64,000 bases of DNA from an uncultured Verrucomicrobiae bacterium (lineage in GTDB: Bacteria > Verrucomicrobiota > Verrucomicrobiia > Chthoniobacterales > JAFAMB01): positions 96,001 through 160,000 of the forward strand of contig CAVXLD010000011.1 of assembly GCA_963762565.1 (NCBI GenBank). Direction: 5' to 3'. Of this stretch, positions 1 through 64,000 are shown one piece after another. The notes under the pieces were generated by a model. The model was not told where the DNA came from and did not search any database. It saw nothing but the letters and a program-made list of their open reading frames with translations. Made by a program: the position numbers and the translations under genes. Positions within the stretch are counted from its first letter, which is position 1, and each line of letters opens with the position of its first letter.

Positions 1-1
1 C

Positions 2-208
2 CGGGTTCAAATCAAGAAGGTTACGATCGGCCGCGATTTAGGGAGCAAATTGGAGATTGTGAGTGGGCTTTCACCCACGGACCGGATCGTGGTGAATCCA
101 GTGGATGGTTTGGCTAACGGGACGCTTGTTCGTGTGCAGGGCTCAAACGGGCAGGAAACGCAAAAACTTAGCGAAAGTGTGGCAAGCAAAACAATTTCCG
201 GGGGCTAA
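2..208 (+). CDS. RND efflux periplasmic adaptor (MFP), C-terminal fragment
   Basis: Frame 2 translates RVQIKKVTIGRDLGSKLEIVSGLSPTDRIVVNPVDGLANGTLVRV...GG*, a typical MFP C-terminus; runs off the left edge. Confidence 0.8.
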   Translation, partial: RVQIKKVTIGRDLGSKLEIVSGLSPTDRIVVNPVDGLANGTLVRVQGSNGQETQKLSESVASKTISGG

Positions 209-327
209 AAGCCTGAATGGCCGCGGATCGACGCCGATTCGAGCTCATGTGAATGACTCGTCAAATGATGCTCATGACGATCCGCGCCATTCAGGCTACC
301 TCTGAACCACAGATCGAAGATGAAATT

Positions 328-479
328 ATCCGCAGATTACACAGATTACGCAGATTTCGTTTTGCGGCTCCGCTCCAGCGCAAAACTAACGAAAACGCGA
401 TACCGCCAGAAGATGTTTTAGCTCACCGGCAGTATTCAACCTTAAGGAGTAATCTGCGAAATCTGCGTAATCTGCGGAT
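328..479. repeat. Hairpin element with inverted arms of 9-nt units (CGCAGATTA)n
   Basis: ATCCGCAGATTACACAGATTACGCAGATT at 328-356, inverted at 451-479; related copies at ~19169-19303 and ~44214-44315. Confidence 0.85.
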
Positions 480-591
480 TTAAAAACGGTTTTAGTTAGG
501 AAACGAAATGTTCAACAATTCAGCGATTAATGGCCTGCATTGCTCGGAGATGTATGCGTCCCACGACCGTGGGGTGGGCGCGGCAGGCTAA

Positions 592-1869
592 ATGCGAGAG
601 ATATCAGTTAAACATCCGCGGTTTAGAATCGGTCCACAATCCAAGTCGTTCATCTTCTTGTTGGCGGCGAGCATTGCGTTACCCTCTCTTTCGATCGATT
701 CATGCCTGGCATCGTTGCCAGTCATCGGCGTTTCCCTGGGTGTACACGCAGGCGACACCGTCTCTATTTTGAGCCTTTTCATGGTTGGGTTTGCGGGTGG
801 CCAACTCGCCTTCGGTCCGCTATCGGACCGAATCGGACGTCGCCCCGCGCTTCTTTTGGGTTGCGTTCTCTTTGCCGTTGCGGCGCTTGGTTGTGCCTGT
901 GCGCCCACGCTGACCGTCCTGGCTTTCTGGCGATTTGTTCAGGGACTGGGAGCTGCCGCTGGATCGGTTATTACGTTTGCCATCATCCGTGACCGTTTCT
1001 CCGGAGCCGCCGCCCGTTCCCGTCTATCTTACATTAGCGTGGTCGGCACTATTGCTCCGATCGTGGCCCCCACTCTCGGCGGTTTGATCGCCACTTGGGA
1101 AGGCTGGCGGGCCGTCTTTTTCTGGCTCGCCGCCGCAGCTGCACTCCTGGTCATCATCCTTCTCCTCGGTCTTGAAGAATCCTTGCCGAGTCGGAACCGC
1201 CATGCTTTGCAACCACGACATCTGGTCAAGAATTACTGGCGCGTCTTGTCTCGTCGAACCTGCCTTCTGTATTTGCTGATCGGCGGGTTCAGTTTTGGAG
1301 CGCTCTTTGCTTATGTAAGCGGCTCAGCTTTTGTGTTCATCGATGTCTTTCGAGTCGATCCACGGATCTTTGGCGCTCTTTTCGCGGTAAACGCATTTGC
1401 CATAGCCGTGGGCGCGTTCACCGGCGGCCGGCTGAGTACCCGCGGCGTTTCGGCAAATCGGTTAATTATCGCCGGCCTGCTCATCTCGTTTTGTGCGACG
1501 GCCGGGTTATTCGGTGGCGCAATCTGGGGATGGCTCAATGCGTTCTCGATCATGCCTCTCCTGGTTCTCAATACTTTCTCGATGGGGTTAGTCACGCCGA
1601 ACGCCGTCCATGGTGTCATGGAACCAATGCCCAGAATTGCCGGTGTCGCTTCCTCGGCATTCGGCGGTATCCGGATGCTCGGAGGCGCCATCTCGAGCGA
1701 ATTCGTAGCCATATTGTATCACGGAACGCCGGCTGCCATGGGTGAAACCATGGCCCTGTTTGCTGCCTGCGCTCTGTTTGTCGGCCTTCTCTTAATTCAG
1801 CCGCGACGGAACCAAGGGGAGCGCCGGGAACGAGCACAACCGATCGCGAACGCCCTTAACGCGCGATAG
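592..1869 (+). CDS. Bcr/CflA family MFS drug-resistance transporter
   Basis: Multi-TM protein with GQLAFGPLSDRIGRRP motif A and WRFVQGLG. Confidence 0.9.
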   Translation: MREISVKHPRFRIGPQSKSFIFLLAASIALPSLSIDSCLASLPVIGVSLGVHAGDTVSILSLFMVGFAGGQLAFGPLSDRIGRRPALLLGCVLFAVAALGCACAPTLTVLAFWRFVQGLGAAAGSVITFAIIRDRFSGAAARSRLSYISVVGTIAPIVAPTLGGLIATWEGWRAVFFWLAAAAALLVIILLLGLEESLPSRNRHALQPRHLVKNYWRVLSRRTCLLYLLIGGFSFGALFAYVSGSAFVFIDVFRVDPRIFGALFAVNAFAIAVGAFTGGRLSTRGVSANRLIIAGLLISFCATAGLFGGAIWGWLNAFSIMPLLVLNTFSMGLVTPNAVHGVMEPMPRIAGVASSAFGGIRMLGGAISSEFVAILYHGTPAAMGETMALFAACALFVGLLLIQPRRNQGERRERAQPIANALNAR

Positions 1870-1883
1870 GGGCGCCAAAATTG

Positions 1884-2065
1884 GGGAGGGCGCGCGTCCC
1901 CGCGCGCCGCGAGGAAGTGCCACAACCCAAAAGCGTATTGCCGTCAGTGATCACGACGCGTCCTCGGTTTCGGTAATAACGGATCGCGAGGATCCGACGT
2001 CGCCAGCCCTGGGGAAGAGGAAGCGGGTAACAGACGGCTATGTCGGACAGGCAGCGATCCCTCCC
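1884..2065. repeat. REP-doublet (family A, GGGAGGGCGCGCGTCCCCGCGCGCC / GGATCGCG...GCGATCCCTCCC) with nested insert
   Basis: Palindromic units in inverted pair; other copies at 3290-3411, 15072-15224, 16757-16936, 59685-59803, 60559-60682, ~62897-62922. Confidence 0.85.
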
Positions 2066-2100
2066 GGGCGATGGGCCTGCACTCGCGGAAAAATCCGAAC

Positions 2101-2150
2101 TTGACCTTTACCTAACGCGTGTTAGCTGTGCAGAAACTAACACGCGTTAG
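2101..2150 (+). promoter_or_regulatory. Putative -35 (TTGACC) and two LacI-type operators
   Basis: CTAACGCGTGTTAG (2112-2125) and its exact reverse complement CTAACACGCGTTAG (2137-2150) upstream of a sugar operon ending in a LacI gene. Confidence 0.7.
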
Positions 2151-2271
2151 CTAGCGAGATTTCCCCCCAGAAAATGCTCGGTCTCTCCCCATTGCCAATG
2201 ACCATCCACCAGTCACCAATCACTAATCACTAATCACATCCCCACCTTCGCGTCGCCTTCCAAATCCCCCT

Positions 2272-3228
2272 ATGTCTGTGCGCGCACAACCCAAGGCTAC
2301 CTCGCTACCTCAGCCCTCTGACTCTCGGCCTCGTCGTTCGTCTTCCTTTTTCCGCGCTCTTCGTTTCAGAGAATCTTATGCGGCTTGGATCTTTATCGCT
2401 CCGGCGGTAATCGGCTTCTTCACTTTCTATCTAATGCCGGCTTTCAGAGCGCTCTACATTAGCTCGACCGATTGGAACCTGCTGCGCGCTCCAAAATTCA
2501 TCGGCGCAGCCAACTTCTCGAAACTCTGGAATGACTCCGCCTTTTGGGAATCGATGAAGGTCACGCTGCTCTACGTGATCTACAATATCCCGATCCAAAC
2601 CGTCATCGGTCTGCTGTTAGCAGCGCTGCTCGCCCGCTTGGGGCGATCGGTAGTGCTTCGTTCAATGATCCTGGCTCCCTACCTGATCGCGAACGTTATC
2701 GCCGCGATCATCTGGTTTTGGATGCTCGATCCTCTACTGGGCTTTGGGAATGCTGTATTGCACTGGATCGGGATCGGCCGGGTCGCGTTTTTCAGCGACC
2801 AGCATCTGGCGTTGCCGACCGTCGCCATGGTCAACATTTGGCGACACATGGGATTAACGGCATTGCTGTTCTACACCGGGATGCAGGCCATCCCGAGGGA
2901 TATCTATGAAGCCGCCAAAATAGAAGGAGCGGGGCCCTGGAGAAACTTTTTTGGCATCACCTTGCCCTTGATTCGGCCAACCATGGTGTTCGTTCTGGTC
3001 ACCAGTATCATCGGGTCATTTCAAGTCTTTGATACGATCGCTGTAACCACCCTGGGCGGGCCGAACTACGCTACTCGAACCATCGTCTGGTACATCTACG
3101 AAAACGGCTTCGTTAACTTCCGGATGGGATACGCCTCTGCGCTATCATGCGCTCTCTTCGTGTGTCTTGCCATCGTCACATTAGTGCAAATGCGGATCCT
3201 TCGTTCCGGCCAATCAGAACTCGGATGA
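2272..3228 (+). CDS. Carbohydrate ABC transporter permease (MalF/UgpA type)
   Basis: EAA loop YEAAKIEGAGPWRNFFGITLPLIRP; TM segments. Confidence 0.93.
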   Translation: MSVRAQPKATSLPQPSDSRPRRSSSFFRALRFRESYAAWIFIAPAVIGFFTFYLMPAFRALYISSTDWNLLRAPKFIGAANFSKLWNDSAFWESMKVTLLYVIYNIPIQTVIGLLLAALLARLGRSVVLRSMILAPYLIANVIAAIIWFWMLDPLLGFGNAVLHWIGIGRVAFFSDQHLALPTVAMVNIWRHMGLTALLFYTGMQAIPRDIYEAAKIEGAGPWRNFFGITLPLIRPTMVFVLVTSIIGSFQVFDTIAVTTLGGPNYATRTIVWYIYENGFVNFRMGYASALSCALFVCLAIVTLVQMRILRSGQSELG

Positions 3229-3349
3229 ATACAAAACAAAAGCTGAACCGCGAATGGACACGAATGGACGCGAAGGTGGTCACTGACCAGGGAGGGATCG
3301 CGTCCCCGCGATCCGCCGTTCGCGAAGTTTCAACGCCGATTGCCATCCA

Positions 3350-4315
3350 ATGGCTAAGCTAGACCCAAGCGCTACGAACGGCTTCGAGGCGCGCGAGGAC
3401 GCGCGCCCTCCTGGGTTTGAGGCGCCGACGCGTGTCCATTCGGGGTTCAAATTTTCTGTCTGGGTCGGGTGGGGGATATTGGTCGTGTTTGCCATTGTCT
3501 CGCTTGGCCCAATGTGGATCGCGGTCAAGACCGCACTAAGCGATAGCAGCACGCTCTTCACCGGCGCGAGCTCCCTGCTGCCTCAACAGCCCACGCTTTT
3601 TAATTTCGAGCGTGTCATTGGCCTGGTGAATCCCAACGATCCGCGTCTCCAACAAACCAGCTTCGGCAAGGTTGACTTCTACCGGGCGCTGATGAATAGC
3701 GCTGCTTTTACTCTATTAGCCGTGGTCCCCCAAATCGCTTTCAGCGCTATGGCGGCTTTTGCCTTCGCGCGCCTTCGATTTTTTGGACGCAGACTAATCT
3801 TCTTCCTTTTTTTGGCTGCCACCATGATTCCTAGCGTGGTCCTCTTCATTCCCAATTTCATTCTGATCAAAGACCTCGGTTGGTTGAACACCTATCAAGG
3901 CATGGCGGCGCCGTACGCTTTGATGACGCCATTCGCGGTGTTTTTCTTGCGTCAGATGTTTCTATCTACGCCAAGAGAACTTGAAGAATCCGCCCTCATC
4001 GACGGCGCTTGCTATTTCACCATTTTCTTTCGGGTGGTACTCCCGGTGCATCGGTCGGCACTTGCTACCTTGACGATTCTGGCGGCACTGAATGCCTGGA
4101 ACGACTTCTTCTGGCCGTTCCTGGTCGGACGAGATCGCTCAATTCAAGTGATGGCGGTAGCCATTAACTCTTTCCGCGCGCAGCAAGCCGGCGGCGTGCC
4201 GGATTGGAGCGGTCTCATGGCCTGCACCGTTCTCGGTATCGTCCCGGTCGCCATCCTGCTTGTTCTCTTCGGACGCAAAGTAGTCGAATCCTTACAATAC
4301 ACCGGCTTCCGATAG
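3350..4315 (+). CDS. Carbohydrate ABC transporter permease (MalG type); 5' end interrupted by a repeat element
   Basis: EESALIDGA EAA motif, WNDFFWP; probable ancestral start ATG 3225 (see findings). Confidence 0.9.
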   Translation: MAKLDPSATNGFEAREDARPPGFEAPTRVHSGFKFSVWVGWGILVVFAIVSLGPMWIAVKTALSDSSTLFTGASSLLPQQPTLFNFERVIGLVNPNDPRLQQTSFGKVDFYRALMNSAAFTLLAVVPQIAFSAMAAFAFARLRFFGRRLIFFLFLAATMIPSVVLFIPNFILIKDLGWLNTYQGMAAPYALMTPFAVFFLRQMFLSTPRELEESALIDGACYFTIFFRVVLPVHRSALATLTILAALNAWNDFFWPFLVGRDRSIQVMAVAINSFRAQQAGGVPDWSGLMACTVLGIVPVAILLVLFGRKVVESLQYTGFR

Positions 4316-4499
4316 CGCGAGCGCTACGCGCATACCCAATAGCCAATAGCCAATGACAAATGACAAATGACAGAATGCCAAAAGCGCTACCAACGACTAA
4401 CCACTAGCCACTAACGACCAACCACCAATCACCAATCACCAATCACCAATCACTAATCACCTTTCACCTTCACCCCCACCTCCCCCCCACCTCCCCCTC

Positions 4500-5810
4500 A
4501 TGACCTCCCTGACTAAAGTACTGCTTGCGGCCAGCTTCGTGGCAGGGATTCCGGCACAGGGCGCAACGGAAATTAATTATTGGTTATGGGATAGTAACCA
4601 GCAACCCTCCTACCAAGCGTGTGCAGACGCGTTCGAGAAGGAAAATCCCGACATTAAAGTCAAAATCACCCAAACCGGGTGGTTTGATTACTGGACGTCA
4701 CTAAGTACAGCTTTTGTTTCCGGAACGGCACCGGACGTTTTCTGGGATCATCTGTCCCGCTATCCGGAGTTTATTGATAACGGCTTGCTTGTGGATCTCT
4801 CTCCGCTGATCGCTCGCGATCACGTACCGACAGATATCTACGTCGGCGGGTTAGTAAAAGTGTGGGGTAGGGACGGAAAGCAATACGGCCTACCGAAAGA
4901 CTGGGATACGATCGGGATCGTTTACAACGCGGACTTGCTCAAGAAGGCGGGCGTCGATCCTAAATCGTTGTGGGACCTGGATTGGAACCCAAAAGATGGC
5001 GGCTCTTTCGGCCAGCTTCTGGCCAAACTGACCGTTGATGAGGCCGGCAAGAACGGTTTGGATCCGGGCTTCACTCCGAAAGCCGTCAAGCAATACGGTC
5101 TGCTATTGAATGGGTTGTCAGACGGTCTCGGACACGAGGAATGGGCGAACTTCGCTGCTTCTGTGGGCTGGAATTATTGTGACGCTCCCTGGGCCACTCA
5201 TTTTTATTATGACGATCCTAAATTAGTAGCCACGATCCAATGGTTCGCCGAGATGAGTCTGAAAAAGGGGTTCATCGTGCCGGCAAAAGACGCTCGGCAA
5301 GCCCAAGCTACAGGCCTCTTTGCAGCCCAGAAAGGTGCTCTTGCCCTGACCGGATCATGGTTAGTTCATTGGTTCACGGAGAACTGTAAGTTTCCCATCG
5401 GGTTCGCTCCGTTGCCTAAAGGCCCGGTAGGCCGACGATCGGTAATCAATGGTCTCGCTGATTCCATTTGGGTTGGTAGTAAACACCAGGAAGAGGCTTG
5501 GAAATGGGTCAAGTTTCTTGCTTCTCCGGAAGCCCAAAAAATTGTGGGCAGCTATGGGATTGTCTTCCCGGCAATACCCGAAGCCGCGGAGATTTCTGAG
5601 AAAAAGATGGCTTCTAAGGGAGTCGACGTTTCGGCTTTTATGGAAGAAGGGAAAGCGCCAGGAGGGACTTTCTTTCTGCCGATCTCGGAGCACAGCAGCG
5701 ATGTAGTCCGGATCTTACGAGCAAATTTCGATTCTATCTTTCTAAACGGAACAGACCCGGCCACCGGCCTGGCCGCCGCGAACAAAGAGATCAACGCGCT
5801 GTTTCAATAA
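4500..5810 (+). CDS. Sugar ABC transporter substrate-binding protein
   Basis: Signal peptide; SBP_bac_1-like motifs (GTAPDVF, YGLPKDWD, EAWKWVKFL). Confidence 0.92.
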   Translation: MTSLTKVLLAASFVAGIPAQGATEINYWLWDSNQQPSYQACADAFEKENPDIKVKITQTGWFDYWTSLSTAFVSGTAPDVFWDHLSRYPEFIDNGLLVDLSPLIARDHVPTDIYVGGLVKVWGRDGKQYGLPKDWDTIGIVYNADLLKKAGVDPKSLWDLDWNPKDGGSFGQLLAKLTVDEAGKNGLDPGFTPKAVKQYGLLLNGLSDGLGHEEWANFAASVGWNYCDAPWATHFYYDDPKLVATIQWFAEMSLKKGFIVPAKDARQAQATGLFAAQKGALALTGSWLVHWFTENCKFPIGFAPLPKGPVGRRSVINGLADSIWVGSKHQEEAWKWVKFLASPEAQKIVGSYGIVFPAIPEAAEISEKKMASKGVDVSAFMEEGKAPGGTFFLPISEHSSDVVRILRANFDSIFLNGTDPATGLAAANKEINALFQ

Positions 5811-5880
5811 TCACTGTGTGCTTTTGCCACCAATCACCAATCACTTCTCACCCCTCACGAAAAAACAAACACCCCCGAAT

Positions 5881-7191
5881 ATGCGAAACCTAAATAGAAT
5901 CCTGATCCTGGCCAGCTTAGTTGCCGCCGGGATTTCAGCCAAGGCGGTTACCGAGATCACCTACTGGTTGTGGGATAACAATCAGCTGCCTGCTTACCAG
6001 GCCTGTGCGGCCGAGTTCGAAAAGCAGAACCCGGACATCAAAGTCAAGATTACCCAAACCGGCTGGTTTGATTATTGGAACTCGTTGAATACCGCGTTCG
6101 TTTCCGGTACCGCTCCGGATGTGATTACCAACCATCTGGCGCGCTACCCGGAATTTATTCAAAACAATCTGTTAGTCGATCTGGCCCCTTTGATTGCCCG
6201 AGACAAAGTGCCGACTAACATTTACCTGGGCGACCTGGTGAAGGTCTGGGGTCGGAATGGTAAACAATATGGCTTACCTAAAGATTGGGACACGATCGGG
6301 ATTGTGTACAACAAAGCGATGTTAGAGAAAGCTGGCATCGATCCGAAATCCTTATGGAACCTGGATTGGAATCCCAAAGACGGCGGCACGTTTGGCCAGG
6401 TCATTGCAAAACTGACATTGGATGCAAATGGCAAAAACGCGTTAGAACCCGGCTTCGACCCTAAGAACGTCAAGCAGTACGGTTTCTTAATCAATGGACA
6501 GGTGGATGGATACGGACAGGTGGAATGGAGCCATTTCGCCGTGTCGGACGGCTTCAAGTTCAACGATGGCCCGTGGGCCACTCACTTGAACTATGATGAT
6601 CCGAAGTTGGCCGAGACTATCCAGTGGATTGCTGGCGAGATGAAGAAGGGGATTATCGTACCGGCAGCCGATGCTCGGCAGGCGGGTAACAGCGGTCTAT
6701 TTGCGGCCCAAAAGGGTGCCATGGGTCTAGACGGGGACTGGATGGTGCATTGGTACACCGAGAACGCGAAATTTGAGATCGGGTTTGCGCCGTTACCAAA
6801 AGGCCCTGTCGGGCGACGAACGATGTTCAATGGTCTAGCTGACTCGATCTGGGTTGGCAGTAAACATCAGGCCGAAGCCTGGAAGTGGGTCAAATTCTTG
6901 GCATCACCTGAAGCTCAGAAGATTGTGGGGAGCTACGGCGTAGTCTTCCCGGCGGTACCCGATGCCACCGAGATTGCCAAAACTAAAATGGCTGCAAAAG
7001 GTGTCGACGTTTCCGCCTTTGTCGAAGAAGCGACGGATCCCAAAGCTACCTTCCTGTTCCCGATCACCGACCACGCCAGCGATATCAATCGGATTATGTC
7101 GGCAGCTTTTGACGCCATCTATCTGAACGGAGCAGATGCAGCCACCACCTTTAAAGCAGCCAATACAGAGGTAAATGCCCTGTTCCAATGA
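5881..7191 (+). CDS. Sugar ABC transporter substrate-binding protein (paralog of upstream gene)
   Basis: Colinear and highly similar to 4500-5810; ATG 5881 begins signal peptide MRNLNRILILASLVAAG. Confidence 0.92.
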   Translation: MRNLNRILILASLVAAGISAKAVTEITYWLWDNNQLPAYQACAAEFEKQNPDIKVKITQTGWFDYWNSLNTAFVSGTAPDVITNHLARYPEFIQNNLLVDLAPLIARDKVPTNIYLGDLVKVWGRNGKQYGLPKDWDTIGIVYNKAMLEKAGIDPKSLWNLDWNPKDGGTFGQVIAKLTLDANGKNALEPGFDPKNVKQYGFLINGQVDGYGQVEWSHFAVSDGFKFNDGPWATHLNYDDPKLAETIQWIAGEMKKGIIVPAADARQAGNSGLFAAQKGAMGLDGDWMVHWYTENAKFEIGFAPLPKGPVGRRTMFNGLADSIWVGSKHQAEAWKWVKFLASPEAQKIVGSYGVVFPAVPDATEIAKTKMAAKGVDVSAFVEEATDPKATFLFPITDHASDINRIMSAAFDAIYLNGADAATTFKAANTEVNALFQ

Positions 7192-7362
7192 CAGAATGAC
7201 AGATAACAAATGACAGATGACAGCTGGTTTTCGGTCCAGCGCGGCGGCCATCGGCCGCCAGGGCCGCACTGCGCCTACTCCGTCCACTCCGTCCACTGAA
7301 TATACCGAGCTGCTGACTGCCACGCGCCCCCCGAACGCCCTCTCACCTAAACCAAGACCCTC

Positions 7363-8685
7363 ATGACCCAAAGCACATCAAAACGAAAAATAGCTTTTAT
7401 TGGCGCCGGGAGCACTGTCTTCGCGAAGAATTTACTTGTCGATATTTTGTCGTTCCCTGAATTGGCCGATTCCAAGGTCTGTCTCTTCGATATTGACGCA
7501 GAACGGCTCCGGACATCCGAAATAGTTGCTCGGCGAATCGCTCAGCAATTAAAGGTAGCTCCAGAGATCGAGATAACCACCGATCGCGGACACGCGTTTG
7601 ATGGGGCTACCTATGCCATCAACATGATCCAGGTCGGTGGCTATCGTCCTTGCACGGTCACCGATTTTGAGATTCCAAAAAAGTATAGTCTACGTCAGAC
7701 GATTGCAGACACCCTGGGGATTGGTGGGATAATGCGTGCATTGCGGACGGTGCCTGTCCTGATTGCCATGGGCCACGAAATGGAGCGTCGTTGTCCGGAC
7801 GTTATCCATCTCAATTATGTCAATCCGATGGCGATGAATTGTTGGGCCTTGGCTCGGGCGACTAAGATCAAGACGGTCGGGCTTTGCCATAGTGTGCAAC
7901 ATACCGCTGAAGAGCTAGCTACGGACATTGGCGTCCCTGTTTCCGAGATCAATTATGTCGTCGCCGGGATCAATCACCTTGCTTTCTACCTGAAATTCGA
8001 ACGAAACGGAGAAGATCTATATCCGTTGATTCGGCGCGTAATAGAGGAAGGTGGGGTCCCGGCAGATAACCGGGTCCGGTACGATATGTTCCAGCGCTTA
8101 GACTATTTCGTTACGGAATCCAGCGAACACTTCTCTGAATATGTCCCTTGGTACATCAAGAAAGGTAGAGAAGATCTGATTGAACGGTACAACATTCCTT
8201 TGGACGAGTATCCGCGCCGGTGCGAACGGCAAATCGCAGGTTGGCAACAATTGAGAGACAGCTTGGAACAAACGGATTCGCCTATGGCGCTTGAACGCAG
8301 CGTCGAGTATGGATCAGGTATTATCCATAGCGTTGAGACCGGCCAACCAAGGGTAATCTATGGAAACGTTGAAAACCGCAACCTGATCACGAACCTGCCC
8401 AATGGCTGTTGCGTGGAAGTGCCGTGCCTGGTTGATAAAAACGGTATTCAGCCAGTGCAGATCGGCGCCATCCCTCCGCATCTGGCTGCTCTCATGCAAA
8501 CCAACATCAATGTTCAATCCTTGACTGTAGAAGCAATACTAACCGGCAAACGCGACTATATTTATCACGCGGCGATGTTAGATCCTCACACCGGGGCCGA
8601 ACTAGACTTAGATCAGATTTGGAGCCTGGTTGATGATTTGCTGGCCGCGCATAAAGATTGGCTACCCAAGGAGTTCGCGGGCTAA
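7363..8685 (+). CDS. melA: GH4 alpha-galactosidase/alpha-glucosidase
   Basis: KIAFIGAGS Rossmann start, QTIADTLGIGG, NYVNPM, GLCHSVQ, GINH, TESSEH. Confidence 0.88.
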   Translation: MTQSTSKRKIAFIGAGSTVFAKNLLVDILSFPELADSKVCLFDIDAERLRTSEIVARRIAQQLKVAPEIEITTDRGHAFDGATYAINMIQVGGYRPCTVTDFEIPKKYSLRQTIADTLGIGGIMRALRTVPVLIAMGHEMERRCPDVIHLNYVNPMAMNCWALARATKIKTVGLCHSVQHTAEELATDIGVPVSEINYVVAGINHLAFYLKFERNGEDLYPLIRRVIEEGGVPADNRVRYDMFQRLDYFVTESSEHFSEYVPWYIKKGREDLIERYNIPLDEYPRRCERQIAGWQQLRDSLEQTDSPMALERSVEYGSGIIHSVETGQPRVIYGNVENRNLITNLPNGCCVEVPCLVDKNGIQPVQIGAIPPHLAALMQTNINVQSLTVEAILTGKRDYIYHAAMLDPHTGAELDLDQIWSLVDDLLAAHKDWLPKEFAG

Positions 8686-8811
8686 CCAAGAGCCGCGATC
8701 GCCACTCCGTCTACTCAAGTCCACTTTTGTCCAGTGTCTCGCTCGACTGCCCACACCGCCCGCACAACCACCAAACGCCAAACGCCAACCGCCAAACGTG
8801 AACCCCCAACC

Positions 8812-9891
8812 GTGAACCGTGAACCGCGAACTGCGGACCCAGGAGGGCGAACTGCAAACCGCTTAACCAGCCAAGATATCGCTCGAGCTGCTGGAGTGTC
8901 TCGGACCACGGTTTCATTGGTGCTGAACGGTAAAGAAGACACGGGTATTAGCGCCCGGACTCAGGCTAGGGTCTTGGAGACCGCTGCCAGCTTCGGTTAT
9001 GTGCCGAATTCGGCGGCGCGCATGTTAGTGAGTGGCCGGAGCCGGACGCTGGGGTTAATCCTTGCCCATGGAGACCTGATGAGCTTCGACGCTTTTGCGC
9101 CTCCGCTAATGTTCGGGATTAGTCGCGTTTGTAATGCCAGAGGGTACAAACTGTTAATCGAGGCAGTTGAAGGAGAACGCCGGAGAAACGGTTATTTGGA
9201 TTTGGTAAAAAGCAAAAGCATTGATGCACTTATCGTATTGAATTCGAGCGCCGAGGACGAGGGCCTGGCGCGGTTGATTGATTCACAATTTCCGGTGATC
9301 CTCTTCGGTTCGATTGGTCATCCCAAAGAGAATTCGGTCCGGTCCGGGACGGACCGAGCGGCTGAATTGGTTACCCGGCACCTCTTGAAACTGGGTCACC
9401 GCCGAGTGGCACACATCACCTATGCTCCAAAACGGTACACGGGCCCGATGGATCGATTCCACGCCTTTCGGCGAGCTTTGGACAAGGCAGGGGCGCGATT
9501 CGATGAGAAACTGCTGGCCTACGGAGACTTCACCGCCGAGAGCGGATATCGGGCCATGTGGGAAATCCTCAGACGCGACAGGCGGTTCACGGCGCTTTTT
9601 GCCGGCAACGACACCATAGCGGTCGGTGCGATGGCTGCCCTAAGAGAAGCAGGGCTATCGGTTCCCCGCGATGTGGCGGTAGTTGGTTTTGACGATCTTC
9701 CGATTGCTGCTTACTCCCAACCAACTCTGACTACCGTCAACACCGAGCCAATCGTTCAGGGAGAATATGCGGCGTTAGCCGCCTTTGAGTTACTCGATGG
9801 TCGTCGAGTCGGCACCAGAAAATGTAAACTCTCTTTAAACCTAATCCTCAGAGAGTCCTGCGGCGCGAAACTCGCCAAGCGTGAGAAGTGA
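8812..9891 (+). CDS. LacI family transcriptional regulator
   Basis: HTH TSQDIARAAGVSRTTVSLVLN, YVPNSAAR, VVGFDD; start uncertain (GTG 8812 within a heptamer repeat, or 8734). Confidence 0.92.
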   Translation: MNREPRTADPGGRTANRLTSQDIARAAGVSRTTVSLVLNGKEDTGISARTQARVLETAASFGYVPNSAARMLVSGRSRTLGLILAHGDLMSFDAFAPPLMFGISRVCNARGYKLLIEAVEGERRRNGYLDLVKSKSIDALIVLNSSAEDEGLARLIDSQFPVILFGSIGHPKENSVRSGTDRAAELVTRHLLKLGHRRVAHITYAPKRYTGPMDRFHAFRRALDKAGARFDEKLLAYGDFTAESGYRAMWEILRRDRRFTALFAGNDTIAVGAMAALREAGLSVPRDVAVVGFDDLPIAAYSQPTLTTVNTEPIVQGEYAALAAFELLDGRRVGTRKCKLSLNLILRESCGAKLAKREK

Positions 9892-9913
9892 GAAGTGAGA
9901 GGTGAGAGGCGGC

Positions 9914-10381
9914 CTAGGGTGTTGGCTCATCCAAATCACCAATGAACACATCGTCGGTTAGCAATGGTTCTTCGTTTACTATTCCTCGATAGTCTGTGTC
10001 GGAGGAGTACTTACAAAAGTCCGCGGCGCGATCGATCATTCGGGCAAGCATTGACGTTATTGAAGACCAATCATTGTCCATTCTTTCGAATCGGTCTAAA
10101 GCGAGATAGCCCATATCAAGGGCATCATCGAGCCACGATTGCGTCTCCGTGGCTTCCCCCAACGCCTCGTCTATCTTGCTAATAAAGGCCGCGCGGTAAC
10201 GGCGTCGCGCCCATCCCTCAGCGATGAGCGCCTTCGTCGCCCGGGCAGAGCGACGAATCTGATCCGTTAGCTCATGCTTCTCCTCGCGGGGAAAAACTCT
10301 TGTTACCTCAAAAATCTCGGAAACCGCTTTTCGAGCGAGCTGATAAACTCTCAAATGACGAAACGATTTCGCAACGCCCAT
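9914..10381 (-). CDS. Four-helix-bundle protein (23S rRNA IVS protein/TIGR02436-like)
   Basis: SFRHLRVYQ...FPREEKHELTDQIRRSA...IAEGWARR...EALGEATETQSWL; flanked by inverted heptamer arrays. Confidence 0.88.
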   Translation of the reverse strand: MGVAKSFRHLRVYQLARKAVSEIFEVTRVFPREEKHELTDQIRRSARATKALIAEGWARRRYRAAFISKIDEALGEATETQSWLDDALDMGYLALDRFERMDNDWSSITSMLARMIDRAADFCKYSSDTDYRGIVNEEPLLTDDVFIGDLDEPTP

Positions 10382-10433
10382 ACCCCAACCACCTCTCACT
10401 TCTCACCAATCACCTCTCACTTCTCACGGCTAA

Positions 10434-13400
10434 TTATTGTCCCCATTCTTTCTTCAACGAAGTCCTTGCTGCGTTGTGGTCCCGGTCTGCTTGACCTTTC
10501 TCCTTTTGCCACTGGGTGAGCTTTTGCTTCCATTGGGTTTGGGTGGGGCCCGTGGAATTTTTTATCTGGTAGTCGAGATCCTGTTTCTCGGCCCTTAGCG
10601 CATTCTGTTTCGCTGCCCACTCGTTATCAAATAAGCGAAACGCTTGTTCCTTAGCTCTTTCTCGCTGTGCATCAGGAGTTGGTTTTGCTGTTGGCTTCGC
10701 TGTTGCTGCTGCAGTCCGAGATTGAGATTGATAAGTCTGACGCGTTGGCGACGGTGTGCTCCGTTGTCTGGGCGTTGGGGTAGGTCTTGGAGTAGGTCGG
10801 GGATGCGGAGTGGGCCGCGTTCGAGTCGTTTCCTCACGGCTTCTTTCGTGACTCGTCGGCTCCGGAGTTGGAGTGGCGGTTTCAGTTGGCGTCGCGATCG
10901 GAGTCGGTGTTGCGGTTGGGCTTGGTGTTGCCGTAGGAGTTGGTGTTGCGATAGGGGCCGGCGTCGTAGTTGGTGTTGGCAGCACTATCGGGACGATAGG
11001 TTGGGCCGGAGTTGTCGCTACAGTCGCGGCCGGCGAAGGAGTGGGCTTCGGCGTCTCTAATTTCGGAACCGGAGTTGAAACAGGAACCACTGTCGCCATC
11101 GGAGTGCTGCTCGGCGCGAGGGTTGGCGCGGGAGTGACGGACCCAGTGGGGGTTGAGGTAGAGGAGACTAACGACGATTTAACAGGAGTTGCCGAATTGA
11201 ACTGAACATGAAGATCAAAGCGTTGGCCTTCGGCTAGCGACACCGTGTTCATTTTGTCAGGAGCGTTAGCCGCAGCTAATAGAACCTTGTGATTGCCAGG
11301 TGGTAGCAGGGCTTGGGCGGGGAGATGCCCGATTTCTTTGCCGTCAACAAATGCGCGCGCATCCGCTCGGTCGCTGCTAATCATCAGGGTCCCGTAAGAA
11401 TGTTTGAACTGTACCGCAGTAACCCATTGTGGGTCAGGATTGATATTTTGGGTAACCGGCGCCAGGTCTCCAAAGCGCGAGCTGATTTCCAACGGACCAG
11501 AAGGCAAATTCACGGTGAGTGGGGTTTCGCCGAGTTTGGTCTTACCGAGAAAAATGCTGGCTCCAGTGGGATCACTGCTAAGCGTGACATCAGTACCCCG
11601 GAACGTGTGATTGATCTCAGCCGGGTTATTGGCTGTGAGTTCTATGGTTTCTGAATAATCCGGCCAACCCGGTTGGCTTAGGGTAATCTGATATTTGCCC
11701 ACGACTAAGTCTTCGAGGCTAGCAGGTGTTTTCCCCGAGATCGTTTTCTGGTCAGGACCGGTGAGTTTATACGCAACGCCGTTGGGAGTTGTTGTTAGCT
11801 GAATTTTTCCTGACTCCCTGGCCAGAGCGATGAGGCCGAGGTCTGCAGTGGCTCCGTCTTTCACCGAGAACTCAATCGGACGCGTCAGGTAGTTCGGCAT
11901 CGCTAGTTCGATGGTCTGATCACCCACCGGCAGTGCGTAATTAACCAGCGGTGTTTTGCCGATCTCGTGTCCTTGCCAGCGGACCGTTGCGCCCGGCGGC
12001 GAAGAAGAAATTGAAAATGTGCCCGTGGCTGCCCCTTGATTGGCTAATCCGGGTGAAAAGCGCTCGAAGACTTTGTATCCGAAGAAGCCGAGGCCGACAG
12101 CCGCCAAAGCCCAGAGAATCAGGGCAATCGGGCCACGGAACCGTCTCGGCTGGCGCGACGGCGGCACCGCTGGAGTAATCTCGCCTGGGGCAGAACTCGC
12201 GCCAGGCGTAGCCTCCCGGAGTTTAAACGACGGGGCGAAGTCTGGCTCGATCGGCGCCACCTCTTTTGCCGCTCCAGGTAGAGTAACCCCTGACTTCGGC
12301 AGTGGCACATCCACCGCATACTTGATCACTTCTGATTGGAAGTCGCGGCGATTAAAACGTTCCAGCTCCGCAAAAAAGTCGACCGCTGACGGGAAATAAT
12401 CCGGGTCTAGCAATGCCCGTCGTAGCACGGTATTGCCATTTTCCGTTAGCTTGGGCAAAGGGGCAAAACGCGAGACACCCGCTGCTGATCCAGAAGGATT
12501 CGGCACGCCGCCCAAGAGTTCGTACAGCAAGGCGGCTAACTGGCGGACAGGATGGTCCGAAAAAACCAAGTTCGATCCTGTAACCAGTGTTTCTGTTGGT
12601 TCAGCCGGCTGCACATCTGTGCAGAGGTCAAGCGTGTCCGCTTTAACTGAATAGGTTGGCCAAGAACTCAACGGGCTGGGTTGCAAGCTTTCAACGTCCC
12701 TAGCGTCCTCAGCAAATGCGACCAATGTTTTTCGCAGCTTGATCACACCCTTAAGTTCTTGGCGATCAGTCAGGAAATCTAACACCGAGGCGAATGGCCT
12801 GGCTAAAACAAGTACTTCCGGCCAACTTAGCTCACGGCGCACGCGGAGTAGGTCTAATAAGGTAAATCCGTGAATCCATTCACTGACCACAACTAGGGTG
12901 TTCTCGTACTGTTCGACGTCATTTATGGCGACTAGATTCGGGTGCCGGATGTCACGGAGGAAATAGAATTGCTCGGCTTCTCTGGGATCCGAAATCGGGA
13001 GCTGTTTTGGTAGAAAAACTCTTAAGCTCACCGGTTGCTGACTCTGCAAATCGACCGCTCGAAACACCGAGGTATCTGCAGCCCATCTTTGCTTAACTTC
13101 GTAGCGATTAGCAATAATCTGTCCGGTGGAAAACAGAGAATCAGGAATGCTGGCGGACTGGGCTACAGGAAGAGTGAGTGAGGTCGTTGCTGCCATTGGC
13201 TCGACTTCCTTAAGCAACTGATCAAGCGTCTGGCTCAGTTCGAGCGGACTTTGAAACCGGTCTTCCGGGGCCTTGGCGAGCATCTTACGAAGGAGATCAG
13301 CGACCGGTGAAGGCATCTGGCGAAGCACTTCTTCGGGCGGTGGAACCGCCATGTGATCGTAAATGACTTCTGCGATTGACCCTCGGAATGGTGGCTGGCT

Positions 13401-14057
13401 TGTCATCATGAACCACAGGGTTGCGCCTAGAGAATAAATATCCGATCGCAGGTCGACGTTTTGTTCTTTGAGCTGCTCCGGACTGGCAAAGTGGGGTGTA
13501 CCTACAAAGCCTCCCACCGTGATAGCGCCAGACAAATCAGCGCCCACAAGTGATTTTGCTAACCCAAAATCGATTACCTTCACCTGGATATGCTCGTCGT
13601 CCTCGCTGTGAACGAGCATAATGTTTGATGGTTTAATGTCGCGGTGGACCAGTCGTTGTCTTTCGGCCGCGATCAGCGCGCGCGTCACTTGACGAACAAT
13701 GCGCAGGGCCAGATCGAGGCGGATCGGTCCCGTCCGCTGGACTCTGCGTTCGACCGTTTCCCCATCGACATATTCCATCGCATAAAAGAACCCGGCGTCG
13801 GTTTCTCCCAAATGGAATACGCGCGCCACGTTAGGATGGGAAAGTTGAGCGGCGGAACGTGCTTCTCGAATGAAACGCTGTTTGACTGAGTCGCTGGTAA
13901 TAAGTTGAGCGTTTATGACTTTCAGCGCGACGTCGTACCGAAGGTTAGTGTCAAAAGCTTTATAGGTTATACCCATGGCGCCGCGTCCCAGTTCCCACGG
14001 CGTTCCATCCGGCCTCTGCAAAATGCGGAAATGCTGAAAGGAATCGGTATTACTCAT
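10434..14057 (-). CDS. Membrane Ser/Thr protein kinase with second degenerate kinase domain, TM, PEGA repeats and Pro/Thr-rich tail
   Basis: GRGAMG, VALK, HRDIKPSN, DFG, SPE; TM PIALILWALAAVGLGFFGY; PEGA-like ISSSPPGATV...GKTP repeats. Confidence 0.9.
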   Translation of the reverse strand: MSNTDSFQHFRILQRPDGTPWELGRGAMGITYKAFDTNLRYDVALKVINAQLITSDSVKQRFIREARSAAQLSHPNVARVFHLGETDAGFFYAMEYVDGETVERRVQRTGPIRLDLALRIVRQVTRALIAAERQRLVHRDIKPSNIMLVHSEDDEHIQVKVIDFGLAKSLVGADLSGAITVGGFVGTPHFASPEQLKEQNVDLRSDIYSLGATLWFMMTSQPPFRGSIAEVIYDHMAVPPPEEVLRQMPSPVADLLRKMLAKAPEDRFQSPLELSQTLDQLLKEVEPMAATTSLTLPVAQSASIPDSLFSTGQIIANRYEVKQRWAADTSVFRAVDLQSQQPVSLRVFLPKQLPISDPREAEQFYFLRDIRHPNLVAINDVEQYENTLVVVSEWIHGFTLLDLLRVRRELSWPEVLVLARPFASVLDFLTDRQELKGVIKLRKTLVAFAEDARDVESLQPSPLSSWPTYSVKADTLDLCTDVQPAEPTETLVTGSNLVFSDHPVRQLAALLYELLGGVPNPSGSAAGVSRFAPLPKLTENGNTVLRRALLDPDYFPSAVDFFAELERFNRRDFQSEVIKYAVDVPLPKSGVTLPGAAKEVAPIEPDFAPSFKLREATPGASSAPGEITPAVPPSRQPRRFRGPIALILWALAAVGLGFFGYKVFERFSPGLANQGAATGTFSISSSPPGATVRWQGHEIGKTPLVNYALPVGDQTIELAMPNYLTRPIEFSVKDGATADLGLIALARESGKIQLTTTPNGVAYKLTGPDQKTISGKTPASLEDLVVGKYQITLSQPGWPDYSETIELTANNPAEINHTFRGTDVTLSSDPTGASIFLGKTKLGETPLTVNLPSGPLEISSRFGDLAPVTQNINPDPQWVTAVQFKHSYGTLMISSDRADARAFVDGKEIGHLPAQALLPPGNHKVLLAAANAPDKMNTVSLAEGQRFDLHVQFNSATPVKSSLVSSTSTPTGSVTPAPTLAPSSTPMATVVPVSTPVPKLETPKPTPSPAATVATTPAQPIVPIVLPTPTTTPAPIATPTPTATPSPTATPTPIATPTETATPTPEPTSHERSREETTRTRPTPHPRPTPRPTPTPRQRSTPSPTRQTYQSQSRTAAATAKPTAKPTPDAQRERAKEQAFRLFDNEWAAKQNALRAEKQDLDYQIKNSTGPTQTQWKQKLTQWQKEKGQADRDHNAARTSLKKEWGQ

Positions 14058-14415
14058 GCCGCCATCCTTGCTGAAGTTCCTCCTTGCGCGTGAGCGCTTT
14101 GTTATCCCGATTGCTGAGATTACACAGGGTGCTTCGGCAGGATTTCGGCGTGATTATACGAGCCGGCTTGGAGGTCCTGTCTCTCCTCCACCTACGATAA
14201 CATTCCTTGCCGTTGCCAATGCCAGAGCCCATGGTTCGAACCTGCCGTTGCTCCTACCTTCGTCGCAGCCGAAAATGATTCTGCGAAAAGCATCCGATAA
14301 TGCAAAGAATAAAACGGTTGTAGATTAAACTGGTTGTGAGTGGCACGGGCTGTGCGAGTTACGACAGGCGGTCTATGTTAGGTCCTTCGTTCTCTTCCTT
14401 GGCGTCGTCCTGGTT

Positions 14416-14599
14416 GTGGAGCGCGCCTCGCTTGCGAGGCCGTGGTGAGCAAAGGCACATCGTGATGCACAACCCAACTTCTGTCAGGGCTCAATACCTC
14501 AAACCGGCATCTTAACATCCAAGGGCCAGGCGCGACTATCTGTCTGCCCGATCGTCATCCCTTGCTCACCACGGCCTCGCAAGCGAGGCAGCGCTCCAC
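14416..14599. repeat. REP-doublet (family B, GTGGAGCG..GCCTCGCTTGCGAGGCCG)
   Basis: Inverted pair of palindromic units; also ~45761-46030, 47209-47647, 51115-51545, 53860-54105, 58811-58838. Confidence 0.88.
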
Positions 14600-14773
14600 G
14601 GTTCCGACCGCGCAGCCCCGTCGTGTAACGCTCCAAGACTCTAGGCTTGTCGCGCCCCGGTTTGCTGCTTAGTATGTTCAAATGCATCGCGTAGACGCGG
14701 TGAGGAAAATGTCCTCTTTCTGGGTTCGACAGCGCTCTTTTTGGCGTAGCGACAACCTGCCATTCCTTTCTAA

Positions 14774-15049
14774 ATGAGCCTGAATACGCGCCGGGTAGCT
14801 GCTGTTATTGTAAAAGGAGTTGAGCTCCGACCGGGAGATCGAGTCAAGATCCAACCGAAACATCACGAGGTCTTTTCCAGCACGGTGCTCACGGGAAAGA
14901 TCGGTGTCATTGAGGCGTTCGAACAAGACACCGAAAGTCGAGTCCACGTTGCTTTGGTGCTGGAGCGGGATGGAGCTGAGGGAGGGGCGGCGCCAAACCG
15001 GCCCGGCGAGCGGTTTTTGTTTACCCTGGACGAAATCGAGCCCGTTTAG
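14774..15049 (+). CDS. Small hypothetical protein, KOW/SH3-like
   Basis: 91-aa ORF with GVELRPGDRVKIQP...FLFTLDEIEPV; protein-like composition. Confidence 0.65.
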   Translation: MSLNTRRVAAVIVKGVELRPGDRVKIQPKHHEVFSSTVLTGKIGVIEAFEQDTESRVHVALVLERDGAEGGAAPNRPGERFLFTLDEIEPV

Positions 15050-15232
15050 CGGTAGGGCGAGGGCCTGACCCGGGAGGGCGCGCTGCCTGTCCGCCATAGC
15101 TTTAGCGACGGAGGATCCCCGCGCGCCACGAAGACGTTCAAGACCTAGAGACGTAATTTAGCCCCACGGTTTCCGAACGTGTGAAGCTCCGGTCATAACG
15201 GATCGCGGGGACGAGATCCCTCCCTACGTTGC

Positions 15233-16603
15233 CTACTGCACCTTATACGGCACCAGTTTGCGGCTCGCTATGTCGACCGTAACAGAATCATCTGGTGTTT
15301 TGGCGGCTTCGCCGTCTGAGGATGGATGATATTCGATCCGAAGCTGTTCCTGGTCGGCGATGATTCGTAGATAACCATATTCAGCATCGTCGTAGTTTTC
15401 GAAAACGACTTGGTCTTTTCCGTTCGAAAGAGGCGCTTGAACTGCCGGGGTCCGCAAAGTCGGCATACCCTTCGTCGTTAGGGGTTGAATGGCGTGTCCT
15501 CCGTTACCTGCAACCACAAAAGGCGTCTCCCGGTCGTCGAGAGAACGGGTGAAACGCTGATAGTTATGAGCGTGACCTGACAGGACGGCGTGCGGCCAGA
15601 CCCCAGTACTAGCGCAGGTCGTATCGATGTCCTTCAACATCAGCGGACTCCCGCCGTGCCGCCCGGTATTTATTTTCGGAGATCGCGTTACAGCCACGTA
15701 GGGCGGGTGATGCACCGCGATGATGACTGCCCCGGGGAACTTCTCTTTTTTAACCCGTTGTAACGCAGTCTGTAGATACGTCAATTGAGCGTCTGTCAGT
15801 GAAGGATAAGCGCCATCCTGATCAGAAATCACACCGGGATCTTCCAAACAGTTGCTATAAAGGCCTAGGATGCGAACGAATGGAGCTTCCAGCGTAAAGT
15901 ACACTCCGGGTTGAACTTGTGCAGTTCTCGCTAAACCACCCGATTCTGCCGTCCGGTGCGGTGGTTGTCCAACGGCACAAAAGTTCTCCCGGAAAGCGGC
16001 TAGCGATTCCGCCGAGGAATTTGGCGCCACCATACCGTCGTGATTACCCGGCACTGCAAAAATGGGGGCAGGATAGTTGCGGAACGGGTCGTAGAATTGG
16101 TCGTAGTAGTATTCGGATTCACCGAAGCTGTAGACCACATCTCCCAGGTGATACAAAAATGAGGGAACAGCTCTGGGATCCGCTTCGGTGTAGTCGCTAA
16201 CCATCTTGTCGGCAACCAGCTCCATGTCATGTGGTCCCTTGGTGTTGCCGGTGTCGCCAACTGAGTGGAAGACGACCTGTCCAGCCCTGGTAATAGCATC
16301 TTCGATATCTGATCCCTTCTTTCCAAGTGCGTCTGCCAAAGTTAACCGCGGCTCGGAGTCACTTGCGATCGGGAAAGGAAGCGGCTGTAAAGATCCTTTT
16401 TGGCTGTCTAGAATTTTGTAAGCTTGGCTATCAGACCCATGCTTAACCGTGAATTTAGTGGGATCTGGTGTCGGCGCAGGTTCACCAAATCGTGGTCCGT
16501 TTGTCGGAATTATTTGTGAGTTTTCCGGATTGGAATCAGACGGCACCGAATCTGTCGATGGTTCCGTTGTCCCCGAATCTCTGGATTTAGAACGGCGTGC
16601 CAT
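15233..16603 (-). CDS. Metallophosphoesterase (purple acid phosphatase-like)
   Basis: GDTG, GDVVY, GNHD, HHPPY and GHAH motifs. Confidence 0.9.
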   Translation of the reverse strand: MARRSKSRDSGTTEPSTDSVPSDSNPENSQIIPTNGPRFGEPAPTPDPTKFTVKHGSDSQAYKILDSQKGSLQPLPFPIASDSEPRLTLADALGKKGSDIEDAITRAGQVVFHSVGDTGNTKGPHDMELVADKMVSDYTEADPRAVPSFLYHLGDVVYSFGESEYYYDQFYDPFRNYPAPIFAVPGNHDGMVAPNSSAESLAAFRENFCAVGQPPHRTAESGGLARTAQVQPGVYFTLEAPFVRILGLYSNCLEDPGVISDQDGAYPSLTDAQLTYLQTALQRVKKEKFPGAVIIAVHHPPYVAVTRSPKINTGRHGGSPLMLKDIDTTCASTGVWPHAVLSGHAHNYQRFTRSLDDRETPFVVAGNGGHAIQPLTTKGMPTLRTPAVQAPLSNGKDQVVFENYDDAEYGYLRIIADQEQLRIEYHPSSDGEAAKTPDDSVTVDIASRKLVPYKVQ

Positions 16604-16981
16604 ACGTGGTGTTTTGATGGGGTAACTAAGCCCAACATCGCCTATAACCACGCACCGCGCTTTTCGGAATATGTTACAACATTGCTACTTGACGTGGATC
16701 ATCGGGGGCTTCGTTCTCGTCGTCGTCGTTCTTCTAATGAACATAGGCCCATCGCCGGGAGGGATCGCTGCCTGTCCGACATAGCCTTCTCTTCCTAGTT
16801 CCTTTTCTCCCAAATGAGGCGACGTCGGATCCTCGCGATCCTTCGTTCTCGAAGCCCAGTGAAAGGCCCAATCCAGCGTTGGAGTATGTCCGAAATTATA
16901 GAGCCGTTCGCGGCGCGCGAGGACGCGCGCCCTCCCACGCCGCGTTCGACCGATGTAACGCTTCCCAGCGTTATCCACCGA

Positions 16982-18151
16982 TCAAAGCTCGCGTTCCGCC
17001 GCATCGGCTTCTGATGCAAGTTCGTTCACTACGTCGAAGAACTGGGATGATTGTCCGTCGAATAGGCCGCTTCCGGTGAATCCAGCAATGGCTGCTATGG
17101 CGCCCGCAACTTGGTCGTCACTTGGGCGGATCACTGCACATGGAGGTAAGCTCGCGCTGATAAACTCGCACGGGATCGGGAAGATCAAGTTCGGCTGAAA
17201 CTCTGGCGTTCCCGGATTTTTGAAGAAATTGGGGAACGTTAGGCCGCCGCTCGTGACAGGCGCCACCGGCGTTTGAACTCCATTGCCTGCGAAATCCACC
17301 CATTCCAAAAAATGGGCGACTTCATCGCCGCCAATACCTAGCGTAATTTTTAAAACCTCTAGACTCGTGACTTTCTGGCTGAGCGTAGCATAGAGACTTG
17401 ATCCGCCTTGTTCAATGGTCCCGAAATGGAACGCCGCAGTGTTAGCGATAACCTGAATGCGATCCTTATTCTTCATGTCGGCGTTAGTAATAGGGATCGC
17501 GGTTCGGTTAACGATATTGATCGCTTGCGGAAATGTGGCCCCGAAGTCTGGGTTAGTTGTGCTGCGGTACCGAATGAACCAGCTGGTATCGACGTTGAGG
17601 TTCATGAGGTTGGTGAGACGCAGTTCACTGGCTGACCCGGACACTGGTGTTGCCTGGCTGCCCGTAAGGGTCTGAAACGGGCTGAGATCAACCGGCTCGG
17701 CGCCTTTGGAGACTAAGTACGCATTGAGGAAGGCGGCGTGACTCTGTTCGTCAAGCGTGTTGCTGGTGATGTATTGTGGACCGTCAGAGTCCAGATTCGA
17801 TAGAGCTGTTTGATAGCCATTCAATGTCTGAGTCGGGTCATTTTCGATAGGGGGTGCGCCCGGGGTTATACCGCCCAGTTCCCGGTATTGGAGCCAGAGA
17901 TCGCTCTCGATGAGTTCCGCCGCAGCCAGGAACCGAAGGATTGCCGTATCTCCTTTGGTAAGACCGCTGGTCGGACTTTTCCCGAATGCTTTCTTGCCGC
18001 TTAAGAGACCGGCCCCCACCAGTGCACTGGTGGCAGCGATGCCTTTAAGAAAAGAACGCCGTTGCAGTTGTTTTACCCTTATTGAACTAGGCGCGGATTC
18101 TGAGAATGGTCGTTCACTTGCTGATTCACTATTGCTAAATTGTCTTCTCAC
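16982..18151 (-). CDS. Tat-exported ferritin-like domain protein
   Basis: RRSFLK Tat motif; AELIE, DEQSH, IEQGG and DEVAH di-metal motifs. Confidence 0.82.
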   Translation of the reverse strand: MRRQFSNSESASERPFSESAPSSIRVKQLQRRSFLKGIAATSALVGAGLLSGKKAFGKSPTSGLTKGDTAILRFLAAAELIESDLWLQYRELGGITPGAPPIENDPTQTLNGYQTALSNLDSDGPQYITSNTLDEQSHAAFLNAYLVSKGAEPVDLSPFQTLTGSQATPVSGSASELRLTNLMNLNVDTSWFIRYRSTTNPDFGATFPQAINIVNRTAIPITNADMKNKDRIQVIANTAAFHFGTIEQGGSSLYATLSQKVTSLEVLKITLGIGGDEVAHFLEWVDFAGNGVQTPVAPVTSGGLTFPNFFKNPGTPEFQPNLIFPIPCEFISASLPPCAVIRPSDDQVAGAIAAIAGFTGSGLFDGQSSQFFDVVNELASEADAAEREL

Positions 18152-18604
18152 AGTTTTTCCCGTTAGTTAGTTTTTTGAGTTAGTCGGTAAGCAGGTTCTT
18201 TCTATTCGACGTAACGCCTGCTCATCGAGGAAGACCGTGAACGGCAAACTTTATTCCCGGCTTTAATCGCGCGACTCACCCGAAACCATCAAAATCAGCT
18301 TAAAAAGGTTTCACTGACTCGACTTGGACACGCCCAACTATGACCCGCAGTTAGTGACGGTAAAGATTCTCGGAATAATAATTAGCCGGCGGAGTCTGGA
18401 TCAGTGTTGTCACATACCCGAAAATCCCGCATGGCAATGGCTTTGCGCAACTTTGCTTGAATGTTGGGTTCCCGCCGGGAATAAATGGCAATGAACCGAG
18501 TCTCTGTAGATGCAGCCACTAGTGCATGGTAGCAGGATCAGATTTTTGGATTGTCTTTGGGTTGGCCGTCGTTTAGAACCTGTTGAGGAACAGGAGGTCT
18601 ACGC

Positions 18605-19105
18605 ATGACGCTCAACAATCCTATACCCATGCAAGTTCCTACGAAATGTCTCTGTGGACGTCTGTTGGCGCCCATTTTTTTATTGTTTGCCGTGGTTTAT
18701 CCTGTGCTCTGCAAAGCCGATGCACAGGAACAGATGCTGCAGACTACCGGCGCTCTTTGTGCTCAAGGCTTGTACCTTACTTATACCTCCGTTGGGACGT
18801 TGGCGGACGGTTTTGGGAAGAAAGTGTACGACAAGGATACGACCAGCCAGTTCCTGCAGTCGTACCTGCAAATCATTAAAAACATCAAAGACCAACTCAA
18901 TAAGCTGCAACAGTCTGGGGCCCTTCAGGGGGAAGATGTGACTTTTATGGCGAAGGTGGTCGATACTTACGACCTCCTGGCGGCGGAAGCGAACGCGTTT
19001 CAAAGCTACGTAACCAGTGGTGGCCAGGCCAACATCGATGTCTATGATGGTAAGCGAAAGGCCGCCTGGAAGAATATCAAGGAGATCTTGGGCATCAGCG
19101 AGTAG
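18605..19105 (+). CDS. Hypothetical exported helical protein
   Basis: GGAGG RBS; hydrophobic N-terminal signal; 166 aa. Confidence 0.75.
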   Translation: MTLNNPIPMQVPTKCLCGRLLAPIFLLFAVVYPVLCKADAQEQMLQTTGALCAQGLYLTYTSVGTLADGFGKKVYDKDTTSQFLQSYLQIIKNIKDQLNKLQQSGALQGEDVTFMAKVVDTYDLLAAEANAFQSYVTSGGQANIDVYDGKRKAAWKNIKEILGISE

Positions 19106-19453
19106 CCTCCATACGACCATAGAGCGAAACACGCGCAGAATCGGGCAACGCCAGCAAAAACAGGAACGATCCGCAGATTAACGTAGATTACGCTTGGCGG
19201 CGGCTCAACAACGCGAGGTAAGGGAGAACGGGTCGCCTACGAAAGCTTTGTTTCTCGCCCCGGCCGTATCAAAGCTCAAAACGAAATCTGCGTAGTCTGC
19301 GGATGATCCCCTCTGCAGCGTTGCTCGGCCTAATGAGATGCTTCGCTCTATTGTGTTGCCCGTCCGCACTTTATCATCTGCGTTCATCTGCGGTTCGTTT
19401 TCCGTTTTCGCGTCCGGCTTTTCACCAATCACCAATCACCAATCACCTGCCTT

Positions 19454-20377
19454 TCACTTCTCTCCCTTACCCAGCACCTTGGAGAGTGCGAGCTCGTTGA
19501 TCGCGACGGGAGTCTGTTGCAACAGCTTGCCCAGGTAAGCCTGGCTGTTCGACTGCGTCTTCTCTTTCCGGAGCTGCTGCGCCAATGCCGCCCGGACCTC
19601 CTCCAGAGTCGGCGTATACGCTTCCTTGATGTCCAGCACCTTGATAATATGCCAACCATCCTCGAGGCGAAGTGCTTCCGAGACAGTATTTTTGCTAAGC
19701 GAACCAAGCTGTGATCGCACTTCAGGTTGGATCTGGTTCTCGGTCAACCAACCGATTTCGCCTCCGCGAGCGGCGCTTTCCGATTCCTCACTATTGGCTT
19801 TGGCGATCGCGCCAAAATCTGCGCCCGATTGGTGGAGACTCTTTTTTATAGTCTCCAGCTTCGCTTGAACTTTATCGGCGGTGGCTTTATCAGCGTTCTT
19901 CGGAAGCGCTAGGAAAATCTGCGCGAGCCGAATTTGTTTGGGAACCAGTAATTGCGTTTTTCTGGCTTCATAAGCGGCTTGCAGCTCGGTTTCGCTCGGA
20001 TAACTATCGGCCGGCTTGGAAACGGATTGCAAGTAGCTCTCGACCACCGCGTTGTCGCGTGCTCGTTGAATCAGCGTGGCGACGGCGGGCTCTTGATCCC
20101 AGTGCTTGGCTAAAGCTTCCTTCAAAACGACTCGTCGCATCAGGAGCGTCCGGACTGTCTGGCTCAGCAAACTCGGATCGCGCGCCAGAGCGGCCTGGTC
20201 CCGCGCATCCAAACTTTCAATCGCGCTACGAATCTCATCCAGCTTTACCTCCGCATCTCCGACTCGGGCGATCACGGTGGAATCCGAATTTCCTGGGTCA
20301 GCGGCGGCTGCAGCATAAGCTCTTTGGCTAACCGCTACCCAACTTGCAGCGAATAAACAGGAGACAAAAAATCTCAC
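19454..20377 (-). CDS. PpiC/parvulin-type peptidyl-prolyl isomerase (SurA/PrsA-like chaperone)
   Basis: IRLAQIF, DFGAIAKANSE, GGEIGW, GWHIIK; start GTG 20377 inferred (ORF open to 20521). Confidence 0.88.
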   Translation of the reverse strand: MRFFVSCLFAASWVAVSQRAYAAAAADPGNSDSTVIARVGDAEVKLDEIRSAIESLDARDQAALARDPSLLSQTVRTLLMRRVVLKEALAKHWDQEPAVATLIQRARDNAVVESYLQSVSKPADSYPSETELQAAYEARKTQLLVPKQIRLAQIFLALPKNADKATADKVQAKLETIKKSLHQSGADFGAIAKANSEESESAARGGEIGWLTENQIQPEVRSQLGSLSKNTVSEALRLEDGWHIIKVLDIKEAYTPTLEEVRAALAQQLRKEKTQSNSQAYLGKLLQQTPVAINELALSKVLGKGEK

Positions 20378-20540
20378 GCAAAGACGCAAAGACGCAAAGC
20401 TTCTAGTAAAGACGGTCGCCACGCCTGGACTTTTTCTTGTGGGCACCGAGAAGGTCTGCCATTCAGGGCGGTTGGCGTTTCTCGAAAAGTCACAGTGGCG
20501 TTCACAAATATTAGTCTTCATCTTTGCGTCTTTGCGTGAG
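20372..20540. repeat. Hairpin element with inverted (CGCAAAGA)n arms
   Basis: CTCACGCAAAGACGCAAAG at ~20373 and CTTTGCGTCTTTGCGTGAG at 20522-20540; single arm at ~57298. Confidence 0.85.
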
Positions 20541-20560
20541 TTTTTATCTGTGTCTTCGGG

Positions 20561-21244
20561 TTAGTGTTTAGAGGGCGCGGGTGAAGCTTTAGGCGCCGGC
20601 GGTACCGAAGCGCCCGGCTTGATCGTCTGATCCAACAATTTATCAGAATAGTCCTGGACCAGGTTCTGGAGTTTCACTTTGGTAATCCCAACGAAAGGTT
20701 CGCGTGCCGTGATCGCGGTACCAAGCCCGAACTTTTCGTACCGGCTCAGAATGTCTTTTCCCAGATCATACAGAGCCAGGTTCTTGGTTTCATCATCCTC
20801 TACTCGTCGTTGCAACACGATTGCCTGCGACTCGAACTTCGCCCGCTGAGCTTCCTTGGTGTTGGCCAGCTCAACGGCTTTATTGTAGGCGTCCTTCCAT
20901 TTGTCCAAGGCATCTTTCATCTGACTGATCAGCGTGTTCTGATCGGTCACCTTGGCGTTAAGATCAGCCATCGCTTTGGTAGCAGCATCTTTATCGGCGG
21001 CAGCTTGTTTGGTGAGTTCGTCGAGGCGGTCGCTAAGTTCTTTCTTTGCTTTTTCGCTTTCAGTTTGAGCGCTCTGTAACGTCGCCACCTGGTTTTGGGC
21101 ATCCCGGAGCTGCAACATCGTGCTGCGCAGCATCCCCCGCAGCCGCTCTTCGGGTGAGTTTGCTTGATCTGCTGCGCGCACTTTTGAGTTGGCCAGAAAC
21201 GAGGCGAACAAACAGAGAAGAATGATGGGAAATTTTCTACGCAT
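20561..21244 (-). CDS. Periplasmic coiled-coil protein of the TPS/TonB cluster
   Basis: Signal MRRKFPIILLCLFASFLA; long heptad region; AREPFVGITKVKLQNLVQDY C-terminus. Confidence 0.82.
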   Translation of the reverse strand: MRRKFPIILLCLFASFLANSKVRAADQANSPEERLRGMLRSTMLQLRDAQNQVATLQSAQTESEKAKKELSDRLDELTKQAAADKDAATKAMADLNAKVTDQNTLISQMKDALDKWKDAYNKAVELANTKEAQRAKFESQAIVLQRRVEDDETKNLALYDLGKDILSRYEKFGLGTAITAREPFVGITKVKLQNLVQDYSDKLLDQTIKPGASVPPAPKASPAPSKH

Positions 21245-21246
21245 AA

Positions 21247-23292
21247 CTAGAATTGAGCGCCGATGTCGAATTGGAATACGTCGGATTTGAACGGAGGTCC
21301 TGAGACCGAGTTGGCGCTGTAGTAATGGAACCCAACATAAACAGCCGGTGTCAGCGCGAGACTGCCGAATATGGTGTAACCTTTCAGGTTGGTGCCGTTG
21401 AGAGGTGTACCGAAATCCGAGTCGTTGAAGCCATCGATCACCGCGTCTGACTCCACATAACGGTACCCGATGCCGAGGTTCCAATCCCACCGTTTCTGCA
21501 GCACGGGTGCGCCGAGCGTTAGATAGACGTTCCAGGCGCTGTTTCCGCCCTCGTAGGTACCTAGGGTTCCACCGGTGGAGGTGCTTCGGTTATTCACTGC
21601 CTTCGCTGCCACAGCGCTTTTATCAAACGCCGTGTTCGTTACCCATTCAGCGGTCAACGATAATTGGAACGGTTCGAAACGGTTATATTCCAGTCTTCCA
21701 GTCACAGCGACCTCATGGAACGGAGTTGCCAGCCCGTAGTATTGAAACTGGTCGATTTGGCCGAAGTCATTGGCGGAGGTGGGCAAGATATTGCGCAGAG
21801 CCATGTAGGTATTACCGTTCTGGGCAAATGCCGGACGGAGGTCATCCGTATTTCCTTGGTCCGTGCTGGTTAGCGGTACGAACGGGGTGGAAAGTTTGCC
21901 CTCGATATTATTGAAATCGTAAAAGGCGCCGGCCACTTTCATGTGAAAGTCGCGGGTTATACTCCAATTGGTCCCTCCCTGGACCGCGTAAAGATATTTA
22001 TCGGTGCTGTCGTATTTGGAGGGAAGCGTATTCGGGAAGTTAAAGTCAGTGTTGTACACCGGGAACGCACCTGCCGTCAGGAAGGGCACCAGGCCTCTAA
22101 GGATCTCGTATCGCCCGCTGATCACCGCCCCGTCGAACCCAAGGTCATTTGCCCATATCAAAGTGGTGGAGAAAAACGGATTATCCATCCGGCCGACCGT
22201 AACAGTGAGATCCCGTTCCGGTAGCCCACCGATCTCCCATTTAAGAAAAGCGCGATCGAGCCAAATCGAATATTTCTGAAAGTTGCCACCCTGGGCGGAA
22301 TTAGCATTGCCGAGTGTCTGGTTCTCGGTAACCGGCGAATCATTTTCACCGGTGGCGCCGCGGATACCGAGACTGAATCCGTCGCCCAAATCGACATTCA
22401 GACCGACTCGGACGCGAAATCGGAATCGATCACGGTCTTTGTCCACGTTGTACTCAGGCGGGAACGAGGTACCGGCGGTATCGAAAGGGGCGCCTGTATT
22501 GATCGCGTTAAAGTTAGGAAAAGCGCCGGTGTTGTCATTACCGCCCGGGAAATTGTCGAGCTCATAGCGAAGGCGAATATCGCCGAAGGGAGTGACCCGG
22601 GAGACCCACTCCGGCACCGATGCCGGCAAACCTAATTTTTCATCCCGCAGCACGTCTTGTTCGATTTGGTCTCGCAGCTGGTTCTTCACAACCTCCGGAA
22701 TGTAGGTAACCCTGACCGTGTTATCCGGGCCTGGCTGCAAAGCGGGCGGTATCTCTTCCTGGGGTGGTGAAGAAGCTGGGGGAACATTCTGGGCCTGAGC
22801 CGTTGCGTTCTGGAGTTCTCCGTTGGGTGGCAACAGCCCGGACTGAGCGAAATCCGAGCCCTGAACCAGAGTGGCGCTCGCTTTTGCCGCTTCCTCTTTG
22901 GCCTTAGCGGCATCAGCCTCCGCCTGCTGGATAAGGTCGGACGCCTCGTCCTTACTCAGTACTCCTTTTTGCACGAGCCGGTTAATCAGATTGATCACCA
23001 CGTTCTGAGACGGTGTGGGCGATGGTTCAGGAGTTGGTGAGCCTGAGGGCGGTGATCCAGGATTTGTTGGCGATGCTGCCGGACTGGGCGATGCCGCCGC
23101 CACTGGCGATCCCTTCGGACTAGGTGACGCCAGCGGAGCCGGCGAGGGTGGGGCGCCATTCTCAGAGGTTGGCGAACTCTGAGGGGTAGGAGAATTGGCT
23201 GGGTCCGCGGCATGTACGGTTGCCACGGACACAAAACAGATAACCAATAACAACAATCCCGGCCGGCGGAACAGAATTTTTCTATAGTTCAT
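21247..23292 (-). CDS. Putative porin (Porin_5 family) with Pro-rich N-terminal periplasmic extension
   Basis: Signal peptide; GDIRLRYE, RDRFRFRVRVG, LDRAFL; C-terminal Phe (QFDIGAQF). Confidence 0.85.
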   Translation of the reverse strand: MNYRKILFRRPGLLLLVICFVSVATVHAADPANSPTPQSSPTSENGAPPSPAPLASPSPKGSPVAAASPSPAASPTNPGSPPSGSPTPEPSPTPSQNVVINLINRLVQKGVLSKDEASDLIQQAEADAAKAKEEAAKASATLVQGSDFAQSGLLPPNGELQNATAQAQNVPPASSPPQEEIPPALQPGPDNTVRVTYIPEVVKNQLRDQIEQDVLRDEKLGLPASVPEWVSRVTPFGDIRLRYELDNFPGGNDNTGAFPNFNAINTGAPFDTAGTSFPPEYNVDKDRDRFRFRVRVGLNVDLGDGFSLGIRGATGENDSPVTENQTLGNANSAQGGNFQKYSIWLDRAFLKWEIGGLPERDLTVTVGRMDNPFFSTTLIWANDLGFDGAVISGRYEILRGLVPFLTAGAFPVYNTDFNFPNTLPSKYDSTDKYLYAVQGGTNWSITRDFHMKVAGAFYDFNNIEGKLSTPFVPLTSTDQGNTDDLRPAFAQNGNTYMALRNILPTSANDFGQIDQFQYYGLATPFHEVAVTGRLEYNRFEPFQLSLTAEWVTNTAFDKSAVAAKAVNNRSTSTGGTLGTYEGGNSAWNVYLTLGAPVLQKRWDWNLGIGYRYVESDAVIDGFNDSDFGTPLNGTNLKGYTIFGSLALTPAVYVGFHYYSANSVSGPPFKSDVFQFDIGAQF

Positions 23293-23334
23293 AGTCGGCG
23301 AAGTAAGTTGCTAAGCGGAAGACGAAAGGAATGG

Positions 23335-24054
23335 TTAGGTTGAGCGGTGTGCGGTAACTCGTAGAACAATCGGCATCGGCATATCCGAGGGCGGCGCCTC
23401 TTTGAGCTGGAGACCGGTCAGGACTTCATTCGTGATTGCGCTATCGACTGCCGGGTCACCGGTGCTCCCAACTAGCTGGGCTTTGGTTACCCGGCCGGTG
23501 TTATTGGCCCAGATCCGAATCTTGACTCCGGGAATGGACGCAGACTTGGTTCGGCTATTTGCCCGCAGCGCTTCTTCGATCCTGGCCTGAACTTGAGCTG
23601 CGTACCAGCCGAAGCGGCTACCACCACCACTGCCGCCTCCATCCAGTAAACCGTTGCCGCCTGGTCGGCCGACCAATCCAAATGAATCTCCTTGTCCTTC
23701 TCCCTTGGCATTTACACCTAGCGGACCGGGCGGCGCTTCTTTCTTACTGGCTTCTTTTGGCTTATCATCCGGATGGAGCGGTTTTGTTTCCGGCTCTACC
23801 ATCTGTTTCTGCTCCATCATTTGCTGCTGAGGCTGGGGCGTGGATTGAGGCTGTGGCGGTGGCGGCGTTGGTGTCGAGACCGGCGGCAGCAGCTTAACGA
23901 AAGTCATTGGTGCGACTCTGGCGGTTGGCTCTTTGGTGGTGAGCGTCTTGATAGCCAGTGTGATCGGCGCGATCAGAATGACGGCGCCGCCCACCCAGAT
24001 CAGGTAGCGAAACCTCCGGTAAAAACCTAACTCTTGTTCGTCGCCAGGATCCAT
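23335..24054 (-). CDS. TonB/TolA-like energy transducer
   Basis: N-terminal TM, Pro/Gln-rich spacer, TonB_2-like C-domain (GSTGDPAVDSAI). Confidence 0.85.
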   Translation of the reverse strand: MDPGDEQELGFYRRFRYLIWVGGAVILIAPITLAIKTLTTKEPTARVAPMTFVKLLPPVSTPTPPPPQPQSTPQPQQQMMEQKQMVEPETKPLHPDDKPKEASKKEAPPGPLGVNAKGEGQGDSFGLVGRPGGNGLLDGGGSGGGSRFGWYAAQVQARIEEALRANSRTKSASIPGVKIRIWANNTGRVTKAQLVGSTGDPAVDSAITNEVLTGLQLKEAPPSDMPMPIVLRVTAHRST

Positions 24055-24171
24055 GTGGGTTAGCGGTTTCTCAATCGTTCTCGTCCTCGTCCTCGATCGG
24101 CCCTTCGCGTTTACAGTCCTAAGCCGCAATTTGCTACCGGCTATTTGCTATTTGCTATTCCATCTGCTCCC

Positions 24172-24576
24172 TCATTTAACTAACGGCTTAGTAGCCAGAC
24201 CTACCTGAGTAATTCCAACCCGGCCCAGCAAATCCAGTACGTCCATAATCTTCTGATATTGGGTTTGACCATCGCCGCGTACGACGACAGGGAAATCGGG
24301 GGTTTGCGCCTTAATCTGGCTTAACCGTTGGGCTAGCTCCTCAAGTGTAACCGGAATGGTATCCAGAAAGATCTTGCCTTCGTTAGTTACGGTGATGGCT
24401 TTCGTCTGCGGTTTCGCCAGGCTCGGGGCGGCGCTGGCCTTAGGTAAATTGACCTTTAATCCCTGCACCGACGCTGTCGTCATGATGATGAAAATTACGA
24501 GCAGCACGTACGCTAGATCGAGCATCGGCGTGATATTAATATCGTCGTACGGTTTCTCTTCAGATTGAACTTGCAT
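24172..24576 (-). CDS. exbD: Biopolymer transporter ExbD/TolR
   Basis: INITPMLDLAYVLLVIFII; VNLPKA; VVRGD. Confidence 0.93.
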   Translation of the reverse strand: MQVQSEEKPYDDINITPMLDLAYVLLVIFIIMTTASVQGLKVNLPKASAAPSLAKPQTKAITVTNEGKIFLDTIPVTLEELAQRLSQIKAQTPDFPVVVRGDGQTQYQKIMDVLDLLGRVGITQVGLATKPLVK

Positions 24577-24587
24577 AGGATTAGAAT

Positions 24588-24757
<170 letters not shown>

Positions 24758-24766
24758 TTTTGATTG

Positions 24767-26611
24767 TTATTCTCTAACGAACTCATCGGGCTTGCTGCTG
24801 TAGAACTCGGCCATCTTGGTGGTGAATTCGTCGATGAACACTTGCATGTCGCTGGTCATCGATTTGATCCGAGTAAGCAAATAGTTGTAACCAAAGAGTG
24901 AGGGAATGGCGACGCCGAGACCGGCAACAGTCGCCACCAAGGCGGCGGCGATACCGGGTGCGATCGAGTTGACGTTGACGTCGCCCGCCGCGGCGATGGC
25001 GGCAAAGGTAATCATCACGCCCACTACCGTACCTAGCAGTCCTAGGAATGGACCGCCGGAAATCGCTAGCGTCAGAAACACCATCAAGTTATTTAGTTTC
25101 TGCGTTTCGCGGACCAGGCCGCCATCGAGGCTCGCCCGGATAGCTTCAATTGATGATGCAGATAATACCTTGGATCCGGGCCCGGTCATACGCCGCCGAA
25201 TTTCTTCGGCCCCGATATGATAGATGCGATAGATAGCAGCGCGCCGGATCACCCGGCTGCCGATCTTGTCGAAACGCGCATCCAAAGCTTTAACATCCCG
25301 TTCGTTGTTGGAATCCAAGGCAGTAAGATCCCGCGAAATATGGTCCCATTCCTTAAGGAAACGATCGTTGCCCTTACCAACACTGTTGAGGTAGGCGAGC
25401 CGGTTGAACATCACGAACCAGCTAAAGAGTCCCATCAATATCAGGATTCCAATGACAACCCAACCGTCCGGTGTTACCGACTTCAGGATGACGCCGAAAT
25501 AGCCTCCGCTGAGCCAGCTTGACGTCTGTTCGTCCTCACCGTAGGTGAGTAACTTGGAGGTATCGCCGGGTCCCTGGTTTGTGGCGATAAATTTGATCAG
25601 CCCGGGTGATAGACTGACCTTCGAAATCTCCAATTCATCCATTTCCCCTTTGAACCCGGCGCCGTTAGGATCACCGCCCAAGATAGGTGCACTGGTCATT
25701 GCCGGCACCCTGGCGCTGAGCGTACCGTACGATTCGCCATCGACGTACAGGGTGATCATCGATCCGTTAGAGGCGATGGCTAAATGGTGCCAAGTCTTAG
25801 CCGTTAACGGCGTTCCAGAATTCGTGCGACCAGAGCCTCCGGATCCGTTGACCTCGACATAAGGCACGCCGTTATCCAGACCGATCACGAAACTCGATCC
25901 GTTATCTCGACGACTATACAGCGCGGTGTTCGGTTGTAGCTCGTCGGCATTAACCCATGCGCTCCAGGTAAATGTTGCTCCATCGCTCCAGGCCAGGGAC
26001 GGAGAATCGGAAAGGGTAATATTGTTCTGGCCGTCATACCGTACGCCATTCCCAATCAGAGAGCCCTCTACTTTGGTAGCGGCCGTTTTAGCGTTGTTGC
26101 CATAGCTGGTCACATCGACCGGCGGCTCTTCCGTAAAATGATAAACCAGGAGGGTTTCGGGATCGTAGGTGACTTTTGCGTTATCTACCCGGGACGCACC
26201 GTTCCCGGTGTTACCATAGTAGAGCCAGAAAGCAGTTTTGGCTCCCGGCGCCACATTAGGAATTTTTACCCAGATAAAGGCTTCGTTAAGGAGGGAATCG
26301 TATTTCTCGACGTGATACGTAAGCAGGGTCTTATCATCGGCGGCAATGAAGCGGATATCGCTGCCGTCGTCCTTAGCGGCCCCGAATTGAAAATTACCGT
26401 CATGCAAGCGCAATAGAACGACCGCGGGTCCTATCGGTTGGTTAATCGCGACTCCGGTGGCAGAAGTGTCGATCGTAATTTTCTTGCGGATCGACCACTC
26501 GCCATTCCACCAGGCCTTGGCCTGGCCTGTGAGAAACAGAGCGATGCCGAAAACTAACAAAAAAACGTTTAGCTTTGAGAGGTTAAACGGTAGGGATGAA
26601 TTCCCGCTCAT
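24767..26611 (-). CDS. exbB: DUF2341 + LamG (ConA-like) + MotA/TolQ/ExbB fusion
   Basis: WWNGEWSIRKKITID and DGSDIRF (DUF2341); WHHLA..ITLYVDG (LamG); GPFLGLLGTVVGVM...ALVATVAGL (ExbB). Confidence 0.9.
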   Translation of the reverse strand: MSGNSSLPFNLSKLNVFLLVFGIALFLTGQAKAWWNGEWSIRKKITIDTSATGVAINQPIGPAVVLLRLHDGNFQFGAAKDDGSDIRFIAADDKTLLTYHVEKYDSLLNEAFIWVKIPNVAPGAKTAFWLYYGNTGNGASRVDNAKVTYDPETLLVYHFTEEPPVDVTSYGNNAKTAATKVEGSLIGNGVRYDGQNNITLSDSPSLAWSDGATFTWSAWVNADELQPNTALYSRRDNGSSFVIGLDNGVPYVEVNGSGGSGRTNSGTPLTAKTWHHLAIASNGSMITLYVDGESYGTLSARVPAMTSAPILGGDPNGAGFKGEMDELEISKVSLSPGLIKFIATNQGPGDTSKLLTYGEDEQTSSWLSGGYFGVILKSVTPDGWVVIGILILMGLFSWFVMFNRLAYLNSVGKGNDRFLKEWDHISRDLTALDSNNERDVKALDARFDKIGSRVIRRAAIYRIYHIGAEEIRRRMTGPGSKVLSASSIEAIRASLDGGLVRETQKLNNLMVFLTLAISGGPFLGLLGTVVGVMITFAAIAAAGDVNVNSIAPGIAAALVATVAGLGVAIPSLFGYNYLLTRIKSMTSDMQVFIDEFTTKMAEFYSSKPDEFVRE

Positions 26612-26839
26612 CCGGAAAGTCCGGCGATTGACCCGGTGAACCGCACAAGAATGATTTGGTTCCGCCAGGTGCTTTAGCTGCGCTGATTGACTCTGCATTG
26701 GTGGCTAGAAGACTTCGATGTTTTCTGAAAATCGTTGGTTCTAAGCAGCCCTTAAACCGGCGCGTTTGCGCCGGTTTAAGGGCCATCTAACCCGCAATCG
26801 ACCTGTTGCTTTCTCTCTCATGTATTTTTTGCGGGTTAG

Positions 26840-28618
26840 TTAGAAGTCGGCCCATAGTCGGAAAATAAACCGCACCTCATGCGCAGTAGTGTCCTGAGAG
26901 CTGATCATCGGGACAGCGATATCCAGTGAACCGTTGAAATGCTGATACAGCTGGATGCGGCTCCCGAATCCCCAGCTAGCCAGGTCAAAAACATCGTTCT
27001 GCTCCGGGAGCGGTTCTCGTATCGTTAAGGTGCCGGCATCTAGAAACGCGTAAAAACGCCACTCATCTTCTTTCTTATGCATCCAGCTCAGTAATGATGG
27101 GCTGCGCAATTCAACGGTCCCGAAAATGCCGTTATCACCTAGTTCCTCGGCTTCGTAATAACCGCGTACGGTTCCCAAGCCGCCGCCACCGATCTGCTCA
27201 CTATTCACCAATGGCTGATCGGCAACCTGGCCTTGTACCTTGGCATAGACCTGCATGCCTCCCGGCAAATCATGGGTATGAGATAAATCGCCCCGGAAGT
27301 AGATGAAGTTACCGCTGGCCTTAAACCGGGTGTTATCGAACTCGTTATCTTTGCTGCCCAATCCTCGGATACCGAAAGTAACCCCAGCGTTCAGATCGGT
27401 TTCCGAACCTTTCGGAACCCATGTCGCGGTATAAACCGCACTAACCGGATAGTAAGTGATCGGTGAGGTAAGCGCTCCAGTAGTGAGACCGACGCGTTGA
27501 TCGAAATGCTTCCAATCGAAACCGGCGCTGATCGACTCATAGAAATCTTTCCCGGCCGGCAACGTGAAAATACCGCGCATCCCGAAGATCGAACCCTTTC
27601 CGGCAACCGCGATGCTACCCAGCGTCGATACGTCGCTATTTTGCTTGGTCCCTTGCAGGAGGAGGCTGAATCCCTCGAATCCAGGGAAACGCGCTAAATA
27701 ATAACCGGAGAAAACTTCAGCGTCGCTCAGGTTTTCAGGTGCGATTTGAAAACTGAAACCGGCCGAATGTCCGAGTTGCCAGAAATTGTTATAACTAATT
27801 GAGCCATTGAGCCGGAGGGACGTCGTGTCGGGGCTGTTACGATCATTCAGCTCCAAACTCCCGTGCAACGGAAGGGTGTCTTTAACGTTAAGATCGATGT
27901 CCACCGTTCCCGGTTCCACTCCGGCGCGCAAAGTCGGTGTGATCCGTCGATCCGGTAATTGGTTAAGAGCCACAATGTCACGGGTCACATCGTTGAAGTT
28001 GGGAACGGTCCCTTCGGCGAGAGAGGGCGCCTGTTTCCGGATCTGGCTCAACGAAAAGTAACGCGAACCGAGGATGCGAAGCCGGCCAACCTTGCCTTCG
28101 ATCACTTGTAAGACCACCACACCATTCCGAACCTGCTGGGGCGGGATCTGTACGGCAACGGTCTGATATCCCTTATCCTGATAAGCCTTCTCCAGCGCAG
28201 CTCGTGCATGTTCTACATCCTCAGTAGTCCGGCCTGGACCGAGGTAAGGATAAACGGCCTCCTCTACCTCCAACGGAGTCAGCTTGTGCGACCCTTCAAC
28301 CCGATACTCTTGAATATAGATCTGCCGTTCATCTTGGCCTGAGCTCGTCGAATGGGCCTGCCCTGAGCCTGTCGAAGGAGCCTGCCCTGAGCTTGTCGAA
28401 GGGGTCTGCGCGTTCAATGACAATGGCGCTGTCGTTAAGACCGCCCAGAACCAATAAATGATAACAAGGAATCGCCGGCTTCCTGCCCAAATCGTGATGA
28501 CATCAAACACCGTCGCCGCAGCGACGGTGTGATCGCGCGCCCAATATTCTTTTGGGCTGATCCTTTCCGCTGTCATTTGTAGCAGTTGCCATCTTGGCAC
28601 TTCTGAATTTGCCACCAC
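26840..28618 (-). CDS. ShlB/FhaC/HecB TpsB transporter
   Basis: POTRA domains (YQDKGY, VIEGKVGR), VRGY motif, C-terminal Phe; start uncertain. Confidence 0.92.
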   Translation of the reverse strand: MVANSEVPRWQLLQMTAERISPKEYWARDHTVAAATVFDVITIWAGSRRFLVIIYWFWAVLTTAPLSLNAQTPSTSSGQAPSTGSGQAHSTSSGQDERQIYIQEYRVEGSHKLTPLEVEEAVYPYLGPGRTTEDVEHARAALEKAYQDKGYQTVAVQIPPQQVRNGVVVLQVIEGKVGRLRILGSRYFSLSQIRKQAPSLAEGTVPNFNDVTRDIVALNQLPDRRITPTLRAGVEPGTVDIDLNVKDTLPLHGSLELNDRNSPDTTSLRLNGSISYNNFWQLGHSAGFSFQIAPENLSDAEVFSGYYLARFPGFEGFSLLLQGTKQNSDVSTLGSIAVAGKGSIFGMRGIFTLPAGKDFYESISAGFDWKHFDQRVGLTTGALTSPITYYPVSAVYTATWVPKGSETDLNAGVTFGIRGLGSKDNEFDNTRFKASGNFIYFRGDLSHTHDLPGGMQVYAKVQGQVADQPLVNSEQIGGGGLGTVRGYYEAEELGDNGIFGTVELRSPSLLSWMHKKEDEWRFYAFLDAGTLTIREPLPEQNDVFDLASWGFGSRIQLYQHFNGSLDIAVPMISSQDTTAHEVRFIFRLWADF

Positions 28619-28959
28619 ACCGAACGACTTTTCACGGCAGTTCAGATCTCGGGTAGAGGTTCAGTTTCCTAGCACTCATTTGCCCGGTCAAACAAGTGCT
28701 CGATTGTTACGATCCTGCGACAATCGGGTGTGAAAGGTGAGAGGTGAGAGGTGATTGCTGGGCGCGTGGTGAGTTGAGGAGATTGCTGAGCGCTGATGAC
28801 GTCCCAATCTAGTAGGAGTACGAGGACTAGAGTCTTCGGCCGAACAGGACTTAGGCGACTCGATGGACTTACGAATGAGTTCCCACAATTCGCATGATTT
28901 TCAGAGATCCCCCCTGTGATCAGGCCGGCGCTAGCGCTCCCTGACTTGCTCACCAATCA

Positions 28960-31900
28960 CTAATCACCCGAAGAATCCCCGCCGCCATACCCGAGGACTT
29001 CAACGATGATTACCGATTCAGGTTGTTGCTCGGCCTGATTCGCCTGTTGTTTGGCGACTTCGTTAGCGGCATTCGTGTTGGCCCCGGCGGCGTTACTAGC
29101 CGCAGTCACTGCCGCTACGTTCGGCGATACTACCGTCGGGATACCGGTGGTCTTGCCACTGACTGAAATATTAGCAGCGTTAACGATGACGCGGGCCGCC
29201 AGGTTTGCATTGCCCGAAGCGCGAATCCCTGCTTCACCGGCATTAATGGTTCCTTCCGGTGCAATCAGGTTCACATTACCGGCGGGGATGTCCGGGATGG
29301 GATCCAGGGTGCCGATACCGGCGCCGGAACTGGGCGAGGTCGGAGATAAGATAATATCGTTGTAATCGTCATAAACGATCCCGGGCGGCGCAAAGATGAC
29401 GGTGCCTTTGGCGCCAATACCCGCATTGATGTCGCCAGCGCCGGACCAGATCACGATATTGCCGCCATAGGTCGTAAGAATGCGGCTTTCCCCAAGCAGC
29501 ACGCTGCCTTCGGAATACATGTTAATATCGCCCGAGCCTTGGGTCAGGATACCCGCGTGCGCCCCCGGCGTAACCCCGGTAACTCCAACGATGGTTTGAC
29601 CACCCGGCACCAACGTCGTAATCCCGCCTCCGAAATCGGTCAAAATACTGCTATCGCCTGCTTGGCCGCTGAACATGGTCAGGCTGCCGTTATAAGTAAT
29701 TTTCTGCCCGTTTTTTGCTCCGGTGGTTGGGAATAGGGTTGCAATTGCTTCCTGACCTTGCAGATAGCTTTGATAAAAGGGGCTGGTCGGATCGTTATAT
29801 TCCAAACCGGACTGATTCAATTCACTGAAATAGACCTGCAACAGAAAGATGCTCTGTTGCTCGATCGGCAACGACTCAAAATAGGCCAGCGCTCCAGTCG
29901 AGGATCCGGTATAGCTATAGTTTTGTTGGAGCCAGGTTAACAACTGATGCTGATAGGTCTGAACCACTTTCCCGGGCTGGTCGACTAACAACTGATTAGG
30001 ATTCGCCAGGTTAGCCGGATTCAGATAGAAATTGGCGAATCCCTCCCAATTCGGTCCTTCGGAACCGACTCCGGCAAACACAATGATTCCGGCGCCGCCG
30101 TCCGGATTCTTGATCTTAGGAGCGCCGATTAGACCGATCGACACGATGTTACCCTGGTCACCCTGATAGACGTTACCACCCGCGCTGACCTCCAAATTAC
30201 CGGGTCCGGCAATATCAACGTTAGCGAATAAAATCTCGTTCCCGGCCGAAACCACCGACACATCGGTTTTGGAATTATTCAGGATGAAGCTAGGACTGCT
30301 ACTGGATTGACCAAAATTGACAATGTCATCTCCGGCCCGGATGTCCACGGCTTTCGCACCGATATATTCCGGCACGGTTTGGCCACCGAAACTGGTAGTC
30401 GTGAGTTGTCCGAACTGCAGTCCAACAATGTCACCGGTCACCGCATAGATTAGAGCCGGCGCGTTATCGTTTGCGTGCAGGGTTCCAGAAGCAGAATCCA
30501 GTTCAAACGCAAATAGAGTCGGGTTGTCATGAGGAGGCGTGGTGGCGGGAATCGTGTTCCAGGCTAACGCCATAAGAGAGGTCAGCGCAGTCCCAGGGGT
30601 GTGCCCCATGGTGGAGAGTAAGTAGAAAGCGGGATCGAACGGACTAGGCAGAGAACCGGCGGCCGTGCTCGCCCCGGATATTTCAAAGATCTGCCCGCTG
30701 ACGCTTCCTGAGCCCGCCTCGGCATAGATCGATTGCTCGGCCAGAATTTCTAGTTGCCCGTTAGGTGAGGGGGCTAGTTCAAGCGGGCTGCTGAGACCGG
30801 CGTAAACGCTCCCACTCGTTGCGAAAAGGCGCAGGGTTGCAGGGAACAACCCCTGATTGCCACTCTCGGAAGAGTTTACGGCATTCGGTACAATGTTTCC
30901 GCCGGCCGACAGCCCTTCGATCGAAGTTGCTGCTGTCCAGAGCGAGAAGAAAGAATTGGCAAGTCCCTGATTTGATGGATCGGCTGTTTCGGTCCCCTCT
31001 GTCGTGTTCACAACACTGAAGGGATTAATGATACCGGCATCAGTAGCGTTACCGAGAACCAAATCACCGCGAACTTGAATTTGGATGGTGGCGTCGCCCG
31101 GAATCAATTGAGGCCCGCCAAAGGCGTAGCTGTAGACGGCCGCGGTGGAGACGCCGGTCGGCCGCGAATCTCCGGTACCGGATTGCCCGTAAACCAGGTC
31201 GATTCCCCCGATCGAACCCGCCTGAATGTTCAGATTTCCGCGGAGATTCACGAAAGTGCCGCCGGAGAAACCGGGATCGATGGCATTACCGTAGCCTACC
31301 GCAACCGGGTTCAACGTCTCGCCGATTTCCACCGTAACATTTCCGCCGCCAGTTTCCACCAGGTCGCCTCCTCCTGAGCCGTTGATTGAAACCACTCGAC
31401 CGGTGGCGCCAATTGCGATGACGAGACTGCCGCTGGTTTCGGTGTTGGATGAAAAGGCCATGACGCCGGCGTTACCGCCCGCCGAAACCATTACATTGCC
31501 TCCGCCGAGGGCACCGATGCCGGTAAACCCGGCAACGAACGGAGCACCGGTGTCGTTAGGGGCGTACGTTCCGAAATTAATCCACCAAGCGGCGTGTTGG
31601 CCGATAAGACTACCGCCCTGGGTCCACAACCAATTGCTCACGTTGTACGTTGCGGAGTAGATGCCGTTTAGCCCGGTCACGCTGAAGCCGGTGATATCTC
31701 CCTGCGCCAAAACGAGCACATTGCCGCCGCCAGCCGGATAATAGGCCTGATAGTCATTACTGGCGATGTACTCATAGACCGAGCTCGCATAGTTACTTCC
31801 TAGAATACTTCCTTGGTAATTACCGCGAGGCAAATCGAACGATCCGCCGTCCGCGGCCGTAATGGTCGGTGTCCGCGCTCCGGCCGTATAAATGCCATAC

Positions 31901-34900
31901 AACGAATCTTCAACGAAACTTCCTCCCGCCAGGAGATCAAGATAGCCGGTGCCCGTCCTGATCACGCTGAAAATCGGCGTATTGCTCGCCAGATCGTAAT
32001 GGGGATCATCGAGCACCAGATTCCCGGAGCCGTTCAGCGCGCTCTGTGCCTGTAAAACCCGAGTATCCGCCGCTCCCGTGTCCGCTCCAGCTATAAGCTG
32101 GATGGACCAGGAGAGGGGTACCTGACCATTCGGTCCGAGCGGCAACATTGGCTCAACGGCATAAACCTGTCCCTGGATGCCAGAGGTGCCGCTAGGTGGG
32201 CGTGTGGCCACCGATTGAACGCCCGTGGCGAACTTCGGCGTAGAGCCAACCGGAAACAGATCGCCCGCCGCCAGGGTTATGGAGGGTCCCGTCATAGTAA
32301 CCGGTCCGGAAAAGTCTGATAGAGGGGCGCCAGCCGGCCAGGTAACGGCGTTGATTGCGATCGAAACCGGCAATACTGAACCGCTGGCCAGTGTGGTCCC
32401 TGCGAGTAGCTGTGTGCCGGCGGGAACAGTTTGACCGGCATGAAACACTAGTCCGTCGGGCAGCGTGATCGTCGCGGTCGCGATAAACGGCGTGCTAACC
32501 GTTGCCTGCGCGCTTAGCGTGACCATCACCGGGATCACGACGTTCGGATTTAGTTTCGCCGGGTTGATCGAGATCGCGTAGCTTAACGATACTGGGTCGT
32601 TGGCAAATTTCGTCCCGTCGAACAGGGTAACACCAGTCTCGACCACGACATTAGAGAGAGTCGCTTTATTCGCAAAGAGCACCCAGCCATTCTCGTCCGG
32701 GTAGGTCATTCCATTGAGGTTCAACGGCGCGAAGCCATCGTTGATACTTCCATCGACATTTAAGTTACCACCAGCCCGCAGAATCAGGACCCCGGGTTCT
32801 CCTGAGCCATAGTAATTCAGGTTCAGTTGAGAGTTAGGATTGACGCTCGGGTATCGATATTCGGACAGATCGATGTCGCCCACTACGGTCAAGTTGCCGT
32901 TCGGGGTTGCGCTGACGATCTCGACGCCTGGCCGTAGATGGAAGGCTTGTGTGTAAGCGGTGAGCCCAGATAGCGCGGCCAGACTTCCGTTTGACAATGC
33001 AGTATTGATAAAAGTGGTACTGTCTTGACTAACCTGATCCAGGATTATCGCTCCATTGGGAGCACCGGTACCCGCGCTTTGTACGATGGTCCCGTTGGGA
33101 TCGGTCGGTGCGTAGGTCCAGAATGCGTTTAAGGCGATCGTTTGCGCACCCGTAATATTGACCTGTCCGTTTGCTACGATCCGGACATTCCCTGAAGTTA
33201 CGCCGGTCCGAGGTACGTTGAGCTCGAGATCGCCACGATCGATGCCATCGGGAGAACTCATATCGATAGTCGCCCCAGCATCCAACAGCAGGCTCCCCGT
33301 GCCATTATTGAGCGTGGTCACCGATGTATTACTGCCATCTTCAACCGTCAGCTCGATGACACCCCGGTTTTCCGCATCGATCGCCTGGCCGTAGCTATCC
33401 ACTTGCAACACCGTGTTATGGACATCCAGAACACCCGTCGAAGCCACTTCCAAGTTACCGCCCGCGGAGAGCCGGATCGTTCCTGGCGTAGCGCCGCTGG
33501 CATCGATGGTTCCGGCGACGATCAGGCTGCCGTTATCCACGGAGATATCGACGATATGGGCCATAATCGTAGTTCCTTTGGCGATCGTGATACTCCCTTG
33601 TTTGATGTCAAAAGAGCGCGAGTAAAAGAAGCCGCCCGTATCAAGTAACTGGTTCAGCATCGTGAAATCGCCTGCATTTTGTGCCCGGATATCAAAGGAA
33701 CCCGCGTTGAAATTGCCGGTACTGCTTCCTAAAAGGGTGCCCCCCAAGGTGACTTGCCCGGCGGAAGTACCGGTCGCGGTGATGGTCAAGCTACCGGCAT
33801 TATCGCCAATCGCGGAGACGTTGATAATTGAAGACGTATCCTGCGTGATATTTCCCGTTGTGCTTTCCAGTGAGACATCGCCGCCGAAGGTCGAGACCTT
33901 TTGATCGAACATTGCCACTGTCAGACCGGACACATCGATCTGGGAGCCTGCGTTCAAGGAAATATCACCGTTAGCAGTGAGCGTTACTTTGCCGGATGCA
34001 GCCAGGACCGAGGTTGAATCGGTAATGGTGTCTGCTGAAAGATCGATCTCGGCACCAAGGCTATCGGACATTACGGTCGCCGGTTGGGCGCCGGCTGGCG
34101 GCATTAACATCAATGCGCCGCCGGTCTTGTAACTCAGAACCGAGCCGGGCTCACCGGTCAGGAGAGGGGTTATCAGGTTCAAGTTGCCGTTGGTATAGGT
34201 CCCCGGGCCCGTCTCGGCAAGGTAAACGGAGAACGATCCTTTGCTGTTCGCGGTGATCTCCTGCGTGGCGGTCAGGTTAACCGTCGAGAACCCAAGCACT
34301 AGGCGGTCTAGCGAGGTTATATTCTGGCGTTCGTCTTGAGGCGCGTAGCCGAAAATGATCTCGTTAGCGACGATGTTGAGCGTACCGCTACCCGTACCTG
34401 GCCCACCGGCAATAACCGGTCCGGGTGGGGTGTTCGTGTAGACAATTGTGTTCGAGGTACCAGGAGCGAGCCCTAGCTGAGCCAGGCCGTTCCAGATGAG
34501 CGTACTTGTTGTGATCGTGACGCTATTAGTCCCTGTGCCGGCGCCATAGACGGCTGGCGAATCGAACACCAGTTCCTGCAGAGTCGATCGCCCGGTAGCA
34601 GGGTCGAGGGTGTTGATATTGACCGTTCCGTAGAAATTGATCGATTGCGATGCCGACAGAGTTAGCATCTGGAGAGCGGGCGCGCCGGATGCAGGGTCTC
34701 CTGCTAACAGCTGATCGAGCAAGCTCTGGTCAAGTAACAGACCAACAGGCAGGGTGCCATTCTGCTGGGCTGCCGCTAGAGATGCCGGTGTCCCGATATT
34801 AATATCGGTAGCCGCAAACCCGATGTACTTCGCCCCATAATTGGCTTCCTCTCCTAAATTCAACCCTGCGCTGGTAGCGAACGCGATGGTGCCATCCGAC

Positions 34901-37900
34901 AAAATGGACGCGCCGTTATCCACCGTGATCGGACCGGTTGCATTGCCCAGTCCCGGTTGGATATCAAGATAACCGTTCGATACAGCCAGTACGGCATAAA
35001 TCGCGTTTTGCGCAGCGTAACTGTTCGTAAAGAAGTAACCGCTGGATGAATCAAATGCCGGGTTACCCCTGCCTAGAGTGTCGATGATTGCTCCGGATTC
35101 GACCGTGATCCCATCTTTTCCCTGTGCTATCAGTGTGACGTCTGCACCCCGCAGAATGGCGCTGGTCCGAATGGCGACTTCTGCGGCGTTCGCTACAAAA
35201 TTAACCTCAAAACTGCCTTGGGTTGAGAGCGCGAGGTATCCGCCGATATAAACGTTGGGTGCGTCGATCGCATCGACAGCGGACGCGTTCAGGGAGATCC
35301 AACCTTTGGTAGGGATAGCACCGGCCCCGGTAATTTCGATGTTTTGCGAACCCGATCCCCCTGCACCACTAATAACTAACGTGCCCGAATATCCGGCCGG
35401 CGCCGGCTCAAAATCAGCCGTCCCGGCAAAGGTTAATTGAGACTCAGGTTCCGGCGATGGTGTCAGGTTGAGTGTGAGAGTCGAGGCATCGACCGGTAAC
35501 ACGGGGCGTGGCTGATTGAACTTTTGCGCCTGCGAGACGGCTACAGCACTATAAGTTTCCAGGTCATATTCGGAGTAGGTTTCGACCGCGGACGCCGGCG
35601 TGATGATCGCCTCGTTGGGAAGAGCATTTTGGAAGCTCGTGTTGGCGGCTCCTTCGTTGACATCGACTTCGAACGAACCGTTGTCCAACGATAACACTGG
35701 CGGCTGGTTTGTGTTTCCACGTCCTCCCAGTTCTACCCGGAAAGCTCCTGGGAGCAGGGCGTAATTTGCCGGCATCAGGATGTAGGTACCGGCCGGCAAG
35801 CCCGGGACACCGGCTGGGATCGTGATCTGTTGGCCGATACTCGGCATACTGCCGGTGTATCCGGTATTTGTATCAACCGTTGCCGGCGCATACGTTTGCA
35901 CCCCGGGGACGATGGCGTAGACCGCGTTACCGGACGCACTGAAAGTATAGCTGGGGTTTTGGTTGATGAGCGCGGTTGAAAGCACATCGAGTGAGCCGCC
36001 CCGACCGGAGATGAAGCCCTCGCCAAACAGCTTGCCGCCGCCGGAGAGATCGAGCAGTGCGCCGTGCGAAACGGACACGGAATAACCTTCGAGCGTGATT
36101 CCGCGCGTGGCTGCAAATGTTGCGTCGATCACATCCCCTGTGGTAAACGTTTGCCCATTGACGTTATAGATCACTCCGTCAGTGGTGCCGCCGTAAGGGA
36201 TTGTCAGCCCGTTTGCGCTCACCGAGGTGATGCTACCGGGAAGGAAATTCACGGCTTTTGTCGCTTGCGAGTTGCCGATGGTCGGATTGGTTCCAAAAAT
36301 AAGGGAGCCCAGCGGCGCACGGACAATTCCACCCTGATTGATCGTTTTCGCTTCGAAAGTCAGTTGGCCGAAAACCGATTGTGGAACGGCCGGATCGACA
36401 TTGCTGATCCGAGAAATTGAAATGGAAGTGCCCGGTGCGAACGGCTGAGCTGCTCCATTGAGAACCGGGATATCGCCGGCGATCACCTTAGCGTTACTCG
36501 CCCCGGAGACGGGATACAGTTGTGCCGCGGTAAATGTAAAGCTTCCAGGTGAAGTGACAGAAGCATCCGACAGAAACCGGATATCGCCTTGGCTGACAAA
36601 ATTAACGTCTTTGAACCCAGGATAATTGATCGTCTTTCCCAGATAGGCGGTATTAGGGCCGGGGGTCTCGAAATCACCGAATGCTGCCGAGCCCAAGTCG
36701 ATGAGATCTGCTTCGATGGTTAAATCCGCTCTTCCGTAGCTTTCCCCTTGAGGAGCGTTAGATGGATATAGAGCAGACAGTCCGGTGGTGAGATAGACGC
36801 CATAGCCATATCCGGGCTCCGGCTCCCCCTGATATTGTGCCGTCGGTGTGGTTAGCAAGACATAGGGAGCAGCAATGACGACTTGAGCGTGGCGGCTCGT
36901 GTCCGCCAAGGAGACGGCCGAAAGCTCAACGCTTTCTGGCGCGCTTAAGGTGACGTTGCCCTTAAACAGGATGGAATTCGCCGCAAATAAAGACAGATTC
37001 GCGAAACCGCCTTCGGTTACTGTGTTTGCACTGAGATATGCGTACCCAACTTTCAGATTTGAATTTTCCGTGCCCGGTTCAAGGGACGAAGGAAGAGCGC
37101 TTGGAACCGGGTCCTGCCCAATGACAATCGTCCTAGGTGTTCGCAGGTTATCGGGTACTAACGCGTTCGCGTCGTTATCATTGCCGGCAAAAGGTGGTAG
37201 AACCTGATAGATAGGACCCGCGAAGGTGATTGCTAGAGTTCCTCCGGCGCCTCCCGGACCGCCGGCAGCTGCTTCCAATTTGCCATCGATATAGATCCCA
37301 TCGTAGGAGCTCAGCGAGATCGATCCCCCGTTACTCGCGGCATAGACAGGGTCTCTCTGGACAATTGAGACAGATGTCCCTCCAAGGCTCTCAGTCGGAT
37401 TAGCACCGGCGTTCAGATCCAAGACCGCGCTAGCGCCCGATGCGTCCAGGATTGCGCCCGGCCGGATAATCACAAACGCGTCCGTCGAAGTGACCTCTGT
37501 GTAATCGCCGGGGGAGGCCGATTGAGTGCCGCCGGTGCTCCCCAGCACAATTGAACCCCCATTAGGAACCAGACCGTAGGGCCGCCCAAACCGATCCAGT
37601 GCGACGAACGCCTGTGCAGCGACATCCAACGTGCTGTCGCTCCCGATCCAGATCGATAAGCCATGCGGCTCGTAACTGATCGTTTTCCCGGTTCCGCCAA
37701 CCCCGCCTAAAGGCCGATAATTCACAATCTCGATTGAACCGCTCGGGGCTCGCAGTTTGCCGTCGACCGTGATCTGGCCCGCTCCCTCAATATCGATCGA
37801 TTGACCCGGATCAACGTAGATGGTTGACCCGGCGCCGATATTGATCGTGCCGCCCGCCCCTACATTAGAGGTGGCAACGAGGTTACCGTTAACTCCGGCT

Positions 37901-40900
37901 AGCAAACTCAAGCTCGCGCCCGGGCGCTGGGTTACCGTCGCCGTGTCCGGGTCGCCGACATACACCGGCATTAGCAGAGGATTTCCCATCGCGGTCGTGA
38001 TGCTCGCTCCTGTCGGTATTTTGTAGCTCGCGGCACTAAATTGATAAACCGGTTCCGTCACATTGATGTCTGCTCCCGGTGCTACCGTGAGAGACTCCAT
38101 CCCGTGGATTGTGTAACTCGAGAACCCCTGGCTGAAGAACGAGGTCGGCAACACGAGCTGGTCCGCCTTTGCTACAGTGATCCCATCGCCGATGACCACC
38201 GAGTAAGCTTGCAGGGCAAGGGCGCCACCCGCTTTGACGCCGTAAGACTCTATTGTGCCATCTAGAACGAGCGCTCCTCTCGATACTGCCTGCGCAACCG
38301 TGAGCAAGGTTCGCTTAGCGTGTTTCGACGTTACGCTAACGTTACCCACTTGATCCGCTTCAATCGAGATATTTCCCCCCGAACCATCGAGCGTTTTCCG
38401 GTTCGGCAAGATGGCGGCTCCGGAAGACGCATCGATCAGGCTTCCATTGGAAAGCGTTATCCCTTGATTTGAACTTAACGTTACATTGCCCCCGTTGATA
38501 TAGGCCTCGCCGGTGATATCGGTGGGGTCCAGGAACCCGTTGGTCCATAAACCCGCCGTATCGATCACAATATCCGGTCCAAGTGTAATTCCAGCGATCG
38601 CCCTCGCCGGTTTCGTGGATGGTACGTTTGCGGATTGGTTATAAGAAACCGCATCAATCGATACGCTGCCGTCGGGTGCGGTGATGGTGCCGTCGATAAC
38701 CACATTTGCCGCCGTCAACGAGATCTGGGCGCCGTTAGCAAACGCCAACGGATCGGCAATCGTCAAATAGCCCTTCGCGCCCCGCGGGATGTTATTCGCC
38801 GATGAGCTGGCGTCGTCCGGATGCGACGCGCCGCTCTTGGATTTCGGTACCGCCGCTTCAACATGGATTCTCAGTCCTCCGAGTTGAGCACTGTTAATCT
38901 GCGAAGCTGAAAACGTGTTGGTGTTGAATAGGTTGCTATTGATCGGGGATGTAGCCGTCAGATTCGCGGTCAGCGAGGAGTTGTTATCACCAAAGACAAC
39001 GTTGCTGGAATAAGGAAAGCCGTTGTTCACCTGACTCTCCGGGCCAAGGACGAGCGATCCATTAAGAGTAACCGTGCTCTCGGTCAGCAGAAAAGGATCG
39101 GTCACAGTCGATGGCCGGGCGCTGTCCTGTTGCGGCCCATCAACGGTCTGCGCATCGATGGTTCCCTCGAAGATCGAGGTCCTAGCATTGATCGTCAGAG
39201 TGCCTGCATCCCGGCCCTCGGTATAGCCGGGAACATAAATCTGGCTCGGCTGGGTGATAACGTTGGCGTACGTCTCGGTAACATTCCAGCGGGGGTGATT
39301 GACCACGAACCCGTTAAATACGCCAATATAGGTAAGCCCGGCCGGAGCGGTATTAACATTATAAATACGGCCATCGCTGGCGATGACATAGCTCTCCTTA
39401 AGATAGCCACCCTGGTACTGGATAGAACCGCCGGCGATATCAAAGACCGAACCTTTCTGTGCGACCACCTGGTTCGCTGAGAGGGTAATCGCGCCCCCGA
39501 TGGTGTCCCATTCATCAATGCTGTGCCCAACGTTATTCAGCTCGCCGCTAACTTCCAATAGCCCCCCGGGCGTGTAATAGCGGTTCTCGGTATTGTAGGG
39601 CGCGTTGTAACTCGAATTCGCCGGTACTTCCACCAGCTGCCGCAGATCCACGTACACGGTATTATTAAATAGCGATTGCGTATCCCGGTTGTCCGGAGCG
39701 TCTCGGAGCTCAAACCCTTGAATGTTGACCGCCAGGTTGTTGTCCGACATCGGCAGAGATACGTTCACTAAGCCCGATACGTCGAGCTTGGCGCCGTTCC
39801 CGACGAAGACCCGTTTCCCGGCATAGACGACGATTTGCCCCGCAGTCGCGCTGGTGAGTGAGCCGTTGGCGAAATCGACCATGCCGCCGGTTGTAATCTC
39901 GATCCGGGAAATACCGACAAGATCAGGAAGTAGAACTTGATCATTGAGCAGCGGTTTGGCGTTTGAGTAAGCGATGTCTTCCGTATAGGCTGCTGTCTGT
40001 TGCGGATCGAGCGCGGTGCTGGAATTAGGATCCGGAGCGATGTAGGTGATACTGCCGGGCGCCAAAGTCACGCTGCCGGTCACTTCCGAGGTGGAGGTTA
40101 ACAGATGAATGGTGCCGCGTTGATCGACCGAGCTGGTTGCGATGATAATACCGGATTGGGTCACCTGATGGCCGACCATGGTGATATCGCCGGTGGTCGC
40201 CTCGATCACCCCCGTGTTCAAAGTGGTTCCACCAGAAGTCACCTGCACCTCGGCCCCCAAAGTGGTCGAGGTCTCGTTCCCGGCGGAGGAACTCACTGAG
40301 CTGGTGCCGGGGATTATACTGTACCCCGGTAGCAAGGAGAATTCTTTGCCGGCGGCCAGGACAGTTTGTCCGTCTGCCGTGGTAATAGAACCGGCGTTCT
40401 CTACCGATCGGCCCAGGAGAATCACCGAGCCGCCTCGGTCCCCGGTTCTCAAAGGCGCATTTGTTACCAGTTGTGCGCCGAGGTCAACAATCACCGAGCC
40501 TAACCCACCGGTAAAGCTCGGGCTACCAAGAGAACTATTTGAGTTGACCGCAGTATAAATGCCGTCTGTGGTAAATTGCGAATCGGTGATCCTGGCTGCA
40601 GCAGCGAGCAACGTACCAACATTGATCTGGGAGGCGCCCCCGAAAATGATCCCGTTCTGGTTGATAAGATAAACCTGACCCTGTGCCTTAATCGAGCCCA
40701 GGATCTGGCTCGGTGTGCCACTAAGAATCCGATTTAACGCAACCCAAGTGTTAGCCACGGCGCCCCCGCCGCTCTGGTTGAAATCGACCGTCGTATTTTT
40801 GCCGACGTTAAAAGTTTGCCAGTTTAAGATCGCCTGTGACGCCGTCTGTTGAATCGTAACCGTGGTTTGGCCGTTCGACACCGATTGGGTCGGCTGATTT

Positions 40901-41271
40901 GCGCCTTGCCATTCCGCGTTTTTGCCCGTTGCGATTTGTAGTCCGCCGGTGGTTAAACCGTTGGCCACATTGCTCGGTGCGTTCAAAGCTGCGTTCCGGG
41001 CTGCCTGCTGCATGGCTTGCACCGATTTCATCGCTTCCGCTGCCCGAGTCAGGATGTTGTTAGCGTTGTTCTGCAGCTGACTCATCGCTGCTTGATTCCC
41101 GCCATAGTAGCTGCTGGCCGCAGGACTGTTCGACCAGCCGGTGTTACCACGGAGAATGTCGCCGGCTTTGGCGGCAGCGCCGAGGGCGGAATAGCAAATA
41201 GCGAATAGCAGATAGCAAATCGAACCGCGAATGAACACGAATGAACACGAATTCGATTGCCTGGATGACAT
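28960..41271 (-). CDS. Giant filamentous haemagglutinin-family TpsA exoprotein with C-terminal DUF3739 (PdtA-like)
   Basis: TPS domain (LNWQTFNVG, PSQILGSIKAQGQVYLINQNGIIFG), beta-helix repeats, DUF3739-like GDINAG...GAGIGTL...GTINAGEAGIR; start ATG 41271 or 41316. Confidence 0.93.
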   Translation of the reverse strand: MSSRQSNSCSFVFIRGSICYLLFAICYSALGAAAKAGDILRGNTGWSNSPAASSYYGGNQAAMSQLQNNANNILTRAAEAMKSVQAMQQAARNAALNAPSNVANGLTTGGLQIATGKNAEWQGANQPTQSVSNGQTTVTIQQTASQAILNWQTFNVGKNTTVDFNQSGGGAVANTWVALNRILSGTPSQILGSIKAQGQVYLINQNGIIFGGASQINVGTLLAAAARITDSQFTTDGIYTAVNSNSSLGSPSFTGGLGSVIVDLGAQLVTNAPLRTGDRGGSVILLGRSVENAGSITTADGQTVLAAGKEFSLLPGYSIIPGTSSVSSSAGNETSTTLGAEVQVTSGGTTLNTGVIEATTGDITMVGHQVTQSGIIIATSSVDQRGTIHLLTSTSEVTGSVTLAPGSITYIAPDPNSSTALDPQQTAAYTEDIAYSNAKPLLNDQVLLPDLVGISRIEITTGGMVDFANGSLTSATAGQIVVYAGKRVFVGNGAKLDVSGLVNVSLPMSDNNLAVNIQGFELRDAPDNRDTQSLFNNTVYVDLRQLVEVPANSSYNAPYNTENRYYTPGGLLEVSGELNNVGHSIDEWDTIGGAITLSANQVVAQKGSVFDIAGGSIQYQGGYLKESYVIASDGRIYNVNTAPAGLTYIGVFNGFVVNHPRWNVTETYANVITQPSQIYVPGYTEGRDAGTLTINARTSIFEGTIDAQTVDGPQQDSARPSTVTDPFLLTESTVTLNGSLVLGPESQVNNGFPYSSNVVFGDNNSSLTANLTATSPINSNLFNTNTFSASQINSAQLGGLRIHVEAAVPKSKSGASHPDDASSSANNIPRGAKGYLTIADPLAFANGAQISLTAANVVIDGTITAPDGSVSIDAVSYNQSANVPSTKPARAIAGITLGPDIVIDTAGLWTNGFLDPTDITGEAYINGGNVTLSSNQGITLSNGSLIDASSGAAILPNRKTLDGSGGNISIEADQVGNVSVTSKHAKRTLLTVAQAVSRGALVLDGTIESYGVKAGGALALQAYSVVIGDGITVAKADQLVLPTSFFSQGFSSYTIHGMESLTVAPGADINVTEPVYQFSAASYKIPTGASITTAMGNPLLMPVYVGDPDTATVTQRPGASLSLLAGVNGNLVATSNVGAGGTINIGAGSTIYVDPGQSIDIEGAGQITVDGKLRAPSGSIEIVNYRPLGGVGGTGKTISYEPHGLSIWIGSDSTLDVAAQAFVALDRFGRPYGLVPNGGSIVLGSTGGTQSASPGDYTEVTSTDAFVIIRPGAILDASGASAVLDLNAGANPTESLGGTSVSIVQRDPVYAASNGGSISLSSYDGIYIDGKLEAAAGGPGGAGGTLAITFAGPIYQVLPPFAGNDNDANALVPDNLRTPRTIVIGQDPVPSALPSSLEPGTENSNLKVGYAYLSANTVTEGGFANLSLFAANSILFKGNVTLSAPESVELSAVSLADTSRHAQVVIAAPYVLLTTPTAQYQGEPEPGYGYGVYLTTGLSALYPSNAPQGESYGRADLTIEADLIDLGSAAFGDFETPGPNTAYLGKTINYPGFKDVNFVSQGDIRFLSDASVTSPGSFTFTAAQLYPVSGASNAKVIAGDIPVLNGAAQPFAPGTSISISRISNVDPAVPQSVFGQLTFEAKTINQGGIVRAPLGSLIFGTNPTIGNSQATKAVNFLPGSITSVSANGLTIPYGGTTDGVIYNVNGQTFTTGDVIDATFAATRGITLEGYSVSVSHGALLDLSGGGKLFGEGFISGRGGSLDVLSTALINQNPSYTFSASGNAVYAIVPGVQTYAPATVDTNTGYTGSMPSIGQQITIPAGVPGLPAGTYILMPANYALLPGAFRVELGGRGNTNQPPVLSLDNGSFEVDVNEGAANTSFQNALPNEAIITPASAVETYSEYDLETYSAVAVSQAQKFNQPRPVLPVDASTLTLNLTPSPEPESQLTFAGTADFEPAPAGYSGTLVISGAGGSGSQNIEITGAGAIPTKGWISLNASAVDAIDAPNVYIGGYLALSTQGSFEVNFVANAAEVAIRTSAILRGADVTLIAQGKDGITVESGAIIDTLGRGNPAFDSSSGYFFTNSYAAQNAIYAVLAVSNGYLDIQPGLGNATGPITVDNGASILSDGTIAFATSAGLNLGEEANYGAKYIGFAATDINIGTPASLAAAQQNGTLPVGLLLDQSLLDQLLAGDPASGAPALQMLTLSASQSINFYGTVNINTLDPATGRSTLQELVFDSPAVYGAGTGTNSVTITTSTLIWNGLAQLGLAPGTSNTIVYTNTPPGPVIAGGPGTGSGTLNIVANEIIFGYAPQDERQNITSLDRLVLGFSTVNLTATQEITANSKGSFSVYLAETGPGTYTNGNLNLITPLLTGEPGSVLSYKTGGALMLMPPAGAQPATVMSDSLGAEIDLSADTITDSTSVLAASGKVTLTANGDISLNAGSQIDVSGLTVAMFDQKVSTFGGDVSLESTTGNITQDTSSIINVSAIGDNAGSLTITATGTSAGQVTLGGTLLGSSTGNFNAGSFDIRAQNAGDFTMLNQLLDTGGFFYSRSFDIKQGSITIAKGTTIMAHIVDISVDNGSLIVAGTIDASGATPGTIRLSAGGNLEVASTGVLDVHNTVLQVDSYGQAIDAENRGVIELTVEDGSNTSVTTLNNGTGSLLLDAGATIDMSSPDGIDRGDLELNVPRTGVTSGNVRIVANGQVNITGAQTIALNAFWTYAPTDPNGTIVQSAGTGAPNGAIILDQVSQDSTTFINTALSNGSLAALSGLTAYTQAFHLRPGVEIVSATPNGNLTVVGDIDLSEYRYPSVNPNSQLNLNYYGSGEPGVLILRAGGNLNVDGSINDGFAPLNLNGMTYPDENGWVLFANKATLSNVVVETGVTLFDGTKFANDPVSLSYAISINPAKLNPNVVIPVMVTLSAQATVSTPFIATATITLPDGLVFHAGQTVPAGTQLLAGTTLASGSVLPVSIAINAVTWPAGAPLSDFSGPVTMTGPSITLAAGDLFPVGSTPKFATGVQSVATRPPSGTSGIQGQVYAVEPMLPLGPNGQVPLSWSIQLIAGADTGAADTRVLQAQSALNGSGNLVLDDPHYDLASNTPIFSVIRTGTGYLDLLAGGSFVEDSLYGIYTAGARTPTITAADGGSFDLPRGNYQGSILGSNYASSVYEYIASNDYQAYYPAGGGNVLVLAQGDITGFSVTGLNGIYSATYNVSNWLWTQGGSLIGQHAAWWINFGTYAPNDTGAPFVAGFTGIGALGGGNVMVSAGGNAGVMAFSSNTETSGSLVIAIGATGRVVSINGSGGGDLVETGGGNVTVEIGETLNPVAVGYGNAIDPGFSGGTFVNLRGNLNIQAGSIGGIDLVYGQSGTGDSRPTGVSTAAVYSYAFGGPQLIPGDATIQIQVRGDLVLGNATDAGIINPFSVVNTTEGTETADPSNQGLANSFFSLWTAATSIEGLSAGGNIVPNAVNSSESGNQGLFPATLRLFATSGSVYAGLSSPLELAPSPNGQLEILAEQSIYAEAGSGSVSGQIFEISGASTAAGSLPSPFDPAFYLLSTMGHTPGTALTSLMALAWNTIPATTPPHDNPTLFAFELDSASGTLHANDNAPALIYAVTGDIVGLQFGQLTTTSFGGQTVPEYIGAKAVDIRAGDDIVNFGQSSSSPSFILNNSKTDVSVVSAGNEILFANVDIAGPGNLEVSAGGNVYQGDQGNIVSIGLIGAPKIKNPDGGAGIIVFAGVGSEGPNWEGFANFYLNPANLANPNQLLVDQPGKVVQTYQHQLLTWLQQNYSYTGSSTGALAYFESLPIEQQSIFLLQVYFSELNQSGLEYNDPTSPFYQSYLQGQEAIATLFPTTGAKNGQKITYNGSLTMFSGQAGDSSILTDFGGGITTLVPGGQTIVGVTGVTPGAHAGILTQGSGDINMYSEGSVLLGESRILTTYGGNIVIWSGAGDINAGIGAKGTVIFAPPGIVYDDYNDIILSPTSPSSGAGIGTLDPIPDIPAGNVNLIAPEGTINAGEAGIRASGNANLAARVIVNAANISVSGKTTGIPTVVSPNVAAVTAASNAAGANTNAANEVAKQQANQAEQQPESVIIVEVLGYGGGDSSGD

Positions 41272-41509
41272 GGCGCAATGCTTGGTTCGCCCTGCGTCGA
41301 GTCTAGCTGGATGCATATCTATAAGCTTTGAATTGTATTATGCGGGATTTCGGAATGCGCCGCGCTTAAATGAGTTTCTCGCCGAGGTCTGCTCAGACGA
41401 ACTAATCCCGCTCCGGACCCGCCTAATTCGCGTCTATTCGCGTCCATTCGCAGTAAACTTTCCGACCTTTGTGCTGAATCCCGACCAATCACGAATCACC
41501 AATCACCTG

Positions 41510-42040
41510 TCACTTCTCTTTATTCCCAAAGCCAACTACCGTGGCCTTGATCAGAGACGGATTTTCTTTTGGCTTGGTGATGGACCGCTGAAACTTCTCT
41601 AGATCGGTGATCGAGTTACTGGTTGCTCCCATCGCGGCGCCGGTTAGCTCGTGGGTATTGATCTGTTTCGGTCCACCGAAGATGATGCCGTTGGCATCGA
41701 TCACATAGATTTGCCCATCGGAGTGGACGGTCGCCAGGACCTGGCTGGGCACCGCTGCCGGATTGTTACTGACGTTGATCATGACGCCGCCGCCGCGAAT
41801 ATTACTCGCCTGGTAGGTCTGGGTGGCGGTTTGAAGCGCCTGCACGGCCTGGTTCGCTTGCGCCTGATTAGCGAGCGCCGCGTGCTGCGCCGCTAAGCCA
41901 GGGTTACTGATCTGTTTAAGAATATCGCCTGTGCCGGCATCTGCGATCGTTACCGCTGACAACCAAAGCCCAAGAACCGGCCCTATCGAACCGCCGAAAA
42001 AGCCGGCGATCCCGGCCGTTCTGCCTCTCATTGAGTTCAT
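41510..42040 (-). CDS. Miniature TPS-domain protein
   Basis: Signal peptide, GDIL, PSQVLATVHSDGQIYVIDANGIIFGG, C-terminal PSLIKATVVGFG. Confidence 0.78.
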   Translation of the reverse strand: MNSMRGRTAGIAGFFGGSIGPVLGLWLSAVTIADAGTGDILKQISNPGLAAQHAALANQAQANQAVQALQTATQTYQASNIRGGGVMINVSNNPAAVPSQVLATVHSDGQIYVIDANGIIFGGPKQINTHELTGAAMGATSNSITDLEKFQRSITKPKENPSLIKATVVGFGNKEK

Positions 42041-42189
42041 AAAAATTGATCTAACCTCTGTTCTTGCCGGGCAGCGCCGCATCGTCCCTGACGCTGGATG
42101 AAAACACACGGTTAAAAGCCGGGCGCGAAGGCACCAGCAACCGTCTCTTAGAGGTTATCGGTCGCTAGGAGTTGCCTCAATCCGCGAAT

Positions 42190-42662
42190 TGTCACAATCG
42201 TGTGACATTGGGCACAACCATGGAGCGCCGCCGCGCTTGCAAGGCCGCGGCCTCCGTTCTCGGCGATGGATGAAGACTGATCAATCGATCCCCGAATCCG
42301 TCATTGCGCAGCGCGACAGCGGCCGTTTTCCAACAGCCTGTTAAATTAGCCAGCAGAGGAGACGCGCGCCGAATGTTACATTTGTGTAACAATCGGACCC
42401 TCTAACCGCAAAGTGAGATCGAGCTCTACTTACCTTGATCTTAACTAGCCGCCGCGATTTTCCAGAAAAACTAACAAATTCCGTCGACTTCGTTTAGTTG
42501 GGAACGAGATTAAAACCAGACTAGATTGATAGAGTTTTTACAATGTTAGAGCTAAGCGCAATTCGGCACATATAATATCCAACTTTCTAACCACAGAACT
42601 CGCTCAAATTCAGTGGGTTCCGCGTCACGTGCTTGGCGCAACTTTGTGACGCAAATGTAACC
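42190..42662. promoter_or_regulatory. Three TGTNAC-N5-TGTRAC sites (Pho-box-like) in divergent promoter region
   Basis: 42190-42207, 42374-42391 and 42645-42662, each with 11-bp half-site period. Confidence 0.55.
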
Positions 42663-42790
42663 ATACGCTAGTTGTTCCGAGCTTGATTACGGCGAAGGTA
42701 GTGGCCCGATCAGTCGTACGCATTCGGAAGGCACGGATGGGTTCTTCGGGGTGCCGCTTCTGACGGGTTAACCCTAGCTCGTTTAATACA

Positions 42791-44125
42791 TTGAAAACGA
42801 TAAAAATCACACTGGCGGGTCTACTCGCCTTAACGCTCGTCTGTGGGGCTTCTGCTGCCACGACGGTATTACATATTACCGGTTCAACGGCTTACCGGGG
42901 TGCGACCCTGGTAGCCATATCAGAGATTCTGCAACCGGGCTATAAGGTGGCCTATGTGGCCAGCGCCGCTGAGGCCTACTCTAAAGCGAACATGGTGCTC
43001 TTCACCGGTACGACAACCTCGGGTCTCACCGTTGAGATCAAGACCGCTTTCTTCGGATCGATCGGTGGCGTGTGCAACGTCGCCGGCGGACTGACGATTG
43101 GACCGGGAGGAACTGCATATACGGATGGCCAAACCATCGGCTGGTTGTCGGACACGAATCCGACGGCCACAGGTAGCGTAACATTCTCGGGCGGTACCTA
43201 TACGGTCAGCGGCGGACAGAACGTCACGGCAGCGGCAGCGATATTTGACAGCCCAGTCGTGGCCGATTGCACCATGTCTGACTCCTTCCAAGCATCCGCT
43301 CCGAAGACCTATCGTACCCCTGCACTCAGCGGTAAAATCGTTGGTGTAGTGCCGTTTGTTTGGATGTGCAGTCCGGGCACTACGGCCGCCGTTGGAACGG
43401 TTAGCGATATGTCCTCTGCCAACGCTCAGTCGCTCTTAGCCGGTACGCTTACGCTCGGCGATCTCACGGGCAATAGCGGAGACACGGTGGCCGTTTTGTG
43501 TGACGGTCGTGACCAGGATTCCGGTACCCGCGTTGCCGCTTTGGCGGATTGCGGTTACGGAGTCTTCACGAAGGTGATTCAGTATCAACCGCTGTTCGAT
43601 GGGGCCACTAAGGCGACCGTTCCTCCTCCTACGCCGCCGAGCCCGACGGGGAACAACATCACAGGAGCTGCAAAATGGCCCAAAACCTCCTCAGTTGACT
43701 CCGTTCCTTCTCCGATCGGAAACTCGGGTTACAATAGCGGCGGTCTGGTCGCCGACGCGATTTTGGTCCCGTCTGCGTATCCGAAGTGGTTCGTCGCGTA
43801 CCTCGGCGAAAACGATGGCGTCACGGCGCTGGGGAATACCGCCAACTTTGTGTTAACGTTCAATGGCGGTTCCTTGACCTACAACGGCACGAGCTGGGAT
43901 AACTCGGGGGTTGAAGGCGGTTCGTACACTTTCTGGGGCTACGAACACTTCCTCTACCTCTCTTCCTTGGCGGGAAACCCCTTGAAGGTTGCTGACCTTA
44001 TCAAGAACGAGATTCTCAATGATACCGCGATCGCCTCCGGTGTGGCAATCTCGAGTATGACCGTTCATCGGGACAAAGATGGCGGCGCCATCCTCCCGGG
44101 TGGCACTCCTCCGAACAAGCCTTAA
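42791..44125 (+). CDS. Secreted PstS/DING-like periplasmic-binding-protein-fold protein
   Basis: Signal peptide; ITGSTA, GRDQDSGTR and YTFWGYEH match PstS-family motifs. Confidence 0.7.
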   Translation: MKTIKITLAGLLALTLVCGASAATTVLHITGSTAYRGATLVAISEILQPGYKVAYVASAAEAYSKANMVLFTGTTTSGLTVEIKTAFFGSIGGVCNVAGGLTIGPGGTAYTDGQTIGWLSDTNPTATGSVTFSGGTYTVSGGQNVTAAAAIFDSPVVADCTMSDSFQASAPKTYRTPALSGKIVGVVPFVWMCSPGTTAAVGTVSDMSSANAQSLLAGTLTLGDLTGNSGDTVAVLCDGRDQDSGTRVAALADCGYGVFTKVIQYQPLFDGATKATVPPPTPPSPTGNNITGAAKWPKTSSVDSVPSPIGNSGYNSGGLVADAILVPSAYPKWFVAYLGENDGVTALGNTANFVLTFNGGSLTYNGTSWDNSGVEGGSYTFWGYEHFLYLSSLAGNPLKVADLIKNEILNDTAIASGVAISSMTVHRDKDGGAILPGGTPPNKP

Positions 44126-44166
44126 TCGGCCGAATTCGGTTCGATCAAAAATCCGTTGTTAACGTT

Positions 44167-44203
44167 GATCGCTCTGGTACCGCTACCAGAGCGATCTTTT
44201 TTT
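44167..44203 (+). terminator. Intrinsic terminator
   Basis: 13-bp stem GATCGCTCTGGTA/TACCAGAGCGATC followed by T7. Confidence 0.9.
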
Positions 44204-44475
44204 CGGGAAAGGGGTCCGCAGATTACGCAGATTTTATTCATTTTGTTTCTTCTGCGGGGTTCTCATGATTGGCCCTGCTAAATCTACTATCGGAGAATTT
44301 GTGTAATCTGCGGATCGTTGCTCTGGGTTCGAGGGACAGTGCCCAAGTCATCCAAGGGTTTTTGCCCGGCGGCTGAGAGTGTGGCGATCGGCGGATACCG
44401 CTTGCCGGCAACCCCCTTCCACATCTCCTTGCACTCGTGCAACGCCCTGCTACTGTGCCGTTCCTCATTGAAGTG

Positions 44476-44549
<74 letters not shown>

Positions 44550-44780
44550 TTCTTTAGTGATTGGTGAGAAGTGAGAGGTGAGAAGTGATTGGTGGGGATC
44601 GTTCGATCCTTCGCTTCGTTGATACAGCGTCCCCGACCTATTAGTCCTATCGGTCCCATAGGTCCTATTCGTACCACGCCCTTGGTAGGCCCTCGCTCCA
44701 AAATCCGTTGCCGCCCCTGGCCCTTCTTTGCAGTTGCAAACTCCTTCCAACGCGCCATCTTTGCGGCTCTCAGAATAAAT

Positions 44781-44854
44781 CGGGCCGTAGCACAGCTTGG
44801 TAGTGCGCTTGAATGGGGTTCAAGAGGTCGTGGGTTCGAATCCCGCCGGCCCGA
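44781..44854 (+). tRNA. tRNA-Pro(GGG)
   Basis: CGGGCCG/CGGCCCG acceptor, CTTGA-ATGGGGT-TCAAG anticodon arm, GTTCGAATC; no encoded CCA. Confidence 0.95.
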
Positions 44855-44957
44855 GATTGCGAAACGGCGAACGGGCGCGCCAGCGTATCGGCGAGAATTG
44901 AAATCCTATGCAGTTGCTTGGCGTCTATTCGCGGCTAGTCTTGATCTTCCTGGAATC

Positions 44958-45719
44958 ATGATCGGCAAAGGACCTGGCAGTTTCTTGGATCGCTCCACCG
45001 TGATTGCGTTGTCGGCGTTCGTGGCGTTGTCGGCGTTGACGGTGCTTTCCTTAACAGCGTTAGCTCAAACCCAAGGCACGCCCACGCCGAGTCCGAGCCA
45101 ATCACCTTCTCCCAGAGTTAAGATACCGCTGCCCCCCAAACCCTATGCCACAGGGTACGGATCGAAGCCGTCTCCCTCGCCAAGTCCTTCGGTCCAACTG
45201 CCGCCCGATCTGTTACCGAACCCCCAGAGTCCACCGATCCCAACCCCGCCTCCGCCGGCCACGAACGACCTCTTGCCGGAAAACAAACCAGCTCCCACAC
45301 CGGTAGGGCCGCAACCGACCGAGCCAGATCTCCTACCCTCAACCCCGACACCTGGCCCGTCGCCTTCCGGGTCTGCTTCGGCCGAAGCTAAAGAAACCCC
45401 GACCCCGAAAAAGCTGGCGGAACAAGTTTTGAAGGAAAAAATGCGGTTCCGGCAGATTGAATCCGCAGCGGAACGTGATCCGCACGCGATCGAACTGTGG
45501 AGCACCGCCAATAAGCAATACACCATGGAATACCGCCGGGAGTGGCAACGGCTCTATTACGTGTACGTTTGCGATCTCATGCGCAAACTCGATCCGAGTC
45601 TTTCCGAATTGATCAACAATTGGGAAGCGACCCATCTCAGTGCGCAGTCGGTGCACAACAGCAAACCCACGGTACCCAGCGACGAACTGCGCGGCCCAGC
45701 GGAAGAACAAAGCCGGTGA
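44958..45719 (+). CDS. Exported proline-rich hypothetical protein
   Basis: ATG 44958, signal peptide, Pro/Ser/Thr-rich region, helical C-domain. Confidence 0.75.
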   Translation: MIGKGPGSFLDRSTVIALSAFVALSALTVLSLTALAQTQGTPTPSPSQSPSPRVKIPLPPKPYATGYGSKPSPSPSPSVQLPPDLLPNPQSPPIPTPPPPATNDLLPENKPAPTPVGPQPTEPDLLPSTPTPGPSPSGSASAEAKETPTPKKLAEQVLKEKMRFRQIESAAERDPHAIELWSTANKQYTMEYRREWQRLYYVYVCDLMRKLDPSLSELINNWEATHLSAQSVHNSKPTVPSDELRGPAEEQSR

Positions 45720-46181
45720 GAGGTGAGAAGTGATTAGTGAGAGGTGAGAAGTGATTGGGGGGGCGCCACCCGTGGAGCGTTGCCTCGCTTGCGAGGCCGT
45801 GGTGAGCAGGGGAAAATCGTTTGACGAGACCTTTCGTTTTTCTACGCTCTGTATCACGCTGATCGAGGGTTTGTAGTGGTATTCGCGCTGTGTACGATGA
45901 AGTCGCGGAATTTTGTGCCGTCTCTCCTTTTCACGATAGAGCGCAGCCGGGGTAATCGGCGTACTAGAATGATATCTCGCTGTTCGCCATCGGCCTCGCA
46001 AGCGAGGCACGCTCCACGGGTGGGACCCCATTGTTGGCATTGCCGGCGATGACGGCGATGTCGGCGCTTTGTTGAGGATTTCACCTTTAAATCTGCGTGG
46101 GAACGTCTATCTAAGCTTTCCAGCTCGTCTGGCCGCAGGTTTGTGCGGATGGCGAGCAACCTTCGCTAATGAGAGAGTATT

Positions 46182-47207
46182 ATGAATCCTAGGAAACGAA
46201 CTTTTGTCGCTTTGTTACAATGGACTGTCGCAGTTATCGCATTCGCGGCCGTCGCTCATGCCGACCCGATCTCCGATCTACGGTCGGTTTCGGTGTTCAA
46301 GGATGCGGACCTGGCCAAATTGTCGGGAGGCGACATTCTAGCTAATCGCGGGCCGACGATGCGGTTTTCGCGCGGTTTGTCGGTCGAAAGCGCTTTCATT
46401 GTGCGGGCACCGGTTAAGACCACGCTTGGGCTGTTACAACAATGGAATCCGACCCGCCATTCGGAGCTCAAGGTTTACATAAGCGGAGATCTTTCCGGAA
46501 AAGGCCCGAGCGAGTTTCAAAGTCTGAGCACTGCGCCTGGCAATTCGTCGGTGAAAGCTTTCGTTGAAGCCACGGAAAAACTCCCTGGCGATCCATCAAA
46601 ACTCCAGCTCAACAATGCTGAGGCGAAAGAATATGTTCCGGCCTCCGAAACGGAAACAATTCCGGCATCTGTGGTCACCTTTTGGAGCCAAGTGTTGGCG
46701 CAGCGAGAGAAAAGCTTTCTGTCTGGCGGTTTGTCGTCGCAACCTGCCTATCAGACGGGCGGCGGTAACATCGTGGCGGCTGAGGAGATCGCCGCTTTGT
46801 TGAAAGAGAGTCCTAGCGCACGCACACAGTTCGCGCCCTTGATTTCAAGCACCGCGATCGGGGGAGGCCGAGGTTCGGTGACTCCGGGATTGTACTGGCA
46901 GCTATTCGATGTCGAAGGCCAAGCCGCGGTGAGCCTGGACGCGTTTTATGCCCGGCCGGCCGGCGATGGCTGGCAAACCGCGGATCTGGGATACTACGGC
47001 AGCGGCGGTTTCTATGCGTTGGTCACATTCAACCAGCTTTGGCCAATCCAGGTAAATGGCAACGATGCAACCCTGGTTTGGCGAGTCGATTTAACGTCTG
47101 CTTCGGCGTTAAGTGAGCTTCGAGGTGTTGAACGCCTGGGTTCGGGCGCCGCCATGATGCGCGAGGTGCAAAAAGGCATTAAGGCGTTTCTTAGAGACGT
47201 CCGGTAG
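46182..47207 (+). CDS. Exported hypothetical protein
   Basis: Signal peptide ending AHA; 341-aa ORF. Confidence 0.8.
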   Translation: MNPRKRTFVALLQWTVAVIAFAAVAHADPISDLRSVSVFKDADLAKLSGGDILANRGPTMRFSRGLSVESAFIVRAPVKTTLGLLQQWNPTRHSELKVYISGDLSGKGPSEFQSLSTAPGNSSVKAFVEATEKLPGDPSKLQLNNAEAKEYVPASETETIPASVVTFWSQVLAQREKSFLSGGLSSQPAYQTGGGNIVAAEEIAALLKESPSARTQFAPLISSTAIGGGRGSVTPGLYWQLFDVEGQAAVSLDAFYARPAGDGWQTADLGYYGSGGFYALVTFNQLWPIQVNGNDATLVWRVDLTSASALSELRGVERLGSGAAMMREVQKGIKAFLRDVR

Positions 47208-47208
47208 G

Positions 47209-47462
47209 CCCGTGGAGTGTTGCCTCGCTTGCGAGGCCGAAGGGGTCGCCACCCGTGGAGCGTTGCCTCGCTTGCGAGGCCGAAGGGGTCGCCACCCGTG
47301 GAGCGTTGCCTCGCTTGCGAGGCCGAAGGGGTCGCCACCCATGGAGCGTTGCCTCGCTTGCGAGGCCGAAGGGGTCGCCACCCATGGAGCGTTGCGTCGC
47401 TTGCGAGGCCGAAGGGGTCGCCACCCATGGAGCGTTGCCTCGCTTGCGAGGCCGTGGTGAAC
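47209..47462. repeat. Tandem array of six 43-bp REP-family-B units
   Basis: Units start at 47209, 47252, 47295, 47338, 47381, 47424; no unique spacers; inverted partner at ~47603-47647. Confidence 0.95.
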
Positions 47463-47727
47463 AGGTGGTGGAATGCGTTGATCGGCCTGAATCTCTATCG
47501 TCGCTCTGCAATTCGCGATAGGCCTCCTTGCTGCTGCCCCAATACGAGGAGCGCGACAGAGCGTAGACTACAGTGGGCGTTCCGAGCGATTACCCCTGCT
47601 TACCACGGCCTCGCAAGCGAGGCAGCGCTCCACGGGGTGACGCCCCCTTCCGACATTGCGTAACGCCCGGCCTTGCAAGCATGGCTGGGCAGGGATAGGG
47701 TCGAGCCTCCTAGAGAATTTTACTGTT

Positions 47728-48681
47728 TTGAGGAAGCACCTTTCGCTTAAACGGTTAGCGTATGGCGGGCTGTTAGCGTTCTTCGCTAACCTTACCGGGG
47801 GTATTGTCTACGCTCAGGATATCGCGCCTTCTCAGAAATTGACGAGCTACCTTGAGAGCTCCACCGTTTCGCCGTTTTCCTACGAGTTAACGACCGATGG
47901 CGCGTATATTGGCAGCGGCTCGATCAGTCGCGGCCTTAGGTCAATCGGCGACTACAGTGAGATCTCCAATTCGGTCAACTTTGTCGTATCCGATCAAATC
48001 AAAGACTCCGTGATCCTGCGTTTGGGGATCGATTGGTCGCGCTATGCATTTGATAGTCAAAATCCGTTTGCGCCCATACCCGACGTCCTCAATGCCGTCG
48101 ACCTCCAGCTGGGTGCGGACGTGCAATTGAGTTCAGCCCTGCTGATGCGAATGGAGATCCACCCGGGTTTTTACGGCACTTTCGATGACATTGCGTTTCG
48201 AGACATCAACGTTCCTATTGTCGCGGGTCTCTCCTACTTTGTCAGTGCCGATTTCATTGTCACCCTCGGCGTCAGTGTCGATCTGAATTCTCAGATACCG
48301 GTTATTCCGGCGGTGGGTGTCCATTGGAAGCTATCGGATCGTTGGACCATCGATGGGGTTGCCCCGCGTCCACAACTGCAATACCAGCTCTCAGACAAAG
48401 TCACTCTCTTCGCCGGGGCCGATGTTCGGGAAACAACTTTTCGGATGAACAATGATTTCGGTACTAGCCACGGGACTCCAGCCCTGAACAGCTCCGTTCT
48501 CGATTATTGGGAGATCCGTGGGGGTGGCGGCTTAACCTGGTCCGTATACAAGAGCTTAAAATTGGACATGGAAGCAGGTGTTGTTCCTTTTCGTCAGTTC
48601 GATTACTATCGAGCAGACGTCAAAGCGGTATCGTCGGACTGGTTTCCCTACGTGCGCGTTGGATTATCCACGAAATTTTGA
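47728..48681 (+). CDS. Outer-membrane beta-barrel protein (DUF6268-like)
   Basis: Signal peptide, amphipathic strands, IPVIPAVGVHWK, C-terminal Phe; start TTG inferred. Confidence 0.75.
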   Translation: MRKHLSLKRLAYGGLLAFFANLTGGIVYAQDIAPSQKLTSYLESSTVSPFSYELTTDGAYIGSGSISRGLRSIGDYSEISNSVNFVVSDQIKDSVILRLGIDWSRYAFDSQNPFAPIPDVLNAVDLQLGADVQLSSALLMRMEIHPGFYGTFDDIAFRDINVPIVAGLSYFVSADFIVTLGVSVDLNSQIPVIPAVGVHWKLSDRWTIDGVAPRPQLQYQLSDKVTLFAGADVRETTFRMNNDFGTSHGTPALNSSVLDYWEIRGGGGLTWSVYKSLKLDMEAGVVPFRQFDYYRADVKAVSSDWFPYVRVGLSTKF

Positions 48682-48825
48682 CTCTACCCGGATGTTGAGG
48701 GAATTGGGGTTTAGACCATTGTTCTAAGCCGCAGAAAATCAGCCATGAAGGAATCAAAGTACCGATCGCCACAGCCGTTACCGGCATTACCGGCGTTCGC
48801 GCTCGCTCGCGCTCGTTAAAGTTCC

Positions 48826-49776
48826 ATGCCTAAGCCTCTCATTGTTCTCAATGATCTTGCGAAGAAGTTTGGCCACACCGCCGCTGTCGACAAGATCTCG
48901 ATGTCGATCGGTCAAGGTGAAGTTTTCGGCTTTCTTGGAGCGAATGGTGCAGGTAAGACCACTACCATCCGGATGTTATGCGGCCTCACGAAGCCAAGTG
49001 CCGGCAGCGCATCCATTGATGGGCTGGATGTCTGGAGGGACCGGTTCCGGATCCGCTCAAAGTTTGGGTATGTCTCACAGCGGTTTAGCCTCTACGCCGA
49101 CCTGACGGTGCGAGAAAATCTGCGTTTCTTTGCCGGCGCCTATCGGCAGGATCATATCAACGATCGGGTCGAACGAATGGTCAAAGAGATGGACCTCGAA
49201 TCCTATCGCGATTCCAGGGCAGGCAAACTTTCGGGCGGATACAGGCAGCTATTATCGATGGCCTGCGCGCTGATTCATGAACCAGCTTTACTTTTTCTCG
49301 ATGAACCGACCGCCGGACTCGATCCTGTCCATCGCCAGCAGATCTGGGATTTTCTTTACCAGGTGACCCAATCCGGAACCACCATCTTCGTAACGACCCA
49401 CTATATGGATGAGGCAGAGCGGTGTACAGATGTCGGGTTTGTCCAGCACGGACGGCTGGTGGCTAAGGGATCGCCCCGCCAGCTTAAGCAAGGACTAGGC
49501 GGCGATCTGCTTGAGGTCCACGTGGAGCCGTCTATGCCGGCGGTGTTGGAATTGAGGAAATTCCCGGGTATCAACGCAGTAGATCTACGGAGCGGCCGGT
49601 TGCGCATCCACGCTGCCGATCCGCAAGCTTTGATGGACCAATGGCAACAGTATTGGCCGTTCCCAGGACTAAAGTTCTATGGCTATTCCTGGGTAGAACC
49701 CGACATGGAAGACGTGTTTAATGCTTACGCCCAAGATCGTCATTCGCAGAAGCAGGTTGAGGCAGCTTTGAAATGA
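48826..49776 (+). CDS. ABC-2 type exporter ATP-binding protein
   Basis: GANGAGKTT, LSGG, LDEPTAGLD, TTHYMDEA. Confidence 0.95.
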   Translation: MPKPLIVLNDLAKKFGHTAAVDKISMSIGQGEVFGFLGANGAGKTTTIRMLCGLTKPSAGSASIDGLDVWRDRFRIRSKFGYVSQRFSLYADLTVRENLRFFAGAYRQDHINDRVERMVKEMDLESYRDSRAGKLSGGYRQLLSMACALIHEPALLFLDEPTAGLDPVHRQQIWDFLYQVTQSGTTIFVTTHYMDEAERCTDVGFVQHGRLVAKGSPRQLKQGLGGDLLEVHVEPSMPAVLELRKFPGINAVDLRSGRLRIHAADPQALMDQWQQYWPFPGLKFYGYSWVEPDMEDVFNAYAQDRHSQKQVEAALK

Positions 49777-51047
49777 ATTTGTTCGACTCCCTGAAAGCGG
49801 TTCTGACGATTGCTTATAAAGAATTTGTGCACGTCTGGCGGGACCGGCGAGTCCTGCTCTTGATCTTGGTCTTGCCGCCGTTCTTTACACTGGTGTTCGG
49901 ACATGCTTTTGAAGGGTCGTCGGTTCGTGACGTGGTGACCCTGTTCGCAAACGCCGACACGAGCAGCGAAAGCCAAAAGTTCGCCGATTTTCTCCACGGC
50001 AAGAACGTCCTTGATGCCTTGGTGGAGGGAAGTGATAACCCTGACAAAACGCAAAAGGACATCAATGATCTGTCGCAGAACCTCAAGGACACTTTTGTTT
50101 GGCGAAAACTTGTCGGGAACCCGACTGGCCCGATAGATCTGATCCAAAACGGTGCAGACGCCGCAGTAGTGATCCCGGAAGGGTGGGGACAGTCGCTCCA
50201 AAACGGTAAACCGATTGCGATGCGGGCCGTGCTGGATGGATCAGATACAAACACGGCGCCTGCGGTTCAAGCATTGCTCCAGCAGGCGTTGGGCCTCTTC
50301 CAGCTGAACGAGCGATATGAGCTAATCAAGAACCTGCCGGCCCAAGTGGTTGACTTGGGCGAGCAGCTATCGCCGGAGATCCAGCACGAATTCAGCTCTT
50401 CCCTGACGCCGTGGGAGTTTGACACCGAGATTCTGTACAATCCGAAGATGTTGTTCGTGGACTACGTGGTACCCGGCATGGTTGGGCTCATTTTACAACT
50501 GGTTACTGTGACTCTGATCGCCAGCACAATCACCCGTGAGCGGGAAGTGGGCACCTTGTCTCAGCTGTTGGTTACCCCGTTGCGACAGTCAGAGATCGTG
50601 GTCGGCAAGGTGTTGCCGTATCTCTTCATATCGATGTTTCTTATCGCCGGTACTATTGCGATCGGGCACCTCCACTTCGGGATAAAGATCCATCAGCCCC
50701 TGCTGCTATCGTTGGTTTGTTTCCTGTTTCTGCTCTGTTCGTTAGGGCTCGGTGTTTTGATCTCGGCGTTTTCTAAAACTCAGACTCAGGCGATTCAATT
50801 TTCGGTTTTTCTTTTGTTGCCGATCATTCTTTTATCCGGGGCGTTTGCGCCGCTCAGTCAGTTGCCCGGTAGTATCCGAATCTTCTCCGAGCTTTTTCCT
50901 TTAACCCATTTCTGTCGGGCCTTCCGGAGTGTGAACATGTACGGCGCCAATTTCGGGTTCATCGCTGCCGACCTTATCGCGCTAGCCGCCGGCGCCGTGA
51001 TCACCTGTGTCGGCGCCGCTTATCTCTTGCGGACCATAGATGATTAA
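49773..51047 (+). CDS. ABC-2 type exporter permease (YbhR/S-like)
   Basis: ATGA overlap with ATPase; REREVGTLSQLLVTP, LSGAFAP. Confidence 0.92.
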   Translation: MNLFDSLKAVLTIAYKEFVHVWRDRRVLLLILVLPPFFTLVFGHAFEGSSVRDVVTLFANADTSSESQKFADFLHGKNVLDALVEGSDNPDKTQKDINDLSQNLKDTFVWRKLVGNPTGPIDLIQNGADAAVVIPEGWGQSLQNGKPIAMRAVLDGSDTNTAPAVQALLQQALGLFQLNERYELIKNLPAQVVDLGEQLSPEIQHEFSSSLTPWEFDTEILYNPKMLFVDYVVPGMVGLILQLVTVTLIASTITREREVGTLSQLLVTPLRQSEIVVGKVLPYLFISMFLIAGTIAIGHLHFGIKIHQPLLLSLVCFLFLLCSLGLGVLISAFSKTQTQAIQFSVFLLLPIILLSGAFAPLSQLPGSIRIFSELFPLTHFCRAFRSVNMYGANFGFIAADLIALAAGAVITCVGAAYLLRTIDD

Positions 51048-51599
51048 ATGGGCCATACCGCGGGCTTCGTTCTCGTTCTCGTCGTCGTCCTTCCGCCTTC
51101 GCCAACCCCTTTTTGTGGAGCGCGCCTCGCTTGCGAGGCCGACCAAGGGCGGTTGGCAACATAGAACTCGGGCTACGGCTGACAAGCTGTCCTCGAATCC
51201 GCGCGACCGGAGTGATGGAGTAATGGAGTGCTGGAGTGTTGCGATGCCGGATTGCATGCCCAGTTCGAGGGGTCGCCACCCGTGGAGCGCGCCTCGCTTG
51301 CGAGGCCGTGGTGAGCAACGAGACGTCGTCAGATAGTACCCAGGTCAGAACAGCGCTCTATCGTTGAGGCAATCGAAGCAAGAGCGACGAAAGACTGGGA
51401 TCCTGTTCACCGGGCCAAACGATCCACGTCGCAGCTTTAACCGACTCGATACAGAGCGCAGATACGTTGGGATTGCCATCACGTTTCCGCCCTGTTCACC
51501 ACGGCCTCGCAAGCGAGGCAACGCTCCACGGGCGGCGACCCCTCGGCGGCAATCACCAATCACCCGTTCGACGCGTACCTGGCTTGAGCTTGCCGAAAG

Positions 51600-53774
51600 C
51601 TAATGCTTGCTCAGGGCGGGCTTCTCACTCCGTACCTTGCCAGTACGCTCCAAAAACGACGCCTGGGCATCCACTCGTGGGTCCTCGGACGGAACTCGAA
51701 TATACGGTCCCTCTGCTGCCAGCTGTTCCCGGGCCTTGACGTTGTCTCTCCAATAGGTGTCGAGAACATTCTCCACCTGTTCCCGCAACGATGCGTCTTC
51801 GACCGGGCAACTGATTTCGACACGGCGCAAGAAATTCCGTGCCGTCCAATCCGCACTCGCCAGATAGACCTCCGGGTTACCGGCATTTTCGAATCGATAA
51901 ACTCGGCTATGCTCCAAGAATCGGCCGACAATACTGCGTACAGTGATGTTCTCGCTGATCCCGGGTATACCAGGACGCAGACAGCAAACTCCCCTTACCA
52001 AAAGTCTAATCTTCACCCCCGCTTGTGAAGCCGAGTACAAAGCTTTGATGACCTCTTGGTCGGCCAACGCGTTTACCTTCACGTAGATCCCAGCCGGTTT
52101 ACCCTCCAAAGCGTGGCGTATTTCTCGCTGGATTAGCTCCAGTACGAATTCGTGCAACCCTTTTGGAGCCGCCTTAATCTTAGTTAAGTCAGGAAAAAGT
52201 GCGACGCCGGTTAACCAGTTAAAAAGTTCAGCCGTGTCGTCGGTGATTTGGGGGTCGCAGGTTAGTAAGCCAAAATCTTCATAACTCCTGGCGGTGGCCG
52301 GATTATAATTGCCGGTACCAAGATGGAGATATCGCCGAATGCCATTTTCTTCTCGTCGAACGACCAGCGCTAACTTCGCTCGGGTAATCAAGCCAGTGAT
52401 TCCATAAACCACGTGCGCACCCGCCTCTTGCAACATCCTGGCCCATTTAATATTGGATGCTTCTTCGAAGCTGGCTTTGAGCTCGATCACCACGGTTACC
52501 TGCTTCCCGCTTTCCGAGGCCTCCGCTAGGGCCTCGACTATGGGCGAAACGCCGCCGGTCCGGTAAAGCGTTTGTTTGATCGCCATCACCTGTGGGTCTT
52601 CAGCGGCTTGCCGAATGAAATCCACCACCGCCCCGAAACTATCGTAAGGATGATGCAACAATATCGACTTGGACCGGATCTGCGAAAAGATATCTTGGGT
52701 GTGCTCCGGCAGGGTCACTCGGGCTGGAACAAATGGGCGAAATTTGAGATCTGGTCGATCGATTTGCTCGACCACCGTCATTAAACGCAGAAAGTTGATG
52801 GGCCCGTCGACCTGATCGAGATCCTCTTCCGTTAATCCAAAGGTCTGGAGCAATTGATCGGCGATGTGCTTTGGACAATCAGATTGGACCTCCAAGCGAA
52901 CTGCGTCTCCTCGGCTACGCTTACGCAATTCATGTTCAACCGTCTCCAGAAAGTTATCGGTCTCTTCCTCGTCCAGGTAGAGGTTACTGTTTCGAGTAAC
53001 TCTGAATTGATAAGCTCCTTTTACGGTGACCCCGTGGAATAGAGAATGAACCTGGCTTTGAATCAGGTTCCCGATAAAAATATAGCGGTAGATTCCTCTC
53101 TCGCCAGCTCGATAAGGCAGCAGGCGAGGCAGGATATGCGGGACCTGGACGACTCCCAGATTGGTGCTGATGGTCTCGCCTTCCAGTTCCACCGCTACGT
53201 TAAGACTTTTATTAAGCAATTGCGGGAACGGATGATTTGGATCCACCGCCAGAGGCGTGAGCACGGGATGAACCGAATTTTGAAAGTAGTTGGTATAGTA
53301 CTGCTGTTCCTCGGGGGTCAGCTCGTCGCATCTTAGAAAGAAGATATTATTTTCCTCCAGGGCCGGTACCAATCTCTCTCTCCAAATCCGATACATGTCG
53401 TTCACCATCCGGCGAACCCGCCCGGAAATTGCGGCAAGTTGCTCGCTAGGTCCCATCCCGTCAGCGCCGGCCAAACTCAGGTGGCTTTGCCGCTGTTGTT
53501 TAAGGCCGGCCACCCGCACTTCGAAGAACTGATCCAGATTTGCCGCCACGATACAAAGAAACCTCAGGCGTTCCAGCAGAGGGTTGCTCGCGTCATCCAC
53601 CTCTTCCAGAACTCGCTCATGATATTCCAAAAGGCTCAGCTCGCGGTTGTTGTAGAGCGAAGGATTGGATAAATCCGGCCCGCTCGTGGTCCCCGCAGCA
53701 GACGATCCGTTTCGTTTATGGGCTGCGTTACTACGCGGTTCTGGAACACCTCTGATTCGTGCCGTACTCGACAT
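51600..53774 (-). CDS. ppk1: Polyphosphate kinase 1 homologue with substituted catalytic His
   Basis: NRELS, LHHPYDSF, IKQTLYRT, HLGTGNYN, GRFLEHSR; but LITRAK in place of LKTHAK. Confidence 0.9.
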   Translation of the reverse strand: MSSTARIRGVPEPRSNAAHKRNGSSAAGTTSGPDLSNPSLYNNRELSLLEYHERVLEEVDDASNPLLERLRFLCIVAANLDQFFEVRVAGLKQQRQSHLSLAGADGMGPSEQLAAISGRVRRMVNDMYRIWRERLVPALEENNIFFLRCDELTPEEQQYYTNYFQNSVHPVLTPLAVDPNHPFPQLLNKSLNVAVELEGETISTNLGVVQVPHILPRLLPYRAGERGIYRYIFIGNLIQSQVHSLFHGVTVKGAYQFRVTRNSNLYLDEEETDNFLETVEHELRKRSRGDAVRLEVQSDCPKHIADQLLQTFGLTEEDLDQVDGPINFLRLMTVVEQIDRPDLKFRPFVPARVTLPEHTQDIFSQIRSKSILLHHPYDSFGAVVDFIRQAAEDPQVMAIKQTLYRTGGVSPIVEALAEASESGKQVTVVIELKASFEEASNIKWARMLQEAGAHVVYGITGLITRAKLALVVRREENGIRRYLHLGTGNYNPATARSYEDFGLLTCDPQITDDTAELFNWLTGVALFPDLTKIKAAPKGLHEFVLELIQREIRHALEGKPAGIYVKVNALADQEVIKALYSASQAGVKIRLLVRGVCCLRPGIPGISENITVRSIVGRFLEHSRVYRFENAGNPEVYLASADWTARNFLRRVEISCPVEDASLREQVENVLDTYWRDNVKAREQLAAEGPYIRVPSEDPRVDAQASFLERTGKVRSEKPALSKH

Positions 53775-54151
53775 CCCAGATCATAGCTTATTTCTTTGAG
53801 GAGTTCGAGGAAGTTGGTAGGGCGGGCGAGCTCAGTCTAGCCCGCGAGGCTCCTGAATAGGGGTCGCCACCCGTGGAGCGCTGCCTCGCTTGCGAGGCCG
53901 ATGGTGAGCAGAGATAATGGTGTTGCAGGCTTGTCGTCGACCAGCGCTCTTTAAGCGTGTGCAGTTTCCGCATCTGAGAGTCCTAGGGAAACGAATTACC
54001 GAAATCCGAGCATCACATAGAGCGCAGACACATTTTAGTCTGACTCACGCTCTCCCATTGCTCACCATCGGCCTCGCAAGCGAGGCAGCGCTCCACGGGT
54101 CGCGATCCCGCCGCCTTTTGTTATCTTCTGTAAAAGATCTAGCTTACGCTG

Positions 54152-55066
54152 TTGAAGACTGTCTTAACCGAACTCTTGGAGATCGCCTGCGAAGAAGCGG
54201 GAGAACCCACCGGCGGGCCAGTCATTTTGCTGCATGGTTTCCCGGACGACGCGAAAGCCTGGGCTGCGGTAGCAAGAGATCTATCCGATGCCGGATTCTA
54301 TACGGTCGCTCCGTACCTGCGTGGCTTTGGCCCGACCCGGTTCCGGTATCCTGAAACACCGAGATCCGGTCAGCAGGCTGCCTTAGCTGCTGATCTCCGG
54401 GATTTGATGATAGCCCTCAACCTGCAGCAGCCGATTTTGGTAGGCTATGACTGGGGTGCTCGAGCCGCTTGCACAGTGGCTGCTCTTTGGCCAGCACAGG
54501 TTGGAGGGCTTGTTTCCATCGGTGGTTACAACATTGAAGATCTCGCGTCCGATCAAAGACCGGCCTCAGCCGCGGACGAACATCGAGCTTGGTACCAATG
54601 GTACTTTCATACCGAACGCGGCAAATTGGGTATGGAGCAAAACCGGCGCGCGATTTGCCGCTTATTATGGGAACTCTGGTGTCCCGACTGGACGTTTAGT
54701 GATGCTGAATTTAATGAAGCCGCGTGGAGCTTCGATAACCCTGACTTTGTAGATATCGTCGTCCATTCCTATCGCCATCGCTATGGGGCTGTGCTCGGCG
54801 ACCCGGCGCTGGAATCAATCGAGCGACAGTTGGTTGGCCAACCGGTTATACAAGTGCCAACCATCGTTCTCCACGGGGAAGGGGATGGCGTTCATCCTCC
54901 GGAACGTTCCGAGGGCCAGGAAAAACTCTTTTCCGGTTATTACGAACGCTGGCTGATTCCTCACGCCGGTCATTTATTCCCGCGCGAAGCCCCGGACGCC
55001 GTCATAGCCGCGGTTCAAAAACTAGCCCGCCTCTCCACTGGGACAGAAGATAAGCTGAAGGACTGA
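54152..55066 (+). CDS. Alpha/beta hydrolase (epoxide hydrolase-like)
   Basis: LLHGFPD, GYDWG, GHLFPRE. Confidence 0.9.
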   Translation: MKTVLTELLEIACEEAGEPTGGPVILLHGFPDDAKAWAAVARDLSDAGFYTVAPYLRGFGPTRFRYPETPRSGQQAALAADLRDLMIALNLQQPILVGYDWGARAACTVAALWPAQVGGLVSIGGYNIEDLASDQRPASAADEHRAWYQWYFHTERGKLGMEQNRRAICRLLWELWCPDWTFSDAEFNEAAWSFDNPDFVDIVVHSYRHRYGAVLGDPALESIERQLVGQPVIQVPTIVLHGEGDGVHPPERSEGQEKLFSGYYERWLIPHAGHLFPREAPDAVIAAVQKLARLSTGTEDKLKD

Positions 55067-55069
55067 GTT

Positions 55070-55770
55070 TTTTTTACAGAAGGTAACGAAGCTAAGGAAG
55101 GATTATTCGTTCGCGGCTGCGCATGTGTCGGAAGGCGGTTCAATCCTTCGTGCCGTTCAACTCCTTTCGTAACGAATTCTGTATCATAGGTAGAAGGCGA
55201 GGTTGTCTTAGCGTCCACGGTCGCTCTAATAATCCGAGCATGCACCCAGACTTTCAAAAAGCGATGGATTTTACAAAGGTCATCATCAATTCTGCCATTG
55301 AAGTACATCGAGACAAAGGTCCTGGCTTGTTTGAATCAATTTATCAATGGTGCCTGGAGAAAGAATTGGAGCTGCGCTCCCTGTCGTTTGTCAGCCAGAA
55401 AGCGGTGACGATCCATTACAAGGGATTTACAAAAGACGAGCCGCTTCGTTTCGATATCCTCGTCGAAGATTCCCTGTTGGTTGAAGCGAAATCTGTCGCA
55501 AAAGTCCTACCGATTCATAAGGCGCAAACATTGAGCTACATGAAACTGCTCAATGTGCCGGTCGGGTTGCTGCTCAATTTCAACGAGATGAGGCTGGTAG
55601 ACGGCGTGCATCGCCTGATACTCCCAGGAGCAAATCGTTAGCGTACGAACCAGATAGAATAAGAAGAGAAAGTTTTAAGGAGATCCCTAAGGCGTAGCCC
55701 GTTCTCATTCGCCATGGGACTCAGAAAGCTCTAAAAATCCTTCGTTAGCTTCGTTCCCTTCTGTAAAAAA
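55070..55770. mobile_element. Putative element: GxxExxY gene between 35-bp terminal inverted repeats
   Basis: 55070-55104 vs 55736-55770, 33/35 identical in inverted orientation; mobility not shown. Confidence 0.6.
55240..55641 (+). CDS. GxxExxY protein (PD-(D/E)XK nuclease-like)
   Basis: VHRDKGPGLFESIYQWCL, FDILVE...VEAKSV, QTLSYMK, GLLLNF. Confidence 0.92.
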   Translation: MHPDFQKAMDFTKVIINSAIEVHRDKGPGLFESIYQWCLEKELELRSLSFVSQKAVTIHYKGFTKDEPLRFDILVEDSLLVEAKSVAKVLPIHKAQTLSYMKLLNVPVGLLLNFNEMRLVDGVHRLILPGANR

Positions 55771-55825
55771 TTCTTGGTTTTCTCTCCCTTAGCTTCGTTT
55801 GCTCCTGTACTGCTTTGTGGTGGTC

Positions 55826-56464
55826 ATGAAAACGATTCTTTGTTTCGGTGATTCCAATACTTGGGGGTATCGGCCTGATGGCGCCGGTCGATTTGAATGG
55901 GAAGTGCGCTGGCCTGGCGTTCTCCAACGCGAATTGTCAGGTTACGCACGGGTAATCGAAGAGGGACTCAATGCCCGCACCTCGGTTTTTGATGACCCGG
56001 TAGAAGGAGTCGCCGTTTGCCGGAATGGATCGCGTCACTTGCCGGTTTTGTTGGAGACCCATCGGCCCTTGGATCTGGTGGTCATCTTTCTCGGGGTAAA
56101 CGACCTGAAGCGGCGGTTCAATGCAGCGCCCTTCGATATCGCTCAAGGGTCAAGCCAGCTGGTGGGGATGGTTCAACGTTCGTTAGCCGGCCCGGAGGGG
56201 AAAGCGCCGCAGGTGCTCTTGATTTGTCCGCCGCCAGTCAAAGTCCTTAACGCTTTGGCGGGTCTTTTTGAAGGAGCGATTGCCAAATCCAGCGGCTTAG
56301 CCAGTGAATATGCTTGGCAAGCCGGCCGAGCCGGCTGTCATTTTCTTGACGCCGGCGCCATCGTTAGCCTAAGTCCGGAGGACGGGATCCATTTGGATGC
56401 GGAAGGCCATAGCGCTTTGGGCTCTAGAGTCGCCGAGGTTGCGAGAAACATTCTCTCGCAATGA
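55826..56464 (+). CDS. SGNH/GDSL hydrolase (arylesterase-like)
   Basis: FGDSNTWG, EEGLNART, LGVND, DGIH. Confidence 0.92.
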   Translation: MKTILCFGDSNTWGYRPDGAGRFEWEVRWPGVLQRELSGYARVIEEGLNARTSVFDDPVEGVAVCRNGSRHLPVLLETHRPLDLVVIFLGVNDLKRRFNAAPFDIAQGSSQLVGMVQRSLAGPEGKAPQVLLICPPPVKVLNALAGLFEGAIAKSSGLASEYAWQAGRAGCHFLDAGAIVSLSPEDGIHLDAEGHSALGSRVAEVARNILSQ

Positions 56465-56542
56465 ATAGCGACGAAGAGTCGCGCAAACGCAGGCAGAATC
56501 TTGGCCTCTAACTCCCGTCGAGGAACGAAACCGCGTACGCCA

Positions 56543-57289
56543 CTACGACGATAACTTCAGCCCGATCGCGCTGACCCAGGATTGGGCGAACAAACTCCAA
56601 GGTAATAGCGCCCATTCGCGTAACCTCGCACCACACTCATTATGTTCGGCTTGTTCTAATTGAATCGCCAAGTATTCCGCGATTATGCGTGAGTCCGAAT
56701 AACATTCGTAACGAGCCTGAACCTTCTGTGCTGCCAAACCGCCGGCTACTAACCACGATCCAAGTTGTCGACCAGCCAGCGTTTTTCCTCCATTCTTCTC
56801 CTGCAACATCCTATACTGCCTGATTGCGGTCTCCACCCGGTCGTCGCTTGGACTCAAAATAAATCCGCCCCAGTCCGGGCTACATAGTCCAGCCAAACCA
56901 CCCGGTCGCAGAACCCGCTGAATCTCGCGAACCCCTCGAACCGGGTCCGCCAGATGCTCGAACAGGGCATGGGAGAACACTAAGTCAAAAGTATTGTTTT
57001 CGAAGGGCAGGTCATAAACTGAAGCCACTTGAAACGTGAGAATTGGGGTGGCACGCGACTTGGCGACCTCAATCTGCGATTCACCGAAATCGATACCGGT
57101 AACGTGACCATCCGGTCCGACTGCTTCCGCCAGCCCGATTGAAATCGCGCCCGGACCGCAGCCGCAATCTAGCACTTTCATTCCCGGTCTGAGATAGGGC
57201 CTGATAAACTCACCGTGGCTGCCGAACGAGCGTGATGCCATAAAGGCGGTCGCGTTAGCCGAATGCCCTGGAGTGTACTGTTCGTCCAT
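56543..57289 (-). CDS. Class I SAM-dependent methyltransferase
   Basis: VLDCGCGPG, LPFENNTFDLV, RVLRPGG. Confidence 0.9.
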   Translation of the reverse strand: MDEQYTPGHSANATAFMASRSFGSHGEFIRPYLRPGMKVLDCGCGPGAISIGLAEAVGPDGHVTGIDFGESQIEVAKSRATPILTFQVASVYDLPFENNTFDLVFSHALFEHLADPVRGVREIQRVLRPGGLAGLCSPDWGGFILSPSDDRVETAIRQYRMLQEKNGGKTLAGRQLGSWLVAGGLAAQKVQARYECYSDSRIIAEYLAIQLEQAEHNECGARLREWALLPWSLFAQSWVSAIGLKLSS

Positions 57290-57465
57290 CCAATGAATCT
57301 CACGCAAAGACGCAAAGTCGCAAAGAGAAGGGCATAGACTTCGGATGAAGTTCCACGAAAAATGCGTGAAATCCACACTGGTGAAACACAAACCAAACGA
57401 GGTGATCGCCTCACACGCTGCGCCTTTCTTCCACCTATCACCAATCACCAATCACCAATCACCAA

Positions 57466-58764
57466 TCACGTTCCTTTATTCGCTACCCAACGGTCTAAAT
57501 TCGGCAGAAAAACCGTAAGCAGTCCCAGCAAGGGTAGGAAGGAACAGACATGATAAACAAAGTTGATACTGGTCAGATCCGCTAGCTGGCCGAGCACCGC
57601 CGAGCCTAATCCTCCCATCCCGAAGGCGAGTCCGTAAAAGATACCGCCGATCATTCCCACTTTTCCCGGGACCAGTTCTTGTGCATAAACGATGATCGCG
57701 GAGAAAGCGGAAGCTAGAATCAATCCAATGATCACAGACAGTACGCAGGTCCAGAACAAATCCGCATAGGGCAACAAGATGGTGAACGGAGTTACTCCCA
57801 AGATCGAGAACCAGATAACCAGTTTTCTACCATAGCGATCACCAATTGGTCCGCCGATAATTGTGCCGATCGCGACCGCGAACAGGAACAGGAAGAGCAA
57901 CATCTGCGAGCTCTGAACCGATAAATGAAACCGGTCGATTAGATAGAACGTGTAGTAGCTGCTGATACTAGCCAAATAAAAGTACTTGGAGAATATCAGT
58001 GCCGCCAAGATTGAAATAATCGCAAACACCTTCCATCGCGGTATCGGTGGCCGGCTTGATGAATGGCGGGCGGATTTCTTTTGCTGCGATCTTCTAATCT
58101 TTTGGTACCAAAGCCCGACTCGGCTGAGGACGAGAATGGCAACAAGGGCAAGAATCGAAAACCAGGCGATGCTGTGTTGTCCCCATGGGACCACGACCAT
58201 GGCTGCGAGCGCAGGCCCAAGCGCTGTGCCCATGTAACCCCCAAGTTGAAATACCGATTGAGCCAAACCGTGACGTCCGCCCGAACTAAAACGAGCAAGA
58301 CGCGTAGCTTCAGGATGAAAGATCGAAGACCCGACTCCCACCAGGCCCGCTGCCAATAGGATGATCGCGTAATTCCAGGCTTGAGATAGCAAGAGCAACC
58401 CGCAGAGGCTGACCCCCATTCCGATCGCAAGCGAAAACGGTTTGGGTTTATGATCGGTGTACACGCCGACCAATGGTTGCAAAAGAGACGAAGTCAGTTG
58501 GAAGGTTAACGTGATCAGGCCAATTTGGCCGAAATCTAAACGGAACGCGGTCTTGAGAACCGGGTATATGGCTGGGATCAACGATTGAACGGTATCGTTC
58601 AGGAGATGGGAAAAACAAAGGCTGATGAGGATGGTAGTGACTACCTTCTCACGGTCGTGGGGATCCGGTGGCGGTAGCGTGGGCGAAGGCAAACCGGTGT
58701 TCTCTGCGAAATCGGGAGTGGCGATGCGGCTGTCCAAATCGGGTCGGGGACTTCTTGTTTCCAT
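57466..58764 (-). CDS. Fsr (fosmidomycin resistance)-type MFS transporter
   Basis: SHLLNDTVQSLIPAIYP, FHPEA, GGPIGDRYGRK. Confidence 0.9.
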   Translation of the reverse strand: METRSPRPDLDSRIATPDFAENTGLPSPTLPPPDPHDREKVVTTILISLCFSHLLNDTVQSLIPAIYPVLKTAFRLDFGQIGLITLTFQLTSSLLQPLVGVYTDHKPKPFSLAIGMGVSLCGLLLLSQAWNYAIILLAAGLVGVGSSIFHPEATRLARFSSGGRHGLAQSVFQLGGYMGTALGPALAAMVVVPWGQHSIAWFSILALVAILVLSRVGLWYQKIRRSQQKKSARHSSSRPPIPRWKVFAIISILAALIFSKYFYLASISSYYTFYLIDRFHLSVQSSQMLLFLFLFAVAIGTIIGGPIGDRYGRKLVIWFSILGVTPFTILLPYADLFWTCVLSVIIGLILASAFSAIIVYAQELVPGKVGMIGGIFYGLAFGMGGLGSAVLGQLADLTSINFVYHVCSFLPLLGLLTVFLPNLDRWVANKGT

Positions 58765-58906
58765 TTATTTGCGTTTGTAAGTCTAGGCGTGTTCCACGGC
58801 TCCGACCGATTCGGCCTTGCAAGCGAGGCGCGCTCCACAGTCCAATAATCAAAATAGATGGACTTTGGCGTACGTCTCGGGGTATTCTGACAAAAAGTAG
58901 GGCAAA

Positions 58907-59674
58907 ATGGACAGATTGCCCCGAATGCATAGCGATCCGGACAGCGTGCCATGTCCCGCCTTCGTCCGGTCTCAACGTTATAAGGCAGGCGAGATTCCGG
59001 TTCACCGGCATAAACGCGGTCAGCTTCTCTGTGCCAGCGAAGGAGTGCTTACGGTTAGAACGGAAGACGGTCTGTGGGTCATCCCGCCACAGCGAGCGGT
59101 CTGGATAGCCCCAGGGACGCTCCATGCCGTCAGGTCCAGCAAAAGTTTTCGCCTGATCGCTTTGTGGGTTGAACCCGGATTCGCCAATCTCTCCCGGCGT
59201 TGTTGTGTGGTGAACGTTGATGGACTAATGGCGGAGCTGCTAAAAGCTGCAGCAGGATTTGGCGCCGACTATCGTCCTGGAAGTCCCGAAGAACGTTTGA
59301 TTCGCGTGCTCTTAGATCGGCTAAACAAGCTAACTATTGTTCCCCTATTCTTACCTGAGCCTCGCGACGAGCGGCTCAAGCGGATTACGCATGCCATGGC
59401 GGCTGATTTACAAAGCACGACCTCTCTCGACGTCTGGGCACGAAAAGCCGGGATTACTTTGCGCACGGCTGCCAGATTGTTTCGACAGCAAACCGGCATG
59501 AGTTTCGGTCAATGGCGGTTACAGCTCCGCCTATTGACCGCTTTAGAACAGTTAGCCAAAGGCGAAGCCGTTTCCAACGTTGCGTTGAATGTCGGTTACG
59601 CTGATGTCTCTTCCTTCATCGCCGTATTTAAATCTGCGTTAGGCCGGACTCCGGCGAAATATTTTCGGCAGTAG
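58907..59674 (+). CDS. AraC family regulator (cupin + HTH), divergent from the MFS gene
   Basis: HRHKRGQL, WVIPPQRAVW, VGYADVSSFIAVFK..LGRTPAKY. Confidence 0.92.
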   Translation: MDRLPRMHSDPDSVPCPAFVRSQRYKAGEIPVHRHKRGQLLCASEGVLTVRTEDGLWVIPPQRAVWIAPGTLHAVRSSKSFRLIALWVEPGFANLSRRCCVVNVDGLMAELLKAAAGFGADYRPGSPEERLIRVLLDRLNKLTIVPLFLPEPRDERLKRITHAMAADLQSTTSLDVWARKAGITLRTAARLFRQQTGMSFGQWRLQLRLLTALEQLAKGEAVSNVALNVGYADVSSFIAVFKSALGRTPAKYFRQ

Positions 59675-60203
59675 CCGCTCCCATGGAGGGATCGCGTCCT
59701 CGCGATCAGTTGTTCTCGAAGCCCAGGACGTGATCTGATCGCGGACGAGAATATCTTTTTAGATAGTGCCACGTCCTCCGGCGCGGGGGACGCGCGCCCT
59801 CCCCGATCGGGGCGCTGCCTTCCCACATTCTAGAACAAAGTAAATCTCGCAGCTCCCGCATCTCTCAAGACACCCGAGAGTGCAGCCAGACGATACAGCG
59901 ACCAGGTTCGGGTATACTGCATGGTTTTTTTGCAAAATCCTGGATAACTCGTCTGCTGTGGCTGAAGGAGAGAACCGATCGCCGAACGTGCTCTCTGACC
60001 TATGTCGCTCTTTTCGACAGAGTAGTGACAGCGACGAAACATTCGAAGAGGCCGAGTTACTTGCCTGGTACAACAGCTGCTAAATATGAATGTCAAAGCA
60101 GTAATATTGGAATACCGGCAGTTCCCGGGGCAGAGACTGTCAGTGAGCGACCTTGAGCGGCACGTTGTAGGATCAGTAACCGGGCGCTGTCACTTAGGAG
60201 TTT

Positions 60204-60446
60204 ATGCAAACGCTTGCTTTCCTTTGGGGTGAGTTGAAAACAGCTAAACGCCAGCTTAACGAAACTCTGACGGATAGTCAGGAAACTGGTGAGAAGAATT
60301 TAGCAGCTCGAAAAGAGGTTCGACCGGAGCCGACCGAGATCGGTACGAAAGAACAAGTCACGGATCAAAGCACAGAGCGCTGCAAGAACGAAAAACCGCG
60401 CCAGCGTTCTTCACCATCCGACGGCTGCTCTTGGGCTAGGGTTTAG
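60204..60446 (+). CDS. Small hypothetical protein
   Basis: AGGAG RBS before ATG; no recognisable domain. Confidence 0.35.
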   Translation: MQTLAFLWGELKTAKRQLNETLTDSQETGEKNLAARKEVRPEPTEIGTKEQVTDQSTERCKNEKPRQRSSPSDGCSWARV

Positions 60447-60696
60447 TCTGGCGGTTTGGGGAGACTAACCAGGCTATGTAATACGCGTCTCCATTTTGAA
60501 GGCAAATCGAGGCGCTCCTTTACCAACGAGCGTGAACGCCGACAACGGACAAGAAAGGGGGAGGGCGCGCGTCCCCGCGCGCCGCGAAGACGTTCAGAGT
60601 CCCCAGGCGTGATCTCATTTCTTGATCGACAAGCACTCGCGGCTCTGCACGAACGAAGGATCGCGGGGACGCGATCCCTCCCAGCGCCGGGGCCTC

Positions 60697-61716
60697 CTAC
60701 GCGACTCGGACCAGTAGCTTCCCAAAATTTTCTCCCCGGAAGAGTTTTAAAAACGCCTTTGGGGCATTCTGCAGTCCTTCAACAATATCTTCGCGGTATT
60801 TGATCCGCTTCTCCCGCACCCAACGGCTCATGTCATTCAAGAATGTGGTCTGCTGGTCGGCAAAATCGCCGCTGAGAAAGCCGCGCACTGTCAAGCGGTG
60901 GCTCAGGATCGCTCGCAGCAGGAGCGGCACTTGATTCGGCCCGTCCGGCAACTGCGTATCATTATAGTGGGCAATCAATCCGCACACCGAAATTCTGGCA
61001 AAGTCGTTGAGCAGAGGTAAAACCGCTTCGAAGACTTTGCCTCCTACATTCTCAAAATAAACGTCGATCCCTTTTGGACAGACTCGTTCCAGCTCACGAG
61101 GTAGCTCCGGTTGGTAGTGGCTGATGCAAGTGTCGAAGCCAAGCTCGCTGACGACGTACTCGCACTTTTCTTGGGCGCCGGCTATTCCCACCACCTGGCA
61201 TCCTTTGATTTTCGCGATCTGCCCCACGATGGCTCCAACCGCGCCGGCGGCAGCGGATACTACTACTGTTTCGCCGAGTTTTGGTTGCCCGACGCTGAGG
61301 AGTCCGAAGTAGGCGGTTCTACCGGGCATGCCGAGAACGCCTAGAGCAGTCGAGATCGGCCCCAACGCAGGGTCCACCTTTCGCATGCCGGTCCCATCGG
61401 ATAATGCATACTCCTGCCAGCCCGTTCGTCCTTCCACAATGTCACCCGGAGTAAAGTCTTCCAGTTTCGAGGCGATCACTTCGCTAACTGTCCCTCCAAC
61501 CATAACATCCCCGATCGCGACGGATGGTGCATAAGACTTCCGGTCGCTCATGCGCCCGCGCATGTAAGGATCAAGTGATAACCAAAGTGTCCGCAACGAC
61601 ATCTGGCCCGGTTGCGGATCTTCCAGCCCAACTTCGGAAAAAGTGAAATCGGCTTCGCTAGGTTCTCCCGTGGGACGGCGCGCCAACAAGAGACGGCGAT
61701 TCTTTATAGTGCCCAT
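60697..61716 (-). CDS. NADP-dependent oxidoreductase (YncB/CurA, prostaglandin reductase-like MDR)
   Basis: LARRPTG, LSLDPYMRGRM, GMPGRTAYFGL, VSAAAGAVG, YFENVGG. Confidence 0.93.
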   Translation of the reverse strand: MGTIKNRRLLLARRPTGEPSEADFTFSEVGLEDPQPGQMSLRTLWLSLDPYMRGRMSDRKSYAPSVAIGDVMVGGTVSEVIASKLEDFTPGDIVEGRTGWQEYALSDGTGMRKVDPALGPISTALGVLGMPGRTAYFGLLSVGQPKLGETVVVSAAAGAVGAIVGQIAKIKGCQVVGIAGAQEKCEYVVSELGFDTCISHYQPELPRELERVCPKGIDVYFENVGGKVFEAVLPLLNDFARISVCGLIAHYNDTQLPDGPNQVPLLLRAILSHRLTVRGFLSGDFADQQTTFLNDMSRWVREKRIKYREDIVEGLQNAPKAFLKLFRGENFGKLLVRVA

Positions 61717-61844
61717 GGGGTATTGTTCGCCTGACATCGAACGATTGCAACGGGGGGAACGCCGTGAACGAGCAAGAACTGGTTTCTGCGTCCTTGGCCC
61801 GCCCCGCGGCCGCGGGGCTCGCTCGCGTTCGTCCTCGCTCGTTG

Positions 61845-62810
61845 TTAAACGGCCGGCAAGTGCTTTCCTAAAAAGGTTCGCATCAGTCCGGCGATAACAT
61901 CCCAATCTTCCTCCAGCGCGAAGTGTCCGGTATCGAGCAAATGTAGTTCCGCCTTCGGGAGGTCACGGAGATAAGCCTCTGCGCCCGCTGCCGGAAAGAT
62001 CGCATCGTTCTTCCCCCAAACGATGAGTGTCGGCGGTTGATACTTTCTAAAGAACTCTTGCCATTGTGGATAAGCGGCCGGATTTGATCCGTACGAGTAA
62101 AAGAGGGCCAATTGGATCGACTCTTGCCCGGACCTCTTTAGCAAAGCGTCGTCAATGGTCCAGGTGTCAGGATCGATCTTTTCTGGTTGGCGAACGCCGT
62201 GAGTATACTGCCACTTGGTCGCCTCAAGTGTGAGTCCCTGGCGCACAGCGGCCTCATTTTCGGGGCTCTTGTCGGCCCAGAATTTTTTGATCGGTGTCCA
62301 GAAATCATTGTTGATGCCGTCCGTATAAGCGTTCCCGTTTTGCACGATGAGAGCTTGGACTCGCTCCGGGTGGCGCACTGCGAGTCGATAACCAACCGGA
62401 GCGCCATAGTCTTGCACGTAGAGACTGTATTTCTTCAATCCTAGTTGAGACACAAAAGCGTCCACGATGTCGGCAAGATGATCGAAGTTGTATTGGAATT
62501 GATCCGCTGGCGGGGCCGCACTGTAGCCAAAGCCCGGGTAGTCGGGTGCGATCAGGTGATACCGATCGGCGAGTGCTGGGATGAGGTTACGGAACATTCG
62601 GGAAGAAGTTGGGAAACCGTGGAGCAGCAAAATGACCGGTGCATCCTTGGGGCCAGCCTCTCGATAGAAAATGTTCAGTCCGTCCACCTCGACAGTTCGA
62701 TAGAAGGTGGGCGCTGGGCTGGTGTGATTTGCAGCTTGGGCAGCGACTCCGAGGGGGAGTAAGCTGCTAAACGCGCTAGCGAAGAGCCAGGGTTGAAAAA
62801 GGAATTTCAT
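61845..62810 (-). CDS. Exported alpha/beta hydrolase (haloalkane dehalogenase/epoxide hydrolase-like)
   Basis: [19 protein letters not shown]; signal peptide. Confidence 0.9.
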
Positions 62811-62820
62811 GGTTTAGGAG

Positions 62821-62838
62821 TAACCGAACGTTCGGTTA
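62821..62838. promoter_or_regulatory. TetR-type operator
   Basis: Perfect palindrome TAACCGAACGTTCGGTTA directly upstream of the hydrolase gene. Confidence 0.85.
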
Positions 62839-62980
62839 TTTTCAAGCGAAAATAAATTCAACTGCGTCCAGCCGCGACTATCGGACTTTGCCTCGCGGCG
62901 TGCGGGGACGCGCGCCCTCCCCGAATTGCACCCCTCCAAAGCGGGGTTGGACGTGCTTTCAGGGACCCCGAAAAATGGTT

Positions 62981-63544
62981 CTAGTTCTTAGCCTCGATAC
63001 GCTTTCCCAATCTTTTCAGTGCTCGGCGAAAAATCTCCGGGTTGTCACTAGCGCGTGCGAGTATTAGCGAGCCTTCGATCGTAATCACAACTTCTTCCGC
63101 CCAAACCGCCGCCTTAGCTGGCGAGAGTCCAGCTTCCCGTCCGAGGCCGGTCAACGCTTCAAGCCAATGATTGACGGCTGCCAAAAGCGATTCCCGATAA
63201 AGTGGACCTGCTTCGCCCAAGGAAAGCGTATCCAGCACACAAGAGAGCTTTCCATCCTCATAAAACCTCCGGACGCCCCCCAGCATTCTAGTAAAGCGGG
63301 TGTCGACTGGACCGGGCTCTCGAACAGCGGCCAGCACTTCGGCCTCAAATGAACGACCGATCTCGGCCAGCACTTCGCCTCCCATCTGCACTTTTCCGTC
63401 GGGGAATTTCTGATACAGGCTGGCTTTCCCTAAGCCGACCGCTCCCGCTAAATCGGCTAAAGTAGCGCCGGTGTAGCCGTCACGACGGAAGACGTGGCTG
63501 AGTTTCTGCAGGATTTCTTGGCGGCTGGTTCGGCTTGGTCGCAC
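62981..63544 (-). CDS. TetR/AcrR family regulator
   Basis: FRRDGYTGATLADLAGAVGLGKASLYQKFPDGK. Confidence 0.93.
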   Translation of the reverse strand: MRPSRTSRQEILQKLSHVFRRDGYTGATLADLAGAVGLGKASLYQKFPDGKVQMGGEVLAEIGRSFEAEVLAAVREPGPVDTRFTRMLGGVRRFYEDGKLSCVLDTLSLGEAGPLYRESLLAAVNHWLEALTGLGREAGLSPAKAAVWAEEVVITIEGSLILARASDNPEIFRRALKRLGKRIEAKN

Positions 63545-63553
63545 AGGCCACGA

Positions 63554-63571
63554 TAACCGATCGTTCGGTTA
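63554..63571. promoter_or_regulatory. TetR autoregulatory operator
   Basis: TAACCGATCGTTCGGTTA (one mismatch to the 62821 site), lying across the TTGAGC-17-TATCGT promoter on the minus strand. Confidence 0.85.
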
Positions 63572-63639
63572 GGCTCAAGCTCGGTGCGACGTGGACGTGA
63601 TAGGTGATTTGTGACACACGCATCGCATGCCCCAAGGTT

Positions 63640-63764
63640 TGGAGGGGAGCCGCTTTGGCCTTTGTCCCGGGAGCCGCCTGCTTTCTACGCGTATAGGTCG
63701 GGGTCATATTAAGGCGCGAAACGTGGAACGTCGGCCCGGCACACGCCAAAGCGGCTCCCCTCCA
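63640..63764. repeat. Hairpin element with 20-bp inverted arms
   Basis: TGGAGGGGAGCCGCTTTGGC / GCCAAAGCGGCTCCCCTCCA. Confidence 0.8.
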
Positions 63765-63950
63765 GGCGCTGGGCGGCTTCTGCACGCTGCGGATTTGCAA
63801 ACCTTTCTGTGTTCGGCCCCGAGGACGACTAGCCCGAGAACGAAGCGGAGCAATAGCAGAGGTGCTACTGCATCCGCGCTCCGCAGGTTCCAAGGCCATT
63901 TGCTATCTGCTATTTGCTATTGAACGAGCTTCAGGCGAGTTCAGGCCCAA

Positions 63951-64000
63951 ATGAAGGTTGAACGTGTGAAATATGTGATCTGGGCCGTGGATCCGAAACG
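63951..64000 (+). CDS. Possible VOC/glyoxalase family protein, N-terminal fragment
   Basis: MKVERVKYVIWAVDPK...; runs off the right edge. Confidence 0.45.
   Translation, partial: MKVERVKYVIWAVDPK

Follow-up and report, generated by a model that had tools for sequence, protein, structure and literature searches.

A palindromic insertion at the coupled start of a MalG-type permease gene in Chthoniobacterales, probably tolerated by use of a start codon inside the insert

In phage T4 gene 60, ribosomes bypass a structured, untranslated gap: matched take-off and landing codons flank a 50-nt gap, a stop codon follows directly after take-off, and a conserved hairpin resides at the take-off site. 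In the malE-malF intergenic region of E. coli, REP hairpins can set the relative expression of the neighbouring cistrons and act on mRNA decay. Elements of the REP/BIME/REPIN type are short, GC-rich imperfect palindromes that often form inverted doublets with variable spacers. According to the accessible part of PMC3733652, they lie between co-directional genes, can form a translated part of an ORF's 5' end, persist at orthologous sites, and have one unit end marked by a conserved tetranucleotide, GTAG or CGTC; the same text describes intragenic REPs in Opitutus terrae (Verrucomicrobia). Rickettsia palindromic elements (RPEs), as portrayed in the excerpts at hand of PMC10969869 and PMC3733652, insert in frame into coding genes that are still functional and are read through, adding element-coded residues, N-termini included. 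Bacterial MITEs (Correia, ERIC and others) are depicted in the available portion of PMC10969869 with terminal inverted arms and a body of ~150-250 bp, forming long RNA hairpins that can alter the expression of adjacent genes. The junction described here is a further case of a known sort of event, i.e. REP or MITE elements in gene 5' ends.

The window, a 64-kb stretch of contig from a soil verrucomicrobial species of the Chthoniobacterales, carries a CUT1-type sugar ABC operon with two permeases, two SBP_bac_1 binding proteins, a GH4 glycosidase and a LacI regulator as assigned by Pfam (Table 1). The downstream permease combines a BPD_transp_1 domain with an operon that encodes a second permease and a solute-binding protein, as expected of a MalG-type (CUT1) subunit, and its nearest solved structure is SugB (8ja7_B, E = 8.4e-24). 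At the junction, ATG 3225-3227 overlaps the stop codon of the first permease, TGA 3226-3228, in an ATGA arrangement. The frame opened by this ATG runs into a 206-nt outer hairpin (3244-3449) and terminates at TAG 3360-3362. The hairpin arms (3244-3262 and 3431-3449) are complementary at 18 of 19 positions and enclose an inverted doublet of REP-like units. An earlier note on this DNA had described the overlap, the element with its arms and doublet, and the stop at 3362, and all of these were confirmed.

Table 1. Features of the permease junction and further copies of the REP-like units in the window
Feature	Position	Strand	Description
First permease, MalF-type	2272..3228	+	318 aa; Pfam BPD_transp_1 E = 3.2e-13; stop TGA 3226-3228
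Putative relic of the ancestral coupled start, 45-codon uORF	3225..3362	+	crosses left arm and left REP unit; stop TAG 3360-3362
Outer hairpin, left arm	3244..3275	+	GAACCGCGAAT, then decamers CGAATGGACA/CGAATGGACG
Left REP-like unit	3286..3316	+	GGAGGG-ATCGCG-TCCCC-GCGATCC
REP-doublet spacer	3317..3387	+	contains the probable new start ATG 3350 inside CATCCAATGGCTAAGCTAGACC
Second permease, MalG-type, from ATG 3350	3350..4315	+	321 aa ORF; Pfam BPD_transp_1 E = 1.9e-15
Right REP-like unit, inverted	3388..3418	-	GGAGGG-CGCGCG-TCCTC-GCGCGCC on the minus strand
Outer hairpin, right arm	3422..3449	+	shortened, single decamer; translation TRVHSGF
Left-type REP unit, further copies	15199-15225(-), 59685-59707(+), 60658-60682(-)		
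Right-type REP unit, further copies	1885, 16912, 59788, 60560, 62897		

The outer arms can be extended to 3238-3271 and 3422-3455 (34 nt, 79%), with the tandem decamer located in the left arm, and the inner inverted pair spans 25 nt at 80% (3286-3310 with 3392-3416). Folding of 3225-3470 gave -107.5 kcal/mol compared to -89.65 +/- 4.86 for shuffled sequences (z = -3.67), and none of 200 shuffles was as good; the structure at the junction thus exceeds chance. In the MFE fold, the spacer with ATG 3350 is found near the hairpin apex, and the predicted unpaired probability around this ATG reaches only 0.46-0.62 in the window, with 0.21-0.53 for the remaining insert-bearing loci (see below).

The inner units are members of a dispersed repeat family. 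Four occurrences of the inner 25-mer at up to 3 mismatches contrast with 0.00 expected, and the window holds ten REP-like units at seven sites, each consisting of a GGAGGG head and 6-bp stem, a TCCYC loop and the returning stem; copies are also present in L002 and L008. Two other inverted doublets occur (59685-59802 and 60560-60682), with different spacers. Size (20-40 bp), imperfect palindromy, dispersal and the inverted pairing of 3286-3316 with 3388-3418 are those of REPs and REPINs. Location between co-directional genes, translation within a gene's 5' end and persistence at orthologous sites are likewise shared with them. Conversely, the end tag given in the accessible part of PMC3733652 is lacking, as GTAG precedes one unit out of ten and CGTC appears only inside the stem-loop. 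None of the 70 ORFs of at least 110 aa in the 64-kb window matched a Y1 transposase (RAYT). Unlike REPs, the doublet is nested in a second, unrelated hairpin and appears to supply the start codon of a gene. The setting, a maltose-type ABC transporter operon with REP-type hairpins, resembles malE-malF of E. coli, but the element is located within the original coding start of the second permease rather than between genes.

The arms belong to a separate family, with 11 matches of the arm motif against 2.89 expected (reached in none of 100 shuffles). Members were found at 41222-41452 of the window, L003:2956-2985 and L006:2901-2963, and the left arm of the window is 82-89% identical to those of L003-L005. 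Terminal inverted arms are shared with MITEs, as are the body size and the folding into a long RNA hairpin. In contrast to MITEs, reading of the six insert-bearing junctions revealed no direct repeat flanking the arms that would indicate target-site duplication, and the copies have no interior in common (window 3244-3449, window 41222-41452, L003/L004 and L005). As the arm pairs enclose unrelated interiors, and only a 10-nt loop in L006, the unit would be more aptly viewed as a hairpin accumulating nested inserts than as a MITE. The likeness to RPEs, as far as these are covered in the excerpts of PMC10969869 and PMC3733652, lies in palindromic repeats adding residues to a functional gene; the difference is that 206 nt is no multiple of three and the incoming frame stops inside the element, so that the gene would be rescued by a new start within it.

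We compared 17 orthologous Chthoniobacterales loci that have a compact junction (L006-L021, L050) with the insert-bearing set, i.e. the window and L001-L005. The distance from the stop of the first permease to the TM1 anchor is 56-71 nt in the compact loci versus 256-393 nt in the insert-bearing ones. Eleven of the 17 compact loci start the second permease in an ATGA overlap and six start it 0-5 nt past the stop; the GGATGA junction itself is present in the window, in L001-L005 and in 11 of the 17. The insert-bearing six group together in a single clade (100/99), which sits within the compact loci. Among the 120 best homologue clusters, 104 carry 26-30 residues ahead of SLGP, and an N-terminal extension is seen in seven (P0001-P0007), six of which contain arm-coded peptides. 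Matches in the outgroup (Inquilinus and others) begin mostly at query residues 31-43, with the exception of L036 (from residue 2 at 50% identity); most outgroup proteins are thus without such an extension. A MAKLD start is common to the window, L001, L002, P0001 and P0002 and absent from more distant orthologues. It had been proposed that a MAKLDP extension shared among orthologues would refute an insertion. This rule is too strict: the closest relatives share MAKLD only because they diverged after the insertion, and orthologues further away lack it. Taken together, the junctions show a true insertion at the same site in the window and five other species, with an insert whose length and interior vary between species.

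The gene behind the insert is well preserved. Of 22 related loci, 21 preserve the 276-codon core of the second permease, the exception being L050 with a stop after 50 codons; the core is intact in all six insert-bearing species. Comparison of the window with L001-L005 gave dN/dS values of 0.015-0.034 at saturated synonymous sites (pS 0.64-0.74). These values show that the insertion is old and tolerated and that the permease is under strong purifying selection; the gene has survived the insertion across at least six species. Each of the six inserts contains exactly one in-frame ATG (3350 in the window), from which the frame is open to the TM1 anchor. The only later alternatives in the window, TTG 3479 and GTG 3485, would truncate TM1. 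We infer that ATG 3350 is the start actually used. The location of this ATG within a hairpin of very high predicted stability (-107.5 kcal/mol) is a point against it, as are the low unpaired probabilities predicted around it. The missing Shine-Dalgarno site is normal for the genome, since an SD-like tetramer precedes only 2 of 24 long ORFs. A scan of 3100-3600, limited to the sigma-70-type consensus, returned neither promoter-like nor terminator-like sites; an internal promoter of another type may exist. The start region CATCCAATGGCTAAGCTAGACC is identical at 24/24 positions in L001 and 22/22 in L002 despite a synonymous-site difference of 64-70%, and it has no other occurrence in the window or the 22 searched Chthoniobacterales loci (205 kb).

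As ATG 3350 lies inside the insert and opens the permease frame, the right REP-like unit (read as AREDARPP) and the right arm are translated as a tail, and the insert encodes the first ~33 residues of the 3350..4315 ORF. Longer N-termini predicted for the second permease by gene callers are thus element-coded. The tail is presumably cytoplasmic, by analogy with MalG-type permeases, and its fast, neutral-like evolution indicates that it is probably unconstrained.

These observations can be combined into an account that we consider likely. The ancestral second permease would have started at the ATG of the stop/start overlap, and a palindromic repeat element would have entered a few codons into the gene in an ancestor that the window's organism shares with five or more further species. 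The element was presumably a hairpin with decamer-repeat arms, its interior being remodelled later, in the window by the REP doublet. While the insertion would have severed the old start from the gene, function was probably kept via the in-frame ATG inside the insert, with the right REP unit and right arm becoming the ~33-residue tail before TM1. Ribosomes may load directly on the partly unpaired hairpin apex, Shine-Dalgarno sites being rarely used in this genome, and in four of the six species the old-start ORF could serve as a relay that ends right at the new start. Nothing would be removed at the level of DNA, RNA or ribosome. A tolerated insertion rescued at ATG 3350 was one of two options raised before; it gains support from the compact orthologue junctions, the six-species clade, purifying selection and the in-frame ATG in each insert. 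The locus would then represent a clean natural case in which a gene has taken up a palindromic insertion where its operon is most sensitive, at the ATGA coupling two transporter subunits.

Mere tolerance leaves one observation unexplained, which is a point against it: nucleotide conservation of the insert is higher than that of synonymous sites and well above the neutral level. A tentative extension, which we hold to be possible but doubtful, is that the relay is essential. Ribosomes arriving from the stop of the first permease would translate the uORF, melting the hairpin's left side on the way, and would stop at the new start codon and reinitiate there, coupling the two subunits 1:1. The uORF stop falls within 16 nt of the new start in four of six loci: it overlaps the start by 13 nt in the window and precedes it by 4 nt in L003 and L004 (46 codons) and by 15 nt in L005 (53 codons). 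Landing within +/-20 nt has a chance of 0.075-0.12 per locus (5000 shuffles), although this range was picked after the data had been seen, and only a few lineages are involved, which are not entirely independent of one another because part of the start region is common to L003, L004 and L005. The left flanks measure 21, 15 and 9 nt and are thus multiples of three apart, and the 5-nt indel that destroyed the old ATG in L003 (MI*) made a new ATG in the same register. As stated in the accessible part of PMC10666635, a distance of ~20 nt nearly abolishes translational coupling, and subunits of heteromeric complexes are overrepresented among overlapping genes; both statements speak for the relay. 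However, the uORF of L001 and L002 (20 codons) ends ~166 nt before the new ATG in a gene that is still intact and selected, and the relay therefore cannot be essential. Likewise, a pN/pS of 1.52 between L003 and L004 shows that the uORF peptide is not conserved; a search for the 45-aa peptide inside longer proteins, a weak test given the short query, yielded 91 candidates, none at E <= 0.01. The stop-on-start arrangement is only suggestive of a device that may relay coupling. That a relay ORF of 45-53 codons has been kept, allowing ribosomes to restart at the old ATGA, melt a hairpin of ~-100 kcal/mol and rebuild subunit coupling across a 120-180 nt insertion, appears rather unlikely. If true, the conservation of the insert would reflect selection on the device instead of mere tolerance, and cells would have a simple way to regain translational coupling after an insertion.

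We rejected a programmed -1 frameshift that would take ribosomes out of the 3225 frame into that of the permease: reading of 3287-3362 revealed no slippery heptamer, and the offset of the permease frame relative to the coupled ATG varies by locus (2, 1, 0, 0, 1, 0). In L003 it amounts to 0 when counted from the old ATG and to 1 when counted from ATG 5835, which replaces it.

Removal or skipping of the hairpin, the second option raised before, is very unlikely. It would take place by excision of the DNA, by RNA processing plus ligation or by bypass on the ribosome, and would give MNTKQKQFSV... from the coupled ATG. Deleting 3244-3449 does result in an open frame of 294 codons from ATG 3225 in register with the second permease, as had been predicted. 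Still, deletions of 202 or 204 nt leave no open frame and one of 218 nt does, hence the outcome depends on the boundary drawn, and the caution that frame restoration alone has a 1-in-3 chance was well placed. The resulting N-terminus, expected to be of normal length, is near-normal with 18 codons before the TM1 anchor, but not exactly ancestral (about 19-23 codons in uninserted orthologues). At equivalent boundaries, the flanks are in register in all six loci (left 21, 9, 9, 9, 9 and 15 nt; right 37 nt), as removal would predict; common descent and a constraint on the uORF explain this as well. The protein P0008 (303 aa) reads MNKKQKLNRESNSPFRYSV, as though nothing but the outermost part of each arm were left; inter-arm deletions may accordingly be possible on an evolutionary timescale, or this short form may represent the hairpin before its expansion. 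The arms pair over 42 nt (95%) in L003, 36 nt (89%) in L004 and 34 nt (79%) in L005, but no arm pair of at least 16 nt was found in L002, where the gene is intact. Comparison across loci by eye gave no convincing covariation, and the arms diverge independently. The likeness to T4 gene 60 is limited to a structured gap whose skipping would restore the frame. Here, the gap is at least 206 nt and variable in size and interior (junction 256-393 nt across loci), the hairpin is lost in L002, the 3225 frame is open for 45 codons with nothing to halt a ribosome at the take-off site, and reading of the six loci revealed no matched take-off/landing codon pair common to them. Moreover, every insert offers an in-frame ATG and an open frame. 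Rfam reported only two tRNAs at gathering score in the window and no match at E <= 1 in 3000-3700, so that no known intron or ribozyme is present at the site. Programmed removal is thus without support in the sequences, and in these repeat-rich Verrucomicrobia a frame restored on removal should not be taken as evidence for it.

An ancestral long junction from which the compact ones were derived by deletion is extremely improbable: the insert-bearing loci are a single derived clade nested among compact ones, distant relatives are likewise compact, the extra DNA is made of dispersed repeat families, and no evidence for later deletions from a long junction was found. The notion of a dead or dying second permease disrupted by the insert, which does cut the gene from its ancestral start and translational coupling, has a practically negligible probability given the intact core and low dN/dS in all six species, and is refuted as far as sequence tells. 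The tolerated insertion has one outlier in the protein-only tree, where the uninserted protein P0009 is placed inside the insert clade on a long branch (0.096); this placement could be due to loss of the insert or to a chimeric contig.

A 318-aa BPD_transp_1 permease has its stop, TGA, at 3226-3228, which the ATG at 3225 overlaps; the frame of this ATG reads six codons, MNTKQK, before it enters the hairpin and is closed by the TAG at 3360-3362. The outer arms reach 3238-3271 / 3422-3455 at lower stringency, and the left arm is made up of the tandem decamers CGAATGGACA and CGAATGGACG. In both inner REP-like units (short palindromic repeats), GGAGGG is followed by a 6-bp stem that folds back around a TCCYC loop, and the spacer between them holds ATG 3350, which opens the 321-aa second permease. 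The RNA fold of 3225-3470 amounts to -107.5 kcal/mol (z = -3.67, equalled by 0/200 shuffles). Deletion of 3244-3449 leaves an open frame of 294 codons, which is not open if 202 or 204 nt are deleted. The overlap, the MNTKQK start, the arm complementarity, the stop and the frame restored by deletion are thus as the earlier note described them.

The organism was placed as a Chthoniobacterales bacterium (Verrucomicrobiota), and the first-permease stop and the TM1 anchor (VFAIV) were located in 22 related loci. Seventeen have a compact junction of 56-71 nt from stop to anchor, with an ATGA overlap in 11/17 and a start 0-5 nt past the stop in 6/17, and their N-termini are of the type MKNPSSS...RRWLGY. 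At the same position, 256-393 nt are present in the window and in five further species (L001-L005), with GGATGA kept in all. In a tree of both permeases these six loci branch from among the compact ones as a single clade (100/99). The extra DNA is therefore an old insertion and ATG 3225 the ancestral coupled start, as the earlier note guessed. In more distant relatives the match starts for the most part at query residues 31-43, so that most of them appear to lack the N-terminal extension, although one (L036) can be aligned from residue 2 on. Of the 120 best protein clusters, 7 have extended N-termini, and in 104 there are 26-30 residues ahead of SLGP. Residue 62 of the nearest solved relative, SugB (8ja7_B), corresponds to query residue 110, and the window protein is thus 48 residues longer ahead of that point. 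One compact locus, L050 from a MAG, was excluded from the trees; its second permease (4134 onward) stops after 50 core codons, possibly owing to a pseudogene, a frameshift or an assembly error.

The 276-codon permease core is unbroken in all six insert-bearing loci. Comparison of the window with L001-L005 gave dN/dS values of 0.015-0.034 at 64-74% synonymous differences, i.e. saturation. The second permease is a living gene; a disrupted one would look otherwise after such divergence. Each insert contains exactly one in-frame ATG, from which the frame is open via the right arm to TM1, and the only later in-frame starts in the window, TTG 3479 and GTG 3485, would both truncate TM1. As an SD-like tetramer precedes only 2 of 24 long ORFs and Shine-Dalgarno is hardly used in the genome, the bare context of ATG 3350 is normal. 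Of the two readings offered in the earlier note, a tolerated insertion with a start at 3350 is thus supported, and removal or skipping of the stem is not (see below). The out-of-frame insert would have severed the old start, and an ATG captured inside it would have taken over translation.

The start MAKLD is common to the window, L001 and L002, and the surrounding CATCCAATGGCTAAGCTAGACC, identical at 24/24 and 22/22 positions in the latter two, is absent from the rest of the 64-kb window and from 205 kb of related loci. L003 and L004 have another interior and start (MSPKP / MSSKP), and L005 has a third kind (MASNT). The added tail of ~33 residues (MAKLDP...HSGFK) shows pN/pS of 0.81-1.18 for the window against L001 or L002, and 0.49 for L003 against L004 with the TM1 edge included, suggestive of evolution without amino-acid constraint.

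The relic ORF from the old start ends at the new start in 4/6 loci, overlapping it by 13 nt in the window and ending 4 nt (L003, L004) or 15 nt (L005) before it. At each locus, the chance of an end this near (+/-20 nt) is 0.075-0.12, for a range chosen post hoc. In L003, a 5-nt change killed the old ATG (MI*) and supplied a replacement that keeps the register. PMC10666635 describes termination-reinitiation as nearly abolished at ~20 nt spacing, and a relay ORF would hence be a means of keeping the two permease subunits coupled. As the upstream ORF of L001 and L002 ends ~166 nt before the new start, such a relay cannot be essential.

Removal or skipping of the hairpin, by contrast, is not supported. 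A single observation agrees with removal: the flanks are in register in all six loci with equivalent boundaries (left 21, 9, 9, 9, 9 and 15 nt; right 37 nt). Common descent combined with constraint acting on the small upstream ORF accounts for this equally well. L002 keeps the gene without any arm pair of at least 16 nt, and inserts differ among species in length and content. Moreover, the incoming frame is free of stops for 45 codons, with nothing to halt a ribosome, the six loci share no take-off/landing codon pair, and the offsets of the coupled ATG from the permease frame are unequal (2, 1, 0, 0, 1, 0). The 303-aa protein P0008 reads MNKKQKLNRESNSPFRYSV..., the window's old start followed by the product expected from joined outer arm ends. 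It groups in the insert clade, within which the branching is not resolved, and is a possible footprint, either a deletion derivative or the hairpin before expansion. Another protein, P0009, has an uninserted N-terminus as in the compact locus L014 and a core whose long branch (0.096) lies within the insert clade; it may be a recombinant or stem from a chimeric contig.

Two features go further than plain tolerance of the insertion: the end of the relic ORF at the new start, and the conservation of the insert. The left arm of the window is 82-89% identical to those of L003-L005, against 61-71% in the adjoining coding flank and ~26-36% at core synonymous sites (derived from pS 0.64-0.74). In the L003/L004 pair, 9.3% of insert positions have changed, against 23% at synonymous sites. 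Nucleotide conservation of the insert thus exceeds the neutral level. For the arms and REP units this could be due to concerted evolution within repeat families, which leaves the site-specific spacer conservation unexplained. The window contains 10 REP units at 7 sites, three of which are inverted doublets with unrelated spacers, and matches to the arm motif are more frequent than expected (11 against 2.89). Since arms also occur, in related genomes, without a partner (L003:2956-2985) or as a plain hairpin with a 10-nt loop (L006:2901-2963), and in the window around another interior, the insert is a decamer-arm hairpin with a REP doublet nested in its loop. No Y1 transposase was found among 70 window ORFs of at least 110 aa, and no Rfam family matched the insert.

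As a kind, the case belongs with the intragenic REPs described in PMC3733652 and the in-frame RPE insertions in Rickettsia genes covered in the MITE review PMC10969869. Four traits set it apart: it breaks the frame, the gene being rescued by a start captured within it; it is nested; its site coincides with an ATGA coupling junction; and six species have kept it. Because its units do not fit the tag rule of GTAG/CGTC REPs, and the insert lacks the TSD and shared interior of MITEs, we call it REP-like and hairpin-nested, a member of neither family.

Features of the hairpin insert and other elements in the window
Feature	Position	Strand	Remark
Outer arms	3244-3262 / 3431-3449		18/19 complementary
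Two inverted REP-like units	3286-3316, 3388-3418		71-nt spacer between
Second arm pair	41222-41452, within 41216-41458		encloses a different, unrelated ~170-nt interior
Two tRNA genes	44476-44549, 44781-44854		no other Rfam family reaches its gathering score in the window
23S rRNA intervening-sequence protein family ORF	9917-10399	-	
PD-(D/E)XK_3 nuclease family ORF	55123-55638	+	

Repeats are nested inside repeats in L001 and L002, where a further insertion of ~60-90 nt (L001:5880-5968 and its L002 equivalent) splits the left REP unit. The piece belongs to another repeat family (81% identity) with two window copies, 1978-2065 and 16757-16841, adjoining REP units. L001 has an extra 41-nt arm pair of GCCTACGGCGCGACAGGC type (93% complementarity). 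REP doublets at 59685-59802 and 60560-60682 flank ~760 bp of DNA that separates the gene of an AraC-family protein from that of an oxidoreductase; the sole ORF of at least 110 aa there (115 aa, 60456-60800, no Pfam match) overlaps the downstream edge. The permeases are followed by tandem, clearly paralogous solute-binding protein genes (4500-5810 and 5818/5881-7191), a GH4 glycosidase (7363-8685) and a LacI-type regulator (8734-9891). The two protein families in the table are small and often tied to mobile or defence contexts. A 4118-aa ORF (28960-41316, minus strand) of the two-partner-secretion, filamentous-haemagglutinin type with a TPS domain has the second pair of these decamer arms at its 5' end. 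The first two ATGs of this ORF fall within the arm element, and short tandem repeats adjoining the arm encode its hydrophobic N-terminal ICYLLFAICYS; it may be a second instance of a start captured within an arm element.

Follow-up and report, generated by a model that had tools for sequence, protein, structure and literature searches.

A verrucomicrobial gene module uniting two-partner secretion, an envelope motor and a porin, with a predicted link to phosphate starvation

In this work, we show that a DUF3739-bearing TpsA exoprotein, TpsB, a motor composed of a DUF2341-LamG-ExbB fusion, ExbD and a TonB-like protein, a Porin_5 outer-membrane protein and a coiled-coil protein are inherited together as a unit in two phyla, and that Verrucomicrobiota add to this unit a PstS-fold periplasmic protein. 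We lean towards the view that the unit forms one PhoB-controlled, proton-powered envelope machine that would scavenge phosphorus by a putative transport step across the outer membrane.

Gene organization of the module

An earlier note on the window, a 64,000-nt stretch of DNA, had described a run of nine co-oriented genes and a divergent PstS/DING-like gene. The run is real: the ORF list confirmed all nine genes and the divergent one at the coordinates given below, Pfam identified the parts of the module among the window ORFs (TpsA, TpsB, DUF2341-LamG-ExbB, ExbD, TonB-like, Porin_5 and PpiC), and modelling pointed to a PstS-type fold for the divergent product.

42791..44125, + strand: predicted PstS-fold periplasmic binding protein, 444 aa, signal peptide (structure model, family profile)
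42644..42665, + strand: Pho-box-like site 3, TTGTGACGCAAATGTAACCATA (PWM score 19.4)
42371..42392, - strand: Pho-box-like site 2, core TGTTACA-N4-TGTAACA (PWM score 15.9)
42187..42208, - strand: Pho-box-like site 1, core TGTCACA-N4-TGTGACA (PWM score 11.3 and strict-pattern match)
41510..42109, - strand: truncated TPS-domain ORF ("mini-tpsA"), 199 aa (TIGR01901 24.3 bits, under cut-off)
28960..41316, - strand: TpsA exoprotein, 4118 aa (TPS 87.5 bits, DUF3739 115.2 bits)
28702..28723, - strand: degenerate Pho-box-like site, TTGTCGCAGGATCGTAACAATC, 84 nt upstream of tpsB (PWM score 8.8)
26840..28618, - strand: TpsB outer-membrane transporter, Omp85 family (POTRA_2 67.1 bits, ShlB 62.6 bits)
24767..26698, - strand: ExbB/TolQ-type proton-channel subunit with appendage (DUF2341, Laminin_G_3, MotA_ExbB)
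24172..24576, - strand: ExbD/TolR-type motor subunit (ExbD 108.4 bits)
23335..24129, - strand: TonB/TolA-like protein (TonB_2 29.2 bits)
21247..23292, - strand: Porin_5 outer-membrane protein, 681 aa (Porin_5 617.8 bits)
20561..21244, - strand: periplasmic coiled-coil protein, 227 aa, signal peptide (revised start; synteny)
19454..20521, - strand: PpiC-type peptidyl-prolyl isomerase (Rotamase 69 bits)

The core of the run as first listed extends from TpsA to the coiled-coil gene; the genes at its two ends fall outside. Mini-tpsA, a truncated fragment with 37% identity to the TpsA N-terminus over 94 aa (E 1e-11), stays below the TIGR01901 cut-off of 29.1 bits, and in the relative G001 a counterpart of 187 aa is located 3′ of ppiC; it is probably a remnant or a small accessory gene. 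PpiC, which has an N-terminal anchor or signal, was found in only 20 of 80 porin-anchored verrucomicrobial loci and in five of seven TpsA-anchored module loci (L005, L051, L066, L073 and L077), and is an accessory chaperone that is not universal. As to the coiled-coil gene, a 309-aa ORF overlapping the porin was rejected in favor of a start at the ATG at 21244, 2 nt past the porin stop. The gene lies 3′ of the porin in 78 of the 80 related loci, its product shows 26-30% identity (E 1e-15 to 1e-23) to the protein encoded at that position in Proteobacteria, and it is best read as the counterpart of PA0697.

No type II secretion or sigma-factor family was detected among the 39 window ORFs scanned (38 of them of at least 134 aa; ORFs overlapping longer ones were left out), in line with the earlier statement that the window holds neither Hxc nor an ECF sigma factor. 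The nearest named relatives of the host belong to Verrucomicrobiota, and the host is thus non-proteobacterial, as supposed. The hosts of the module considered here are soil Verrucomicrobia.

The module genes are inherited together in two phyla

The analysis of co-occurrence across phyla, which the earlier note had proposed, was run on 402 genomes, namely an even sample of 251 Pseudomonadota and 151 Verrucomicrobiota, and bore out the association. In Pseudomonadota, DUF3739 and full-length Porin_5 were found in the same 8 genomes and neither was found in the other 243, while DUF2341 was present in those 8 and in 2 more. In Verrucomicrobiota, both DUF3739 and full-length Porin_5 occurred in the same 5 genomes. 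Not a single genome discordant for DUF3739 and Porin_5 was found among the 402. Furthermore, 40 genomes were tested in which the DUF3739 tpsA has no module beside it, and all 40 had a full-length Porin_5 elsewhere (E <= 1e-173).

Gene order tells the same story. Among the best 80 DUF3739-anchored loci, seven (one verrucomicrobial, five betaproteobacterial, one from Pseudomonas) contain TpsB, the ExbB fusion, ExbD, Porin_5 and the coiled-coil gene in the window order; the TonB-like gene was matched in five of them, and identities within these loci were 37-75% for TpsB and 55-92% for ExbD. Of the 80 porin-anchored verrucomicrobial loci, 78 have the coiled-coil gene, 72 TonB, 65 ExbD, 62-63 the ExbB fusion, 60 TpsB and 59 a TPS-domain gene; many of those missing a gene are short contigs. 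One porin homologue (L100) has no module gene within 10 kb, which counts against our main reading.

These data bear on the idea that two separate systems, a TpsAB adhesin for phosphate starvation and a Ton-type uptake system comprising the motor, Porin_5 and the PstS-fold protein, have nothing but a regulator in common and adjoin as members of the Pho regulon. In Verrucomicrobia tpsA is located on either side of the module, in Proteobacteria often at a distance from it, and in P. aeruginosa pdtA and the operon starting with phdA-pdtB are reported to be driven from separate promoters (PMC4971064), all of which would suit such an arrangement. Against it, the strict co-occurrence in two phyla, including the 40 targeted genomes, implies more than shared regulation, and tpsB invariably heads the motor-porin operon in both TpsA- and porin-anchored loci. 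We therefore regard two independent systems as improbable.

The motor and the TpsA filament

The ExbB fusion bears a periplasmic DUF2341 and LamG appendage of about 345 aa and has hydrophobic segments at 36-58, 403-422, 537-564 and 576-594. This architecture is identical in all 120 homologues among the matches listed, and also in Pseudomonas sp. (locus L077). The TonB-like protein, of which 38 homologues were aligned, has spacers rich in Pro and in Gly between its membrane anchor and a C-terminal domain of about 95 aa. The motor matches the TolQ/TolR models better than those of ExbB/ExbD, with every equivalog score under its cut-off: the best NCBIfam match of the ExbB fusion is TolQ (123 bits), and for the TonB-like protein both the TIGR01352 and the TolA models fall short. 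A Tol-like role in the envelope is therefore possible for the motor, which counts against the main reading.

In having a MotA/ExbB channel subunit, an ExbD/TolR subunit and an anchored, Pro-rich protein whose C-terminal domain is of TonB/TolA type, the motor resembles the Ton and Tol systems. The classical systems differ in that their ExbB lacks the large DUF2341-LamG appendage; such appendages are mentioned as known but uncharacterised in PMC12505986. Unlike in classical Ton systems, the outer-membrane protein adjoining the motor is no Plug-barrel transporter.

Between its N-terminal TPS domain and a conserved C-terminal DUF3739 region, TpsA has about 3500 aa without a Pfam match; the DUF3739 region terminates in SVIIVEVLGYGGGD, a conserved beta-strand-like motif. 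Conservation of the protein is highest in the C-terminal 239 aa: identity there is 53-72% across the best 80 loci in two phyla, vs. 32-71% in the N-terminal 439 aa, as far as these were seen. Homology to the Pseudomonas sp. TpsA extends almost from end to end (36% over 2658 aa and 40% over 1084 aa).

The motor might serve the filament rather than a channel, so that the TonB/TolA-like protein and the DUF2341-LamG arm act on TpsB or on the TpsA C-terminal region and power export, anchoring, release or retraction of TpsA. The cell would thereby adhere or remodel its surface when under phosphate stress; in this view Porin_5 and the coiled-coil protein are structural parts of an outer-membrane assembly, and the PstS-fold protein is a co-regulated scavenger or sensor. 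The conservation of the TpsA C-terminus with its strand-like end and the TolQR-like scores of the motor speak for this, as does the sharing of a single module by several DUF3739 tpsA genes, exemplified by a Hyphomicrobium genome with three such loci and one Porin_5. Likewise, the strict co-occurrence ties the porin to the DUF3739 type of TpsA and not to phosphate genes in general. However, two-partner secretion is known to work without an envelope motor (PMC5422565), the barrel described below resembles a channel, and a PstS-fold partner strictly co-inherited in Verrucomicrobiota suits uptake better than secretion. We hold a motor devoted to the filament to be a serious though rather unlikely alternative.

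A contact-dependent weapon or virulence device, in which TpsA would deliver a toxic activity to neighbours or hosts under phosphate scarcity, with the remaining genes serving its deployment, appears very improbable. In its favor, PdtA of P. aeruginosa is reported to contribute to virulence towards nematodes in a model, and antibodies against it are reported in patients (PMC5422565, PMC2729926). Against this stand the TpsA C-terminus, conserved rather than polymorphic, the absence of a VENN motif from TpsA and of any Pfam toxin or immunity family from its body or the adjoining genes, and the soil origin of the hosts.

The porin and the PstS-fold protein

The Porin_5 protein has a signal peptide, a Pro-rich linker, the conserved N-terminal motif SQNVTINLINRLV and then a barrel spanning 535 positions in which alternating arginines (RFRLRAR) are invariant. 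SQNVTINLI may be TonB-box-like, and RFRLRAR may form an arginine ladder. No Plug or TonB_dep_Rec domain was matched by Pfam, and the protein is no classical TonB-dependent transporter, which counts against the main reading. No relative of solved structure was found by sequence. OprP and OprO, Pho-regulated outer-membrane channels lined with basic residues, can serve as a working analogy only; they belong to Pfam Porin_O_P and not to Porin_5. In a language-model atlas, OprO/OprP are among the nearest other families to the porin (0.91), which is a lead rather than a test.

The divergent 444-aa protein is predicted to have a PstS-type fold: in its model (pLDDT 90.5) the top structural matches are phosphate-binding proteins throughout, its family profile matches the PstS chains 4ecf and 4exl with the SD and R...SGT motifs aligned, and its motifs parallel those of the host's own PstS. 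Pfam PBP_like_2 gave no match, and the family is absent from Pfam. DING proteins match it less well than short PstS proteins do, and it is about 180 residues longer than PstS/DING. No pstCAB adjoins its gene. The linkage is to the TPS-motor-porin module: of 42 full-length loci found with this protein as the anchor, 36 have a module gene within 10 kb. Among the 151 Verrucomicrobiota the family is present in exactly the 5 module genomes. It was found in none of 14 proteobacterial module genomes, which counts against the main reading.

Predicted Pho boxes at the module promoters

No site within the window went into the training of the PWM, which drew on the promoters of pstS1, PHO4, a phosphoesterase, an NPP and the MFS-pstS2 operon. 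The 681-bp divergent promoter region yielded three matches of at least 10 vs. 0.025 expected (Poisson P 2.6e-6). Site 3, at 126-147 nt upstream of the PstS-fold gene, ranks fourth genome-wide among non-training sites, site 2 lies in the middle of the region, and site 1 precedes the mini-tpsA start by 78-99 nt. Only three places in the 6.1-Mb genome match the strict pattern TGTNACA-N4-TGTNACA, two of them within this intergenic region. A Pho-like motif also precedes the host's ppk, which was not used in training; the module promoters share the predicted direct-repeat motif with the pstS, PHO4, phosphatase and ppk genes of this genome.

Upstream of tpsB, 31 boxes scoring at least 12 were found in 29 of 58 related loci vs. 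1.17 expected. The closest syntenic relative (L005) keeps the boxes, with one of 17.2 before tpsB, compared with only 8.8 in the window. This weak tpsB-proximal box counts against the main reading.

In 13 of 80 loci the module has an OmpR/PhoB-type regulator next to it, whose best match in the host genome is the top match to the PhoB model. This best host candidate reaches 247 bits vs. a cut-off of 296, again a point against the main reading. The linkage to phosphate starvation, which the earlier note had thought probable, is supported in silico by the predicted boxes, the PstS-fold partner and the PhoB-type regulators beside the module in other species.

Discussion

The resemblance to a P. 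aeruginosa region, pointed out in the earlier note, holds for both layout and phosphate induction. The published order is pdtA (PA0690), phdA, pdtB, exbB2, exbD2, tonB4, the PA0696 porin, PA0697, PA0698 and the PpiC gene PA0699; low phosphate induces the cluster via PhoB and VreI, and published accounts give no known function for it (PMC7035377, PMC4971064, PMC2729926), in line with what the note had said of the joint function. P. aeruginosa itself was not among the best 80 loci returned; the comparison was with Pseudomonas sp. L077, whose Pfam layout equals the published PA0690-PA0701 layout and which proved homologous to the window gene by gene. Through it, core genes and their order are common to the window and the PUMA3/VreI-regulated cluster, and the window locus is best regarded as the verrucomicrobial counterpart of pdtA-pdtB-exbB2D2-tonB4-PA0696-0699. 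In contrast to P. aeruginosa, the window has no VreAIR sigma system, Hxc type II secretion, phdA/transposase-like gene or YbjN gene (PA0698), and the verrucomicrobial module has the PstS-fold family in addition. In most Verrucomicrobia tpsA follows the module, whereas in P. aeruginosa it precedes it. Phosphate-starvation control is experimental in P. aeruginosa, whereas in the window it is suggested by predicted Pho boxes. According to PMC2729926, VreI-induced zebrafish lethality was unchanged in single mutants of tpsA, tpsB, the tonB homologue and PA0696, a point against the main reading; the published passages considered mention no phosphorus phenotype.

By analogy, HxuABC of Haemophilus influenzae, where a TpsA frees heme for a TonB-dependent transporter (PMC5422565), is the closest working precedent for the proposed machine. 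It combines, in one operon, a TPS surface protein with Ton-energised outer-membrane uptake of a scarce nutrient (PMC5422565), as the window genes would. Unlike the heme-hemopexin system, the window has as its outer-membrane partner a Porin_5 protein without a Plug domain and possesses its own motor, and the nutrient would be phosphorus rather than iron.

A phosphorus-scavenging machine could work as follows. When phosphate is limiting, a PhoB-type regulator would turn the unit on. TpsB would export the filament, with the conserved C-terminal region of TpsA remaining at the envelope, and outside the cell the filament would bind or expose material that bears phosphorus. Via the TonB-like protein, the proton-driven motor may open or drive the arginine-lined Porin_5 channel, and in the periplasm the phosphate-bearing ligand would pass to the PstS-fold protein. 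In those loci that have it, PpiC might aid the folding of exported parts.

What is new here is the strict co-occurrence of DUF3739 and Porin_5, a PstS-fold family tied to the module and a Pho-box-like motif at the predicted module promoters. The verrucomicrobial module would be a form of one conserved envelope system, the proteobacterial form of which is induced by phosphate starvation.

Gene Organization of the Module

The genome (6.1 Mb in 15 contigs, the window being C11:96001-160000) bears an uninterrupted gene run on the minus strand, which was delineated from ORFs and Pfam and NCBIfam matches and extends from a truncated TPS-domain ORF (mini-tpsA) to ppiC.

Genes of the run
41510-42109, minus strand: mini-tpsA, truncated TPS-domain ORF, 199 aa
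28960-41316, minus strand: TpsA, 4118 aa, with TPS at residues 140-406 (87.5 bits) and DUF3739 at 3951-4061 (115.2 bits)
26840-28618, minus strand: TpsB with POTRA_2 and ShlB
24767-26698, minus strand: ExbB fusion, 643 aa, with DUF2341, a LamG-type lectin domain and a MotA/ExbB channel
24172-24576, minus strand: ExbD
23335-24129, minus strand: TonB/TolA-like protein
21247-23292, minus strand: Porin_5 protein, 681 aa (617.8 bits)
ATG at 21244, two bases past the porin stop, minus strand: coiled-coil protein, 227 aa, with a signal peptide
19454-20521, minus strand: PpiC-type isomerase

The TPS domain of the exoprotein and the Omp85-type TpsB with its POTRA domains identify a two-partner (type Vb) secretion system; about 3500 aa between the TPS and DUF3739 domains of TpsA matched no Pfam family. 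In the ExbB fusion, the DUF2341-LamG part is flanked by a signal/anchor segment (residues 36-58) and the first channel helix (403-422), and is predicted by hydropathy to be periplasmic. The best models for the motor subunits were TolQ and TolR, with scores under all curated cut-offs. The 681-aa outer-membrane protein has Porin_5 as its sole Pfam match and no Plug and TonB_dep_Rec domains, while the same Pfam library detected a Plug and a barrel in other proteins of this genome. When profiles of Porin_5 and the DUF3739 region were searched for solved relatives, none came up by sequence; the protein atlas offered the porin only weak leads (0.91-0.92 for DUF3373, alginate export and OprO/OprP), and the coiled-coil protein only unnamed clusters. 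The porin, ExbB and TpsA have their closest named relatives in Verrucomicrobiota, mostly Chthoniobacterales; the base composition is uniform across the window, and its DNA is present in soil metagenome runs.

A consensus scan for promoters and terminators found sites no more numerous than in shuffles. In the tpsB-exbB spacer (26699-26839), GCCCTTAAACCGGCGC-AAAC-GCGCCGGTTTAAGGGC makes up a perfect 16-bp stem, and CTAACCCGCAA...TTGCGGGTTAG is another inverted repeat; the terminator scan flagged neither, because a T run is missing. Tandem arrays of the GTGATTG heptamer occur at 2211-2237, 4420-4460, 5832-5844, 19427-19446, 28955-28967, 41487-41506, 51551-63, 57436-57469 and 63597-63609, with 20 matches to the 13-mer vs. 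0.05 expected, 19 of the 20 on the minus strand. They are intergenic, directly after minus-strand stop codons and just before plus-strand genes, and may represent a strand-biased repeat element of this genome.

Just downstream of ppiC lie genes for a Metallophos phosphoesterase (15233-16651) and a TAT-signal ferritin-like protein (16982-18151), both on the minus strand, and a weak Pho-like box (10.1; 16671-16692) precedes the Metallophos start by 20 nt. Both genes were rejected as parts of the system, recurring only in the closest relative, L086. The ORFs past the divergent gene at 42791-44125 were rejected as well, with recurrence in 0/234 related loci (80 + 80 + 74).

The Module Is Homologous to the Pdt-Type Cluster of Pseudomonas

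The earlier note had described the layout and regulation of the P. aeruginosa cluster beginning with pdtA (PA0690), and its account agrees with the accessible text of three papers (PMC4971064, PMC7035377, PMC2729926). According to this text, pdtA is transcribed alone, a second promoter serves phdA, pdtB, exbB2D2, tonB4 and PA0696-PA0701, and both promoters answer low phosphate via PhoB together with VreI, a sigma factor; “still uncharacterized” is the term used there for the TonB system, and “unknown” that for PA0696-PA0700. Knowledge of the Pseudomonas cluster dates back to 2009; phosphate starvation induces it strongly, and it is expressed in infection.

To find related loci, we used the C-terminal 239 aa of TpsA as an anchor, taking one genome per species and keeping the best 80 of at least 554 relatives. 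In seven of these best 80, TpsB, the ExbB fusion, ExbD, Porin_5 and the coiled-coil protein are encoded downstream of tpsA in the window order; one is Verrucomicrobial, and the others come from Paraburkholderia, Variovorax, Hydrogenophaga, Herbaspirillum, a betaproteobacterium and Pseudomonas sp. A TonB-like gene was matched in 5/7 of them, and PpiC also in 5/7. The Pseudomonas sp. locus (L077) reads TpsA, a transposase fragment, TpsB, DUF2341-LamG-ExbB, ExbD, TonB, Porin_5, a 215-aa protein, YbjN, PpiC and LysR, which is the published PA0690-PA0701 order, and its TpsA is homologous to that of the window over nearly the whole length.

Thus, as in the Pdt-type cluster, the giant TpsA of the window has TPS near its N-terminus and DUF3739 near its C-terminus, and the order TpsB, DUF2341-LamG-ExbB, ExbD, TonB-like protein, Porin_5 and signal-peptide coiled-coil protein is the same; the 80 porin-anchored loci described below share this core. 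In contrast to L077, the window has no YbjN-family gene (PA0698 in P. aeruginosa); the gap between the coiled-coil gene and ppiC (20561 to 20521) is 39 nt and therefore leaves no room for it. Another difference is the lack of VreA-VreI-VreR genes and of an Hxc system for type II secretion: sigma-factor, anti-sigma and T2SS families were all absent among the window ORFs scanned, just as the earlier note had stated for the Hxc system and a sigma factor. T2SS-E and T2SS-F genes are present on another contig of the same genome, adjoining a PhoB-like regulator. The 80 loci found with the Pseudomonas porin did not include P. aeruginosa itself, so that it is the layout and the papers which connect the window to the PAO1 gene names.

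DUF3739 and Porin_5 Are Strictly Co-Inherited in Two Phyla

In an even sample of 251 Pseudomonadota, the full-length Porin_5 (E <= 1e-60) and DUF3739 were found in the same eight genomes, one of these eight being the chosen centre, and the other 243 had neither. DUF2341 was detected in the same eight, adjoining the porin, and in two others. Likewise, among 151 Verrucomicrobiota the full-length Porin_5 (E < 1e-170) and DUF3739 were found in the same five genomes, including that of the window. Fisher tests with the centres left out gave 9e-14 for Pseudomonadota and 5e-8 for Verrucomicrobiota, both values being optimistic because of genome relatedness. The earlier note had proposed the co-occurrence of DUF3739, DUF2341-ExbB and Porin_5 across phyla as a check of its idea of a conserved module; that of DUF3739 and Porin_5 is borne out in both samples.

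In 27 further genomes of the 151, only partial and weak Porin_5 matches were obtained, coming from smaller porins (360-615 aa, split matches with E from 1e-14 to 1e-37) in genomes without the module. These form a separate porin subfamily, so that a Porin_5 match in Pfam is by itself no marker of the system.

Of the best 80 DUF3739 loci, 73 have no adjoining module. We tested 40 distinct genomes bearing such loci, and all 40 encode a full-length Porin_5 elsewhere, mostly in a single copy, while several carry two or three DUF3739 loci. The available text of Llamas et al. (PMC2729926) describes this same multi-locus pattern in Rhodopseudomonas and Janthinobacterium. The filament, the motor and the porin are thus strictly co-inherited in two distant phyla, and one motor-porin set can serve more than one filament.

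The Verrucomicrobial Form of the Cluster

The porin as an anchor yielded 80 loci, all labelled Verrucomicrobiota, many of those missing a gene being short contigs. MAG labels name Chthoniobacter, Prosthecobacter and Luteolibacter as candidate genera with the module. The coiled-coil gene was present in 78/80, the TonB-like gene in 72, ExbD in 65, the ExbB fusion in 62-63, TpsB in 60, a TPS-domain gene in 59 and PpiC in 20. One full-length locus (L100, 21.7 kb) has a porin 56% identical to that of the window and no other module gene within 10 kb; this porin is a stray paralogue, or the locus is rearranged.

In most Verrucomicrobial loci the TPS-domain gene lies downstream of the module. It is an open frame running off the locus in 50/59 cases, often exceeding 3000 aa, and in the sampled genomes such downstream giant genes end in DUF3739. 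In the window and in its relative G001, tpsA precedes tpsB as in Proteobacteria, and both retain a small truncated TPS ORF. The porin-anchored loci have further recurrent neighbours, namely genes for a PEP-CTERM protein in 15 loci, for an OmpR/PhoB-type regulator in 13, for a T2SS ATPase in four and for a Metallophos phosphoesterase in three. The PEP-CTERM family (about 276 aa) is encoded between the gene for a PstS-fold protein described below and tpsB in 15/80 loci, for instance at L101:3003-3833, and is lacking in the window.

A few records bear unexpected names. Environmental MAGs titled Akkermansia muciniphila have the PstS-fold gene with the module (L355) or beside a part of it (L298), and records titled Gordonia sp. 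and Leclercia tamurae (L206, L214) have a porin 79% identical to the Pseudomonas one. All three labels look doubtful, which may reflect contamination or mislabelling.

A PstS-Fold Protein Accompanies the Module in Verrucomicrobiota

The gene divergent from the run (42791-44125, plus strand) encodes a 444-aa protein bearing a signal peptide. Searched alone, its sequence had no match in Pfam (even at E <= 10), NCBIfam or PDB, and the family to which it belongs comprises 973 representative clusters at E <= 0.001. A model built from 71 family members (pLDDT 90.5, pTM 0.90) was compared with known structures by Foldseek: the first 30 rows were all phosphate-binding proteins, the first chain of another kind appearing at rank 39, and the best match was 4lat (E 6.5e-10, target TM 0.75). 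The protein thus has a type II periplasmic binding fold with phosphate binders as nearest relatives. PfluDING and its relatives (E 1.4e-4, TM 0.43-0.45) came behind short PstS proteins. DING proteins have a DING-type fold of about 370 aa and a DINGG N-terminal motif.

The family profile also recognized solved PstS chains in the PDB (4ecf, E 2e-9; 4exl, E 1.1e-8), and the HMMER alignment to both pairs the SD and R...SGT motifs; hhalign of the family against the single PstS sequence of this genome gave nothing significant. The four binding-site motifs of the family consensus (ITGSTAFR, GSVGG, MSD, GRDxDSGTR) follow in the same order as those of this PstS (GAGATF, GVGSGAG, GASDA, TRSDSSGT), and include the residues which, after E. 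coli PstS, we take to be the phosphate ligands (Thr/Phe loop, Ser, Asp, Arg...Ser-Gly-Thr). The fold, profile and motif matches therefore justify, at the level of fold and motifs, the description “PstS/DING-like” given to this gene in the earlier note. At the same time, the protein differs from PstS in having about 180 extra residues, no Pfam PBP_like_2 match and no adjoining pstCAB, its neighbours being the TPS module and unrelated genes.

Among the 151 Verrucomicrobiota, the family profile matched exactly the five module genomes, and in four of them the gene adjoins the module or tpsA; none of 14 module-bearing proteobacterial genomes was matched. When a 12-sequence alignment of the family served as a query, a module gene was found within 10 kb in 51/74 loci, and in 36/42 loci of at least 20 kb.

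Pho-Box-like Sites in the Promoter Regions

The canonical pstS of this genome is preceded by GTCACAGAAATGTCAC, a Pho-box-like sequence of two half-sites 11 bp apart; the half-sites of the E. coli Pho-box consensus are likewise 11 bp apart. A relaxed form of the pattern is also present upstream of genes for a PHO4 transporter, a PF04185 phosphoesterase, a PF01663 phosphodiesterase and a TonB-dependent receptor and of an MFS-pstS2 operon. In its strict form, TGTNACA-N4-TGTNACA, the pattern has three occurrences in the 6.1 Mb, and two of these are situated between the PstS-fold gene and mini-tpsA.

We then trained a weight matrix on five sites, all outside the window. The divergent promoter (681 bp) contains three matrix matches vs. 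0.025 expected, at 42644-42665 (19.4), 42371-42392 (15.9) and 42187-42208 (11.3), the first ranking fourth genome-wide among non-training sites. The top non-training matches also include a site 38 nt upstream of the second polyphosphate kinase gene (18.3), and several others lie upstream of unannotated genes or within genes. This genome has two polyphosphate kinase genes, one in the window (51600-53774, minus strand), which has no Pho-like box of at least 10, and one at C10:176963-179152, which has such a box.

The site near tpsB in the window (28702-28723) is weak (8.8). In related species, the tpsB upstream windows contain 31 boxes in 29/58 loci vs. 1.17 expected from the rest of those loci, and some boxes are also found at tpsA starts. 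In G001, boxes precede both the PstS-fold gene (16.8, 11.6) and tpsB (17.2).

The regulator adjoining the module in other species has its closest counterpart in this genome at C13:6946-7632 (52%), which is also the best match here to the PhoB model (247 bits, cut-off 296). In the surrounding region (L195, C13:2000-16000), T2SS-E/F genes and a HAD hydrolase gene flank the PhoB-model match at one end; at the other comes the gene of a 522-aa porin that partially matches Porin_5 (78.5 bits), and after it that of an ABC ATPase. A regulator matching this one adjoins tpsB in 13 other Verrucomicrobial loci, and T2SS-E does so in four. This neighbourhood of regulator, T2SS and porin echoes the Hxc-regulator-pdt neighbourhood of Pseudomonas.

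A Possible Mechanism and Its Alternatives

The homology of the genes, their fixed order, strict co-inheritance, the PstS-fold partner and the common promoter motif are direct observations. How the products most likely work together can be proposed as follows. Phosphate limitation would lead to activation by a PhoB-type regulator, and TpsB would export the filament, whose conserved C-terminal region may have a role in the envelope. The motor would energise the Porin_5 channel through the TonB-like protein, and a phosphate-bearing ligand would be handed to the PstS-fold protein. The sequences offer some hints: the N-terminal porin motif SQNVTINLINRLV is invariant and in our view resembles a TonB box, the barrel may be lined by the invariant alternating arginines RFRLRAR, and the C-terminus of TpsA has the conserved SVIIVEVLGYGG. 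HxuABC, as described in the accessible text of PMC5422565, offers a precedent, a TpsA there supplying an uptake step that depends on Ton.

In the main rival explanation, the motor would serve the filament itself, in its export, anchoring or retraction. Toxin delivery by TpsA is unlikely, since its C-terminus is conserved in the 80 loci (the best 80 of at least 554) instead of being polymorphic, there is neither a VENN motif nor an immunity-like gene, and the next gene is tpsB. In contrast to the contact-dependent inhibition system CdiA/CdiB/CdiI, the TpsA of the window has no polymorphic toxin C-terminus, VENN-type motif or immunity gene.

Returning to uptake, one joint reading of the data goes further, and we offer it tentatively, considering it as a whole rather improbable. 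Porin_5 would then represent a new class of motor-driven outer-membrane channels, distinct from the TonB-dependent transporters with a Plug and barrel. Always paired with a giant DUF3739 filament, it would form a “fishing line and hatch” by which phosphorus is caught: phosphorus sources of a particulate or polymeric kind would be bound by the filament, a dedicated TolQR/ExbBD-like motor with its lectin-like periplasmic arm would either gate the arginine-lined channel or reel the filament in by its conserved C-terminus, and in Verrucomicrobia the cargo would be taken by a new PstS-derived receptor.

Conclusions

The cluster itself is already known in Proteobacteria, and the Verrucomicrobial version is a variant of it. 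That tps, exbBD and PA0696 go together across some Proteobacteria is recorded in the accessible text of Llamas et al. (2009, PMC2729926), and DUF2341-bearing ExbB homologues are listed as uncharacterised in that of a 2025 survey (PMC12505986). Our search of openly accessible article texts brought up no account of the cluster in its Verrucomicrobial form, of the strict co-inheritance of DUF3739 and Porin_5, of the PstS-fold family or of a Verrucomicrobial Pho box, and no function assigned to the module.

Taken together, the data allow what was a set of co-regulated genes to be treated as one machine open to testing, and point towards phosphorus scavenging, not virulence, as the role it had originally. 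A candidate Pho box for Verrucomicrobiota and a new family of PstS-derived proteins are further outcomes. Judging by their sequences, soil Verrucomicrobia appear to have added a dedicated phosphate-binder-like protein and putative Pho boxes to the cluster. If the joint reading were true, the module would be an ancient one common to two phyla, and soil bacteria would have in it a major way of acquiring phosphorus that has gone unrecognised.
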